DNA of 62,930 bases, filler included, from Globobulimina sp. (taxonomy: Eukaryota): NCBI GenBank assembly GCA_003354225.1. It is 27 parts of 27 records of this genome, joined end to end, with 100 filler letters (N's around TTAATTAATTAA, not from the genome) between each part and the next. Parts side by side here need not be neighbours in the genome. Positions count along the whole stretch, not along the records: positions 2,337 to 4,572 come from PIVH01007991.1; positions 4,673 to 6,908 come from PIVH01007992.1; positions 7,009 to 9,244 come from PIVH01007993.1; positions 9,345 to 11,580 come from PIVH01007994.1; positions 11,681 to 13,916 come from PIVH01007995.1; positions 14,017 to 16,252 come from PIVH01007996.1; positions 16,353 to 18,588 come from PIVH01007997.1; positions 18,689 to 20,923 come from PIVH01007998.1; 19 more parts are not named here. One strand, given 5' to 3'. The position numbers and the translations under genes were made by a program. Of this stretch, positions 1-62,930 are shown piece after piece (positions within the stretch are counted from its first letter, which is position 1; each line of letters starts with the position of its first letter). A model generated the notes under the pieces. That model ran no database searches, was not told the origin of the DNA, and was given only the letters and a program-made list of their open reading frames with translations.

Positions 1-2
1 TG

Positions 3-809
3 TGGCTCTTTTCGTAAAAACGTTACCTTTTTGAATTGTACTCTGTTTGTTTGCTTTGATTTATAACTAGTTATAAAAATATAATGTTTCCCTTGTACAT
101 CTACTTGTTTATCAATAAATAGCATCAATGTTCAGCCGTTATATCAGAAACAATCACCGTATCAAAACCAATCAAGGAATCCTATGCCATACCAATCCAC
201 AGGTAGCTTTCCAAACAATGTCAATATTGATATTGCCATACATGACGCTGAGGCACATATTGACCCTGTACCATCAAAGAATATGTTGTACAATTTATTG
301 ATACAATTTTGTTGAATGATATTGACTCTGTCATCAATGGGACAGAACAAACATTGCCAAGATGGTCTTATGAGGATCAAAAACTAAATATAAATGATGA
401 TATACCGCGCAGAATAATAGTAAACCAGTTTGATTCGAAACATTTGTAACAGCATCAATAACAATCCTTTCATCACTAAATTCTAAAATAACACCAAGCA
501 AATTTCTCAATTTAACGCAACGAAACACCCATGAGTCATCATCAGATTTATTGCCAATTTTAGGCTTTTCTTTATAATCCGCAGAGAGTACACATTGCCA
601 TTTTTTTACATATCTTAAAGTAAGTAATTCCATTGGATGATATTAGCTTTATTTATTTTTTTATTTTTATCATGTCATGCCATTTTTATTCATGTTATGA
701 TAAACAAGTCGATGTACAAGAGCAACATTATATTTTTATAACTAGTTATAAATCAAAGCAAACAAACAGAGTACAATTAAAAAAGGTAACGTTTTTACGA
801 AAAGAGCCA
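3..809. repeat. Pair of 112-bp inverted repeats (3-114 and 698-809) enclosing about 580 bp; possible TIR element
   Basis: The reverse complement of 698-809 matches 3-114 with 4 mismatches. Each arm contains the perfect palindrome TTTATAACTAGTTATAAA (60-77, 735-752). Confidence 0.85.
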
Positions 810-1812
810 ATTTACATATGTTATAACTGATAAAATAATGTTTTATAAAAATGATACACAGTTTTAACACTTTCCATCTGGATTGATTCGTTTGTGGTGG
901 ATTCCATATTATTTGATGAATAAAAACAAGAATAAAGAATAAATATCTCAATATTTCCACAAACATACCACCTTTTAAAACAATTTCAGATTCTTTCTCA
1001 TTTTCAAATAAGATTGGAAATGGTTCTTGAAAATAACATGGTTGTGACTGTGACAATGGACGAAATTTAAATGGTATATTCATGCTTGCTCTGCAAAGAT
1101 AATTTTCCAAAAACATCACTCCTCTGATCACATAATTTTGAAACCACTCTCCTTCAACAGTTAGACTGCCATCCTTTGTGGTTGGCAGTAAAGCCGTCCA
1201 TACATTGTCAGAACCAAAAGACAGATCTTGTGCAATCACAGTATTATCACAGTGTGCATACACTGCCGACCACATATAATTAGTTATATGATCATGGTGT
1301 GGTGTACCAATCCAATAATTGGGATTCTCCATTCCATTCTTATCCACAAAAGAGAGAAATTTTTGCATTCCTTGTTTCGAAACTACATAAGAATGAGTGG
1401 TGTTACATTTGACCTGCCAAATGGATGATATTTGTTTGTGTTTAAATAATGGATAAATCATGTTAGATCCCAAAAATAATGCATCCCACTTTGTAGATTG
1501 TTGAACTTGAATAAATTTGGTACAATCGATAATAATTTGTTGCCAGCCATTATTAAATGTTGCATCATCTTCAAAGATAAGAACAAAATCATCATTATTT
1601 GAGAAACTTTGTTTTATAATCGACAAATGAGACATAAAACAACCATATTTTCCGCCATGCTCTGATTTATTTACTCGCAAAAACTGTACTTTGGAGGCTA
1701 AGCCAACAGAAGCAAATGTCTGTTTTGCTGCTTCATATCTGTCCGTTCTTTGACGTACATTGATACAATAAATTCTCTTACCAAATATTTTCCAAATATC
1801 TCCTCTTGACAT
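742..1812 (-). CDS. Glycosyltransferase family 25-like protein
   Basis: 356-aa ORF with GT25 motifs: IYCINVRQRTDR, GCFMSH, VLIFEDDA and THSYVVS. Confidence 0.8.
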   Translation of the reverse strand: MSRGDIWKIFGKRIYCINVRQRTDRYEAAKQTFASVGLASKVQFLRVNKSEHGGKYGCFMSHLSIIKQSFSNNDDFVLIFEDDATFNNGWQQIIIDCTKFIQVQQSTKWDALFLGSNMIYPLFKHKQISSIWQVKCNTTHSYVVSKQGMQKFLSFVDKNGMENPNYWIGTPHHDHITNYMWSAVYAHCDNTVIAQDLSFGSDNVWTALLPTTKDGSLTVEGEWFQNYVIRGVMFLENYLCRASMNIPFKFRPLSQSQPCYFQEPFPILFENEKESEIVLKGGMFVEILRYLFFILVFIHQIIWNPPQTNQSRWKVLKLCIIFIKHYFISYNICKLALFVKTLPFLIVLCLFALIYN

Positions 1813-2236
1813 TTTTTTAATTTTTCTTCTGTCTTTTTTTTAAATTTAGATGCTAATTTTAGATAAATGCTAATTTTAGGATTATGAAAGTGCATGACTC
1901 ATAACTCCATTTATATTCTAATAAACTGTCATTTGCACGCAACAATATCTTAAATTGGTGGTCTTTATATATTCCGGATAATGTTTTATAAAAATGAGAA
2001 TCAAACGGAATCTTTTGCTACGAATCAAAAGGCTCAAATCGCAATGTTTTTATAAAATTGACATTAAACAAATTAAACAAATTATAACGTACATTAGAAA
2101 CCAATTAAATTAACGTACACATTGCGTTGAGAGACGGTATTGGAGCGACGTGAGATTGAAATTTTTGTGTTTCGTCTGTTAATTTCATATTGCTGGATTT
2201 TGACTTTTGATATCTGTTTTGTGTTCTTTAATACCA

Positions 2237-2336
2237 NNNNNNNNNNNNNNNNNNNNNNNNNNNNNNNNNNNNNNNNNNNNTTAATTAATTAANNNNNNNN
2301 NNNNNNNNNNNNNNNNNNNNNNNNNNNNNNNNNNNN
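2237..2336. other. Artificial contig linker (44 N + TTAATTAATTAA + 44 N); first of 26, recurring every ~2.33 kb
   Basis: An identical 100-nt spacer with six-frame stops separates contigs of monotonically decreasing length (2236 to 2232 nt). Confidence 0.99.
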
Positions 2337-2337
2337 G

Positions 2338-2451
2338 AAAAATGGGTGGAGACATATAAAACTTGAATTTAGCACAAATCATGGTTGCACTTATTCTGGC
2401 AGTTGTCGCTTTGCTGTTAGAGAATTTCAATTGCATGGTATTAAATTGTAA
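2338..2451 (+). CDS. 3' fragment of a gene; C-terminus resembles a galactose-binding-like (discoidin/DOC) beta-sandwich
   Basis: Open from the contig start: KNGWRHIKLEFSTNHGCTYSGSCRFAVREFQLHGIKL*. Confidence 0.4.
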   Translation, partial: KNGWRHIKLEFSTNHGCTYSGSCRFAVREFQLHGIKL

Positions 2452-2577
2452 CCCCAATGAATTTTGAAACCTGTATAAATAAATGATTTCATTGTCAAAA
2501 CAACTATAAAAAAAGTAAAGTTCGGTTTTAAAATGCAAGTTTTCAAATCAGTGTATACAAAAACTTCAATCAATATC

Positions 2578-3803
2578 ATGACAAAACGCTCCGCACCAAT
2601 GGGTGATCTCACGGTGGACATAGCTCCCCCTTCTAAACGATTAAAAGTAATGACAATGGATTCATCGCAAAACAAAGTCGGCACATTGCATGAGAAAACA
2701 GTTAAGCATTCATTACTGCATTACAAGCAGCGCAAGGATCCTTAACACATAATTATTACAACAATACAATGAAACAGGGACTATCCCGTACATCAAACCT
2801 AAAATCCCCCACCATGGTGCTCGAAGGCCACACGCAGGCATTGTACGCCTGCAAATTCAGTCCAGATGGCATCAACATCGCGTCCGCCGGTGCGGGTCGA
2901 GACATTTTACTGTGGCATGTGTACGGTGAATGCGAAAACCACACTCAATTAAAAGGACATAAAAACTCAGTCTTGCAGCTATCATGGAGTGGCGGCTCGG
3001 ATTTACTATTTTCAGCCTCTGCAGATCGTACCGCAGCAATATGGAATGTGGAATATGGAGTGCGCTTAAAACAAATCAAAGACCACTCTTCCTTCGTAAA
3101 CTCCATTTATTGCACCAAACGCGGTCACCAATATTTCAGCACTGCCTCCGATGATGGCACGTGCAAAATATTTGATATTCGAATGCGAGCTCCATTGAAA
3201 AGATACGATGCGACGTACCAAGTTACTTCGTGTGCTTTGACCAACAATGCACTCAAGTTATATACGGGCGGCATTGACAATGAAATTAAAATTTGGGATG
3301 GCAGGAAATCCAGCAAACCAATGCTGAGTTTGAAATTTCATTCGGATACTATAACTTCGTTGTCATTGTCCAATGATTACAATCAACAGTATTTGTTATC
3401 CAATTCGATGGATAAAAACATTGCGATTTGGGATATTCAGACGTTTGTTAACAAGACGCAGTTGAAACAGTTGCAAGAGTTGGGGCATAAAGAGATGACT
3501 GAGGAGCTGCGACAGCAGGAAATCAATAAAATAAATTCGCGGAACAGGCTGGTGAGGGTTGTGAAGGGCGTACAGCATAATCACGAACGGTTGTTAATAA
3601 AAGCGAATTTTGGAAAGGATGATACTAAGATTTGCTGTGGTTCATCGGATCGAATGGCGTACATTTTTGATGTGGAGAGCGGCAAAATGGAGTATAAGTT
3701 GCCTGGACATAAAGGGTCAGTGAATGAAGTCGATTATCATCCGAAAGAACCGATTATTGTGTCATGTTCGAGTGATAAAAAATTGTTTTTGGGTGAGCTT
3801 TAA
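2578..3803 (+). CDS. SNRNP40: U5 snRNP 40-kDa WD40 protein, 2 exons (intron 2701-2777)
   Basis: RTSNLKSPTMVLEGH, LWHVYGECEN, YKLPGHKGSVNEVDYHPKEPII and terminal LFLGEL match U5-40K. A phase-0 GT-AG intron joins ORFs 2533 and 2769. Confidence 0.92.
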
Positions 3804-4002
3804 CTTAATAATATGTACTCTCGTATCCTTGCGCATTTTTGGCGTAACAAAATGTGCAATTTTCGGTAAAATGGCGCCAAAAAATAGCGTCCAAATAACA
3901 ACACTTTTTTTTGACGCTATACTTTTTGATGCTAATTACTTTCATTTTTTTTAGGTTGCATTCGCCGAATTATTTCATACATTAATCAAATGGATAAATA
4001 AT

Positions 4003-4458
4003 TCATGATTGTTCTTTAAATCGAACCAAATTCGAGTCACATAATTGACAAAACATTAGAGTTTTTGGATTGGGATGTTTACAAAATTCACACCAAACCC
4101 TCTCCCAATCTCTTGTGATGAGTTTCCGTGCTTTGAATTGTTTGACTTCTGGCTTTTTATCACTTGTATTGTCATCAATAGTTTTCCTAATACTCCTCTC
4201 TGAATAGCCAAGTTCCTTTTTTTTATTCTTATCAAATGCATTTTTTTCTAAATAGCCAGGGATCTTTTTTTTATTTAAACCCAATGCAATTTCAGCATAT
4301 CTATCCGCGATAACATCCAATTTTTTTGATTGTCCTTTTGCTTCACGCAATTGTTGTCTCTCTTTTTTTGTCATGTGATTCCACCATTTCTTCCGATGCT
4401 TCCTACTTGTAACACATCGATACTTTCTCTTCTTTGACCTCCAAACAGTACGTCCCAT
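4003..4458 (-). CDS. Small basic protein with C-terminal C4 zinc ribbon (RanBP2-like)
   Basis: 151 aa, K/R-rich; ends in WCEFCKHPN-x6-CQLC. Confidence 0.6.
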   Translation of the reverse strand: MGRTVWRSKKRKYRCVTSRKHRKKWWNHMTKKERQQLREAKGQSKKLDVIADRYAEIALGLNKKKIPGYLEKNAFDKNKKKELGYSERSIRKTIDDNTSDKKPEVKQFKARKLITRDWERVWCEFCKHPNPKTLMFCQLCDSNLVRFKEQS

Positions 4459-4672
4459 GATGTTCCACTGAAATACAAAAAAAAAAACTGTGTTTAAGCT
4501 CTCATTTCAAGCATGGCAGCGCCTCAGCCGCATTCTAAGTCATTCACCATATCCAAAGGTTCCAATGTACATNNNNNNNNNNNNNNNNNNNNNNNNNNNN
4601 NNNNNNNNNNNNNNNNTTAATTAATTAANNNNNNNNNNNNNNNNNNNNNNNNNNNNNNNNNNNNNNNNNNNN

Positions 4673-4961
4673 TCTGCAGTGGATCTGCGAGGATTTGAAA
4701 CAACAATTTAAAAATTGTGCAACTATTTTTAGGTATTGCACAATATAATATTTTATTGTTTTTATCAGCAATAACATGAGCCATTCTGGAGCTCTTTGTC
4801 AAAGTCAATGATAACTCGTTTATTCCGAATCCGATGTGATCCAATCTGTCTTGTTCTGCAGCCAGGTTTATTTCAAAATTTTGGCTGTAGAGATGCATAG
4901 AATCGTTATTGAATGACAAAAGTGACATAACCATGAACCCAATGGTAGGTACTGTTAACAC
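4673..4961 (-). CDS. Type II membrane carbohydrate sulfotransferase (Sulfotransfer_2 family), 5' part
   Basis: N-terminal hydrophobic stretch, then the PAPS-binding motif ILYCAIPKNSCT; runs off the contig. Confidence 0.7.
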
Positions 4962-5092
4962 AATGATGAATGCATGATGAGCTTACGAAAATGACTAAAA
5001 TTGAAAACACACACAGCTAATAATTATACATTGAAAAAGAAAAGTTCCAAAGTTGTGATTGGTTGATTATTTATCAGTTTCTATACTAAAGT

Positions 5093-5763
5093 TTATCGAC
5101 CGTGATTGCGTTTGGCTCCCATGGTAACTATTGAAGCAACTACAAATACAGCTAATGCCGCAATATCCAGCCAACAACTTGCTGCCATTTCAACATCTGT
5201 GTTATCCACATCCCAACATAAATGACCTTTTGACCTTAACATGTTAAAAAGATGCTCATTTACTGTATATACATTCAATGCAAACTAAACATGACTAAAA
5301 ATCCAGCAAACGCAGTAGCAGCAGAAATGCCTGCAAAGATAAAGAAACCACACGTTGCCTGTCGTGTACATGGAACAATTAATAATAATATGCCCAATGC
5401 TCCAAAACCAGCTGATCCAATACTTGCATAATGAAATAATTTACCAGCATTAATCTGTGTGCACGAATCGCTTGATCCTGCATTGCATTCTGCATCAATA
5501 TCAATTGTTTTTGCTAATATAACTCCATCACTGTCATCCACGCCAACATAGTCAATATTGTATCCATATATTAATGCACTTTTGCATGTATCAATTGCTC
5601 CTGAACATAAATACTGGGCATTCCTACCACATATTACTGTGCCAGCAATTGTATTTTCTTTGGTGATTTCATCCAACCGCCACGACACAATGACGCATAT
5701 GACCGCCAAAACACCAAAAAATAGGCCAAACAGAACTTTGCACATTGCATTGCCTTCACCCAT
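5093..5763 (-). CDS. Four-TM claudin/tetraspan-like membrane protein, 2 exons (intron 5235-5290)
   Basis: TM1, Cys-containing loop, TM2, TM3, then TM4 in the second exon. The 56-nt GT-AG intron restores the frame (LVM-SKGHLCW). Confidence 0.65.
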
Positions 5764-5950
5764 TGTTGTGATGAATAATAAACTTTTCAGTTACTTTTTT
5801 ACTCAAAAACAGTCCCGTTTTAACCTGGCCTCAATAGATCCTGAAGCTGATTATTTGCTTCCGTCTATTGGCTGTTTGATTGCTCTATTCCTATCAATAT
5901 TCATTTGTTGGAAATGGAAATTCCGCACTAGATCTAACAAATACAACATA

Positions 5951-6460
5951 ATGGGTAATCAAAATAATAATATTTCCTCGCCAAAAACAGAAACACAAAC
6001 ACAAAATGACTACAATGACAATGATGACAACGATAGCAAGAATGTGAGCGGCGTCAACAATAGAATGAGAATCATAGATAACAAAAAAATAGCTGATCAT
6101 CATGATAATAATAGTAAGAAATCCAAATCATTTTTTGGTGGAATTAAGGATTATTTTATGGGGACAACCAATATCAATACAAACGAAGACGATGTGAATC
6201 AATATCATAGCAAATACACAAACACTGCAGTCTTCGTAAAACTATCTGCACCAAATTATTATTTTGCGAATCAAGTTTAGTTTTTTTTTTATTAATTATG
6301 GATTATGGGTCAATGAACCGCAATTTCGCAAAATTTCTACTTTTCATTTGTTGTTTATATAAAATTGTAAATTAAATAGGGACTGCAATGGGTCGAAGAA
6401 ACAATGATTTACGACGAAGAGGGTGATGGCTATCATATTTGTATTGGCCCATTATCTTAA
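5951..6460 (+). CDS. Hypothetical, possibly N-myristoylated protein, 2 exons (intron 6275-6379)
   Basis: MGNQNN start; phase-0 intron leads to GLQWVEETMIYDEEGDGYHICIGPLS*. Confidence 0.5.
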
Positions 6461-7324
6461 CATTAATTATATTCATCTTTGACTCAACTGCCTTTTTTAA
6501 GATTTATCTCCTCATTTTTTTTCTTCATATATTTTTTTCTGTGTATCAGCTTTTTTGTTGTATGGTTTTATCATTTAAAATTTAATTGTACGTACCAATT
6601 AGTACAAGTAGTTATTTACGTCATTCACAAATTCTTAGCTATTTAATATAAAGTATCGCTCATCAAAAAGACAAAAACACGTTAATTGTCATAACAATAT
6701 TTAACTATTTTGGCTAAAGTTTCGTTTCAAAGGTTTTCCCTTCGGTTTTTGAGTTAAGAGTGCCGAAAATTAATTATCAATTTGTTCTGACTTTGTTCTG
6801 GATTTGCAAAACCAAGACAAAGTTATAACAAACACAAAACAAACCCAAGACAAACCTATAGCAAAACGTTCTTGATTTGCAAAGCGTTTCTCAGATAATT
6901 GAATAAAANNNNNNNNNNNNNNNNNNNNNNNNNNNNNNNNNNNNNNNNNNNNTTAATTAATTAANNNNNNNNNNNNNNNNNNNNNNNNNNNNNNNNNNNN
7001 NNNNNNNNTTTAAAACACAAAATAAGGTTCTATGGTTGAAACAAATGGTGAGAGGAATACATTGCGCGTGGTGTAATAAACAAGACACACAATTAAAATG
7101 TTGTAAAGGGTGCAAAAGTGTTTGGCATTGTTCTAGAAAACATCAAAAGTTTCATTGGACTGAACATCATTGTAATTAATAAATAATTATTTTTATTGCA
7201 ATATATTCGTTTATTTTTTATCGATATTCGGATTTACTTTCCTGTGCATAATGGAAAACATGTACTGTTTTTGAGTCTAAGTTAGAAATATAAATTAAAG
7301 AAAAGGTTACAATATTTTATATAT

Positions 7325-8884
7325 TTAAAGTGACGTAGAAGAGGAGCCTTGTGTTGCTTTACTAAACGATGATCTATTGTTACTATCTAAATCTTGTACA
7401 ATATTTTTGGCCATATCTTTCCCAGTATTACCAATACCAGCAAATAATCTTGATTTTGATAATCTGTTTGATTGTAAACCACCAGACATCGCAATTTTAA
7501 ATTCATCAAATGAGATAAAGCCATCATTATTTAAGTCCGCTTCGGCAAACACAATTTGCGCTTCGTTTCTGGATAATTTTAGAGCGTCCTGCAACTCCTG
7601 TAACTCAATGGTGCCATCATTATTTTCATCCATTACACCAAAACATGTATGAATTAACATTTCATCCGATGATAATTGCATGGATGCATGAACGTGGCTA
7701 AATTCTTCAAACGATAGTTTGCCATCGCCATTGGTGTCGCATTTATCCATAATAATCTTTGCTTGCTGTATTGCGTCCTTCCTATAATACCCCATACCAT
7801 TTACCAATATGGACGCTAATTCTTCCACAGTTAACTCGCCATCGCCATCGGTATCAACTGATTCAAACATTTTCTTCAATTTTTCGATATCTTTTTTTGG
7901 TGCATAATGTATCACCACTTCAGCTAATTTCTTTTTTAATTGACTTTCATATTTAAATTGTGATAAAAATCCAAGTACTTCCTGCGATAAATGCTTGTCT
8001 GACAGCTTTGTCTCTCCAGACACGAATGGATGCAATAATGCCTGTGCTGCGGATGGCCTTTTTAATGGGCTTTTATTTAATAAAGTTAGTATAAAATCCT
8101 TTAAAGTGTCTGATAACTTTGCATGCTTTGGGAATTTTACTGATTGTTTGACAATGTTTAAAAATATTCGATTATTATTTTTGCCATTAAATGGTGGCTG
8201 CCCAGTCACCAAAATGAAACATATGACACCAATCGCCCATACATCGGCAGCAAATAAAATCTTGCCAGTCCTCGATTTACCGTTCAAATATTCTGGAGCC
8301 AAATAGTACGGTGTGCCTACAATGTCTGTATAGTTCTGGTCGGCCACCACTTTTCTAGCGCATCCAAAATCAATCAATTTTAATTTCGAATCGATACTTT
8401 TGGCTTCAAATACAAAATTTTCTGGCTTCAAATCGCGATGAGCTATATTTCTTGCATGGCAATGTTGTATTGATAATAACATTTGCTTTATTAATTTGGA
8501 TGCAATTTTTTCTGAGAATTTGGTTGCTTTTACAATGCGATCAAATAACTCACCACCGCTGCACAATGATGTGGCGATATAATAATTATCCGAATCCATA
8601 TAACAATCAATAAAATTTATTATGTTGTGATGTTGTTTCAATTCCTTTAAAATAGTTACTTCTCTTTCAAATAAATTGAGATTCATTTTATTTTTCTTTG
8701 ACATTTTTTTTAATGCGACAACATTTTGTGTTGATATTTGAAGACATTCTCGGACTTCACACGACGCGCCTTCTCCTAAAACACGAAGCACTTTAAATTT
8801 TTGTGTCATATCTTCGCATTGATTCTCTTTCGGTACAAGCTCTGAAAGAGGAGTTCTCGTTAGGCACGAACAAAAAGCACCCAT
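7325..8884 (-). CDS. CDPK: Calcium-dependent protein kinase with four EF hands
   Basis: MGAFCSC acylation motif, kinase motifs (HRDLKPEN, DFG, APE) and EF hands DTDGDGEL, DTNGDGKL, DENNDGTI, DLNNDGFI. Confidence 0.95.
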   Translation of the reverse strand: MGAFCSCLTRTPLSELVPKENQCEDMTQKFKVLRVLGEGASCEVRECLQISTQNVVALKKMSKKNKMNLNLFEREVTILKELKQHHNIINFIDCYMDSDNYYIATSLCSGGELFDRIVKATKFSEKIASKLIKQMLLSIQHCHARNIAHRDLKPENFVFEAKSIDSKLKLIDFGCARKVVADQNYTDIVGTPYYLAPEYLNGKSRTGKILFAADVWAIGVICFILVTGQPPFNGKNNNRIFLNIVKQSVKFPKHAKLSDTLKDFILTLLNKSPLKRPSAAQALLHPFVSGETKLSDKHLSQEVLGFLSQFKYESQLKKKLAEVVIHYAPKKDIEKLKKMFESVDTDGDGELTVEELASILVNGMGYYRKDAIQQAKIIMDKCDTNGDGKLSFEEFSHVHASMQLSSDEMLIHTCFGVMDENNDGTIELQELQDALKLSRNEAQIVFAEADLNNDGFISFDEFKIAMSGGLQSNRLSKSRLFAGIGNTGKDMAKNIVQDLDSNNRSSFSKATQGSSSTSL

Positions 8885-9621
8885 TATCTATAAACAAGAA
8901 GGAAAAACGATAAAACAAATGTTATATTTTTGACGTATTTTAATATTTCATAATTTTAATCAAAGAGGAATCGATGTAATTATTTTTTTTGCACAATGAT
9001 ACAACGATCGTTATTCAAGTATAGTCAAATCATTTGTTATCAAACGTTAATATTTATTGGATATGATAAACAAATCCTGTTTGCCGAGATATCGTGGCAT
9101 GGAATTTTATCATTTTCCTCTGAAGAATAACATCCTCATAACAGTGTTCATTAATATTTTTCTTCGCTTTCTGAAGAAATTCCTGTTGCGTCAAAACAGC
9201 ACCACGTATTATATTATAGTCCTGTTTTCCAAACCTTTTCTTATNNNNNNNNNNNNNNNNNNNNNNNNNNNNNNNNNNNNNNNNNNNNTTAATTAATTAA
9301 NNNNNNNNNNNNNNNNNNNNNNNNNNNNNNNNNNNNNNNNNNNNCTTCACTGTCGTCATCATTAATATCGGTATAATGTAACGTTAATGCGCTGCTTCCT
9401 TGTCATGCATCAACTAGGAAGTACTCCATCGCCAGGGATTATCGGGTGACCAGTGGGTGATGAAGATATACATATTATAAGTAACAGAAAGTATAATAAG
9501 AGGATCAGATTTCAAATTAAAAAAAAACATTTAATATACACGTGCTGCATAAAGAACCTTCCAAGTTATGTTATGTTATTTGCACAGATTGTTTGCAATG
9601 TAAATGTTTGGTTATACACAG

Positions 9622-10400
9622 AAAGAGGTACAGGACCCTCCATTCCTTATTATTGGCATATTTCAGCAGAAGAAGAATTAGAGCGTCTGCATAGTGAAAT
9701 AAGTAAACCAGAAAATATTGAAAAGAATTCAGATCCAAGAACAAGAAATGCGATTCCTGCTACAGCTGTGGGTTTGTTTTGTTTTGTTTTGTTTGCATCG
9801 GCCACCACTGCAGTGACATGTTGTTATTTTATTTGTTGAATAGTTGGTAAAAGCCCTGTTGATAAAGGTATGTCATTTCATATTGTCATATCAAAGAAAA
9901 TTCTGTAGAAATCTATAATTTGCTGATTAAGAATTTGGAACAGGTTTGCTTATTTGTGATTTTTCTTTTATTTGTTTATGCATTTTTTGATTTGTTTATA
10001 AGAGCATACTCGAAAATCAGTGATTGGATACAGGTTTATTTGATTTTTGTTTATTTACATAACTCTTTTTATATAATGAATGAGTTTAATTGTGTTTGTA
10101 GAATGGATAATGGAATGAGTAAAAAAGAAGCCATGGAAAAACCATGTTGAGTTAACATATATAAATTAATTATTTGTTAATGAATCCATATGCATTTATT
10201 TCATAGTTACGCAAAAAGAATACGAGCAACTTATGAAAAGTGAAGCTTTGGTGACGGATCCAGCAAATCCAGACAAACACTTAGTACCCAAATCCAATAC
10301 AAAGTCCTTTTCAATTATTCAATCTTTGGCAATAACAATTGCTTTATTTATTATCGGAATTTCGTCGTGCTATTTGCTACCAATTATGGAATTTAAGTAA
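9622..10400 (+). CDS. Multi-exon hypothetical protein with C-terminal TM (tail-anchored); 5' structure unresolved
   Basis: Several short GT-AG introns; the last (10146-10206) is frame-checked. The final exon ends SLAITIALFIIGISSCYLLPIMEFK*. Confidence 0.5.
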
Positions 10401-10527
10401 GAAGAAATTGTATTTTGGCTTTATTTATTATCAAAATGAGACAAAAATCAGTACTATGTTTGAATTATTTTCCTAGTTTCTAAGTTACATTTTATTTAAG
10501 GTTTTTTTTACTAACAAGTCAATTTAA

Positions 10528-11580
10528 TTAAATCTCTATCTCCCAAATATGTCCACTGCATTCAAATGGTGAAACAGTGCCAAATAACCCTACCAACTCT
10601 TTGTGTGTTTGAGTAAGTCTTTGCCAACTCTCCATATCATTGATATACTGCGCAACATTCATAAAATATTGAAATGAACAAATAATTTTTGGTCTTCTCG
10701 CAGGTGACACTTGGCCTGAACTCACTGCATTCTTTCCACCATTAATTTGGGCATCAATTAAACACTGAGCACCGTTAATATATCTTGTAATAAAATTTTC
10801 AGTCAATATCAAATCAACGATATCGCCACATAATAAAGAATGTTGTTTTGCAAGTTCAGAATCAGATACTTTTGCTATCCATGGAAACATCCACCAATCA
10901 AAATGTTGATAAACAAAATAATCCCATGTTTGCGAAAAACGATGCATTTGAAATGTATAATCACTGGGATTCAAGGAATTAAATGGTTCATTTCTTGCAC
11001 ATAGCACACGAGCAACATTTTCTTTATTTCGTGGCCATTGATCAGTATAATTTATATTTGTTAATTGATCCATATCATGTTTTCTTTCACCAATTCGACC
11101 AAACGGAACTGCTAAGACAGGAAACAATGCGTTGAATTCTTGATAATGTATTGATTGATTACTCATTGTATTGATTGTAAATAGGGTATTTTGAGTATTT
11201 TGAGTATTTTGAGTGCTTTGAGTGCATACAATATTGCTATCATTTGTACATGAAATAAATTGATTTTTCCATTGTCCAGCTTCGAACTGAATGTTTGTAA
11301 TAACATCGCGTTCAGAATCGACATTTATTTTTGCTTTTAATAATGTCCATGGTCCGGGTCCTGGTGCTCTTAAATCAATTTTATAATCGTTTTGGCAGAT
11401 TCTTAAAAAACTATTTGATGCATCATTGAATAATCGGCATAAATAAATGTTATCGTATTTTGCAATTGGATGCATTTTCCATTGTTGTTCTGTTGTGGTT
11501 GGCGATGTTAAATTGATTTTTCCTTTGCAGTCTACATATTTTTGTTTATGGATTGCTTGGAGATAACATCCAGATTTTTC
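10528..11580 (-). CDS. 5'-partial protein: fascin/beta-trefoil-like repeats plus a C-terminal HFDWWMFP domain
   Basis: Frame is open from the contig end. Motifs YLQAIH, FLRIC..IDLR..PGPW and QFISC precede HFDWWMFP...RRPKIICSF. Confidence 0.6.
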   Translation of the reverse strand, partial: EKSGCYLQAIHKQKYVDCKGKINLTSPTTTEQQWKMHPIAKYDNIYLCRLFNDASNSFLRICQNDYKIDLRAPGPGPWTLLKAKINVDSERDVITNIQFEAGQWKNQFISCTNDSNIVCTQSTQNTQNTQNTLFTINTMSNQSIHYQEFNALFPVLAVPFGRIGERKHDMDQLTNINYTDQWPRNKENVARVLCARNEPFNSLNPSDYTFQMHRFSQTWDYFVYQHFDWWMFPWIAKVSDSELAKQHSLLCGDIVDLILTENFITRYINGAQCLIDAQINGGKNAVSSGQVSPARRPKIICSFQYFMNVAQYINDMESWQRLTQTHKELVGLFGTVSPFECSGHIWEIEI

Positions 11581-11680
11581 NNNNNNNNNNNNNNNNNNNN
11601 NNNNNNNNNNNNNNNNNNNNNNNNTTAATTAATTAANNNNNNNNNNNNNNNNNNNNNNNNNNNNNNNNNNNNNNNNNNNN

Positions 11681-11827
11681 ATGAACAGAAAAGCAAAATT
11701 TTATATCTGCAAAGGTTGTCATTTGGCGTATTACTGTTCAAGACGCTGTCAAAAGATTGATTGGAGTGGTAATGATCATAAAACGTTCTGTATCTCCGTT
11801 CGTAAATCTTTAAAGATTTTAAAGTGA
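11681..11827 (+). CDS. 3' fragment with MYND zinc finger
   Basis: CKGCHLAYYCSRRCQKIDWSGNDHKTFC. Confidence 0.85.
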   Translation: MNRKAKFYICKGCHLAYYCSRRCQKIDWSGNDHKTFCISVRKSLKILK

Positions 11828-12093
11828 TTTCTACGACAAAACTTCACTAAACACAGCATGTCTTCGCTCAACGATCTATTGAACCACCAGTTACCAGCTA
11901 GATTCCACATCCAACCAGAATAATTGTGGTCAAACACTCTCAACTATTTTTTGCAACTGTGCAGCTACGAATTATGATCCATAGAATCTCTAATAATGTA
12001 TGAATTATGATCTTAAATACAACTTTCAAGTTTCAATTTCATCTTCGTTCTGCACAAATCTTCCTAACCCAAGAACATCTGTACTCGAGAAAC

Positions 12094-13293
12094 ATGCAAA
12101 TAAAGATTCAGCCATGGAATGATATTAATCGTGAATTCAAAAAATATCATAAAAATCCAGTCAACATTGCTATTCATTGTACAATACCATTTGACATTTA
12201 TGGAGCTTTATCTTTGATCAGACATTTTGTCATTTATGATGAGATTTTGGTATTTTTGGTCCTATTATATTGTTTGGTCATCATAAAATGGCTTCCAGTT
12301 CAATCCAAACATTACATGATTACAGTCATTGTAATAAGCATGATATTAATGGTAGTATTACAAACAGATATTTCTGTGGTTACAAGTGCATTATTCCTAA
12401 TTTTGGGATACATTTCAAAACCGATTGGACATTGGGTGTGTGGTGAACCCACATTTCAATTATCTCACTCTAATTTTTTCGAATTCATGGAACATACGAT
12501 ATTATTAATTCCTTTGGTGTACGATGCATTACCCACCATTGCTTTAAATCAGTATTCACAAAAACGAATAATTATGCAACTGACATCCATGTGTACAATT
12601 TTAATTTTTCGTTTAGCACAAAAATATCGTTTTGGAGAAGCATTTTGGAGCTTACCAAATGGGTTATCAGTCTCAGCATTAATAACCCAATCCGGACTTT
12701 TCGCATACCTGTCAGTGCTTGATTTTATGTTTGATGACACACACATCTCAAAATATAATAAGTTTATGATAATGAATATATCTATTTTATCATGGACCAG
12801 TTTTTTTTTTTATTTCGATGGATTTAGCAATATCTATGTCAGACTATCTCTAACAATACAAATAGTTGGTGATTTTTTTGGGAACAAACTTGACAATAAA
12901 TATTGGTTATTTATGGCATTTTGTATGCTAGCAACGATGACATATTATGAGTGCATAAATAATTATGGCATTATTAATCTGTTATTCTCCTCAGAGGAGA
13001 GATGGGTTAATTTTGGGATGGTATTATTGATGACTGTAAAATGGACACTGCGCGAACTTGGCACTCCCTATTACGGAATGATATTGAATGCAAGAAATAT
13101 CGAACGAATATTTGTGGCAATTATTCTTTATTATCAATTGCCATTATATCAGTCACAATATGTTCATCATTTTCATATTTATAATCTTATTAAAGTTGTT
13201 TTAACACAAGTAAAATATCACAAATTATTCACATTTGACATAAAGTTTCAAGAAAGGAAAATATTTGTTTGGATTCTTGATACATTTTTTTGA
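12094..13293 (+). CDS. Multi-pass membrane protein with N-terminal Mpo1/DUF962-like domain
   Basis: FKKYHKNPVNIAIH and IGHWVCGEP motifs, followed by further hydrophobic helices. Confidence 0.65.
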   Translation: MQIKIQPWNDINREFKKYHKNPVNIAIHCTIPFDIYGALSLIRHFVIYDEILVFLVLLYCLVIIKWLPVQSKHYMITVIVISMILMVVLQTDISVVTSALFLILGYISKPIGHWVCGEPTFQLSHSNFFEFMEHTILLIPLVYDALPTIALNQYSQKRIIMQLTSMCTILIFRLAQKYRFGEAFWSLPNGLSVSALITQSGLFAYLSVLDFMFDDTHISKYNKFMIMNISILSWTSFFFYFDGFSNIYVRLSLTIQIVGDFFGNKLDNKYWLFMAFCMLATMTYYECINNYGIINLLFSSEERWVNFGMVLLMTVKWTLRELGTPYYGMILNARNIERIFVAIILYYQLPLYQSQYVHHFHIYNLIKVVLTQVKYHKLFTFDIKFQERKIFVWILDTFF

Positions 13294-14018
13294 CATTTTT
13301 GTCCTTGAGTGTAAATGAATATCAATACAATGTGTTTATTTAAAAGAAACAGTTTGGTTGTTTGACAATTCCGATTTTGTTTGTTTGACTGTCCTTTTGA
13401 ACATTTAAATAAAGGAAACAAGTCTCACATTCCTGCGATCAACTCACTCGCTAACCAGTAGGTTGCTTTTTGTGTGATCCCCACTAAAGGTTTTTTTTTT
13501 CTGAAAAAGCACCAAAATTGGCGGTGCCGATATAAACTTAATTTAAATCATCGATTTTTGATGAATAAACAACAATATGGCAGACCATATACAACCAACT
13601 TAAGTATAGCACCAATTCCACGTTTCTTACTGCAACTTTCTTAACCACGCGTTCTGTTTTTGTGCCAGGATAGCACATATGACATACCAATTGCCGAATA
13701 TAATGAATAGATGCGAATGCAGGCAAGCAACGCATTCGGGGTCGGTGGCTCCACACCGCTGCATTTTTTTTCGATTTCTTTAATTTTTTTTATTTTTTTA
13801 ACATTTTTTTTTTATTTTTTATTTCTTATCTTTATTTTTATATTTTAGAAAGACGGAGGTTTCTTTGAATTAATTTCTAAGTACCTTCAATTACTATTTT
13901 TTATTTATTTTAGTTGNNNNNNNNNNNNNNNNNNNNNNNNNNNNNNNNNNNNNNNNNNNNTTAATTAATTAANNNNNNNNNNNNNNNNNNNNNNNNNNNN
14001 NNNNNNNNNNNNNNNNTT

Positions 14019-15108
14019 ATAGTAATTCTGCAAATTGTTATATTTTATATGATATCGTATGCAAAAAAGAAATATAATTTTTTGCAATATTTAGTGGCGA
14101 CATATTTTGATGAAGACAGGAAATCGTCGACTATCAATTGGTGTTTTTATCGGCGAATTGAAAACTTAATATATTTATCAATAATTACGTATTTTATTAA
14201 TTTTTATCCATTAAAACATCATAACAATGTCGACATTTTCTTTATTCGTATTTTAATATTATTTTCATGGATTTTTAGCAATTTATCATCGGATTTGTTC
14301 GTTGATACTTATCATAATATGTTAGATGACGGCATGCAAGGCACAAATGAAAGAAATGTGATTCGTGTGATACAAAACAAAGAATGGGATGTTTTTCAAG
14401 AATTACTTGAATTTGCTTATAAAATGAATGCAAAATATCATTCCAACATAGCACCGTTACAAATATACATGAAATATGTGACAATTATCAATTTATATCA
14501 CGTGACAAAAATGTGTGAATTAGGCTCAAATATATATGAAACCAGCAATGATGATCAGAATGATAACGTGCTGACTTTATACGTCAAACAGAAACAGAAC
14601 ATTCATATCGATTTTGCTGAAATTAAGCAATTATTAAACTACGAAGCACAATGCAATGACAATAATATCAATTATTCATTAATAAGACATTGTAATAACA
14701 GCGGGAAGAATGCATTTCAAATCTATATAGATTCCATGACATCTTTTATTACTTTTAGCCAAGTCAAGAAATGGTACGATCTCGGCGCTGATCCCATTGC
14801 CATGAATTGTGAAGGACTGACCCCTTTGGAAGCATATATGCAACATACCAATGCATACCACGATGACGATGATGATATGAACGATTTAAGAGTCGATTTA
14901 GAACAGTTATGTCATAATAAGTTGCCTTCATATTCGAGATATAATGCGTTTGATATTTATTTGAATAAATTTAAAAAAATAAATTGTGAATTGATTCAAA
15001 TGTGGAAACACAACCAATGTGTCCGACAGATTGCTGATTGTACAGATTTTAAAGGTGATAGTATCATGATTCGATACATCAAATCTCATTCCAATCCACA
15101 GAAACATC

Positions 15109-15148
<40 letters not shown>

Positions 15149-16252
15149 GCAAGAATCAGTAGGGAGTAACACTAAAATATGTGCAGTTAAATGTGTGCCA
15201 TATAAAAACAAAAAAGTTTCGTTTGCTCCAATAATGATTCAAGAACCGGAAGAAAAAGGGATGGCGCTCGAGCATGAGAAGGAAGATAGCATTTCATCCT
15301 CAGATTCACTGCAAATCAAAACCGTCGATGATTACCATGCGGTAACACATGATGACAGAGACCATATTGATAATATGATCCATGTTATTGATAAAATGAA
15401 TAAATTGGAACTAAAATCTAGATCACCATCGACCACTGATGCTGATGGACGCGTTGATATCATCGAATATTATGATAAATCTGTTGGGAGCAAACGAAGG
15501 CGAACACAAACCATTGCCTTGGATACTGGCAAAATATCAGAAGAGGACGTTGCAATGTTACTGGATTTAGGGATCAATTGTTTTGTGAAGGATAATAATG
15601 GAATGACTGCGATTCATCATTACATGAAACAGAAAAAAATAAGCTTTAGCATTTTGAAGAAAATGGTCGCTCATAATATGGAAGAAAGGAAGTATGCTGA
15701 ACAGGAGGATGGATGTTCACTGCGTCATGATATAAACACTGTGGATAGATACAATAAAACAGCGTTTATGTATTATTTGGAGCATAATGAATGTATTTCT
15801 GCGCAAGATTTGGAAGTATTGATCGAAATGGGATTTGTGGCGAGCAAGGATATGATTGATATAGTTTAGTTTGCACAGAAACGTGTTGCTATTTTTATAT
15901 TTTATCTGTTTTTTTATATGAAAAACTATACAGAATGGAAATAGTGCATTTCATTGTATTTGCAAGAACGAATTGGTGCAATACACGGTGATATTATATT
16001 TGTTTGGTTGCTTGGAAGAGCAAACAGATTGGAATGAACTTAAGAATTACGTTGAGTATATATTACAAAATGTTTGTAAATTACAAAATGTTTTTGTTAA
16101 TATTTAGCAAAATGAGACACCGTTTATGTTATATTTATTACATAATGCTGTGTTAACATTGGATGGCGTCAATGCTTTGAAGAAGAAAGGGTTTGCAATG
16201 GACTGTAAGTCGAAAAGCGAGGATGATGTGTTTAGTAAATATATATGCTGTA
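14019..16252 (+). CDS. Ankyrin-repeat protein with N-terminal TM segments and polyQ; partial at both ends (introns 15864-15933, 16051-16107)
   Basis: Repeated motifs GKNAF, GLTPL, GMTAIH, NKTAF; spliced exons continue with NGNSAFH and NETPFM. Confidence 0.8.
15108..15152 (+). repeat. (CAA)13 CAG CAA trinucleotide repeat encoding Q15
   Basis: Read directly in the sequence. Confidence 0.95.
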
Positions 16253-16354
16253 NNNNNNNNNNNNNNNNNNNNNNNNNNNNNNNNNNNNNNNNNNNNTTAA
16301 TTAATTAANNNNNNNNNNNNNNNNNNNNNNNNNNNNNNNNNNNNNNNNNNNNAT

Positions 16355-18588
16355 GAATATAAACTACTTAATAATCCCATACTAAAATATGAAATAAGAT
16401 CCGTTATAAAAAACCTAGATACACATAAAGCGTATGGACCGGATAGGATCCATAACCAAATGATAAAGCACGGTGGAGAGCCCCTCATTGATTGCCTGCT
16501 CCCTTTGTTTAATAAATGTATGCAAAAAGGGATATTCCCGAGCTATTGGAATTTCTCCCACTTACTACCGATTCCCAAACCAAATAAAGACCACAGCAAC
16601 CCTAAAAACTACAGACCCATTGCAGTCTCTTCGTGCTTAGGTAGGGTTTTTGAGAAAATCTTAGCAAATAGACTCCAACATTTTTGCGTTGAGAACAGAA
16701 TATTTGATAACTTCCAATGTGGTTTTCAAATAAATCGTTGCTGTGACGACGTCTTAACAACTTTTATAACTGACATACAAACTGCTTTCGATATGGTCAG
16801 TGATACTGACGTTGTATTCACAGACTTCTCCAAAGCATATGACAGTGTGTGGCATAATGGCTTATTATATAAATTAATTAAAAACAACATAAAAGGAAAT
16901 ATTCTAAATGTACTTGCTTCTTTCATACAAACAAGATATACTAAAGTCATTGCTAAAAAAGCAGAGTCCAATTGGGTCGCTCAACCGATTGGAGTCCCAC
17001 AAGGATCTGCATTATCTCCTATCCTATACATAATATTTACAAATGATTTTAAACTTAAATTCCCGAACTTTGTCCATTTTGCTTGCTTTGCAGATGATAC
17101 TGCATTCTGGACAAGCCCGGGAACAAAAGATCCAATGCGCTATAAATTCCTCCAAAAAGAAATAGATAACTTTGGCGATTGGTGTATACAATGGCAACTA
17201 ATGATAAATCCCTCCAAATGCCTATCCATGAATTTCTCCCATAGTAATCCTACCAAACTCCACCCAAAATATACAAATAAAATTGATCCAAACACAAATA
17301 AACAAATACGTCTAAGTAAATACAGCATCCATTCCATTCCAATAAAATATGAAAGAACTGCCAGATATCTTGGCTTATGGTTTGATGAACGCCTCAATTT
17401 CCTGGCCCATTTTGCCAAAATAAGAGCAAAAACAATGCGGAGTTATTGGAGACTGTTCTTTTCAATGAAATCTGGAATAAAACTAACCCCGATCTCCATA
17501 ACAATTCTATATAAATCCCTCGCTCGATCCAGAATAGAATACGGCTTATCCCATTATTACCCATATGACTCCACCAAATTATTAAAAATCCTACAAAATA
17601 AATTCCTCCGCTTGGCCATTCCATGCCGATTGGACTCACCAATGGATATTATTCAATTCCTCCTAAACATTGAACCAATAGAATGTAGAGCTCATTACCT
17701 AACAATGAGGCAACTCGCCAGAGCTTACTATAATGATAATTACCATCCATTGAATAAAACATACAAATCCCTAAATAAATATAAAAACACAATCCAATCC
17801 TACCAATACAGAAAAACAAACAAAAATAAAACAAATAAACTCACGAACCTTAATAAAAACCCTCTAATAATCGCGACAAAATTCTGCCAAAATAACAAGG
17901 AGAATAAAGCGCTAACACTGGATATCAATAAAATGAATAAAAAACAGGTCACCTCCTCACCAACATACAACTTAAAATGCTTACCGACGAACTTTGACGT
18001 CAGTACATCTGCAGCAAATCCATCACTGTCCATTGATGATAATGTTACCATTGCGTTTACGGATGGATCATGTGACCCAAATCCAGGCAAAGGAGGAGCT
18101 GCTGCATATATCCCATCCCAACCATCACATCCAAGTGCGTATAAACAAACATATTATTTCAAAATCCCAGTAACAATAACCACTGCAGAGACTGAAGCAG
18201 TCCATATGATCCTGAATTATATATTAAATCTCCCAAATAACTCCCATATACACTATAAAATATATATTGATAATCTCTCCCTTCTCCAATTCATAAATGG
18301 TCAAAATTACCCCAAATATAACGACACTAAAATATTGATTGAAAACATTTTTATAAAACTACTGCAGATAAAACAAAACAAACCCAACATATTCCTCTCA
18401 TTTATAAAAATTAAATCGCATAATAATAATAAATTCAATGACGAAGTTGATCGTTTGGCCAACTTTGCAGCTAAACATACAAAATATGACCAAACATTGT
18501 ATAACGAGATATCGTATAATACGACAATAACTCAATTACATAAACAAATACGATATCAATGGAACCAAAAATGGATAAAACGAAACAC
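16355..18588 (+). mobile_element. Non-LTR retrotransposon ORF2 (RT + RNase H), uninterrupted across the whole contig
   Basis: RT motifs: KAYGPD, YRPIAV, QCGF, DFSKAYD, GVPQGSALSP, FADD, YLG. RNase H motifs: FTDGS, AETEA, IDN, KSH, NDEVD. Confidence 0.96.
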
Positions 18589-18688
18589 NNNNNNNNNNNN
18601 NNNNNNNNNNNNNNNNNNNNNNNNNNNNNNNNTTAATTAATTAANNNNNNNNNNNNNNNNNNNNNNNNNNNNNNNNNNNNNNNNNNNN

Positions 18689-18793
18689 ATGAATAATGCT
18701 AATAATATCTGTATGGATGTAGTGGGTGCTACATTTTCTAACGTATCCACTTACTAATAATCGGGATCGTCTTTTCCTGAGAGGATGGTTCAT
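18689..18793 (-). CDS. 5' fragment of a paralog of the RCC1-repeat gene at 30364-31285
   Basis: MNHPLRKRRSRLLVSGYVRKCSTHYIHTDIISIIH versus MNHAVLSQLLVSGYVRKFRSHYIHRDILSIIH. Confidence 0.8.
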
Positions 18794-19244
18794 TTTCTGT
18801 GAACGTTTTCGGTTTGTTTTTTACACACATTTATTAAACTACTTATAAGTTCGCATAAATGTCACGTAGATCAATATTAATTGGTAGTGTGATATTGGAC
18901 ATTATTGAGTGTATGATTGAATGTAGACGAATGCAGGGGAATATATTTAAGTATCATGAGTTTTATGACGAGTTCGAGAAGCAATATAAGAATTAATGTG
19001 ATAAAGTTTCGGAGTGTCTCGGATTACGGCGTAATTAAAGGGAGCTCGGTTGGCTTGAAGGAGATTGTGGATAATTGGGTGGATTGCAAGAATTATCAGC
19101 ATCGCTAGTAATTTGCAATGATATATAATAAATAACTTAATAAAGATACTCATAAATGTCAGAGTCATAATCGACAAATATATATATATGAACGCACTAT
19201 TTTTATTGCTGTACCTTCTTTAATTTCTTATCAAAGTGAATTTT

Positions 19245-19957
19245 ATGGCACAAAACAGTATGTTTCTCTCTCTGTACTTTCTTCTCAAACAAGAAACACA
19301 TAACTTTTGTCACAGTACAGGAGAAATTAACAGATAAGTTATTGGCGATTCGAGATAAAGCTGAAAGAGTCGTGTTAATGTCCAGAGAGAAGGACGTCTG
19401 CGAAATCTCTGTGGAAAAAGCAATGATATCGCACTGGTTACAAGCACAAATATTGAAAGACAAAGATCGAAAACATCTACGTTATTATTTCGGGAATTTT
19501 GAAACTGAGCCGCTTCGCCAGGTAGTCGCATATATGAAATATAAAAATGGTCGAAAGACGCAACCGCCACAACCACCGATTCAATCATACGATATTGCAA
19601 AACTTTGCAATGACGAGCAAGATGGCCAATGGATAGCGCAATTAACACCAAAAGTTGTATTTGAAATATTGAAAATCGCTGCTATTTTGGTAGGTACTTT
19701 ATTTATTTATTTATAGATCATTGTATGTACCAATTGTACTAATATATGAACAGGAGATACCAGGCCTAATTGGATTGGTTCAATGTCGTATCGCGTGTTG
19801 GTGTAAAAATAGAACATCTGAAGAAATCGTTGATATTTTCTCCGAATCGTTACGTGATCTCTATATATATTTGTTTTCCTTAGACATTGACGATGTGCCT
19901 TTATGCAACAGAAACTACAATAAAATGCCACCAAAACAAGCAATAAACTTTGACTAA
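19245..19957 (+). CDS. Divergent Skp1-family protein, 3 exons (introns 19258-19315, 19690-19753)
   Basis: VVLMSRE, LRQVVAYMKY, PPI, VFEILKIAAIL-EIPGLIGLVQCRIACWCKNRTSEEIVDIF follow the Skp1 pattern. Both introns restore the frame. Confidence 0.8.
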
Positions 19958-20222
19958 ATCAACCGCGAAAATCAGAGGATTGCATTCAAACAACACCATT
20001 ATGACTATGTAGGTTTTTCATAGTTTCCACTTGATTGTATAAATTTATTGCATGCGCCGTAATCTCGTTAATTATAATTTGTGAGCCTATCCTTCATTTC
20101 TTGCTACTCGAAATCAATTGCAAGCGACAGTTTTTTTTTTGCTACATTTAATCATAATGATGTGTAGCTACACGAGTCTTCGACAAAGAGCAATCACGCG
20201 TACTTATGTAGGAGACGATTAT

Positions 20223-20420
20223 TGGACAATATAAGAAGTGGACAATATAAGATGTGGACAATATAAGATGCAATATTTGCGATCTGAGCATATCAAATGT
20301 GGACTATATCAGATGCAAAATATAAAATCTCTATCATCTGCATCCCATATTTCCTCCACCAAAGCATGATATTTCCTCAAATTTACCAATTTGGACAATA
20401 TGAGATGCAAGATTTGCGAT
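20223..20420. repeat. 16-bp minisatellite TGGACAATATAAGATG, 3 tandem copies (20223-20270) plus degenerate copies
   Basis: Read directly; variants occur near 20300 and 20392. Confidence 0.85.
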
Positions 20421-20559
20421 TTTGAAATGTGTTATTTATTGGACAATTACTTTACAAAATATTTTGTTAATGGAACTGTTTGATATTGTTTGTAGAGCTA
20501 TCTATATCACCCAAAACAAAATAGTATTTTACCCATATTCAGTAATATCGAGGCTGGTG

Positions 20560-20592
20560 ACCTTACTTCAACCTTACTTCAACCTTACTTCA
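20560..20592. repeat. 11-bp tandem repeat (ACCTTACTTCA)3
   Basis: Read directly. Confidence 0.9.
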
Positions 20593-21023
20593 GATAATAC
20601 CAACTTGCTGCAGATAGAGAGTTGCAACAGTCTTCGTAGTATATTAGTCATTATACGTGATTTGAATCGCTTACGATTCAACACGGAATAAAGTTTCTTA
20701 CGATACGACGAGTGGCAGTGTCCCTGTATCAATATACCGACTACGCAAAGTCCTTCTACATAATCCAAGTCTAAGCATATTATTAATATGACGTCGTGGA
20801 ATAACAGAAGTAATTCGTATCGCAACGTATTGCAGAAAAACAACAATAATCATAATAATAGCTTTAGGATAGGCAAAAATAGAAAGAATGCACCACCATT
20901 AACAGAAACAGAATCGAAACAACNNNNNNNNNNNNNNNNNNNNNNNNNNNNNNNNNNNNNNNNNNNNTTAATTAATTAANNNNNNNNNNNNNNNNNNNNN
21001 NNNNNNNNNNNNNNNNNNNNNNN

Positions 21024-21743
21024 GAGGCAGCTGATATGATAGATGGTACAATCGGATCATCAGAATTTTTACCACCTAGCTCAATTACACCTGGTTTTAG
21101 ATGTTCTGCTGAAGGACACAAATTAAGTTATTATACATTTTCGCGAGCTATCGATGCTCTGCAATTGACGGCATCACTGCGCCATACACATTGTAATTAC
21201 ACACAAACGACGCATGTATCCACTACTGGCGGATTTAGGGTTGAATCTAGTCAACGTGTCGACGGCTCATTGTTAGGAAGCAAAGTGAAGGAACATGGTC
21301 CTGTAATGTATGAATTTGACAGCAATTGCAAGTTATCAATGATCGCATTTGCGAGAGGAGAACAACACGCAGCACAGGCATATGGAGCAAGGCATGCAGA
21401 GAGAACATTGCAATTATTTGGTTTAACATCATCAGATTCAGAGTTGAGTACAATATGTAATTATATATCTACAATTAAACATATATGTTTTTAAAGTTCG
21501 GTGGATGAGAACCCAGACTCAGACTCATCAGATGGTGCAGCAGCTTTATTGAGTGCATATGATATCTATCAGTGGCCAGATAAAGTTATAGATTTGCATT
21601 CTGATGATATTAATTATAATTTGTTCTCTTGGTCACTGTTACTGATCTGCGGATTGATGTTATTTTGTATTTTGTTACTTTGGATTCGAAAATGTAGAAA
21701 CGATTCGAAAATGGAAACATTTGCGCCGGATTCGTTACCGTAA
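21024..21743 (+). CDS. 3' part of a single-pass membrane protein (intron 21443-21496)
   Basis: The intron joins ORFs 21036 and 21501; TM segment WSLLLICGLMLFCILLLWI is followed by RK. Confidence 0.65.
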
Positions 21744-21759
21744 CTATTTTCTATTGGAT

Positions 21760-21839
21760 TACTTTCCCCGTACTTTGGTTTTAGTCACTTTTAGATCCTA
21801 TGTATTGTTATCACCATCTCCCTAAAGTACGGGAAAGTA
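21760..21839. mobile_element. Candidate 80-bp MITE with ~16-bp TIRs and TA ends
   Basis: TACTTTCCCCGTACTTT ... AAAGTACGGGAAAGTA (one indel between arms). Confidence 0.55.
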
Positions 21840-22018
21840 TTTTACTTTTTTCTGATTGAATTATTTTAAATTTATTATATCTATTTTTCATTGAATTATT
21901 TCTTTTTTCTGATTGTTTTATTTGTTTAATTATCATTAATGATTATAGTGATTTATTTATCATTGATATGTTTTTTGTGTTTTTTACTTGATACAATTTA
22001 AAATAGCCGCGCTAAACC

Positions 22019-23187
22019 ATGTCAACTGTCTATGTAAACTGTCAACAAGCACAGCAATATTTATGTGCAATCTGCCAACATGTAATGACAAACCCATGTC
22101 AGGTAACACTTACATTTGTATCTCGTACAAATTTCTCAATTCCCACCATTCAAATTGCTAGATTGGATGCGTTGGATGTCACGTATTTTGCAAGCAATGC
22201 GTCGTCCAATTAACAACCCACAACCAACTCATCTCAAAACCTTCAAAATGTCCAATATGTACCACACCATTCACCACAAACTCATTAATTGAAATACCAT
22301 TCATTCAGAGACAAATCAACGACTTAAAAGTAAAATGTCCCAATCACATTTCGCTTCTAATCATTCAAAACAACAACGAAACAAACAAAGAAACCGCAAA
22401 TAATATCATCGCAAGTGGGAAAAAAAGAAAATATCCAAATGAAAATGGTATCGATAAATATAACACAAAAAAACAAAAATTAAATGACAAACAACAGTGT
22501 GGCTGGATTGGAGCTTTTGGTGATTTTAAAAATCATCTCAATATATGTCCGTATCAACTCATTGATTGCAAATATTTATTAAAAGGTTGTAAGCATAAAA
22601 TAAGACGGCAAAATATGGCGTTTCATCTGCAATGTCAGTGTCAATATGTTACGGTTCGTTGCAGTCGCTGTACGGCAAAGGTATTACGAGGTGGATTACA
22701 ATTTCATTTATCCAAAATCTGTGAGATGAGAATGGTGAAATGTAATATTAACGGTTGTAATGAGAGCATGCGACAAATGGACATTGTTAACCATCAAAAA
22801 TATGACTGTGGCGAAGCAATGATTGAATGCGAATATATGCAGTTTGGCTGTTATTTTATTCGACGAAAAGATAAGGAAACGCATAATAAACAATGTATGA
22901 AACATCATTTAAAATTAGTTGTAAAAAGTCATAATGCTTTGGAAAAGGAGTTGGTTGGAATCAAAGTATTGGAGGCAAAGAATAGAAAAATGAATGAAGA
23001 GAATATTTCATTGCGATATAAATGTCCAAAATGTAAAGGGGATTTGATTGGAAAATCAGCGTGTTTGCTGAAAAAAGGTCAAGTTAAATGTTCAAAGTGT
23101 GGCGATAAACAGGATAACACGGTGTGGTATTGTCCGCAGAGTAATTGTGGACATTGGATTGTGTGTCGTGAATGTAGATATTATTGA
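22019..23187 (+). CDS. RING + TRAF-type zinc-finger protein (intron 22103-22161)
   Basis: Spliced RING CAIC..C-H..CKQC..CPIC, then LKVKCPN, tandem TRAF zinc fingers and a coiled coil. Confidence 0.88.
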
Positions 23188-23360
23188 GTCGTCATTCGTC
23201 AACATTCATTTTACCAATTATAATTAATTTGATTTTAATGACATTGTTTTATTAATTTNNNNNNNNNNNNNNNNNNNNNNNNNNNNNNNNNNNNNNNNNN
23301 NNTTAATTAATTAANNNNNNNNNNNNNNNNNNNNNNNNNNNNNNNNNNNNNNNNNNNNAT

Positions 23361-23831
23361 GACTCATTTGTATTTATTGACAGTGCCTTGAATAATAATT
23401 ATAATAAATACAAAGTATTAATATTTTGTGAGTTTGGTGTTTCAATATCACCATGTTTTATTATTGCATATTTAATGTACCATTGTAATTTATCGCTAGT
23501 TACATCACATAATATTATCAAATCAAAGAGAAACATTGATATCTCAAAATATATGAAACAATTACAAATATATCAACATAAACATTGCCACAGAAATATA
23601 AATATAAATAAAATTCGTATTATGGAGAATAGTGACAATAACAAAGAAAATGAAGAGAAAGATTCATTGATTGGGAGAAGAAGTATTACGATGAAAAGTA
23701 GTAACTATAAAGGTTTGTATGCGGAAACATTATTGCATAGTTATACTAAATCGAATTCAAAACGCATTCAAAGAACTTATTCATCTCCGTTTATTCCGCT
23801 AGATTCACATATTGTTTTTACTAATATTTGA
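23361..23831 (+). CDS. 3' part of a dual-specificity phosphatase-like protein with degenerate active site
   Basis: FIDSAL..KVLIFCEFGVSISPCFIIAYLM..IKSKR..YMKQL. Confidence 0.75.
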   Translation, partial: DSFVFIDSALNNNYNKYKVLIFCEFGVSISPCFIIAYLMYHCNLSLVTSHNIIKSKRNIDISKYMKQLQIYQHKHCHRNININKIRIMENSDNNKENEEKDSLIGRRSITMKSSNYKGLYAETLLHSYTKSNSKRIQRTYSSPFIPLDSHIVFTNI

Positions 23832-24016
23832 CTCATATTTTAATTTCTTATTTAAACTAATTTAATGCAGATGTTTACTATAATCAAAGTGTTACAATTG
23901 TTGAGTTTGTACTGCTGTGCGATTATCAGCATTCATCCAATATTCCTTTTTACCTTTTTGGTGATGTTTATATACTTTTGGCGAAAACCTGTCAGTCTGT
24001 CACTGTTCCGTTCATC

Positions 24017-25270
24017 ATGTTGTTGGCTCTCAATCTCGTCAGCATGATAACATTCGCAACCAAACTTGAGTGTAATGATGACTCTAAATTCAGAATTGTT
24101 CAATTTACAGACACTCATTTTGGTGAATCGCATATCAGTAATTACATGACAACATCATTGATGAATAACATATTAGATGCTGAGAAACCTGATTTAGTTG
24201 TTTTATCAGGTGACAATATCAGTGGGTATACATGGACTGGCAAAAAAGGATGGTTTGCACATTTATGGAAACAAATAGTTTCTCCGATGATTAATCGAAA
24301 TATACCGTGGATATTTACTGCTGGCAATCATGATGCGGAAGGCGAATGGAACAGATCGCAAATCTTTCAACATGACATGGATAAGTATTCCAATGTAGGC
24401 AGTTTAACACAAATTGGATATATGGATGATGAAACTGGTCAGAATATATATTTTGTAGATGTTTTTAATAAAAATATGACAACAGCCAGAATATGGATGA
24501 TCGATTCTGGAATGAAAGACTGTAACAATGATTATGATTATATGGGATGTTTACAAACCGAACAAATGGAATGGTATTTGCAGCAAAATCATGACATACC
24601 GGGTATTATTTATATGCATATTCCACCGTTACAGTTGTTAACGTATTATAACAGTAACAAATATCCAATTATTGGTGAGTGGAATGGCAGCATTGCAAAT
24701 ATGCATTGTTTTGATGAAACAAATTTAAATAATAAAAGATTTATTGATGAGATACTGTTGGAAAATTCTGATATTATTGCAATGTTTCATGGCCACGAAC
24801 ATTCATCTGATTGGTTGCTGTTATACGAAAACGATTTGTTGCTTGGTTTTGGCAGAAAAAGTGGTGAAGGATGGATGATTGGAATTGATATTGATTTTGC
24901 AAAAATATCTGGCGTTCGAGTGTTTGAATTTGAATGTAATAATCCAAAACAATGGAAAACGTGGATTGGAGATAAATATATGAATAGGATTCAAGTTACA
25001 TCTTTTGATGAAATGAAGAAACAACAAATGTATAAAAAAGATGATGAGGATGTTGTTTGTGAGGAAAATAGTAACAAAGAAATTAAATGTTCATCTGCGA
25101 GGCATTGGGAAGGTTGGAAACCAAATGTTGAGGAACAATTTAAACATTGGCTGACACTATATATTGTGGATATTTTTGATTTAGTTTGCAGGTCGAGATT
25201 GTTATGGTTTGTTGATTACTATATTTGGGATATTGGTATCAGTGATCGTGAAGAGAGTAAGAATGAATAA
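24017..25270 (+). CDS. Secreted calcineurin-like metallophosphoesterase (Dcr2/purple acid phosphatase-like)
   Basis: Signal peptide; QFTDTHFGE, SGDN, GNHD, HIP and GHEH motifs. Confidence 0.88.
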   Translation: MLLALNLVSMITFATKLECNDDSKFRIVQFTDTHFGESHISNYMTTSLMNNILDAEKPDLVVLSGDNISGYTWTGKKGWFAHLWKQIVSPMINRNIPWIFTAGNHDAEGEWNRSQIFQHDMDKYSNVGSLTQIGYMDDETGQNIYFVDVFNKNMTTARIWMIDSGMKDCNNDYDYMGCLQTEQMEWYLQQNHDIPGIIYMHIPPLQLLTYYNSNKYPIIGEWNGSIANMHCFDETNLNNKRFIDEILLENSDIIAMFHGHEHSSDWLLLYENDLLLGFGRKSGEGWMIGIDIDFAKISGVRVFEFECNNPKQWKTWIGDKYMNRIQVTSFDEMKKQQMYKKDDEDVVCEENSNKEIKCSSARHWEGWKPNVEEQFKHWLTLYIVDIFDLVCRSRLLWFVDYYIWDIGISDREESKNE

Positions 25271-25693
25271 TGATTTTATAATATTTGTGAACTTATAATT
25301 AATAACGTAACAGAATCATGGCCATATTTGTTGTACCATCACAGTTAAACTGTATTATCACTTTACATTTAAGCGTCCATTCTGGCATTCTCTCCAAACT
25401 GCAACATATACTCTTAACCTATACATTAGGGCTATCCAAGACTCACAGTAAACTGTTTTTCTTTGTCAGGCATCAAACTCCCATCATGGCACTCCGAGTT
25501 GCCAAAGTTCGCTTATTTTGTATCATGATCGCACACTTCCTCCTCTTATTCAGTGCTGGATGAAGGGCATAATCTGAACCGCTTTTTCCCTGANNNNNNN
25601 NNNNNNNNNNNNNNNNNNNNNNNNNNNNNNNNNNNNNTTAATTAATTAANNNNNNNNNNNNNNNNNNNNNNNNNNNNNNNNNNNNNNNNNNNN

Positions 25694-26519
25694 TTTATTG
25701 AATTTAGACCGACCGCATGACGGTATGCAATATTATAATTATTTTGATTGTGTATTGATATCAGATTTTACAAACCAATATGAATTAATATTTTATGGCT
25801 CGTTATTGAAAATAAAATCTATTTTAAATATCCAGTTATCGATAAATTATGAATTTTATTTGCATGTTTTTGACATTTTATTTTCAAAAATTGTAAATGG
25901 AAACGTGTTATATCAAGCATTAGAAATAAATGATGTACCCATTGTCATTACAAACACTTTAAAAAATATGTTAACTGGAAATGACACCGACGATGATATG
26001 GATGAATATATATTGCAGTTATTCAATGATTATGCACTACGAACGCAACATATTCATATTAATTTGTGGCTATTTGATTTAGAATCGGTGTCAGATGAGA
26101 AAGAACAAGAAAATATAGACAGGCTATATGGATATAAAATATTTCAACCATTTTTTGTTTCAAATGATAACGAATGGATATATTTAAATAACTTATGTAA
26201 AATATTTAAAAATTGTAATATTTTGCATATTTATAATGGTGATTGGATTAAAAAAGAATTATTGCAATCGATTCAAATTAATGCAGTGTTTATTGACAAA
26301 TTAATTCAATGTTTATCAAATAAAAATAATTTACGCACTGTTTACATATATTTACCAAATTATAATCGTAAAGATTTAAAGGATATAATAAATGATTTTA
26401 AATATAGATTTTCTGCAATTAAATGGCAAATATCCATTCAAAAACTAACTGTGATGGATTATAGTGATACTTTCAGTGTTGTTGATACTTTACATATTGA
26501 TAACAATTCGTTTCTATAA
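25694..26519 (+). CDS. 3' part of a hypothetical protein
   Basis: 273-aa open frame; no motif recognised. Confidence 0.6.
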
Positions 26520-26723
26520 CTATATGAAACGATGTTTTGTGACATTCTATATTTTTTTGTGTATGTTGGTTGCAATTGACTTCTTAATTCGCAGTGTATA
26601 AAATTTAAATACATATAATGCTATCGCATTGTATGTTGGTTGACTTCTAAATCCGCCATTCCAATGCATTTATTCAAACAATGTGCACTATAATCCGCAG
26701 TGAACACAAAATAAGCAGCCAAT

Positions 26724-26793
26724 ATCCCACGCCAGGATTTGAACCTGGATTACTTGCATAAAAGCTGTGCTCTTCCAATTGAGCTACGTGAGA
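26724..26793 (-). pseudogene. tRNA-like sequence (possibly Lys-TTT derived) with a broken anticodon arm
   Basis: Acceptor TCTCACG/CGTGGGA, D arm GCTC-AATTGGAA-GAGC and T arm CCAGG-TTCAAAT-CCTGG are intact. Only 20 poorly pairing nt lie between the D and T arms. Confidence 0.75.
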
Positions 26794-27062
26794 TTTATGC
26801 ACCCGGAAATCACCAACAACAAAATTAATATGTTTTGTTGGTATATAGATATAAAAGGCAATACTGAGGTGTTCGACAGTACTGAAATGACAATATGCAT
26901 ATTCATCTAATGATTATATACATACATTATATTAAAAATTAAAATGTCAGCTGTTATGATTATGAATTTATGATTATGCTAAATCTATTTCTGCGATTCA
27001 AATCTATTTATAAGGGAATCCAAATTCCGAGTATCTAAGCAACTTAGTTTACCAATCATAAA

Positions 27063-27705
27063 ATGAACAAATTAATACACATTCTTATTCTGTTAACATT
27101 AATTGGAACAGCATTTTATTCTCTTTGTAAAAGAATTAAAAAAAAAAAACAGCTCAAAAATAGTATGTTTTATTTTATTTTATACAATATTATACAGTAT
27201 TATATGTAACTTTGTTCATTGTTCATATTCAGGTTGCAATCGTTGGGTGGCATATTCAGTAAACGAATGCAATAACGACGGACCAGGTTATTCATTTAAA
27301 TATATTTGTGACAGTCACACTACATTTGCACACCTGTTTTTTGATGGACCAGATTGTCATTATTCAATGTACAATGCTACAGCATCAATAAGAGGCGAAC
27401 AATGTGATTTAGCAAATGAGTGTGATTGTTCATTCGATTCATCACAAACTCACTGTGATTCTGCCACACAAACTCAGACAAGCTGTACAACAGGCGAGAC
27501 TTTTACAGCCACCGTTGTTATCAACAAATGTATTAAGTATGGGCATCCATATTATTATGATTGTCTTGACGATGGAACATTTGTTAAATATGACTATCCT
27601 TCCTCACAAAGTGATTGTTTCATTGGCAATGCAAAACCAACCATCTTGACTACATCTTGTGATGATGGTACTTCACCAGATTTTAAATTCAGTTGTACTA
27701 AATAA
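27063..27705 (+). CDS. Secreted cysteine-rich protein; 5' splicing ambiguous
   Basis: Signal-peptide exon MNKLIHILILLTLIGTAF from 27063, then a Cys-rich exon ending at 27705. Confidence 0.6.
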
Positions 27706-28030
27706 TTTTTAATTAAGTCTAAATTGAACGATCTATCACATTTGATAACCCCCTCCTTTTGGATAACCACGCCCTTAATTTGTATACATTCCATTCAATT
27801 ATAGTCTTTGTGCTGGATTAAGTCTTTGTCGTTTATGAGTGTCAACTCGATCACTACACTACTCTGCTCGGCTCGACTCCGACTCACTAGTATTTTCTTG
27901 TGTGTTTACTTGTCTACGTCAGCGATATNNNNNNNNNNNNNNNNNNNNNNNNNNNNNNNNNNNNNNNNNNNNTTAATTAATTAANNNNNNNNNNNNNNNN
28001 NNNNNNNNNNNNNNNNNNNNNNNNNNNNTT

Positions 28031-30263
28031 GCATCCATTTTGGAGAAAACATTATGGAAAGAAGAGTCTGTAAAATGTCTCCATAAATTAGCAAAATGGG
28101 ACGTTATTTATGATAAAACCAAGACGAAAATTGAAAATATTGATCAAGAATGCAAATTTCAAGACAATTTATGGCGTTTCCTCGATAAACAAGATTTAGA
28201 ATTAACACAGCAATCCACATTGCAATCATGGTTCGAAGATTGGTTGTTATCATCGGTTAAAATACAAGAAAAATGGAACAGTGAACTATATAAACATATG
28301 GATGAGTGGCTTAATGGAAAAGGAATTGAAATAAAACGCGATTTTATACAAAATAATTATTCGCAAATGTTAGCATTTTTATATTCGACAAAAAATGATT
28401 TAATTCGAACAAAAGTTTTTTGTAATAAATCTTATGACATAATGTTGGAAAAATGGTGTAATTTACCGACATTCGCAGTGAATGCAAAGAAATTATTATT
28501 ATCCAGATTGCAAACATTGGTTGAAATTGATGAATTTGTAACCATTGTCCAAATGGAATCGAATCTTGACAAAGATAACAATGGCAATGATTTAGAGGAT
28601 ATATTAACTTGTTGGAAGCGAAGATATCCGAAGATTACCGACGATATATTAATATGGGATGATATCTCCTTTTATCGACAAATGTATGTCAAAAGAATCA
28701 GTTCAATTCGATCAGCCCAGCATTTGAAGGAGTTAATGACTGAAGTTCAGGTCGATACATTATATGAGTCAATCCGGGCCATGATTTATCAAAAGAATTA
28801 TAGCGTAGCTCTGCAATACCTAACCAATGCTGCTTTGCTCGGTTCATTTAATACAAAATTTAAATTGCAACAAATAGAGTTATCGTTGGGCTCTGTGTTG
28901 GATGATAACAAAAAAGAGAAAAAAGAGAAACTGACTTCCATACAGCAATTAAATGAAAAAATAACAAACTATATAGATAATAATATGGATGATCACAATT
29001 GGAGTGACTTTGAAAATGAAATGTATTTATTAAAAGCTCAAATGTTATTTAACATTGCTTCCTTGATTGATAATGAGGATGGCGCATTGATAAAATATGT
29101 GAATCATACAAATGATGTGAATGATATTTATAAAGAATCCAGAACGTTTTATAGAAAGTCATTAAATACATTTATTGCTCCGGATGATGACGAAAAAGAA
29201 GAAAAATATGCGGTGGACGGTGATATTAAATGGGATGATAATCGACAAGAAGACGAAAACAATGATGAAGATGACGAAGGATATGAAATAAACATAGAAA
29301 GACAAAGATTATTACGAGAACATGAATATAATCATTCAAAAGCACATAATTGTCTGGCCTTCTTTTGTAACAATCGATTGTTATCCATCGATGGCAAAGC
29401 TCGCAAAAAAGCTGAAGAGAAAGAAATAAATAAAATTAAAGTGTATGAAATGAGCCGACAACATAGTGCTTTTGAAATTAATTTAGGCACAGAATTTATA
29501 GAGAATATTATGCGAGCAATGATATACAACAATGATGATTCGCGAGATATGTTTCCGCGCGTTTTAGAAATTGCAGAAATGAATGTTGCCGTTTTAGGGC
29601 CATTAATAAATCGGTTAAGTAAAAAAATTCCCTGTTGGATGTTTATTCGATGGATACCGCAGATGTTGGCTGAATTGGGTTCAACACAGTATTTAAGAGT
29701 TTATGTGATGCCAATTTTATTGCGAATTGCTAGAATGTATCCAGGCGCTTTAATATATCCTTTTAATTTGACATCACAGGATTTAAAGAATGATGGTGGT
29801 GCAAGCGAATCTATTCAAGAATTGCACGAGTTATTAAAACAAATGGCAGGCTATGATTTAATATGCACTTTTACTGAAGCATTGGATTGCTGCTGCCATC
29901 CTTCCCTCAAATTTAGTGATTGTTACAAAGAGATTAATGTGTATGATAGCGATAAGAGATTAACAGACAATGAGAAATACGATTTAATTGAAATAAGTAT
30001 CAAAACTATGATTGATGATTTATTTACTCCCTCAAAGAAATATGTAAAAAAATTAATTGGTTTAGAAAATGAAAGATTTATGCGTTGCTTTGCCGGACAC
30101 ATACGTTCAACATTTGGAGCAAACGGCGAAAAGGTGAGAAGAATCCCGCTTGCAACCATTAAAAAAGAATTAAGTTCTATTCAAAAAAAGAATCTTTTTA
30201 CTTCGTTTGTGAGTGGAAAAAAAAAGGGTGGCAAATTGGAATTAAATAATTATTCTTCTTGGT
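28031..30263 (+). CDS. PRKDC: DNA-dependent protein kinase catalytic subunit, internal FAT-region fragment
   Basis: LQTLVEIDEF, WKRRYP..WDDI, MFPRVLEI, IPCWMFIRWIPQM, YPGALIYPF and LNNYSSW resemble DNA-PKcs rather than ATM, ATR or TOR. Confidence 0.82.
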
Positions 30264-30363
30264 NNNNNNNNNNNNNNNNNNNNNNNNNNNNNNNNNNNNN
30301 NNNNNNNTTAATTAATTAANNNNNNNNNNNNNNNNNNNNNNNNNNNNNNNNNNNNNNNNNNNN

Positions 30364-31285
30364 AAACACAACACAAAAAGATCAAAACTTTGTTATTTAA
30401 TGATAATAATATATTATGTGAATAGCTACAACATATTTTACCAATTTTAATATTGTTTTGAATAAAATATTGTATTCTTGTTGCTAAATATCTATTATTA
30501 TCATCTCCATGGCCTAATCTGCCATCCCTACCGTATCCCCATGACCAAACACCATAATTATCATCAAGTGCTAAGGTATGTTCTCTTCCACAACATATAT
30601 CCTTAAATTTTGTTTTTATTTGAATTTCTTGAATATTTGGTGATGATTTAATATTTTTACCTAATCCTAAACCACCACAACCCCAATCATAACCAGCAAC
30701 ATATATTTTTCCATTATCACTTAAAAATGTTGTATAAAACCCTGCTGTGGCTACTTTTTGAATCGATAACGATGTATTAATTGGTGTCCATTTATTATTA
30801 TTTTCTGTATTTGTTTTTATACCAAATTGATTATAAGAATTCCGTCCGACTGCATATAATTTATTCTCATTTGAAATACAAAATGAATGTTCTGATCCAT
30901 TTGACGCTGAAAATATATTTTTTATTTTCATATCTTTCGAATTCATTTGATGCCCTAATATAATATTCATTTGAACACCTAATACACCATATTCATTAAA
31001 ACATTCATATGTTTCATCATCAAATAAAATGTATGTTGTTCTATCACAAGTAACAACGTTTTGTATTTGTTTTTTAAATGTTTTTATTTTTGTTATTTTT
31101 GTAATATCTTCATTTCCTCCATTTCCTTGTAGTCCATATCGATTATCACCAATAGAATATAATTCCAATATTTTATATATTAGGAAGGAATGAATGATAC
31201 TAAGAATATCTCTATGGATGTAGTGGGATCTAAATTTTCTAACGTATCCACTTACTAACAATTGAGACAAGACAGCATGGTTCAT
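30364..31285 (-). CDS. RCC1/BLIP-II repeat protein with N-terminal LLVSGYVR module; 3'-partial
   Basis: GDNRYGLQG, GRNSYNQFG, CGREHTLAL, WSWGYGRDGRLGHG. Confidence 0.88.
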
Positions 31286-31460
31286 TTTTAGTTAAAGGTG
31301 GCGGAAACTGCGTAACTTTTTATGGTGAAGTTTTCGAAAGCGTTACTAAAGAAATTCCTGGAAACTCTCGCTTGCGGACCCACTTTCTGTGCAATGTGAT
31401 TGCTTGTAACTGTGGAGAAGTGCAAAGAAGATAACTGACTATAAACCTATATTCAGACAG

Positions 31461-32483
31461 TCAGACAAATCCAACATCTGTTAATGCATTTAATACAATA
31501 AAATCTCTACAAAATTCAAACACACGATTAACACATTCAGTATCCGTCGCAGACGTAAAATGAAAATAAATGGATCGTTCCGTCTCTCTGTCTCTGTCTC
31601 GCGCAGTCACCGAGTCATCCTCATCATTGCTGTGCTTTGGAGAGTCATATTTTCCATATTTAGGGTCTTGTTGTTGTTTAAATTTATTGACAATAAATTG
31701 TGCCACCAAATCGGCAGTTTCTTTCCCTTCATACTCTTTAAAGAATCCTTTGATGGAATAGTGTGCAATCTTTTTCTCGAACAAATCATACTTATTCAAA
31801 AATAAAATAACATGCGCTTTCCGCAGTGCATTCATGTGATACACCCTACGAAATAAATGCATCGCTTCTCGCATCCTATTATACGATGGTTCCTCCCATA
31901 ACGGTTGGTTGTATCCGCTGATTGCTGCTACAAATATATAGGCGGTGGCCGCCCTGATCACATTCATCCACTTCTTACGCTCTGTTCTCTGTCCGCCCGC
32001 ATCATACAAATCGTAATATTCTGTGCAAGTCCTCCCGTGGTTGCGTTTTGAGACCAATTTGAAGGATAAAGTCTGTATTCCGACAGTGCGCTGTTTCACG
32101 TGTAAATAGTCTGTGTATGTCGGGATGTACTCCGGTTTGCAGTATAAGGACATATGTTGTATTAAATAATCAAAATTGTCTGATAATTGAAACTGGTATC
32201 GGTATTTTAATGTTTTCTGTATGCCATCGTCCTGTAGCAATCTCGTAAACATGTCACACAATTTCGCATCGAATAAGGTTCTGTCGTTTAGCCTGGCCAC
32301 TAAATTGCGTATGTCTCTGTTCTCTGAGCATACTTTTGTGTCGGCGGCGTCGTGTTGTTCGGCTAATATGTCACTGTAAATGCATAAGATCCGAAATGAT
32401 TCAATCAAATTGGCGGTTAAATGGGGCTTACAATTCACAAAATCGTTGGTGCAGTATTGCTTGCCATGCAATTTCCTCATTTG
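31461..32483 (-). CDS. Heterotrimeric G-protein alpha subunit; 5' exon(s) with P-loop missing
   Basis: DAGGQRTERKKW, FLNKYD and TSATDT; an AG acceptor lies directly before QMRKLHG. Confidence 0.92.
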   Translation of the reverse strand, partial: QMRKLHGKQYCTNDFVNCKPHLTANLIESFRILCIYSDILAEQHDAADTKVCSENRDIRNLVARLNDRTLFDAKLCDMFTRLLQDDGIQKTLKYRYQFQLSDNFDYLIQHMSLYCKPEYIPTYTDYLHVKQRTVGIQTLSFKLVSKRNHGRTCTEYYDLYDAGGQRTERKKWMNVIRAATAYIFVAAISGYNQPLWEEPSYNRMREAMHLFRRVYHMNALRKAHVILFLNKYDLFEKKIAHYSIKGFFKEYEGKETADLVAQFIVNKFKQQQDPKYGKYDSPKHSNDEDDSVTARDRDRETERSIYFHFTSATDTECVNRVFEFCRDFIVLNALTDVGFV

Positions 32484-32698
32484 CTGCGTAATTAATCATG
32501 TTTTGCAATTGCAGATAAGACACCATTCAAATAGTTTGTGTCAATTAATAAATATCCATTTTTTAAAATCAGAGTCAAATCAGATCAGAGTCAAATGTNN
32601 NNNNNNNNNNNNNNNNNNNNNNNNNNNNNNNNNNNNNNNNNNTTAATTAATTAANNNNNNNNNNNNNNNNNNNNNNNNNNNNNNNNNNNNNNNNNNNN

Positions 32699-33301
32699 AA
32701 AAGGCACACCCTGCCAACGCCAATTATCAATATTCAATTCCAAAGCAGCATAGGTGGGAGTTTGTGAGCCAGGGGTCACACGGTCTGCTTGTAAATAGCC
32801 ATCGTATTGCGCCCGTACCGTGACGGCTAAATCAACAGGGCGAATCGAGTTGAATAACTTCACCTTTTCATTGCGAATGGCATCTGCATCTTCAAACGAA
32901 GAGGGCGGCTCCATCGCCACCAGCGCGAGCAACTGCATCAAATGATTTTGGAACATATCGCGGACCACACCAGCCTGATCGTAATAGCCAGCCCGATGCC
33001 CCACATCGACGCTTTCCGCTACAGTAATTTGCACGTTGTCCACATAGTTGCGATTCCAAATCGGTTCAAAAATCGTATTTGCAAAGCGGAAGTACAAAAT
33101 ATTCTGTGCTGTCTCTTTACCTAGGTAATGGTCAATACGATAAATCTGATGCTCTAAAAACACACCATGTATGGCTTCGTTGAGTTCCTGTGCCGATTTC
33201 AAATCATGACCAAATGGTTTTTCGATGACCACATGCCGCCATCCATTTTTCCCTTCTCGTGCCAAACCAGCTTGTCCTAAACTTTTCACAATCGGTACAA
33301 A
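32699..33301 (-). CDS. zwf: Bacterial-type glucose-6-phosphate 1-dehydrogenase, internal fragment
   Basis: [30 protein letters not shown]. No introns, visibly higher GC, and the N-terminus is missing at an internal junction. Confidence 0.93.
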
Positions 33302-33309
33302 GACCGGTG

Positions 33310-33880
33310 ATAGAAAACCAGCCTATAAATCCTTATAGGCCCGAGCCCCAACAAAAATGCAAAAGAAAATAAATCACAGAACCAAACAACACTAAAAAAC
33401 TAATAACGGAACAAAAATTACAGATAAAATAAACAAAGGCAAAAAAAAAACTGTTTTCAAAATAAGATAAAAGTTACTACAGTCTCACTTCAGTCAGTCA
33501 CTTAAAGATAAACAAAAGAAACAAAGTAATAAAGGGCACATACTAAAATATCAAATAATAGAACAATTACAGACAGAATAGATTGATTTGACATAAGCTG
33601 AGTGGCATCATCCATATTACTTTAGTCGTCCAGTCGTGATCACGAAAGCAATTATTGATTGCAATATGAATTTACGGTGACACCAACGCATGTCAATGGG
33701 TGGGAATAAGAGGGTTTTCAATTCAATGGTGATTCTATATTTTGTGTAATATGTTGAAATGTTTTTAATCAATTTACATCGTTCAATTTTATATGCAGGA
33801 CAATATAATATCAAATGCTCAGTATCTTCAATAGCACCACAAACACAACGACCGCTGTTATTTAATAAGTGCTTTATGAT
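33310..33880 (-). mobile_element. 3' end of a non-LTR retrotransposon (C-terminal CCHC knuckle, stop at 33617, then putative 3' UTR)
   Basis: CVCGAIEDTEHLILYCPAY..ER..L and terminal FVITTGRL are typical LINE ORF2 ends. Hairpin GCCTATAA/TTATAGGC at 33321-33340. Confidence 0.78.
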
Positions 33881-34354
33881 GTTGATGGCACAAATAGTGA
33901 TCAAATAAATAAGATAGTCAGCAAATATAATTGCAATGTGATTTGGTGGAATTGTCCTCATGTAATCAGGGAATGTGATGTTATGAAGGTTGAAAATCAG
34001 CGATTGATGCTTGGATTTTTTAATGCAGTGCCAGTAAACATTAAAATAAAAATGATTTTAACTCGAAAACAGTACGCAGATTGGGTTGTTGCTGCGTGTT
34101 TTGAGTGCGGTTGGAAAATAAATCCACTTCGCAGAAAGACAGAATATTATGTGCCGTTTACAAAACAACTGTTGTTGACTGCAGATAGTATGGGACGCAA
34201 AAAGAAGGAAGCATTTCTTATGAAGCATTTGCAAAGACATTCGGTCAAAGTAAGGCTCTCGAAATTCTCTAATTATAGGCCAACCAAAACTGATTTATCT
34301 CCATTGCCTGTCAAAAAATTATATATGATTGAATTTGTGTGCCACAATTTGTGA
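33869..34354 (+). CDS. Hypothetical protein, probably 5'-truncated at the LINE junction
   Basis: 161-aa ORF; no motif recognised. Confidence 0.45.
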   Translation: MLYDVDGTNSDQINKIVSKYNCNVIWWNCPHVIRECDVMKVENQRLMLGFFNAVPVNIKIKMILTRKQYADWVVAACFECGWKINPLRRKTEYYVPFTKQLLLTADSMGRKKKEAFLMKHLQRHSVKVRLSKFSNYRPTKTDLSPLPVKKLYMIEFVCHNL

Positions 34355-34611
34355 TCAACATTTAGATATTTAAATATAGGGATTTCGGATTTCTCTTTCA
34401 AGTGCGATGATAAACGAGTAATTGAAATCCTTTCTCATATTCTTTTCCATATTATTTGGAAATATTGTGAATAAATTTTATATATAGCTTGCAAAAAAAA
34501 ATTTATTACTATTAATGTCAACACTACTTAAAAATTTTAAAGTCGTGACATCAGTTTGCATATATTTTATCAAAGCGAAATCCAAAAGAAATCCACATTC
34601 CAAGATAAAAA

Positions 34612-34933
34612 ATGACATCGCGTGCAGTATTACAAGTATTTGAAGATTATCAAGCATCGCGAACAAAATTTGTTCAAACAATAGCGGAATTAGCATTGCG
34701 TCCGCAAAATATTGACTCATTACAGAATGCCGGAGTTATACAATTATTACGACCCTTATTATTAGACACCGTGCCATCAATTCAACAGTCAGCAGCATTG
34801 GCATTGGGTCGTTTAGCATCGTACAGTGAGGAATTAGCAGAATGTGTAGTCTCCGCCGAAGTATTGCCTCAATTAATATATAGTTTATCGGAACAAAATC
34901 GTTATTACAAGAAAGCAGCCTCATTTGTATTGC
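34612..34933 (+). CDS. SPAG6: Axonemal central-pair armadillo protein SPAG6/PF16, 5' part
   Basis: VLQVFEDYQASRTKFVQTIAELALRPQNI...LLRPLLLD.VPSIQQSAALALGRLA...QNRYYKKAASFVL. Confidence 0.95.
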
Positions 34934-35033
34934 NNNNNNNNNNNNNNNNNNNNNNNNNNNNNNNNNNNNNNNNNNNNTTAATTAATTAANNNNNNNNNNN
35001 NNNNNNNNNNNNNNNNNNNNNNNNNNNNNNNNN

Positions 35034-36089
35034 TTTCCGATATTATTTCGAATGAATGCTTCATTCCAAAAACTAGGACCAAGTGTTTGTTCAACAAATT
35101 CTGTACAGATCGCATTGAATGATACATTTGTGGAGTTATTAATGCTATGCTGGGACATTAATATTACAATTTTATTAATTTGTACTGTTTTAATCTCCGT
35201 TGGATCTACGGCTGCTCTTAATTCATCCTGTAATATAATTATCTCTTTTTCCATTGCATGTGGTGTCCGTGTTGGTGTTGGTGTAGTTTGCGTTTGTTGT
35301 GGTTGCTCGTTTGATGCATCATCCATAGAATCGGATTGTTTTATTATCGTTGTTTGCATATTTGTTAATTTGATTGGTTCCAATGTTTGTTTCTTCATTT
35401 CTGACGGTGTTGGTCGATCAGTTTGTGGTTTTTTAGGTTGATGCCGTAACATATAATCGTCGTATGTTTCTGTAAGTGTTTCAAAATTGGAATATTTTGA
35501 TTTGTAATAATTTTGCTTGCCACCTAAATATTAAATATTGGGTTTGCGACAAATTTGTTTTGGGTTTTTGTAATTTTGTATTTTGTCTAATGTGAAAACG
35601 CAAACTTAACCGAAACATTTATCTTCGTTCGATACGATATCAATCCAACCATTTTGTACGCCGTCGTGATCAAATAATTCAATGGGTAATGTTTTGTTAT
35701 ATGAAGCAGCCAAATCATGTAATGAGATGTCTGCGGATTTTGCGATTTTATCGTGATTAATTTTGAGATAGAATGAAATAGAATGCGCATAACATGGAAT
35801 ACGAAGATCTCCAATATGGGGGAAATAAATCCCACTCCATTTGTCAACTAATTGCCCGTTAGGAACTTCATAAATTAAACCATCTAACCATTCAACTTCA
35901 GCTTTAATGCTGTCTCCATGATGAATATGGCTGTATGTATGGCGTTAAATTTGATTGTGAAGATAACAGATATCGATTTAATAACTTGTAAGAATATAAA
36001 GTGATGTCGAAATGACTGATACGTATCGAATCCAAAGACAATGAATGTTGTATTGCACACACGAAAAGTGCAATGAGTAAAGGCTGCAT
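35034..36089 (-). CDS. Secreted multi-exon hypothetical protein, 3'-partial (intron 35524-35610 frame-checked)
   Basis: Signal peptide MQPLLIALFVCA. An internal exon (LDGLIYEVP...EDKCF) is spliced to the ORF containing 35452. Confidence 0.55.
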
Positions 36090-36282
36090 GGTGAAGAGTT
36101 AAAGTATGGAAAGAAGTACGTTTTGAAAATTAAAAATTAAAGATTTTGATGCTACTACAAAAGTATTTCCAAGCCTTCTTGTTTGCGAAAAGTATTTCCA
36201 AGCAACAAAATTATTTCCGATGAAATTTTGAATTCGAACAAAAACATGTCCGAAATTATTTGATTTAAATAAGTTACTACAA

Positions 36283-37170
36283 TCACACAGTCGCCACAAA
36301 AAATAAAGCGGAACAAAGCATAATGGTCAATGTAACAATTGTCATTAAAACTGGCATATTATTTAACAGAATCGGAGCTGCTGATTTTGTTGGAACTGTT
36401 TCTGTAATATCCTCCACTGACACCGTACCATTTGATTTTTTTTGTTGCACAGTCTTTGAAGATTCATCATCCATTTCTTGTTTTATTTTCTTTGCAATTT
36501 TCTCTCCTTTATTACCAACAGTAATATCTAGTTAATGGTATACAAATATGTCAAATCTTGCACGTATACAAATATCGGAAAAATAAAACAACACTAAACT
36601 CATCCATGTGCACAAACTATCTCCTGTCTTCATAAATGATTTGTTTGTTCTTTTCTGACACTCTCTTAATTCATATTCATTTTTCCATTTTGTATAAATA
36701 TCATATTTTTCATCCTGAACCACAAAGGGCCACGAACAAAATGAGCATAAACAGTTCATTAGATTTTGAAAATGAATTGACTCAAAACAAACGAATTTGG
36801 TTTCTAACTTTCGCCAAATACTTTGTTGCGACCAATACCATTGTATTGTATCATGCTGCGGTGGGCGTGCTATTAAACTGATGTTTCGTATATAATCTGT
36901 CATTTCATCCTCGTGTTTTGAACATTCCTTTTCTGCCATTTCACCAAATAATTCAATCCCATCACATAATTTATCATATATGTTAATATTGCGTTGAATT
37001 AACTTGGTTTCCTCCAGATAGGAGTTCACTATGTTTTTGCGTTCTGGTGTGAATATTTTTGTTGCTTTACGCAATGCATTTCTTAAATTGTGTACATCTT
37101 CATTTCCATTTTGCGATTGTTCAGCGCCGCTGCTGATTGATATACACAGAAGCAAACAAATAAACAGCAT
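36283..37170 (-). CDS. Signal peptide + C-terminal hydrophobic tail (GPI-anchored or TM) hypothetical protein, probably 2 exons
   Basis: MLFICLLLCISISSG start; the downstream ORF ends in a hydrophobic tail. Confidence 0.55.
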
Positions 37171-37520
37171 TTTCTTAAAGAAAGCTTTGTGACAAGTCAG
37201 AAGATATGAAGCTCGAGTGGTAAACTATAATTCTCAGATAAACTAAGCCCTCTCCCTGTCAACTTTTNNNNNNNNNNNNNNNNNNNNNNNNNNNNNNNNN
37301 NNNNNNNNNNNTTAATTAATTAANNNNNNNNNNNNNNNNNNNNNNNNNNNNNNNNNNNNNNNNNNNNATCCCAAATTACAAAAATATTATATCAGATTGG
37401 CGCATAAAACGCAAATATCACAGATTATCTTTGTCAGAATAAACCATAATATAATTTATAATTTACAATTTATAATTTATAATAAATTATCTTTGTCAGA
37501 ATTAGTGTAGAATTTACAAT

Positions 37521-38345
37521 TTATAATTTGCTTTTCATCAAAATTTCCCTCGATCGTCTAATATACAAAGCATCATTGAACGGACAGGATCCCGACAAGC
37601 CTCCCTTTGATGCATATGGCCACCACATATATCCAATTTCATTTTGTTGTTTGGTTAATTGTTGAACGCCTTTCGATGTTTGTTTCACTAATTTAAAATG
37701 TGCCGCTAACAATGGATGTTTCTCCAATACATATTTCTCAAACAATTTATCGCCTAACCACTCATTAAAACCTTCCATCACATTATAAACAGCTAAGTCG
37801 CTTTGCGTTATCCGATTCTCAAAGTAATATCTCTGCCCTTCATCTCTCGCTAATGGTCTCCCAATAATTTCTAACCAGATTGGAAACCGTTTGAGGAAAA
37901 AATCGTTAATAAACTCTTGAGAATTCATCTTTTTATCTCGCATGGCACCCGCTGCATGATAGACATCTGTGAATGCGTCATTGCAATTTGCAATAATCAT
38001 ACCGCACTGCGCATGCGATAAATCAGATTTTGGTCGTAAACCATATAACTCTGCTAAATACTGAGTGGCGACGACACATTGATTTATCATTGTTGTGTTA
38101 TATACATCACCAATTTTACGAATATACGGTGGCGCCATGGACATATTCGCAAGTTTAGGATGAGGTTTCTGTGCACCATTTTTTGTTGATCGAATTAATG
38201 AGGATGCTACATCAAAACCGGCTGTTTCTTTGAACGGTATTCCACATTCTGCAAATACTAAACGAATAAAATTTCCTCTACATTTGATAGGCCAGTGAAC
38301 GATTTCCCATTCTGCTTTTCTTGCTTGTGACTGGGTCGAAGGCAT
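37521..38345 (-). CDS. Glutathione S-transferase
   Basis: HWPIKCRGNFIRL, APPYI, QCVVATQYLA, ITQSDLAVY. Confidence 0.85.
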   Translation of the reverse strand: MPSTQSQARKAEWEIVHWPIKCRGNFIRLVFAECGIPFKETAGFDVASSLIRSTKNGAQKPHPKLANMSMAPPYIRKIGDVYNTTMINQCVVATQYLAELYGLRPKSDLSHAQCGMIIANCNDAFTDVYHAAGAMRDKKMNSQEFINDFFLKRFPIWLEIIGRPLARDEGQRYYFENRITQSDLAVYNVMEGFNEWLGDKLFEKYVLEKHPLLAAHFKLVKQTSKGVQQLTKQQNEIGYMWWPYASKGGLSGSCPFNDALYIRRSREILMKSKL

Positions 38346-38577
38346 TGTTATGTTTTATAATGTGCAGTTGAGAGAAGGAGTTTTAATGAGAGGATTAGAT
38401 GAAGTAAGTAAGGTTGAAACTAAAGGTTTTTAAATAGAATTCTTACATCAGGGGTATGATCACTACAACAAGAGTCATTTAAATACTTCAAAGCGACCAG
38501 GTGACGCCATTATTTTTTTAAATATAAGAATGTTTATTTACTGTTTTTCAGTCTAACCTAGCGAGCTCAATGTCATT

Positions 38578-39201
38578 ATGTCATCTGTTTTAAGTTTACA
38601 AGAAGTAAAAAAAATCGATCAATCAGTTAAGGATATTGTATTTGGATACATCAAACAAAACATTACTAATACTAATGATACTATTCCTGAACTGATTGGT
38701 TATTGGTGTTTATTATATTACTATCATCGAATAGAATCACTCTGTAAATATGTACATCCAACAGAATACCGAGTCCCTCGGAATTTTAAATTATTGGATG
38801 AATTGGAGAAGGCTGAAAAAGGAAAGTATACAAATGTGGAAAAATATGGCTATGATTGCATGTGGGTTACTATTGGCTTAGATGGCAATGATCATAGTTT
38901 AACACATTGGAATGCTTCAATTATACCAGTGCCCGGCGGCTATATTGGTGATAGAATCTATTCATTAAAAATTGAAGTAGGAATACAATATCCTGAGCTT
39001 CCTCCATTCATTAGATTTGTTCAAAAAGTGGACATGCAATGTGTTGATAAAAATGGCCGTATTCAATTTAGTAAAATGAATAATTTTGAATGGAATGCAG
39101 AACAGTCTTTGTTTGAAGCCATTTTAGCAATTCGAGAAGAATTGGCACCAACGCAAGTCGAAAAAGCTTGTGCTAAAATACCATCGGGTGCAACATACTG
39201 A
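38578..39201 (+). CDS. Ubiquitin E2 variant (MMS2/UEV1-like) with extra N-terminal GYI module
   Basis: VPRNFKLLDELEKAEKG, WNASII, RIYSLKI and YPELPP are hallmarks of MMS2/UEV1; ~55-aa N-terminal extension. Confidence 0.88.
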   Translation: MSSVLSLQEVKKIDQSVKDIVFGYIKQNITNTNDTIPELIGYWCLLYYYHRIESLCKYVHPTEYRVPRNFKLLDELEKAEKGKYTNVEKYGYDCMWVTIGLDGNDHSLTHWNASIIPVPGGYIGDRIYSLKIEVGIQYPELPPFIRFVQKVDMQCVDKNGRIQFSKMNNFEWNAEQSLFEAILAIREELAPTQVEKACAKIPSGATY

Positions 39202-39402
39202 ATATGTGGACATATTTCTTTTATGTAATGCCAATGCAGAAAGTTTATAATCATACAGTTATTTTTTGAAATAATGTCTGCACTCTGCATTCGTTCATGT
39301 TTTAATCTTAATAATCTTTAAAAACGCGGTTCAAATATCTAACCATTAAAAAACAAAGATGTATAATTAATTATATTTGACAACAAAACAAAACAAAAAT
39401 TA

Positions 39403-39600
39403 TTATTTAGCGGTATCTTGAATATTTGGAGCAAGAACGGCATGAATACCTCCTTCAATTTGTGAATATTGATGAATTTGCGGATTTTCCTTTTTCTGTT
39501 TATATTTTTGAATGAAAATAAGGATTCTTTTGCGATGTCCTTTTTTGTGGATGGCCATATCGATTAAATCCTGCTCATTGATGCTATTTGTAATTGTAAG
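39403..39600 (-). CDS. 3' fragment with SAM domain end
   Basis: INEQDLIDMAIHKKGHRKRILIFI. Confidence 0.7.
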   Translation of the reverse strand, partial: LTITNSINEQDLIDMAIHKKGHRKRILIFIQKYKQKKENPQIHQYSQIEGGIHAVLAPNIQDTAK

Positions 39601-39703
39601 CNNNNNNNNNNNNNNNNNNNNNNNNNNNNNNNNNNNNNNNNNNNNTTAATTAATTAANNNNNNNNNNNNNNNNNNNNNNNNNNNNNNNNNNNNNNNNNNN
39701 NCA

Positions 39704-40398
39704 TGTAAAATAATTGACAAAAACAAGAAATTATTAAGTTTAGCATTTTTAGACGGATCATTTAAGCAAAATATTAAAGGGAATTTATGTAAAAAAAGGC
39801 CAAATATTGATAATGAGAATAATTTGCTTCAATGTATTGAGAAAATCAGACAAAATCTGGAAACTCAGTAAAATGAAATTAGTCAAAGCAAAACAATATG
39901 GAAAGAAAAATGGAATGCTCAGTTTAAAGGAACAGATATCACAATTAAAGGTGACATTGTATCACATGCTAATAATAATAATTCACATCAGAATGTGTTT
40001 GGTGTCAATGTATGTAAACAATCATCATCATATCATTGGAAAATAAAGATATTGGCTGGTTATGTTGTGTTGGCTGGAATTATTGAAAAAGGAACAGAAA
40101 CATCAATGGGAAGCACTTATTTTGCATCGTCTCCAAATGGATATGCATTGTTTGGATATGATGGTAATATATATAATGGAGGTAAAGGTAAACCGTATAC
40201 TTCTGCAATGAAAGTGGGTGATACAATCGATGTGTATTTGGATTTGAGAAGATATAAATTATCATTTTCTGTGAATGGCAAAAGCTGTGGTGTGGCTTAT
40301 CAGAATTTAAAACAAACAGAATATAGATTTGGTGTCAATTTGTACGGAGGAGGTCCTCAGGAGGATCAGTAAAATTGTTATCGAGTGATATGAAATGA
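39704..40398 (+). pseudogene. SPRY/B30.2-domain gene with in-frame TAA (39869-39871) and a likely 3' frameshift
   Basis: YHWKIKI, GDTIDVYLDL, LSFSVNG; the frame is open on both sides of the stop. Confidence 0.65.
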
Positions 40399-40645
40399 TG
40401 ATAAGATATAAAATGTTGCGTTATATGGTTTGTTGTGTTGGACTGTGTGTAATTAAGTTTTCTGTTGCCATGGTTAAAAGTGTGTGCTTTTTAACTCAAA
40501 TAATTGGTATAATAACAAATGCCGGAACAAAGTCCGATTCTAGACACGCTTTCTTGTGAAAGGCAAGCATTGGCGAATATATTCGCGTGTGGTGCTCAGC
40601 TGCAATAATAATAATAATCATAATCGTGGCGATTCAAATTAATGA

Positions 40646-41851
40646 ATGATACCAACTGAATTTAGACCGATGCGCGGACCAAATATTACAATGAATAAAG
40701 ATGTGTGGACCCGGAAAGGCCGTGTCTTTATTGGCTTGCTATTTATCTTTGCTTTGTGGTGTATTGGTGCTGAATTAATACTGTATCGCCACTACAAATC
40801 AAGCAAACGTTTTATTCGAAGCGTAAATCCGAAACCAAAAGCTCATCATTCTCCAAGTCAACAAACTATAATAATCCCTCCAAAATGCGGCATGGCAAAC
40901 AACTCATTTATTAAATATTACGGCGAAGCATTAAATCCACCGATTTACAACCAATTACATCGCAATAATGCGGAGAAAAAAGACCCACGAATGACGGTGT
41001 TTAATGCGTATGGCTGCAGCAACCATAAAAAATATTGTTTCGGCGAACCGCAATCAATTCCTTGTTGCACAAAGATATTATTTGATATTTGGCATGCTTT
41101 TGATAAATACCTTACAAAGCATGGCGTTGAATATTCGCTGAGATGGGGTTCCCTGTTATTTGCTGTGCGAAACGGCCAACACATGCCATGGGATGGAAGG
41201 GACATCGATATTGGATTCATGCGACCGGAGGAAAACGCACACGAAGCAGTGGAGGAATTCCTCAGTGATTATAATCTGGCACTGGATCCACTGTATGACC
41301 ATCATATTGTGGATACGTCTGTTTTCTATAAGTTGCATCATGAAAAGCATGGTTATCCCGATCCAGAGCAGAAGTTTTGTTTTGTTGACTTTGAGTTTTC
41401 GTTCGCTGTCAAAGAGTTTGAATATGAGGATACATTGACACTGTCCGGCATTCCATTCTTTGACATGGGTTTCAATGCAGATGCTGCGGATGGAATTGAC
41501 ATGGAATTATCCCACGGTTTGCCAATGATTCCTGTCAGTTATTATGGGTCGAATATGATGGAACCACCGAGGCAAATGTATGTTTATCCGGATTTCTATA
41601 AACATCTCAACAGAAACTATGGTCACTGGGAATGGCTCGATATTGCACCGTATTGGGTTTCTGATCAACAATTAGAAGTTTAGTAATTACATATATATGT
41701 TATTTGTTTTGTGGTTTGCATCTTTTGTTGGTTTATGATTTTTTAGTACCATGGGTTTAACAGAGCGAATATGAGCGGATACTGGCAACAAATGAAAAAG
41801 AGAATGGTTAAAATGTTGGGCGATGATCCTGCAGTTTACCATTTTTTATGA
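40646..41851 (+). CDS. LicD/fukutin-family nucleotidyltransferase-fold type II membrane protein (intron 41678-41746)
   Basis: N-terminal TM; GSLLFAVRNGQHMPWDGRDIDIG. Confidence 0.85.
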
Positions 41852-42121
41852 GTGCAATCTATTGTTTTGTTGTTGTGTGACTCTGTGTTTCCTTTATGTT
41901 GTTTGCTATATGTTTTACAAATAAATTCCGAATGTNNNNNNNNNNNNNNNNNNNNNNNNNNNNNNNNNNNNNNNNNNNNTTAATTAATTAANNNNNNNNN
42001 NNNNNNNNNNNNNNNNNNNNNNNNNNNNNNNNNNNTTAAATGTTTAATACAAATTAAATAAAAAACTAAAAAATTAAAATGTAATTCATTCAGAAACGAA
42101 CGCATCCGCGAAGATTTTATT

Positions 42122-42890
42122 GTGCAGTATAACAATTCAAACGTTAATAAAATAACAAATGTATCTTCCTTTGACAAGCGACGTGTGGTATTTATCAGTC
42201 TGACGGGATTATACAATACATATTCTAAATGCCCATCGGTCGTATTATATTCTGCTTTATGTCTCTTACCACTTAAAAGGAATTGGATATATCAACCAAA
42301 AAAATATATGCGTCAAATAAAGGAGAAAACTGAAGTATTTCGTCTATTTCATCAAGGTACAGAATATAATGCCGTACGTTTCTCTGACTGCACATTGTGT
42401 TTTATATTTATATGCAGATCCAAAAAAAACCAAAACTTTCCTAAATTTATTGAAATGGAAAGACTCTCAGGGTTTAGTTTTTTTTATGTTGGATGATATC
42501 GATGAAGAAGTATATAATAATTGTGCTGATTTAAAGTCTGCGTTTTGGCACGCTTTGTCTGCAAAATTGACCACTTTGTATGACCCAGTAACAGGCTGTC
42601 ATTATGAACCGATAATATTTGATAACCAATTTTGGAGAGGAAAAAGTGAGAAACAGAGTGGTAATTCTCCCAAATACAAAACAAAAACACATTTGGTATT
42701 GGCGGAGTTATATCTTTTATCAGGAAAATATAAATCCATTCAGGAAATTATATATCAGTCCAATCCAAACTCATTAAATCCAATCATATTATATGAGTAT
42801 GGCAAAAGTTGTGCTTTTACGAAAACTGCGCCTTTTACTAAAACTACAATAAATGGAGATGATGGCTGGGTGATCTCGACCGATTATTAA
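42122..42890 (+). CDS. Hypothetical protein, 3' part (intron 42357-42417)
   Basis: A phase-1 GT-AG intron joins ORFs 42122 and 42369. Confidence 0.5.
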
Positions 42891-44794
42891 AGCATATAAT
42901 AATATTATATTTCTATCATATATTCCCAATCATTACATTCCCCCTCGTATTCAGAAAAAGATATGTTTGTTTTCTGTATGCATTTGACAAATGACAATCA
43001 AGTTTAACTGTATATTATTAGTATACAGATTTTTTTTCATTATAATAAGTCAACTCGATCTATATTATCATATTCCTATATATTGTATTATCATATTGTT
43101 TATAATGATAAAAATATTTATTCTTTGATTGTAAAAGCATATGTAATTTGACAATTGACTTTCTTTCATATCTCGATCTGTTTTGTTTGTGTTTAAATTT
43201 GTGTCTAAATATTATTTTTTTGTTATTGAATTGATTTCTTAAAGTTTTGAACAAGTATTTTTTTTTCTGACAGCCATGGTTAGCTGTTTCATTCCATATT
43301 TGCAGAAGTATTGTAGTGTTCGTTCAAATATTATTGTGATAAAACAAAAACAAGAGAAGTGCAAGGATACAACATTCAATCTGTGAAGCGGTTCAAACTA
43401 ACTTTCTAATCTAACATCAACTCAGTCAGTGCTAACACCATGTCGTCTTTCCAGCAAGTTCCACTCGTCTCAATCTCTTTTATCAATCGTCGCAATCTCG
43501 CCGACCAAGCCAAGCCAAGCAATAACAACAACAAGAACCGTGAACATTGCATGGACCAAGAACCACAACAACAATATTAAAGAAGTATGTGTTTGGGCAC
43601 ATTATTAACCTAATTATGCATTCCGGGGACCCTTCCCTCATATTTGTAGGTTACGTCAAGTGGCTAACCTGGATTAATAAGTGCGAGTGGCCCATGGCCT
43701 CAGAGGATATCTTACAACGGCCATCGAAGGTTTCCACTCGTATTTATGCATAATAAAATAGGCAAACACATATCCACTGTACACCACACAACACTAAGTC
43801 AAGAACTGTGCCACCAGCTGCAGTCAATATGTATTAATTGTATTGTACATGTGTTGTTGTTGGGAAGATGCTATTTGTTGGACGGGTGGTTTCCAGGTCA
43901 TTGATACTGTCATTTAATGCATACACATACAAATTGGCACTGCTGGTAACATACAGTTAGATTTTCGAGGAATGTGCCCTTGCCATTGCCATTGGTCATG
44001 TATGATGGGCACTGCTGTTAACATACAAATGTCCCCATTCATAGCATATAAACAGTATGTTTAATTTAGTATGATTCATTTTGATTGCAGGGTATGCAGT
44101 GACTTGTTGCTCCCCGGCGGTCCGCTAAAATAGTATGTGAGCCGCAGCAAACACAAATACATAAGTTCTGGTTTGGGATGTAAATGATACGCACCTCCTG
44201 GCAATGTAATTTAATTTAAATTAAATTATAGCTAACGTGTCTCTAATATTCATTGATTTAATTTGTTTTNNNNNNNNNNNNNNNNNNNNNNNNNNNNNNN
44301 NNNNNNNNNNNNNTTAATTAATTAANNNNNNNNNNNNNNNNNNNNNNNNNNNNNNNNNNNNNNNNNNNNATAATAGAATGCCACATAACAAAAACGAATT
44401 TGTGTACACACATCACAACTTTTTCTATTGTTTGTATCTGTTTCTTACCGTTTCTAAATCGCACCACAGTTGGCGCATCCACCTGTATATCGGAACTGAG
44501 ACCACTTTTAGGCCGTATAGGATCCATATGAAAGAATATGAAATTTTGAACAGTTTTGAGAGTGCCATTGCATTGAACGAGTGCATACAATATTGATCTT
44601 TCTTTCATATTGATATTGCATATCTGAGAGACACAGAATTAGGCTGCCAGGCCTCAATATATTCATTTAATTGCATTAATCTTTGCTTAATATTGAGATG
44701 GATGCATTTTTGATTGCAATTAGAAATGAATATATTGTGTTTTTATAAACAATACAACTCGCAGCAGGCTGTATGCATAAATAAAATCAAATAA

Positions 44795-45138
44795 AATGGA
44801 ATGGAATGGAATGGAATAAAATCAGTACGTTGCCACTGCTATGTGCGTTGTAAAATGGATGATTTGGCGCATCGCCAATCTCAATGTAATATATGATTTT
44901 TGCATTGGATGTATGATTTAATTTGTCAACATTGAATGAAATATATTTTAAAAGCATGCCATTTTTATGCAATTATTATAATTGAATGAATTGAATTGAA
45001 TTGAATTGGAACAATATGAATGTGCTAGCTACAATATTTGAGAATGAATATATATTTGCGATCCGATCCGATGCGATGCGATGCGATGCGATCACTATTT
45101 AGTATGTACACAATATAATAATCCGAAGCGAAGCGAAG
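44795..45138. repeat. Cluster of four different pentanucleotide tandem repeats
   Basis: (AATGG)4 44795-44814, (AATTG)4 44989-45008, (CGATS)7 45059-45093, (CGAAG)3 45124-45138. Confidence 0.9.
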
Positions 45139-45289
45139 CGAGTATCCATTGCAAAATGCTTCAATTAATGGAATGGGAATGTCATAGCGATAGAATTATA
45201 AAAGCCTGGCATTGAGGTTCCGACTTCATGCAAATAGCCAGCTAGCTCACAGTTTTAGTGACTCTTAAATCTCATAAAAAGCATCGAAG

Positions 45290-46603
45290 ATGAGTCGCAT
45301 CGAAAACGAACCGATCTATAGAAAAGTACCCAAAAATAATCAAGGATCCAATTCAAATAATGTTCCATTTTGGTTCAAGTTAAAAAAGGAACTCGGCGGA
45401 GGTGGATTCGGTTCAGTCCATGCAGTCGATTTATTTAAAGACCAAAATAAAACAATTCCAGTGGTCGGAGAGTTTGCTGTGAAAATTTGCGATGGTACGC
45501 AATTCGGATTGGCATCTCTCGCCAGAGAGATACGAATATATGAACATCTGACAAAGGCCACAGGCAGTCAACATGTGGTCAAGTATTATGGAGCGGGAGC
45601 TGGCATTAATAAACGTATTATATTATTACAAAAATTTGGCATCTCATTATTCGATTACGTGCACAAAAAAGGAGTGTTGTCATTGTTAAAAATGAAGATA
45701 TTGACGATGTATTTATTGAGAACAATTAAGGAAATCCATGGCAAGAAAATCATTTTACATGACATAAAACCACAAAATATTTTGATTCGCGGCGATTCCC
45801 CCAAAGACATTGAACTGTCTATTTGCGATTTTGGCTCCGCAATGGAAAAAAAAATAAAAAGAAATGAAAACGATGACGATGCGAAACAACATGAAAAGGA
45901 AAACAATGTATACCTCACACGGCGGCATGCGTGCTTTGATGGGAAAGAGAAATTTGATCCGGACATACCACACACGGCGAAATATAAAGCACCGGAATTA
46001 TGGGAAGACTTTGCAAAGGAATATGATGTTGAATGTGATATGTTTGCCGCGGGATTAGTTCTCATATTTATGTTAGTTGGAATGGAACCAAATTGGAAAG
46101 GAAATAAATATAAATTGAGCGCAGAGGCTGTTATCCAAAGCACTCATTTACGGCCATCATTACCGCAAAATATACCGTCACATCTCGCTAAATTTATTAG
46201 TGTATTTTTGGCAATCAACCCACAACACAGAATCACAGCAAAGGAAGCATTGAAGTTGGAAGAAGAAAGCGGCAAAAAAAAGGGTGATGAGGACATGGCA
46301 AAGAATCAGCGTTCGAACCGTTTTTTGTATACATTTTATGTGGATTTGTCACCCTTAAAACAAATAAAAAATCTAAAACAAAACCTTAAAGATGATGTCG
46401 ATTGTTATTGTCAATTATTGTTATTTCTCTCGCGTATTTTTATAAAAATGAATGAAGAATATGAAATTATGAGACATGTATTGCCGGCTTATTGTAACCA
46501 ATCTGGATCGGAAACAAATAGGGACAAATTCAGAAGAAGCACCTTGGTACAAACCTTATATGCAATTGAACATAATCTGACTTGTATATTGTTGACATAT
46601 CCG
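45290..46603 (+). CDS. Ser/Thr protein kinase, non-RD type, 3'-partial
   Basis: GGGGFG, AVK, LHDIKPQN, DFG, YKAPE. Confidence 0.9.
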
Positions 46604-46703
46604 NNNNNNNNNNNNNNNNNNNNNNNNNNNNNNNNNNNNNNNNNNNNTTAATTAATTAANNNNNNNNNNNNNNNNNNNNNNNNNNNNNNNNNNNNNNNNN
46701 NNN

Positions 46704-46922
46704 TTTAATTGGAATTATTGCATCGGGTTTGCTTTATTTCATGTTTCCATAAAGCATTGCCTTAAACACTGGCGATATGGATGCCAATAACATACGATTT
46801 GTTTCAAATTCTTTCTTTTCTCCACCAACAATGAATGTAACATCGCAAAATGTATGGTCGTTTAGGATATTCAAGAGATTCTGGCGTTGTTTTGCAAAGA
46901 AAACAGGTGAAACTGAAGACAT
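46704..46922 (-). pseudogene. BTB/POZ-domain gene 5' part with in-frame TAA (46734-46736)
   Basis: CDVTFIVG..RMLLASISPVFKAMLYGNMK*SKPDAII; the stop sits where Glu is usual. Confidence 0.7.
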
Positions 46923-47094
46923 GTTGAGAATCTTCAAAAAACTAAGAAATCATGCAAATCATGCAGACAATTTTATTCTTTCTACATCATATCTCGACAA
47001 TGGAGAAACACAAATGAAGCAATAATTGCAGGATTACCATTGTAAATAAAACAAAAGCGCAAAACGCCTGTGCGAGGATTAAAATGTGCTAAGC

Positions 47095-47890
47095 CTAAAA
47101 TACAGTGATGAGAGCAAAACAAGCGTAAAATAGTGCCATTGGATACAATATCAGATATCTTTGGTGCCTCATTTGAGTTAATTTTTCGAAAAAGCGTGTT
47201 GAAATCGTAGCGGCCCACATAACAAAAAATGTAGACAATAAAAATCCAATTTTTCCTTGTAAATTGAATACGATGTTGATAGTTGATAGAAATATAATGG
47301 GTAATACGCAATATCCGACAATTGAGACCGTGTGCAACATATCAATTTTATTATTATGGTCACACATTAGCTTTAACATCCAATTGATGCCAATACAACC
47401 AATAATATTAAAACCATAAATATATCCAAAATGGACTTTACCTGCACATAATAGACAAAACCCCAATGCACAACAAAATATTATGGGACCCGCTAAATCA
47501 CCATCTTGTAACACATCAGTTTTTAAATCCTTTCGTGGTATCAATACATACAATGTCTTCTGCAAAATGTTTGAAAAATTAATGCCTAATTCTTCCAATA
47601 ACGGCGCTTCATTCTCAAAATCATCCCACGTGATATTGCTATCACTTTGGCTGCGGTCGATGTCGTTTAACGGACGGAATCTATTTATACCGTTTTGCGT
47701 GGGTTGTGAAGATCCAATGGTCCCATTCTGTGCTGTGGATTTATAATCTCCTCCATCAAAAAAATTAAGCAATTCTGGGTCGTTTTGGTTCTGTTATTGT
47801 CATTACAATGAAATGTCATTATTTAATGGTGTGGTATTTGACACAATTACACATAAAATTGAAAACAAAACTTGCCTGTGGTATCATCAT
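47095..47890 (-). CDS. YIP1: Yip1-family Golgi membrane protein (YIPF5-like); putative GC-AG intron 47791-47875
   Basis: EAPLLEELGINF, DLAGP, GKVHFGYIYG, GYCVLP, LILYP. Confidence 0.9.
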
Positions 47891-47947
47891 TAAATAATGT
47901 TAGTGGATTCAGTGCAGACGTTTTTTTTGTTGATACATTTAATTATA

Positions 47948-48936
47948 ATGTCGCTGCCAACAATACTAGTGATTGGTCAAAATTCGAAAGGAGAGTGTGG
48001 ATTAAACCATGCTGATGTGATAAAAGAATTGACCAATTTTACTGAATTTTACAAAGATATTAAAATTAACTCAGTTCATTGCGGATGCAAACATGTCATA
48101 TATGCAGAAAAAAACATGCAAAATTCATGGGCTGCTGGTTATAATCGCCATGCTCAGTGTGGCACTCCGTATGATGACCTTAAATCAGATGGTAATATTA
48201 CATCATTGTCAGCAATAAAATATTTCAAAAACAATAATATGAACGTAACCAAGATATGTTGCAATAGTGTGGGTGATAATTCATTTTGGAGAACAGATAA
48301 GAAACAACTACATCCAATTGCGTGTAATTCGAACAAACAAATGGGTTTCCCTGAAACGAATCTGTCAGTCCCAAAGTTAATAACAGCATTACAAGATGTG
48401 GTTGATATTGAAGCAAATGATAATCAGTGCATTGCGCTATGTTCAACAAATATTGATATTGCAATCAGTGTTATTAAATACTGGTCGCCATCGTTGCTGG
48501 ACGACATTGTACATATAATTGTAATGTTTTATCATACGATAAATATGTATTCAACAAATAATTTTGGAAATGGTGAAAAAGGGACAAGACAATGGAATGA
48601 GATCGAGACATTTATTGGCGTACATATTGTTAAGGTAACAACTGATATATTTCTGTTGATTGATGTCTGATAATTACGACAATTTCAACCAATCTAATAA
48701 AATATGTTACATTTCCATCAACATTTATTAGATTGGTTGAAATATACAATTATCGTAATTATACTGGATAACATTTAATAATACGTTGTGAAAACATTTG
48801 TTTTGGATTTGTCCGGGATTATAATTGCATTTTCATGAAATATGTGATAAGATTTCAAGTGGATATCGGCATTCAATGTACGTAGAGAAGAATGGCAGAG
48901 TTTGGAGTTGCGGCCTTGGCACCGGTGGTGAACTTG
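47948..48936 (+). CDS. RCC1-repeat protein, 3'-partial (intron 48635-48851)
   Basis: GQNSKGECG, GYNRHAQCG; spliced IVK-ISSGYRHS..GRVWSCG..GEL. Confidence 0.8.
48670..48762. repeat. Intronic inverted repeat (20-bp perfect inner arms, 10-bp outer arms)
   Basis: 48682-48701 pairs with 48724-48743; 48670-48679 pairs with 48753-48762. Confidence 0.9.
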
Positions 48937-49533
48937 NNNNNNNNNNNNNNNNNNNNNNNNNNNNNNNNNNNNNNNNNNNNTTAATTAATTAANNNNNNNN
49001 NNNNNNNNNNNNNNNNNNNNNNNNNNNNNNNNNNNNTCAAAATATGAATCTTTTAATTGTGGTTTGAATAACCATCCGATAATAAAATACAATAACTGTA
49101 TTTTTGTGTTTATTATTCAATTATTACTATTTTTGAAACGGTGTGGTATTTTATTATTCAATATTTGGAATTTGAACACTCCCTTATACCAACTCCACCA
49201 TTTCGCCTTTAGAGTTTAGCATTTAAATTTGTCAATTTTGCATATTTTTTCAATTTTGGCCATTTTTAGGGAAATTGGCAAATTTGCAACAACAAAAAAT
49301 AAATTATATAAAATTAGCTAGAAATAAAGAAAAAAAAGCACACAAAAAACACAAGCTATCATACCACAGTATTTAATTTACAAATGGTATTTTTGGGAAC
49401 AAACGACCAAGATCAGATTAAAAAAAGTGATCAGTCATAACAAAAAAAAGCAAAACAGAGTGTAATATAAAACTGCAAAGCTATATAAAATTAATAATAT
49501 TTAATATAATACTAAAATATAAGAAATAATTTA

Positions 49534-51268
49534 TTAAATCATCATCATTCCATCTCTTTCTTTGTTTTTACCAATATTAACATTTTCAATATCGACTGTT
49601 TCCTGTCCTAATACCTCCGTTGACATTTCATCCATTTCATGTGATATCTCATCACGTTTTTCTTGCGGCGCAGCATCCAATGATCGTACATCTGCCATTT
49701 CTATAGAAATCTCAATATCGTTTTTATCCATTCTTCGATTCTTCCTTTGCACCCAGCAATATATAACAACAGCTAATAAAATACAGAAAAATAACAAAAT
49801 AAGTGTGTATACAACGACTGATACAGTGGTTCGAACCGCAAACAATGAATCACCAAATGCTCCTTCATCAACAACAGTGGCTGCATCCGCAACAGCAATC
49901 TGATTACAACGTAATTCCAATACAGCATTAATAGTATACAACTGATGATCCCTGGTCTCGCATAATGCATTGCTTTCCTCTGACACAGCAATACTAATTT
50001 TTAATGTCTGTCCAACATAAACAGGAGTCGAATACAATCGTGTATTTGTAAAACAACTTTCCATCTTTCCACATTCATTAGTCACGTCAGTGCGCGTCCC
50101 GCAGTCTGCTATCAATGTATCGTTGGCTTCGACTGTAATATATTCCGAAGGGCCGTCAACATCAACCTTTTCATATTGGAAAGTAAGTCGTGGATTACCA
50201 CAGTTATAGTCAGCAAATCTATATTCAACATTAATTAATGATATATCGCTGTCTTCATAATTTGTAACTGTGGTAGTGGTTAATTTTTCTGTTACAGTTT
50301 CATAATAACATTTATCAACTTTGCAGGATGAATCAGTTGGAGACGATGTTGGAATCGCTGTTGGATTCGTGGTTGGTTCCGTGGTTGGTTCCGTGGTCGG
50401 AATCGCTGTAGGAATTACTGTTGGATTCGTGGTTGGTTCAATACTGGGGATTGTTGTTGGTATTGCGGTTGGATTATTTGTCTCTGCTCCACAATGTAAT
50501 TTTGCACCGGCATTTATTGAATATGCTGAATGGTTGTTATTTTCGCACAGTGCATTGACGAAATTGGATTGTATTATCGTGATTTGATAGGTTGAATTCT
50601 CATCAATTGAATCAATATCTAATTTATATTCTGATAAACATCCAGCAAACACACCACATACATTGCTAACATTACCACCACAGTTTCTTAGTAAAGTATC
50701 ATTATCGTCATAAATGAGTAGATATTCCATATTCGAGTCATAATCAATCTGTTTTAATATTATGTTACGCAGATGTTTCTATATACACTAATTCACAATA
50801 CTTAACTCGTTCGTATTCAAAAGAAAACCGAGGCTTTTGGCAGGGCGCACCAATGATATTATAACAAATTCCCAACGATTTAGCAGTGTTATCATTAATA
50901 TTGTTAATGACAGTATTGGTGGTTACTTGTTCATAGTTAGAACCTATCGCATCTACAGAATAACAAACATCCGAGCTACATTCGCATGGATTTGTTGTTG
51001 TCGGCGTGTCCATTGTTGTTGACATATCCATCCATGGATCGAAGGTGGATGACATATTAATATCGATGGTTGGCATTTCTGTGGGAATCGAATTGCCACC
51101 GCATTGAGTGGAGTTTTTCGGTGTTTCTGTATATGATAGCAACGAATTCGAACAATTTTGCACATCACTCCGTATTTCACAACTTTGATAATTGGCACAT
51201 TGTTCATCAGAATACCTTAAGATTTCAGCACCAAATGATGAATTTAAACGACTGTCATCAAATATATT
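49534..51268 (-). CDS. Type I membrane protein with tandem Cys-containing domains and PT-rich linkers; 5'-partial (intron 50749-50806)
   Basis: Two copies of CxxPR..F.YE..D.D..EY...CG...CG...C...NALC...Y.INA.L.C, a PTxx repeat and a TM segment near the C-terminus. Confidence 0.8.
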
Positions 51269-51370
51269 CNNNNNNNNNNNNNNNNNNNNNNNNNNNNNNN
51301 NNNNNNNNNNNNNTTAATTAATTAANNNNNNNNNNNNNNNNNNNNNNNNNNNNNNNNNNNNNNNNNNNNA

Positions 51371-51520
51371 TGGGCTCTTGTTATGTTTTTATTTGAATTT
51401 GAGGAGCATAACATTTCACGTTCTTTAGCTGCGTCTATGAGGTATTTGTATCATAACGAAATGAAAAAGCCATTGAATATCAATCAAATCTGGAAATGGA
51501 TCACTACTTCGTCTGTTTAA
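51371..51520 (+). CDS. PXMP4: 3' fragment of peroxisomal membrane protein 4
   Basis: WALVMFLFE..NISRSLAASMRYLY matches the PXMP4 C-terminal pattern. Confidence 0.7.
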   Translation, partial: WALVMFLFEFEEHNISRSLAASMRYLYHNEMKKPLNINQIWKWITTSSV

Positions 51521-51638
51521 GCACTTTAAACGTGAAAAAACATAATTAAATTACTTCCTTAATTTAAATATAAAATATATATATTCCGCATGGTTTCTTA
51601 TTTTCCACTAAAAAACTAGCTAGCTCTCAACAGCAATC

Positions 51639-52739
51639 ATGGGCACTTGTTGTGTTGATGCAAACACCAAATATATCGAGTCTAAGATGCGAGAAAATGA
51701 ACAGTTGGAGAAAGTGCAAAATAAACTACTTTTTTTAGGTCCAGGAGGTTCAGGTAAGAGCACCATATTTAAGCAGTTACAATGGTTGCATGGAGGCGGG
51801 TTCTCTGAAGAAGACGCGCGTTCACTAAAAGAACAAATACATAATCAAATCATATCGCAAATGCAACAGGCAATAAAACACTATTTAAACAATGATGAGA
51901 CAGAGACAAAAGTGGCCGATGATGAATTGCAAAACGCCATTGATACCATAAAGAAATGTAACGATATGACCACTTTACCCGGAGATGTCGCAACGTGCAT
52001 CAAATATATTTGGCAAAACGATGTTCGATTAGATGGAATATTTAAAGTGCAAGAAAAATCTGCTGCGAAGGTATTGGACGAAACAACTGAGTACTTTTGG
52101 AACTCAATGGACCGGATAACGGATGAAGATTATATCCCAAATAAGCAGGATATCATAAATGTGCGTTATCGAACCACTGGCATTGTACAGAAACGATTTG
52201 AAATAAATAATGCAAAATTTCATATTTTTGATGTTGGCGGACAAAAATCAGAGCGGAAGAAATGGATCACATGCTTCGATAATGTAAAAGCTGTGGTTTT
52301 TGTCGTGTCGTTGGCCTGTTATAATGAGTTAATGTTCGAAGACGAAAATAGAAATTGCATGGTTGACTCAATCGAATTATTCGATAAAACAGTAAATATT
52401 TCACAGTTTAGCAGGACGCCAATTATCTTATTTTTAAACAAAATGGATTTATTTGAGGTGAAAATAAAAACGTTACCCATTACAGTCTGCCCTTCGTTCA
52501 CTGATTTTAATGAGTTTAAGAATGAAGACGTAGTCACCAATGATCCCAACAATTATGATCAAACTACATTTTATATTAAAGAGAAATTTAAAGCAATAAA
52601 TCAACAAACCCAAGCACTATTTGTTCATGTAACGTGCGCTTTTAATGACAATAATATTGCCCACGTCTTTAACGCTGTTACGCAAATTGTATTGTCCATT
52701 AATTTAAAAAAGGTTGGCATCACTGATCCCAATTTGTGA
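51639..52739 (+). CDS. Heterotrimeric G-protein alpha subunit, complete and intronless
   Basis: MGTCC, GPGGSGKST, RYRTTGI, DVGGQKSERKKW, NKMD, TCA. Confidence 0.95.
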   Translation: MGTCCVDANTKYIESKMRENEQLEKVQNKLLFLGPGGSGKSTIFKQLQWLHGGGFSEEDARSLKEQIHNQIISQMQQAIKHYLNNDETETKVADDELQNAIDTIKKCNDMTTLPGDVATCIKYIWQNDVRLDGIFKVQEKSAAKVLDETTEYFWNSMDRITDEDYIPNKQDIINVRYRTTGIVQKRFEINNAKFHIFDVGGQKSERKKWITCFDNVKAVVFVVSLACYNELMFEDENRNCMVDSIELFDKTVNISQFSRTPIILFLNKMDLFEVKIKTLPITVCPSFTDFNEFKNEDVVTNDPNNYDQTTFYIKEKFKAINQQTQALFVHVTCAFNDNNIAHVFNAVTQIVLSINLKKVGITDPNL

Positions 52740-53120
52740 TCTGATATCGATCCAATCGATTCTATTTCTTATATAATTGTTTTTTTTTAATTAAATTTTT
52801 TGATGTAAAAACTCTTTTCTCTGCGTATCGTTGTTTTTTGTTTTTTTTTTGAAAAGCACTGTTTTTTTGAATATTTCTATTATATTTTTATATGAACGGG
52901 CGAATCAATGGGTTTTGTTACATTGTTGCGTTTCTGATATATACAGATTACAGACTGTTTTGTAGAAACGACTTAGTAGAAAATGAAATCATAAGAATCG
53001 CACTATAGGGGCAACTATAGTGAAACTACAAGGTTACTTGAAAGGTTTTCACAGAACGCGATAACCGCTGTAATGTGTGTCAGTTTGGATAAAAAAGATA
53101 TCGAAAACCTGTTTTGTGTC

Positions 53121-53602
53121 ATGTCGTCGTCGTCGCCACCACCAAACAAAAAAATAAGATTGTCGCCATCAGAAGAAATACAAAACACAGAACCAACATT
53201 GCCACCCACAACAATAAACAACATCTCCTCTGAAAACACAAACCAACCTGAAACAAAACCATTCAATGAAAAATCATATTACGTCGAAAAATTCGAAATG
53301 AAAAATGCCAATTTTGAAAAATATTATAAAAAACAAAACATTATCTCCGATCCAGATGAATGGAATCTATTTATAAAAACACTTCAAACAGAATTACCGA
53401 CATCGTTCCGTTTTAATCCTGCATCAAAACTGCATTCTGTTTATAAACAAAGACTATTAAACGATTATTATCAGCTCAAAAAGTTAAAAAAACAAAAAAA
53501 AAAAAGAATTTTCTTGATTTTTAAAAAACATTTCTTACTGACTTTCTAGTAAGGTTCATTTGTTTAATTTTTCTACAAAGCTGAGTCCTATACCGTTGTT
53601 CC
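53121..53602 (+). CDS. NSUN2: tRNA m5C methyltransferase NSUN2/Trm4, 5' part
   Basis: NANFEKYYKKQNII..EWNLFIKTLQTELPTSFRF. Confidence 0.75.
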
Positions 53603-53704
53603 NNNNNNNNNNNNNNNNNNNNNNNNNNNNNNNNNNNNNNNNNNNNTTAATTAATTAANNNNNNNNNNNNNNNNNNNNNNNNNNNNNNNNNNNNNNNNNN
53701 NNTA

Positions 53705-54835
53705 AATTATCCAGAAAATCTAATTATAAAATCAGAATATGACAAGCATATGAATGAGATATGTATGCATACGAAGGACGGCGACGTCGACAAGAATATA
53801 TTTAAAACTAATGATGAAATCATGGCACTTTATTCATTCGATGGCCATTTGTATCCGGGATACATTTTGATTATGGCACCAAACAAAGTTTACGTAATAT
53901 ATGATGCCTGGTATCATTGTGAATGGTTAAATTATTCCGAAATACTCACTATATCCACATACAACAAAATGAATAAAATCAATGTCAACAATGAACTGTT
54001 CGTTTCCCGACAAATGCAGAAATATAAGGACAATGCATTCAACATCACAAGTTTGTTAAATCGGAATAAGTCATATCTGTCATCCCAAACTAAAATAGCA
54101 GTATTAAATAAAATGTACATGGATGAAATCCCAGCCTTTCGGGACCAATTTTCAACTCCGTTATATTGGATATCATCGCGTTTACGGAACAGCGTTAATA
54201 ATTGGAACGGCAAAGAAGCAGTAAATTTATCATTGGTTATAAGCGAAATGGAAAAGTTAATACAAAATGGTGCAGTGTTGTACGTTGAATATAATGTTGA
54301 AAATACCAATGATTTGGTGTATGAAATACCTGGATATACTGGCTTATCATTAAAACATTTGATGAATATTTATTTTGACATGAAAAATAATAATATCTAT
54401 TTCCATATAAACGAAGCGGAGATTATTAATATGATACACAGATTGTTGCATGCCATGCATGGCAATGATGTGAATAAAATTGAATACCACCAAGACACAA
54501 AAAAAACAGTGATTTATGATATAAAAAATACAGCAATATGTTTGAAACCAAATGATTTGTATTGGGATGTTGATGGTAAACAGCAGCCACTGAGCAGTTT
54601 GTCAGATGGACTGATTATAGAATTATTTTGGAATGGTGTATTGTATGATGACTATGGTTGTTATTGGTGGCTTGAAGGTGGTTCTTATTCACGATTGAAA
54701 AGATTATATCAGTTTACATATGATACATATTTGAATGAATTAATAAAAATATTCAAACAACTTAAATTGATTGATATTCTCAAGGATATTGTTCAAATCA
54801 TCTTTGATAATCTGTTGGATGCGACACTTTGTTAA
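53705..54835 (+). CDS. Tudor-domain protein, 5'-partial
   Basis: IMALYSFDGHLYPGYI...VYVIYDAW..EW aromatic-cage pattern; the rest is unrecognised. Confidence 0.6.
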   Translation, partial: NYPENLIIKSEYDKHMNEICMHTKDGDVDKNIFKTNDEIMALYSFDGHLYPGYILIMAPNKVYVIYDAWYHCEWLNYSEILTISTYNKMNKINVNNELFVSRQMQKYKDNAFNITSLLNRNKSYLSSQTKIAVLNKMYMDEIPAFRDQFSTPLYWISSRLRNSVNNWNGKEAVNLSLVISEMEKLIQNGAVLYVEYNVENTNDLVYEIPGYTGLSLKHLMNIYFDMKNNNIYFHINEAEIINMIHRLLHAMHGNDVNKIEYHQDTKKTVIYDIKNTAICLKPNDLYWDVDGKQQPLSSLSDGLIIELFWNGVLYDDYGCYWWLEGGSYSRLKRLYQFTYDTYLNELIKIFKQLKLIDILKDIVQIIFDNLLDATLC

Positions 54836-54889
54836 TCACATAACTGTTAATCAGGCTGGGAAATTGCAACCTGATTAGTTACATCAGTG

Positions 54890-55617
54890 ATGCACCATAA
54901 CCATGTAAGAAAGCACTACTTATATGTTTTTAATTATATATATGATACGCCATAATAATAAGCTCTAGTTAATATCTAATCTCCTAATTATAAATCGATC
55001 AGATATCAAATCAGCTTTTATCAAAATCGCCAAATATCACATGCATTTCAACCAATTCCAGCAGTCAGAGTCAGAGACCAAGCAAACCTCCAATTCCTTC
55101 TAATTATAATACAAATATCCAACTCCAAGCCACAAAAAAACATAATTTGCCACCGGGATTAACAAATTATATTAATACAATTCAGCAAAACAACCATATG
55201 CACAGATTACAGGCGATTAAACACCGCTTATTATCGGCGACGAAAGCAATGGAGCCGCAGTTAGCCAATACGATGACATGTATGTTATTAGAAACACATC
55301 AGAATGAAAACGATTTGTTATATTTGTTGTCGCATAAAAACGTATTAACAAACAACATCAATCAAATTAAAATTAATTTAAAACAACAATTATTCAAAAA
55401 AATACAAGTCATACAACCAAACTGTGCACCACAATTAACACAGATACTGTTCCATCAATTAAATGATAATAATTTTAACTGCACATTATTATGTAACAAA
55501 CGACTGTTAACCATCAAAGTAAAAGAATTAATGAAGATATTCTTACAAAATGCGAAAGCAATCAAATCCTATAAAAGTGTAACGAATTCGAACCAATCAA
55601 TTCCATTAAGTGAATGA
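54890..55617 (+). CDS. Small protein with two MLLE/PABC-like domains (putative intron 54905-55002)
   Basis: IKHRL..EPQLANTMTCMLLE..LLYLL and LKQQLFKKIQ..QPNCAPQLTQILF..LL..L..KVKE. Confidence 0.62.
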
Positions 55618-56036
55618 CAGTCCTTGCAATAACAAGAAGTGCTCATTTACGCATAACAGCGAGGAGAGGATATTTGCATAGTGTTAAAATATTGGCTGTT
55701 AAAGATTTGTAGTCAAAACACACAGTTTTTTAATTGTTAACCTTAACCATTCTTACTCCATTACTACTCCTCAAACCTACTCAACTACTCGGCGAACCTA
55801 AACCATTAAAATAAACCACAAACTATCCTATATTACAGACATCAGACATCCAATACAAATTTTTAATGATGTTGTCATTGTTGTATTGACTCAGGTACGG
55901 CACCAATCAAAGCAATGAAATACGTCCAAACATCNNNNNNNNNNNNNNNNNNNNNNNNNNNNNNNNNNNNNNNNNNNNTTAATTAATTAANNNNNNNNNN
56001 NNNNNNNNNNNNNNNNNNNNNNNNNNNNNNNNNNGA

Positions 56037-56600
56037 TTTAGTATAAAAGCGGCAGAGATAATGTGTTTATTATTTGAATCTGATAAATCGATCCCATTAT
56101 ATATTGAGGATACATTTAATATGTTCAGATTTAGTAAAAAAACATTAAATATAAATTTGTATTCACTTAATGAATATCCCTCAGTTTTACAAGATTTGAT
56201 TGTGGAGTCATCATATTCTGTGGGTGAGGATAAAGATAATATGTCATATAAAGAGATTATTGGCGGCAGGAATTTATTGAAGAGTAGTTTGATAAATTTA
56301 TTTCCAAATTTGGATCATATTGTTATTCAATGTACGCGTGGTGATGGATGGTCTTCATCTCAATTTTCATTATGTGGTTTATTGGATATTTTAAGTGAAA
56401 CAAGAAAAAGAAATAAAATAAAATGTTCATTATATGGCGTATGGAAGGATAATAAAGAAAAACGAAGTTGGTTATATTTTGTATATTCATCAATCTCATC
56501 ATCGTTAAATATTAAATATCCAAATATTAAAATATCAATGCAACAAACAAGTGATTATAGTGGTGATAGAAATGATTTATTAATTTTCGATTGTGTGTGA
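56037..56600 (+). CDS. 3' part of a hypothetical protein
   Basis: Open from the contig start; no motif recognised. Confidence 0.55.
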   Translation, partial: FSIKAAEIMCLLFESDKSIPLYIEDTFNMFRFSKKTLNINLYSLNEYPSVLQDLIVESSYSVGEDKDNMSYKEIIGGRNLLKSSLINLFPNLDHIVIQCTRGDGWSSSQFSLCGLLDILSETRKRNKIKCSLYGVWKDNKEKRSWLYFVYSSISSSLNIKYPNIKISMQQTSDYSGDRNDLLIFDCV

Positions 56601-57616
56601 TTGTTAATATAGATAATGTCACTTGGACCGTGTGCTAATTTACAGGAAGCTTTCTTGCATTTTCCTTGATAATAATTGCCACACAATACTGCCTTCTCAA
56701 TATTGCCTCCCTTTAAACAACGTTGGATGATACACACCGCTGTCAAAAAACCCGCGGCCATTTTTACGTTTTCATCCCAAACACCTCCGTGGTTCAAGTT
56801 GCATGTCACTCTGTGAATAAAACGCATTTTTCTGAGTATCCCATCATTTAAATTCAAAACCAATTTAACTTTTTTATTATCATTGAGCATTTTCAAAATC
56901 CCTCCTATATTTCCCATGTGTTTGACTTTAATTTTTTTCTCAACACACATTGATCTGATTATTGACACAATATGTTTGCAGCTTACATTTGTTATTTCGA
57001 AAACATTCGGATTTATATTACTGTCCAATTGAGATTTTGCCGGCAGAATGAAATCAGTTTTAATCACGGACCGCATGAAGGTTCCTCTTTGCTGAAATGA
57101 CAATGCATTGCATGAAACATCATATGATTCAGCAAATTGCGGATCTGTTCCATGGCTTTGGCCGCCTCGAATTGCCGCAAAGTTATCAAATTGTTATGTT
57201 TGAGGTTTTGAGCCAACCGATTTATAATACGTTTTTTTAATTTTTTAATTTTCCCTGAATTTTGTCGACGAATATCTTCCAACTTTTTCTCTATCCGACA
57301 ATAACAATGATTTACCAGCGCAAAATCGTTGGCATTCTGGAGACCGATCAATGCAATGAATGTTTCTATGTGGTGTTGACTGATTTGCTTGTTTTTTATA
57401 ACGTTCTTTGCCATTTGCATTCTCAATCCATTCAATCAAAACATTTTGTTGGTTGTTGTTTACGTTGTGCATCGTCTTGAATATTGATGCAAAATGATTT
57501 ATTCTTTTTTTCCATTGATTGGAAAAATCGAGAGATGCCAACCAATCAACCAATTCATCATTGTCCTCTTTGTTTGATTCTTCTCTTCGGTATCGTTCAT
57601 TTTGTGGTTCCAACAA
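56555..57616 (-). pseudogene. Gene with C-terminal CCCH zinc finger broken by two compensating frameshifts
   Basis: Three overlapping ORFs, of which the first and third share a frame; CGNYYQGKCKKASCKLAH. Confidence 0.5.
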
Positions 57617-57675
57617 ATTTATAATTATTCAGTTGTACTTTCACCAAAACTTGAGCTAAAACTTTTGCAAAATGT

Positions 57676-58266
57676 ATGAGTAACTCCAGCATGCACAACA
57701 AAACAAGACCTGTGATGATTGTCGTTTGCTTTTTTATTATAGCTGCAATGTGTAATTCTGTTCAATTGAATCAAATTAAAAATGATAAACAAGAGTTGAC
57801 ATTAGAAGCTTATGAAGTGGCCTCAGAGGACATTATGCATCAAATTGAGGAAGAAGCACTACATTACATTGATTACAACAAGAAACAAGAAAGAACTGAA
57901 TCTGTTTTTTCATTTGGAGCAGACAACAATGCCATTAATGATGCGGAGATAGCTAGTTGCAGCAGTTAAGAGTGTTACATATGGACAAATCACTTGATAT
58001 TTTCCTTACATATACAGCGGATTCAAACCATTGCCATCCATCCAGAAAATGCAATATGTTTTGTAATTGTAATATTGAAATGGAAGATGGATATGTTTAT
58101 AATATGGCTGTTGTAACGGATTTTGTGTTTACAATTACACAGAAATCATTTGTTTGGCCAACAGAATACGAATATAATGTAACATTTTGTAGAAATAATG
58201 TTGTTTATGATCGCAATAAATGTGGTTTTGCGGCCAGTATTACTCAGTATGAGACTGCAAATTATC
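57676..58266 (+). CDS. Secreted or lumenal protein, possibly MRH (mannose-6-phosphate receptor homology)-like; 3'-partial (intron 57965-58017)
   Basis: Signal/TM segment; YEYNVTFCR..KCG..ASITQY pattern. Confidence 0.45.
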
Positions 58267-58366
58267 NNNNNNNNNNNNNNNNNNNNNNNNNNNNNNNNNN
58301 NNNNNNNNNNTTAATTAATTAANNNNNNNNNNNNNNNNNNNNNNNNNNNNNNNNNNNNNNNNNNNN

Positions 58367-59094
58367 ATTCCGGTCAATAATAACACAGCAAATGTTGATA
58401 ATAAACAATTTTTAAGCTTGTTTGACCAAATTAATATGTGATAAAACGGAGGCAACATAAATAATGCACATAATCCGCTAACAATGCATACAAATAACCA
58501 ACCAATTTTTGCTGTGTTATAAATTGAAATGTCATGTTGTGGAACAAAATTATTTGAATTGTCTCTAAATGTCGATTTGTTAAGATAATGAATGTAAACT
58601 ATAATCCATAACAATGTGCTAGCAAATATAAGCAAATTAAAGGTGAGTAGTCTCATTCTAACGTTTCCGCACAAATTGCAAAAAACATCAAGTGCGATTA
58701 TTATAGGTGTGAGATCACCAAACATTTGAGTTGCAATATAACCAAAATGACAATATGGCACACCACGATCTGATTGGAATATTGTATCTTGTGTATGTTT
58801 ACAAAAATTATTGCTGTTAAGACCGGTTGCAATGCATAATAATATGCCTCCAGCCAAAAACAATACGGATATAATTGTTCTCACACATTGTAAATGATTT
58901 GTTACATGATACCATTGCTTTGAAAATGAACAAATAACTGCAGTCAATACAAATACATGCCCAATAATTGAAATTTTTAAATTCATTTCATCATAACGTG
59001 TTAAATTATTTATTTGTGCATTGAATAATTGATTGATTGTAATCATCAATGTCGGAATTACATACATAAACAATACAAAGTTCAGCAATGGCAT
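58367..59094 (-). CDS. Multi-pass membrane protein, 3'-partial
   Basis: At least six hydrophobic segments. Confidence 0.65.
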
Positions 59095-59277
59095 TCAGAC
59101 ATAGCTATAATCCATGCTAAGAGAAGCAAATGTAGATTTTCTTCGTCTATCTACATGTTGTAATAATGGAAATACCCTATTATCATCGTCAAACGATCTC
59201 ATATTCTCCGCTGGCTCGCACTTCAAAAATAATGTTTGCACTATTTTCAGTTCAAAATCTACTTAAGCAAAAGCAAC

Positions 59278-60204
59278 ATGGCAAACTATCTTCCACCAAA
59301 AGATGCAGCTATATCGATTGCATGCAGTCATTTTGTCTCTTCTAAAAACTTTCTGATATGGAGAACAATCGTATGCATTTATTTTTGGATCGTCTTTATC
59401 TGGACTCAAATTCAATATAATATTTCGTCTGCAGTTGGTAAAAATTTGATATATTTGACACAGTGGACTGTAATTATATGTACAATTTATATGACATTAT
59501 CATTGTATGTCTCCTACATTCATTATAAGAATATCAATGATGGCAGTCATATTCGATGCGCTCGTTATTGTAGTTTTGCAGAAAAAGTTCAATGTTTAGC
59601 AGCAGCCGGATCGGTAACAGTGGTTATTGCATTTTGGAGTTTATTGTGGCAGTTTGCAGATATGAGTGACCCATTAAATATCCAGGCACATGGTACTATG
59701 ATGGTTTTTACAATTATTGATTTTTATTCATGTTATTCAATTATTAAATTTAAATCAACAGTTTGGTATATCATTGTATTTGATTTGATATACATTATTT
59801 GGAGTGTAATATATCAATTTATCGCGGATGACACAATATATCCGGTGTTAGATTGGAAAAAAGAGCCACTCGCTGCAACTATTGTTAATTTCTTATTTAC
59901 TTTTCTTATTTCTTTACAACACATTACATTACACAAAGAATAAAAAAAATAAAAAAAAATAAAGGTTGCAGTTGGTGTAGCAGTATTATCGGTGCTTACT
60001 CATTTATTCTTATGTTGGAGTAATAGAAAATTATTATCGAAAATAGGATATCGTTGTGATGACGCACTGCTTAGTATTCCGCTCTCTGAAAGTATGCATG
60101 TTGTTGAGTCTCATGATGAAAATGCTGGAGGATCAAATATCGCAATTCCAAGCTATGGAATACAGCCACAAAAGAATGGTATAGTCACAAATAACTGTGT
60201 TTAA
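59278..60204 (+). CDS. FAR-17a/AIG1/rolling-stone-family membrane protein (intron 59884-59964)
   Basis: YLTQWT, FWSLL, QAHG, IYPVLDW. Confidence 0.8.
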
Positions 60205-60219
60205 CACGTATGGTTTGCA

Positions 60220-60380
60220 TCTTGGTTCAGAATCCCGCCTCTTGTGGTATATTGGCCATATTATAGCCACCTAATGTATTAAAGCCCCTTGAATTATATT
60301 ATACTAAGCCCTTAAGCTATAGTCACTGAACATCCTCTAGTCACACTTCAAGGAGCCTCTCTGTATAACTCTTGGTTCAG
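60220..60380. mobile_element. 139-bp intergenic segment flanked by 11-bp direct repeats (possible TSD)
   Basis: TCTTGGTTCAG at 60220-60230 and 60370-60380. Confidence 0.45.
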
Positions 60381-60427
60381 TGCTGCAGTAGATTTCATAT
60401 CTTGAGGTAAGTGTGTTTTTTAAAGTA

Positions 60428-60598
60428 ATGGCCGAACTTTTGGAAACCAAAGAAAATGCTTTAAGCATTCAAATTGCATCTGATTTGCATTTAGAATTCC
60501 CCGGCACTTATGATAAAATGAAAACAATTGTGCCTGAATCCCCCGTGTTAGCATTGTGCGGAGATATATGTTGGTCTCAAAAAGAAACATATGTTACA
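60428..60598 (+). CDS. Calcineurin-like metallophosphoesterase, 5' part
   Basis: IQIASDLHLEF and LALCGDI. Confidence 0.8.
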
Positions 60599-60836
60599 NN
60601 NNNNNNNNNNNNNNNNNNNNNNNNNNNNNNNNNNNNNNNNNNTTAATTAATTAANNNNNNNNNNNNNNNNNNNNNNNNNNNNNNNNNNNNNNNNNNNNGT
60701 GTGATAGCAATTGTATTCATTATCAATGTAAATCTTCTACAATCGATACAACAGCCACGCACGGATTACTTCTTCAGAAGTAATGAAACAACTGCGTACT
60801 TAGAAATATTTCAGTTTTAATAATTTTACAAAAACG

Positions 60837-61430
60837 ATGAAACAATGGTATCGATGGATTATTTGTGTGATTATATGTGTAAATTCAAGTTGCTGTACTA
60901 TAAATCGTTTTATATTGGTACCAATCCAAGATCAAGTAATGGATTGGTATGATATCAATGCTGTGAAATACAATTTATTAATGACATTATATGCTTGGCC
61001 AAATGTTGTTTTTTGTATACTATTCGGTATATTGATCGATAGATTTGGCGTAAGAAAGATTTTATCATTTGTGTGGTGGTTAGATTTTATCGGATTATCA
61101 TTGATTGTCTATAGTTGTAACATAAAAAATTATACGTTATTATGTGTGGGACGAACAGTGGTCGGAATGGGCAATGAAGGATTACAATTATCATTGAAAT
61201 TGTATGCAATCTCTTTTTTTAAACCAAACGAATACGGCACAGTCTTCGGAATATTTTCTGCTTTTGGATCAATTGGAAGTGCCATAAACACATACATTTC
61301 ATATCAAATATATTCAACATTTGGCATAATTTATGCAATGTCTTTCCCATTGATTATTGCACCATTTTTTTTCATTCCTTTATTTATATTAATGTTTGAT
61401 AATAGATTTATTTTGCAAAAGCCAGCATAA
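60837..61430 (+). CDS. MFS transporter (MFSD1-like), N-terminal half only
   Basis: YNLLMTLYAWPNVV, GILIDRFGVR, GRTVVGMGNE; about six TM segments, then it stops. Confidence 0.8.
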   Translation: MKQWYRWIICVIICVNSSCCTINRFILVPIQDQVMDWYDINAVKYNLLMTLYAWPNVVFCILFGILIDRFGVRKILSFVWWLDFIGLSLIVYSCNIKNYTLLCVGRTVVGMGNEGLQLSLKLYAISFFKPNEYGTVFGIFSAFGSIGSAINTYISYQIYSTFGIIYAMSFPLIIAPFFFIPLFILMFDNRFILQKPA

Positions 61431-62929
61431 AATGCCGGTCGTTTGCGTCCATTCCATTACGTTTCCACTATAACAACATTGTAAATAATCATCAGGATCC
61501 ATACCACACATTTCTTTAAAAATGCATCCGGCGCCAGTATTGTAAAATTTATGAGCCAACGATTTGGCAGATTTTAATGTCTCAGCCATATCCATCCATT
61601 TACCTAATTTGCCAGCAATATTACTTAAAACATGGACAAAGCCGCCCGTACTCCTTGAAGCCCAATTATTTGCCACCAAATTGCGAAATAATTTTACTTT
61701 ATTTGTATTATCAGCTGCACAAACAATAAATAAATATTTTTTATTTGTGAAAATAAATAAATAAACAAACATAACTCAATGTAACGTCTAATATACATCC
61801 TTGAATAATATATGCACCAATAACATCTTTGGTGACTTCCACTAATTCTCTCGCAGTTTTTTGTAATCCCAAACAAGTAATATCCAAAATAAATATAATG
61901 CCATTATCTCCCAAACGAATAATATGCAATGCTTGACCTGTTTAATATGTATATTTGTAAAAAACAAAACATTATTTATTTCAAAACAAAAACAAAAAAG
62001 TTAAATAAATATACAAAAGATGATCGGAAACGATCGGAAAACATTTTGTACATTTAAAAAATAATAAAAAAATATAAACTAAACTTAAACGCCGTTTCGT
62101 GCACTCATCCACGTGCAAACCAAAATGCTTGTTTGCAACAATAATACCATCCATTCGATTTTGTAATTGATTTAAATGATTATCCATAATTTCACCGGTT
62201 AATTTTATATATGGTGGTGCTGTTGGTTTGTCGTTCCATGCAGAACAAAAAATAAATATTTCTTTTAATAAATCACCAAATTCTGCCGTCTCCCATACAT
62301 TCCAACTTGACTGTGTCATCAACACAAAATTAAAAAAATGTGCATCTAATTTTTTCTGCGCGGCAAGTTTCTCTGCAAATTGTTGGCAGAAACTGTTCAT
62401 TTTAAAATTGTTGGCAGAAATTGTCTCTGTTTGTATAAAATATAATTTGTATAAATATACATAATCAAAAAATATTTGTAAAAAAAACACCTTTTTTAGG
62501 TTCCTTTGGGTGATCACCGTTTGAGGACATATCCAAAGAAGGCAATGAAAGATTTGGCACTGCGAACGGCCGATTTAATGAAGTAATAACAAGTCCCGGC
62601 TGCGAATATTTATTATTATTTTTGATATCATTCTCATCGTCATCACTTTCAGCGAGATCCATATTATCTAAATTATACAAATTATATTTATCGCTGCCAG
62701 CACCTGAATGTGTGCATAAATTACCTAATTTACCTAATTTTAAGTCCGCGTTATTTGTAATATTTACTATGATATTATCATTAACATTTCCTGCACCACT
62801 TAAAAAACCATATTCTTGTCCACCAATCACATCCGCTGGATGTCCATAAATACGACGGCATCGTTTGGGATGACCATTACCCACAGTCATAATATCTTGA
62901 TACAACGAGAATGGCACTCTCTTCGCCAA
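61389..62929 (-). mobile_element. Spliced hAT-superfamily (DUF659-like) transposase or transposase-derived gene (introns 62427-62490, 61938-62090, 61715-61775)
   Basis: The spliced product reads PPYIKLTGEIMD...LHVDECTKRRQALHI...KTARELV...VTLTDNTN...GFVHVLSN, matching hAT DxWT, TA, TDN and CxxH positions. Confidence 0.65.
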
Positions 62930-62930
62930 T

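What the first reader, a model, noticed from the sequence alone, without database searches (positions are those of the whole stretch)
2701..62490. Half of the introns use a one-base-shifted 5' splice site, GTTNAG(T)
Seen: I placed 22 introns by reading-frame and motif continuity. Eleven start GTTNAG: 2701, 5290(-), 6275, 10146, 15864, 16051, 21443, 35610(-), 41678, 50806(-) and 57965; nine of these are GTTNAGT. Three more have +3 T (GTTAAT 59884, GTTATGT 61775, GTTTAAGT 62090). None is exact GTRAGT. Only 1 of the 11 has G at exon position -1, against 6 of the 8 non-GTT donors. Known: GTTAAGT-type donors read by U1 in a shifted or bulged register are rare exceptions in mammals. Inference: here they may be a major donor class, implying an altered U1 5' end, a variant U6 ACAGAG box, or a spliceosome that routinely uses a second register. 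The pattern recurs across independent contigs, so it is not a local effect.
Basis: partly seen in the sequence, partly recalled or inferred. Interest (0 to 1): 0.75.

Follow-up and report, generated by a model that had tools for sequence, protein, structure and literature searches.

The report
Foraminifer introns begin with GTTDAGT
In this foraminifer many introns start with GTT-(A/T/G)-AGT instead of the usual GTAAGT-like signal, as if the normal signal had been pushed one base into the intron; three were checked and are real, and no paper searched here describes this for the group.

Summary
The window is 27 unrelated ~2.2-kb contigs of a foraminifer that is not Reticulomyxa filosa. All 14 donor strings exist where stated; two (61775, 62090) lie on the minus strand.

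All three GTTNAG introns I could test are real. Spliced contigs from three runs skip exactly 5290-5235(-) and 6275-6379(+), while a DNA run reads through both. Five orthologues align without a gap over 2701-2777.

The heptamer GTT[A/T/G]AGT is no more frequent than chance (22 seen, 19.3 expected). Its placement is what stands out: 13 of 22 copies lie just before the end of a coding-like frame, against 13 of 263 control heptamers with the same embedded stops (p=3e-10). GTTCAG is never there (0 of 19).

The 14-donor logo is A|GTTDAGT(W)T. That is the textbook U1-complementary sequence moved one base into the intron.

Whether U1 is ordinary and pairs in a displaced or bulged register, or carries a matching change, could not be tested. 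No snRNA lies in the window and no genome is held. A C8-to-A change fits best in silico.

The share "half of 22" cannot be checked, because eight of the introns were not listed. The searched literature calls foraminiferal splice sites "canonical".

The parts
5235..5290 (-). 56-nt intron, donor GTTTAGTTTGCA at 5290, acceptor ..GTTAAG at 5235, phase 2
   Evidence: Spliced contigs in X1, X3 and X5 skip it; DNA run X4 record 15 (5118-5501) reads through. Frame kept.
6275..6379 (+). 105-nt intron, donor GTTTAGTTTTTT, acceptor ..AAATAG, phase 0
   Evidence: Joint 6274 to 6380 with GT..AG ends in X1, X3 (643-nt record 11) and X5; X4 record 16 (5660-6420) reads through.
2701..2777 (+). 77-nt intron in the U5 snRNP 40K (WD40) gene, donor GTTAAGC, acceptor ..AAACAG, phase 0
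   Evidence: Best of 14 frame-keeping GT-AG pairs; ungapped alignment across the junction with P0002, P0003, P0005, P0006 and P0008.
10146..10206 (+). 61-nt intron, donor GTTGAGT, phase 1
   Evidence: Frame continuity only, and the only GT compatible with this acceptor. No homologue found for the product.
15864..15933 (+). 70-nt intron, donor GTTTAGTTTGCA, phase 0
   Evidence: Frame continuity; the junction restores an ankyrin-like hairpin motif. Homologue P0001 ends at the same place.
16051..16107 (+). 57-nt intron, donor GTTGAGT, phase 0
   Evidence: Frame and repeat-motif continuity only.
16230..16252 (+). Candidate third donor GTTTAGTAAAT of the same gene; the contig ends before any acceptor
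Evidence: Position at the end of a coding-like frame. A rival GTAAGTC lies at 16205.
21443..21496 (+). 54-nt intron, donor GTTGAGT, phase 2
   Evidence: Frame continuity only.
35524..35610 (-). 87-nt intron, donor GTTAAGTTTGCG, phase 1
   Evidence: Frame continuity only.
36528..36599 (-).
   Evidence: Found by the position test; frame continuity.
41678..41746 (+). 69-nt intron, donor GTTTAGTAAT, phase 0
   Evidence: Frame continuity only.
50749..50806 (-). 58-nt intron, donor GTTAAGTAT, phase 0
   Evidence: Frame continuity only.
57965..58017 (+). 53-nt intron, donor GTTAAGA, phase 1
   Evidence: Frame continuity only.
61938..62084 (-). 147-nt intron, donor GTTTAGTTTAT.
   Evidence: Both donors keep the frame. 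The choice of 62084 rests on the consensus alone.
61715..61775 (-). 61-nt intron with a non-AG donor, GTTATGTTTG
   Evidence: Frame continuity only.

Best explanation
GTT[A/T/G]AGT is the main 5' splice-site consensus of ordinary GT-AG spliceosomal introns (53-147 nt) in this intron-poor foraminifer.

Most likely mechanism: the 5' end of U1 snRNA pairs with A|GUUDAGU(W)U in a helix displaced by one nucleotide from the textbook arrangement.
- Intron G+1 lies opposite the U1 nucleotide that normally faces exon -1 (C9).
- Intron positions +3 to +7 take the places normally held by +2 to +6.
- The cut is then fixed at the GU by the later U6/U5 steps.

Within this reading I put slightly better than even odds on U1 itself carrying a matching change at position 8 (C to A or similar, or an equivalent one-base insertion). 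The alternative is a textbook U1 that tolerates a U.C mismatch.

Shown: the introns, the motif and its placement. Inferred: every step that involves snRNAs.
For: Introns are real.
- Two of two tested by RNA-like contigs; these were the only joints the three RNA-like runs showed on that contig.
- One of one tested by orthologues.

The motif marks the ends of coding frames.
- 13 of 22 GTTDAGT against 13 of 263 controls.
- 10 of 83 GTTNAG against 27 of 1160 controls.
- GTTCAG 0 of 19; canonical GTRAGT only 4 of 24, none with a solved intron.

Logo of 14 donors.
- -1 A in 9 of 14 (binomial p=0.02 against 0.33); -1 G in 1 of 14.
- +3 T in 14 of 14.
- +4: T 7, A 4, G 3, C 0. This is what a U/pseudouridine partner would tolerate.
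- +5 A and +6 G in 14 of 14. Together with +3 T, these three positions define the class by which the donors were chosen, so they carry no independent weight.
- +7 T in 12 of 14; +9 T in 10 of 14.
- Shifted by one base, 9 of 11 positions match the textbook U1 complement.

Duplex folding with the textbook U1 5' end puts G+1 opposite nucleotide 9 in 7 of 14 donors and opposite nucleotide 8 in 4 of 14.

Of 89 one-step variants of the 11-mer, C8A separates the 14 donors from 1200 background GT sites best. AUC is 0.96 against 0.67 for the textbook end; mean energy is -6.9 against -3.4 kcal/mol; G+1 pairs with nucleotide 9 in 14 of 14.

Precedents.
- Shifted U1 register in mammals (PMC4856993, passages).
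- Co-evolved U1 in Entamoeba (bioRxiv 10.1101/2022.06.08.495308; abstract and section 16).
Against: - No U1, U6 or U5 sequence of this organism was seen, so the register is inferred from 14 donors, 11 of them supported by frame continuity only.
- The C8A fit is post hoc, made on the same 14 donors.
- With a textbook U1 the predicted pairing is hardly better than for random GT sites (mean -3.4 against -2.2 kcal/mol). It is weakest for the commonest form, GTTTAGT (-0.4 to -2.9), and both RNA-proven donors are of that form.
- In most lineages with altered donors U1 stays textbook, by the Roy and Bowser preprint (section 16).
- The motif is not sufficient. Four copies sit inside continuous coding sequence (29614, 38263-, 42472, 23900). 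The total count is at chance level.
- Other donors exist: GTTATGT at 61775, GTTAATT at 59884, and GTGTTTT or GTTTTTT at 62490/62488.
Confidence: 0.55

Rival explanations
1. A textbook U1 pairs in a bulged or asymmetric-loop register. G+1 and U+2 keep their normal partners (C8, A7), one U at +2/+3 (or +3/+4) loops out, and AGU at +5 to +7 pairs with nucleotides 5 to 3. This is as shown for a minority of human 5' splice sites.
For: - The intronic part of the motif fits. An oligonucleotide with the core GGUUUAGUAUA was used in PMC4856993 (table seen in passages) as the asymmetric-loop 1 (+3/+4) example and bound U1 better than its control.
- Duplex folding put G+1 opposite nucleotide 8 in 4 of 14 donors.
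- U1 is textbook in most lineages with odd donors (preprint section 16).
Against: - This register keeps C9 free for exon -1 G, yet G is at -1 in only 1 of 14 donors and A in 9 of 14.
- Predicted energies are near background for GTTTAGT donors.
- A bulge as the default for most introns has no precedent in what I read.
Confidence: 0.2
2. U1 pairing matters little. The motif is shaped by U6 (ACAGA box), U5/Prp8 or proteins. T at +3/+4 would pair with U6, as argued for Entamoeba GUUUGU, and AGT at +5 to +7 would be read with one looped-out base or by a changed U6.
For: - +3 T in 14 of 14 donors; T is the commonest base at +4 (7 of 14).
- The Entamoeba preprint notes that U at +3/+4 could raise pairing with U6 ACAGA (passage).
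- Predicted pairing with a textbook U1 is weak.
Against: - A at +5 and G at +6 cannot pair with the ACA of the U6 box without a bulge.
- The whole logo, including -1 A, +7 T and +9 T, mirrors U1 rather than U6.
- U6 is among the most conserved RNAs (established knowledge, not tested here).
Confidence: 0.15
3. Artefact of how the reader placed introns. GTTAAG, GTTGAG and GTTTAG contain TAA, TGA and TAG, so picking the GT nearest the stop that ends a frame would create the pattern.
For: The stop that ends the frame lies inside the motif in 6 of the 12 donors I read in frame. The overall count of the heptamer is at chance.
Against: - Control heptamers with the same embedded stops but another first dinucleotide sit at frame ends in only 13 of 263 cases, against 13 of 22.
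- +7 T and -1 A are not explained by embedded stops.
- Two donors are exact RNA joints and one is fixed by orthologues.
Confidence: 0.03
4. The introns are copies of one mobile 'introner' element that brought its own conserved 5' end.
For: The 11-mer TTTAGTTTGCA occurs 3 times against 0.13 expected. Two of the three copies are at intron starts.
Against: Intron interiors (first 12 and last 6 nt removed) show no similarity beyond shuffles: best local score 18 against a null maximum of 17, over 13 introns. Lengths differ from 53 to 147 nt.
Confidence: 0.02

Closest known systems
Shifted-register 5' splice sites of mammals (Roca and Krainer 2009; seen only as cited and described in PMC4856993 and PMC9311317, since the paper itself is not held)
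   Same: The sequence type GUUAAGU. All U1 pairs move by one position, and the cut still falls at the GU.
   Different: In mammals these are rare exceptions. Here they are the commonest donor type that can be recognised. +4 is A, U or G, with U commonest. The U1 of this organism is unknown.
Bulge (+2/+3) and asymmetric-loop 1 (+3/+4) registers of human U1 (Roca 2012, not held; Tan et al. 2016, PMC4856993, abstract and passages)
   Same: GUUUAGU-type sites are bound by a textbook U1 through AGU at +5 to +7.
   Different: Those registers keep exon -1 G paired. Here -1 is A in 9 of 14 donors and G in 1 of 14.
Entamoeba GUUUGU(U) donors with a co-evolved U1 (AACAAAC); Roy and Bowser, bioRxiv 10.1101/2022.06.08.495308 (abstract, section 16, passages)
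   Same: An intron-poor protist with T at +3, an extended donor preference at +7, and a lineage-wide atypical consensus.
   Different: The motif differs: AGT at +5 to +7 instead of GT at +5/+6, which is a displacement rather than two substitutions. Adherence looks looser. No U1 has been found yet. Foraminifera are not among the six transformed lineages that the preprint lists.
+4U donors (GUAUGU) of budding yeasts, Giardia and Trichomonas with a textbook U1 (as summarised in the same preprint)
   Same: A lineage-specific donor consensus that does not fully match U1.
   Different: There is one mismatch in the normal register. Here three or four positions mismatch unless the register moves by one.

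Membership tests
Major (U2-type) GT-AG spliceosomal introns | GT at the 5' end and AG at the 3' end | tested here: met
   15 of 15 listed introns. Both RNA joints read GT..AG once the 1-2 nt ambiguity is placed.
Major (U2-type) GT-AG spliceosomal introns | Removed from transcripts while present in DNA | tested here: met
   2 of 2 introns on the one contig that could be laid. Three RNA-like runs are spliced and the DNA run X4 is colinear. The tool only guesses that these runs are RNA; uneven exon-only depth supports it.
Major (U2-type) GT-AG spliceosomal introns | Donor complementary to the textbook U1 5' end in the normal register (GTRAGT) | tested here: not met
   0 of 14 donors are GTRAGT. 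Energy against the textbook U1 averages -3.4 kcal/mol, against -2.2 for background GT sites.
Major (U2-type) GT-AG spliceosomal introns | Branch-site motif (yTRAy) near the 3' end | tested here: inconclusive
   A match within 40 nt of the 3' end in 7 of 13 introns, and none at all in 4.
Shifted-register 5' splice sites | +3 to +7 match the canonical +2 to +6, and G+1 takes the place of exon -1 G | tested here: met
   TDAGT at +3 to +7 in 12 of 14 donors (TDAG in all 14, by definition of the class) and -1 A in 9 of 14.
Shifted-register 5' splice sites | U1 of the organism has the textbook 5' end, and pairing in the shifted register is shown by compensatory U1 changes | not testable with these tools
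   No snRNA in the window and no genome held.
Bulge / asymmetric-loop U1 registers | Exon -1 G and -2 A stay paired with C9 and U10 | tested here: not met
   -1 G in 1 of 14 donors; -2 A in 6 of 14.
Lineage with transformed donor and co-evolved U1 (Entamoeba type) | The atypical donor is the near-universal consensus of the genome | tested here: inconclusive
   Only 60 kb was seen. There are 14 GTTDAG donors beside at least 3 other donor forms.
Lineage with transformed donor and co-evolved U1 (Entamoeba type) | U1 5' end changed to match the donor | not testable with these tools
   Only an in-silico prediction: C8A is the best of 89 variants.
Minor (U12-type) introns | Donor RTATCCTT | tested here: not met
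   0 of 14 donors.
Introner-like mobile introns | Introns share sequence along their length | tested here: not met
   Best pairwise score 18 against a shuffle maximum of 17.

The most novel reading that the evidence does not exclude
Foraminifera as a group splice most introns with the U1-5' splice-site helix set one nucleotide away from the cut. One possibility is that their U1 carries a change at position 8 (predicted 5' end AUACUUAACUG), which would be an independent case of U1-donor co-evolution beside the Archamoebae. The other is that a textbook U1 uses the 'shifted' register as the default rather than the exception. The odd intron-class profile published for R. filosa would be the same phenomenon. 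There, 6,244 introns are 'major' against 29,850 'major-like', the same 17% as Entamoeba dispar.
Probability: 0.4. Interest if true: 0.8.

Novelty: new variant of a known kind. Interest (0 to 1): 0.65.

Why it matters
The donor consensus and the U1 5' end are among the most conserved pairings in eukaryotes. Few lineages are known to have moved away from it, and only the Archamoebae (Entamoeba and Mastigamoeba) are reported, in a preprint, to have changed U1 to match.

A lineage in which the U1-complementary block sits one base further into the intron would separate 'where U1 binds' from 'where the cut is made' for most introns. That would make the question open to comparative and biochemical study.

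There is also a practical side. Gene finders trained on GTRAGT will misplace exon ends in foraminiferal genomes. The published R. filosa annotation has 11,851 'non-canonical' introns out of 50,607 (PMC11347168, Table S4).

Tried and rejected
1. Whole-genome search for U1: no genome is held.

2. Rfam on the window. At gathering scores it found one tRNA. At E<=1 it found that tRNA plus two chance miRNA-like hits. No snRNA.

Only one contig could be laid, so 11 of the 14 GTTDAG donors have no RNA test. No listed holder is on record as RNA.

4. A 'valid splice solution' scan for every dinucleotide had no specificity. GT scored 143 of 5318 (2.7%), inside the range of the other dinucleotides (1.7-3.8%). 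I dropped it.

5. Pfam on 234 frames of >=60 aa: no claimed intron interrupts a matched domain. The E2-variant gene ends naturally. The G6PD fragment lacks its 5' half.

6. Homologue searches.
- The contig-7 frame gave one 50% homologue, which ends at the same place, and only distant ankyrin hits among representatives (16 at E<=1e-3).
- The small product downstream of 10146 gave none.

7. A metagenome scan with the U5-40K protein returned two loci at 34-36% identity, which are not foraminiferal.

8. The G-alpha N-terminus on contig 14 was not found.

9. Papers not held: Glockner 2014, Roca and Krainer 2009 and Roca 2012. The supplements of the first may show a donor logo that I could not see.

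10. A full-text search for the heptamers returned only noise.

11. Earlier scan notes: none on this genome and one unrelated.

Full report
WHAT THE WINDOW IS

The 62,930 bases are 27 separate contigs of 2,232-2,236 nt. They are joined by spacers of 44 N, TTAATTAATTAA and 44 N. G+C is 30-38%. No whole genome is held.

Pfam on all 234 stop-to-stop frames of 60 aa or more shows eukaryotic genes, mostly as long single frames: protein kinases, two G-alpha genes, RCC1, a FAT domain, a U5 snRNP 40K WD40 protein, an E2 variant and a retrotransposon RT/RNase H. The organism is therefore intron-poor.

The U5-40K frame (2706-3800) is 83, 79, 77 and 69% identical to transcriptome-derived proteins P0002, P0003, P0005 and P0006. 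It is only 59% identical to the protein named as Reticulomyxa filosa, P0010. The name of P0003 carries the label MMETSP0190, which a paper lists as Rosalina sp. (PMC6783311, passage). So this is a foraminifer, but not R. filosa.

CHECK OF THE OBSERVATION

Nine are GTTNAGT, and exon -1 is G in one of the 11. GTTAAT is at 59884. GTTATGT at 61775 and GTTTAAGT at 62090 exist only on the minus strand.

DIRECT TESTS OF THREE INTRONS

The run search found no holder on record as RNA. It offered three runs guessed to be RNA, plus DNA holders. I chose contig 3 because it carries two claimed donors in two genes. That choice is biased towards the claim. However, any other intron on that contig would also have shown.

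In X1, X3 and X5 (three studies) contigs join 5232 to 5289. The skip is 56 nt, and with the cut moved by 2 the skipped part is 5235-5290, which is GT..AG on the minus strand. They also join 6274 to 6380, a skip of 105 nt with GT..AG ends.

The DNA run X4 has even depth of about 5-6 and reads straight through both introns (records 15 and 16). The three spliced runs have exon-only, very uneven depth, from 0 to about 9,300. These were the only joints the three RNA-like runs showed.

For 2701, five orthologues carry an N-terminal stretch that the window encodes upstream of the long frame. Of 14 frame-keeping GT-AG pairs, 2701/2777 (GTTAAGC..ACAG) scores best: 2483 against 2364 for the next. It aligns across the junction without a gap to all five.

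IS IT MORE THAN CHANCE?

The heptamer is not over-represented. There are 22 GTTDAGT copies, against 19.3 +/- 4.4 in shuffles. Its placement is what stands out.

GTTAAG, GTTGAG and GTTTAG contain stop codons, so a reader who takes the GT next to the stop that ends a frame could create the pattern. I therefore used as controls the same words with another first dinucleotide.
- At places where 50 open, coding-like codons are followed by a stop within 75 nt, GTTNAG is found in 10 of 83 cases, against 27 of 1160 controls (p=8e-5).
- For the heptamer, 13 of 22 GTTDAGT lie within 105 nt of the end of a coding-like frame, against 13 of 263 controls (p=3.4e-10). I set this distance after seeing the list, so the first test is the cleaner one.
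- GTTCAG is never at such places (0 of 19). GTTDAG followed by a base other than T is there in 4 of 42 cases, and canonical GTRAGT in 4 of 24.
- Among GTT sites near frame ends, AG at +5/+6 is found in 17 of 201, against 66 of 2080 elsewhere (p=0.001).

The 13 include 7367(-) and 42472, for which I found no intron. They miss 16051, whose upstream exon is short.

New candidates came out of these tests.
- 36599(-), GTTTAGTG, with a 72-nt intron.
- 16230, GTTTAGTAAAT, cut by the contig end.

All 15 listed intron models are GT..AG and join long open frames.

WHAT SPEAKS AGAINST AN OVER-READING

- Four GTTDAGT copies lie inside continuous coding sequence (29614, 38263-, 42472, 23900), so the motif is not sufficient.
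- Eleven of the 14 donors rest on frame continuity only.
- Other donor forms exist: GTTATGT at 61775, GTTAATT at 59884, and GTGTTTT or GTTTTTT at 62490/62488, which cannot be told apart.
- The share 'half' is therefore open in both directions.
- A broader scan for 'any splice solution' had no specificity and was dropped.

ANATOMY

Introns are 53-147 nt long with 18-34% G+C. They end in YAG or AAG, and their interiors are unrelated to one another. They are therefore not copies of a mobile intron.

I left out 7367 and 42472. It reads as follows:
- -1: A 9, T 3, C 1, G 1.
- +1 to +3: GTT in all 14.
- +4: T 7, A 4, G 3, C 0.
- +5/+6: AG in all 14.
- +7: T 12.
- +8: A 6, T 6, G 2.
- +9: T 10.

GTT at +1 to +3 and AG at +5/+6 define the class, so only the other positions carry information.

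Three donors share GTT(T/A)AGTTTGC. The 11-mer TTTAGTTTGCA occurs three times against 0.13 expected, and the third copy lies inside a frame, preceded by A. I cannot explain that third copy.

MECHANISM

Read one base to the right, the logo is the textbook complement of the U1 5' end.
- The textbook donor is A G | G U R A G U A U. The motif here is A | G U U D A G U W U.
- Every position fits except intron +2, which would face C8.
- The absence of C at +4 is what a U/pseudouridine partner would give.
- A at -1 and near-absence of G there fit G+1 sitting opposite C9 (displaced register). They fit less well with C8 and a looped-out U (bulge or asymmetric-loop register, which keeps -1 G paired).

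Both kinds of register are established for rare human sites (PMC4856993, abstract and passages; PMC9311317, passages). The original 2009 and 2012 papers are not held.

Against a textbook U1, duplex folding gives only -3.4 kcal/mol on average, against -2.2 for all GT sites in the window. For the commonest form, GTTTAGT, it gives -0.4 to -2.9.

Among 89 one-step variants of the 11-mer, C8-to-A separates donors from background best. AUC is 0.96 against 0.67, and it gives a continuous helix with G+1 on nucleotide 9 in all 14 donors. This is a fit to the same 14 sequences, so it is a prediction and not evidence.

Precedent cuts both ways. Entamoeba changed its U1 to match GUUUGU. Most other lineages with odd donors kept a textbook U1 (preprint 10.1101/2022.06.08.495308, abstract and section 16). 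I therefore commit to a one-base displaced U1 helix (0.55), with a matching U1 change slightly more likely than not within that reading. I keep the bulge register (0.2) and a U6- or protein-centred reading (0.15) as rivals.

COMPARISON WITH WHAT IS KNOWN, AND NOVELTY

The two foraminiferal genome papers I could read say only that introns have 'canonical' splice sites (PMC6783311 and PMC3079666, passages). The Entamoeba preprint lists six lineages with transformed donors, and foraminifera are not among them.

My searches found no description of a GTTNAGT donor in foraminifera. The R. filosa genome paper and its supplements were not available.

One published table points the same way without comment. 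In PMC11347168, Table S4 (rows seen), the counts of 'major' against 'major-like' introns are:
- R. filosa: 6,244 against 29,850, or 17% 'major'.
- Entamoeba dispar: 491 against 2,306, also 17%.
- Bigelowiella natans: 103,357 against 59,611.
- Dictyostelium: 9,411 against 5,926.

That is another species, and the classes are not donor logos, so it is a lead only.

I rate the finding as a new variant of a known kind: a lineage-specific transformed donor consensus, read through a register known only as an exception.

VERDICT

The mechanistic reading is plausible but untested. The decisive step is to read the U1 5' end and to count junctions genome-wide.

Noticed in passing
window 1-62930: The window is a chain of 27 contigs of nearly equal length (2,232-2,236 nt, in descending order), separated by N44-TTAATTAATTAA-N44 spacers. 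Neighbouring genes across spacers are not linked.
   Followed up: yes
window 6773-6908: The last ~135 nt of contig 3 have depth 4,700-9,200 in the DNA run X4, against about 5 elsewhere. Several DNA contigs break or rejoin there, so this is a high-copy repeat at the contig end.
   Followed up: no
window 5055-6556: Spliced contigs of X1 and X3 differ from the window at many single positions (95-99% alike), while X5 is nearly identical. These are related strains or sibling species that keep both intron positions.
   Followed up: no
window 25180-25190 (+): A third copy of the 11-mer TTTAGTTTGCA (3 seen, 0.13 expected) lies inside the open frame of the metallophosphoesterase gene, preceded by A instead of G (ATTTAGTTTGCAGG). 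It is unexplained.
   Followed up: partly
window 16355-18589 (+): One frame is open over the whole of contig 8 and encodes reverse transcriptase and RNase H, so this is a retrotransposon.
   Followed up: no
window 32699-34057 (-): A G6PD fragment lacks the first ~117 profile positions of its N-terminal domain. It lies downstream of a retroelement-like frame on a G+C-richer contig. It may be a truncated copy, or a gene with a long intron carrying an element.
   Followed up: partly
window 26724-26793 (-): A tRNA gene, the only Rfam match at gathering score.
   Followed up: no
P0010 (R. filosa U5-40K as named by NCBI), residues 1-60: The annotated N-terminus is unrelated to the conserved N-terminal stretch shared by the window and five other foraminiferal orthologues. 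The first exon may be mis-modelled in that annotation.
   Followed up: no
P0001 C-terminus versus window 15864: The only close homologue of the contig-7 protein (50% identity, called on a 9.2-kb contig) ends two residues after the position of donor 15864, with Val-Glu-stop. That is what read-through of a GTNGAR-T donor at the same site would give, though a shared natural end is also possible.
   Followed up: partly
window 29614, 38263(-), 42472, 23900: GTTDAGT copies sit inside continuous coding sequence and are apparently not used as donors, so further context must decide use.
   Followed up: partly
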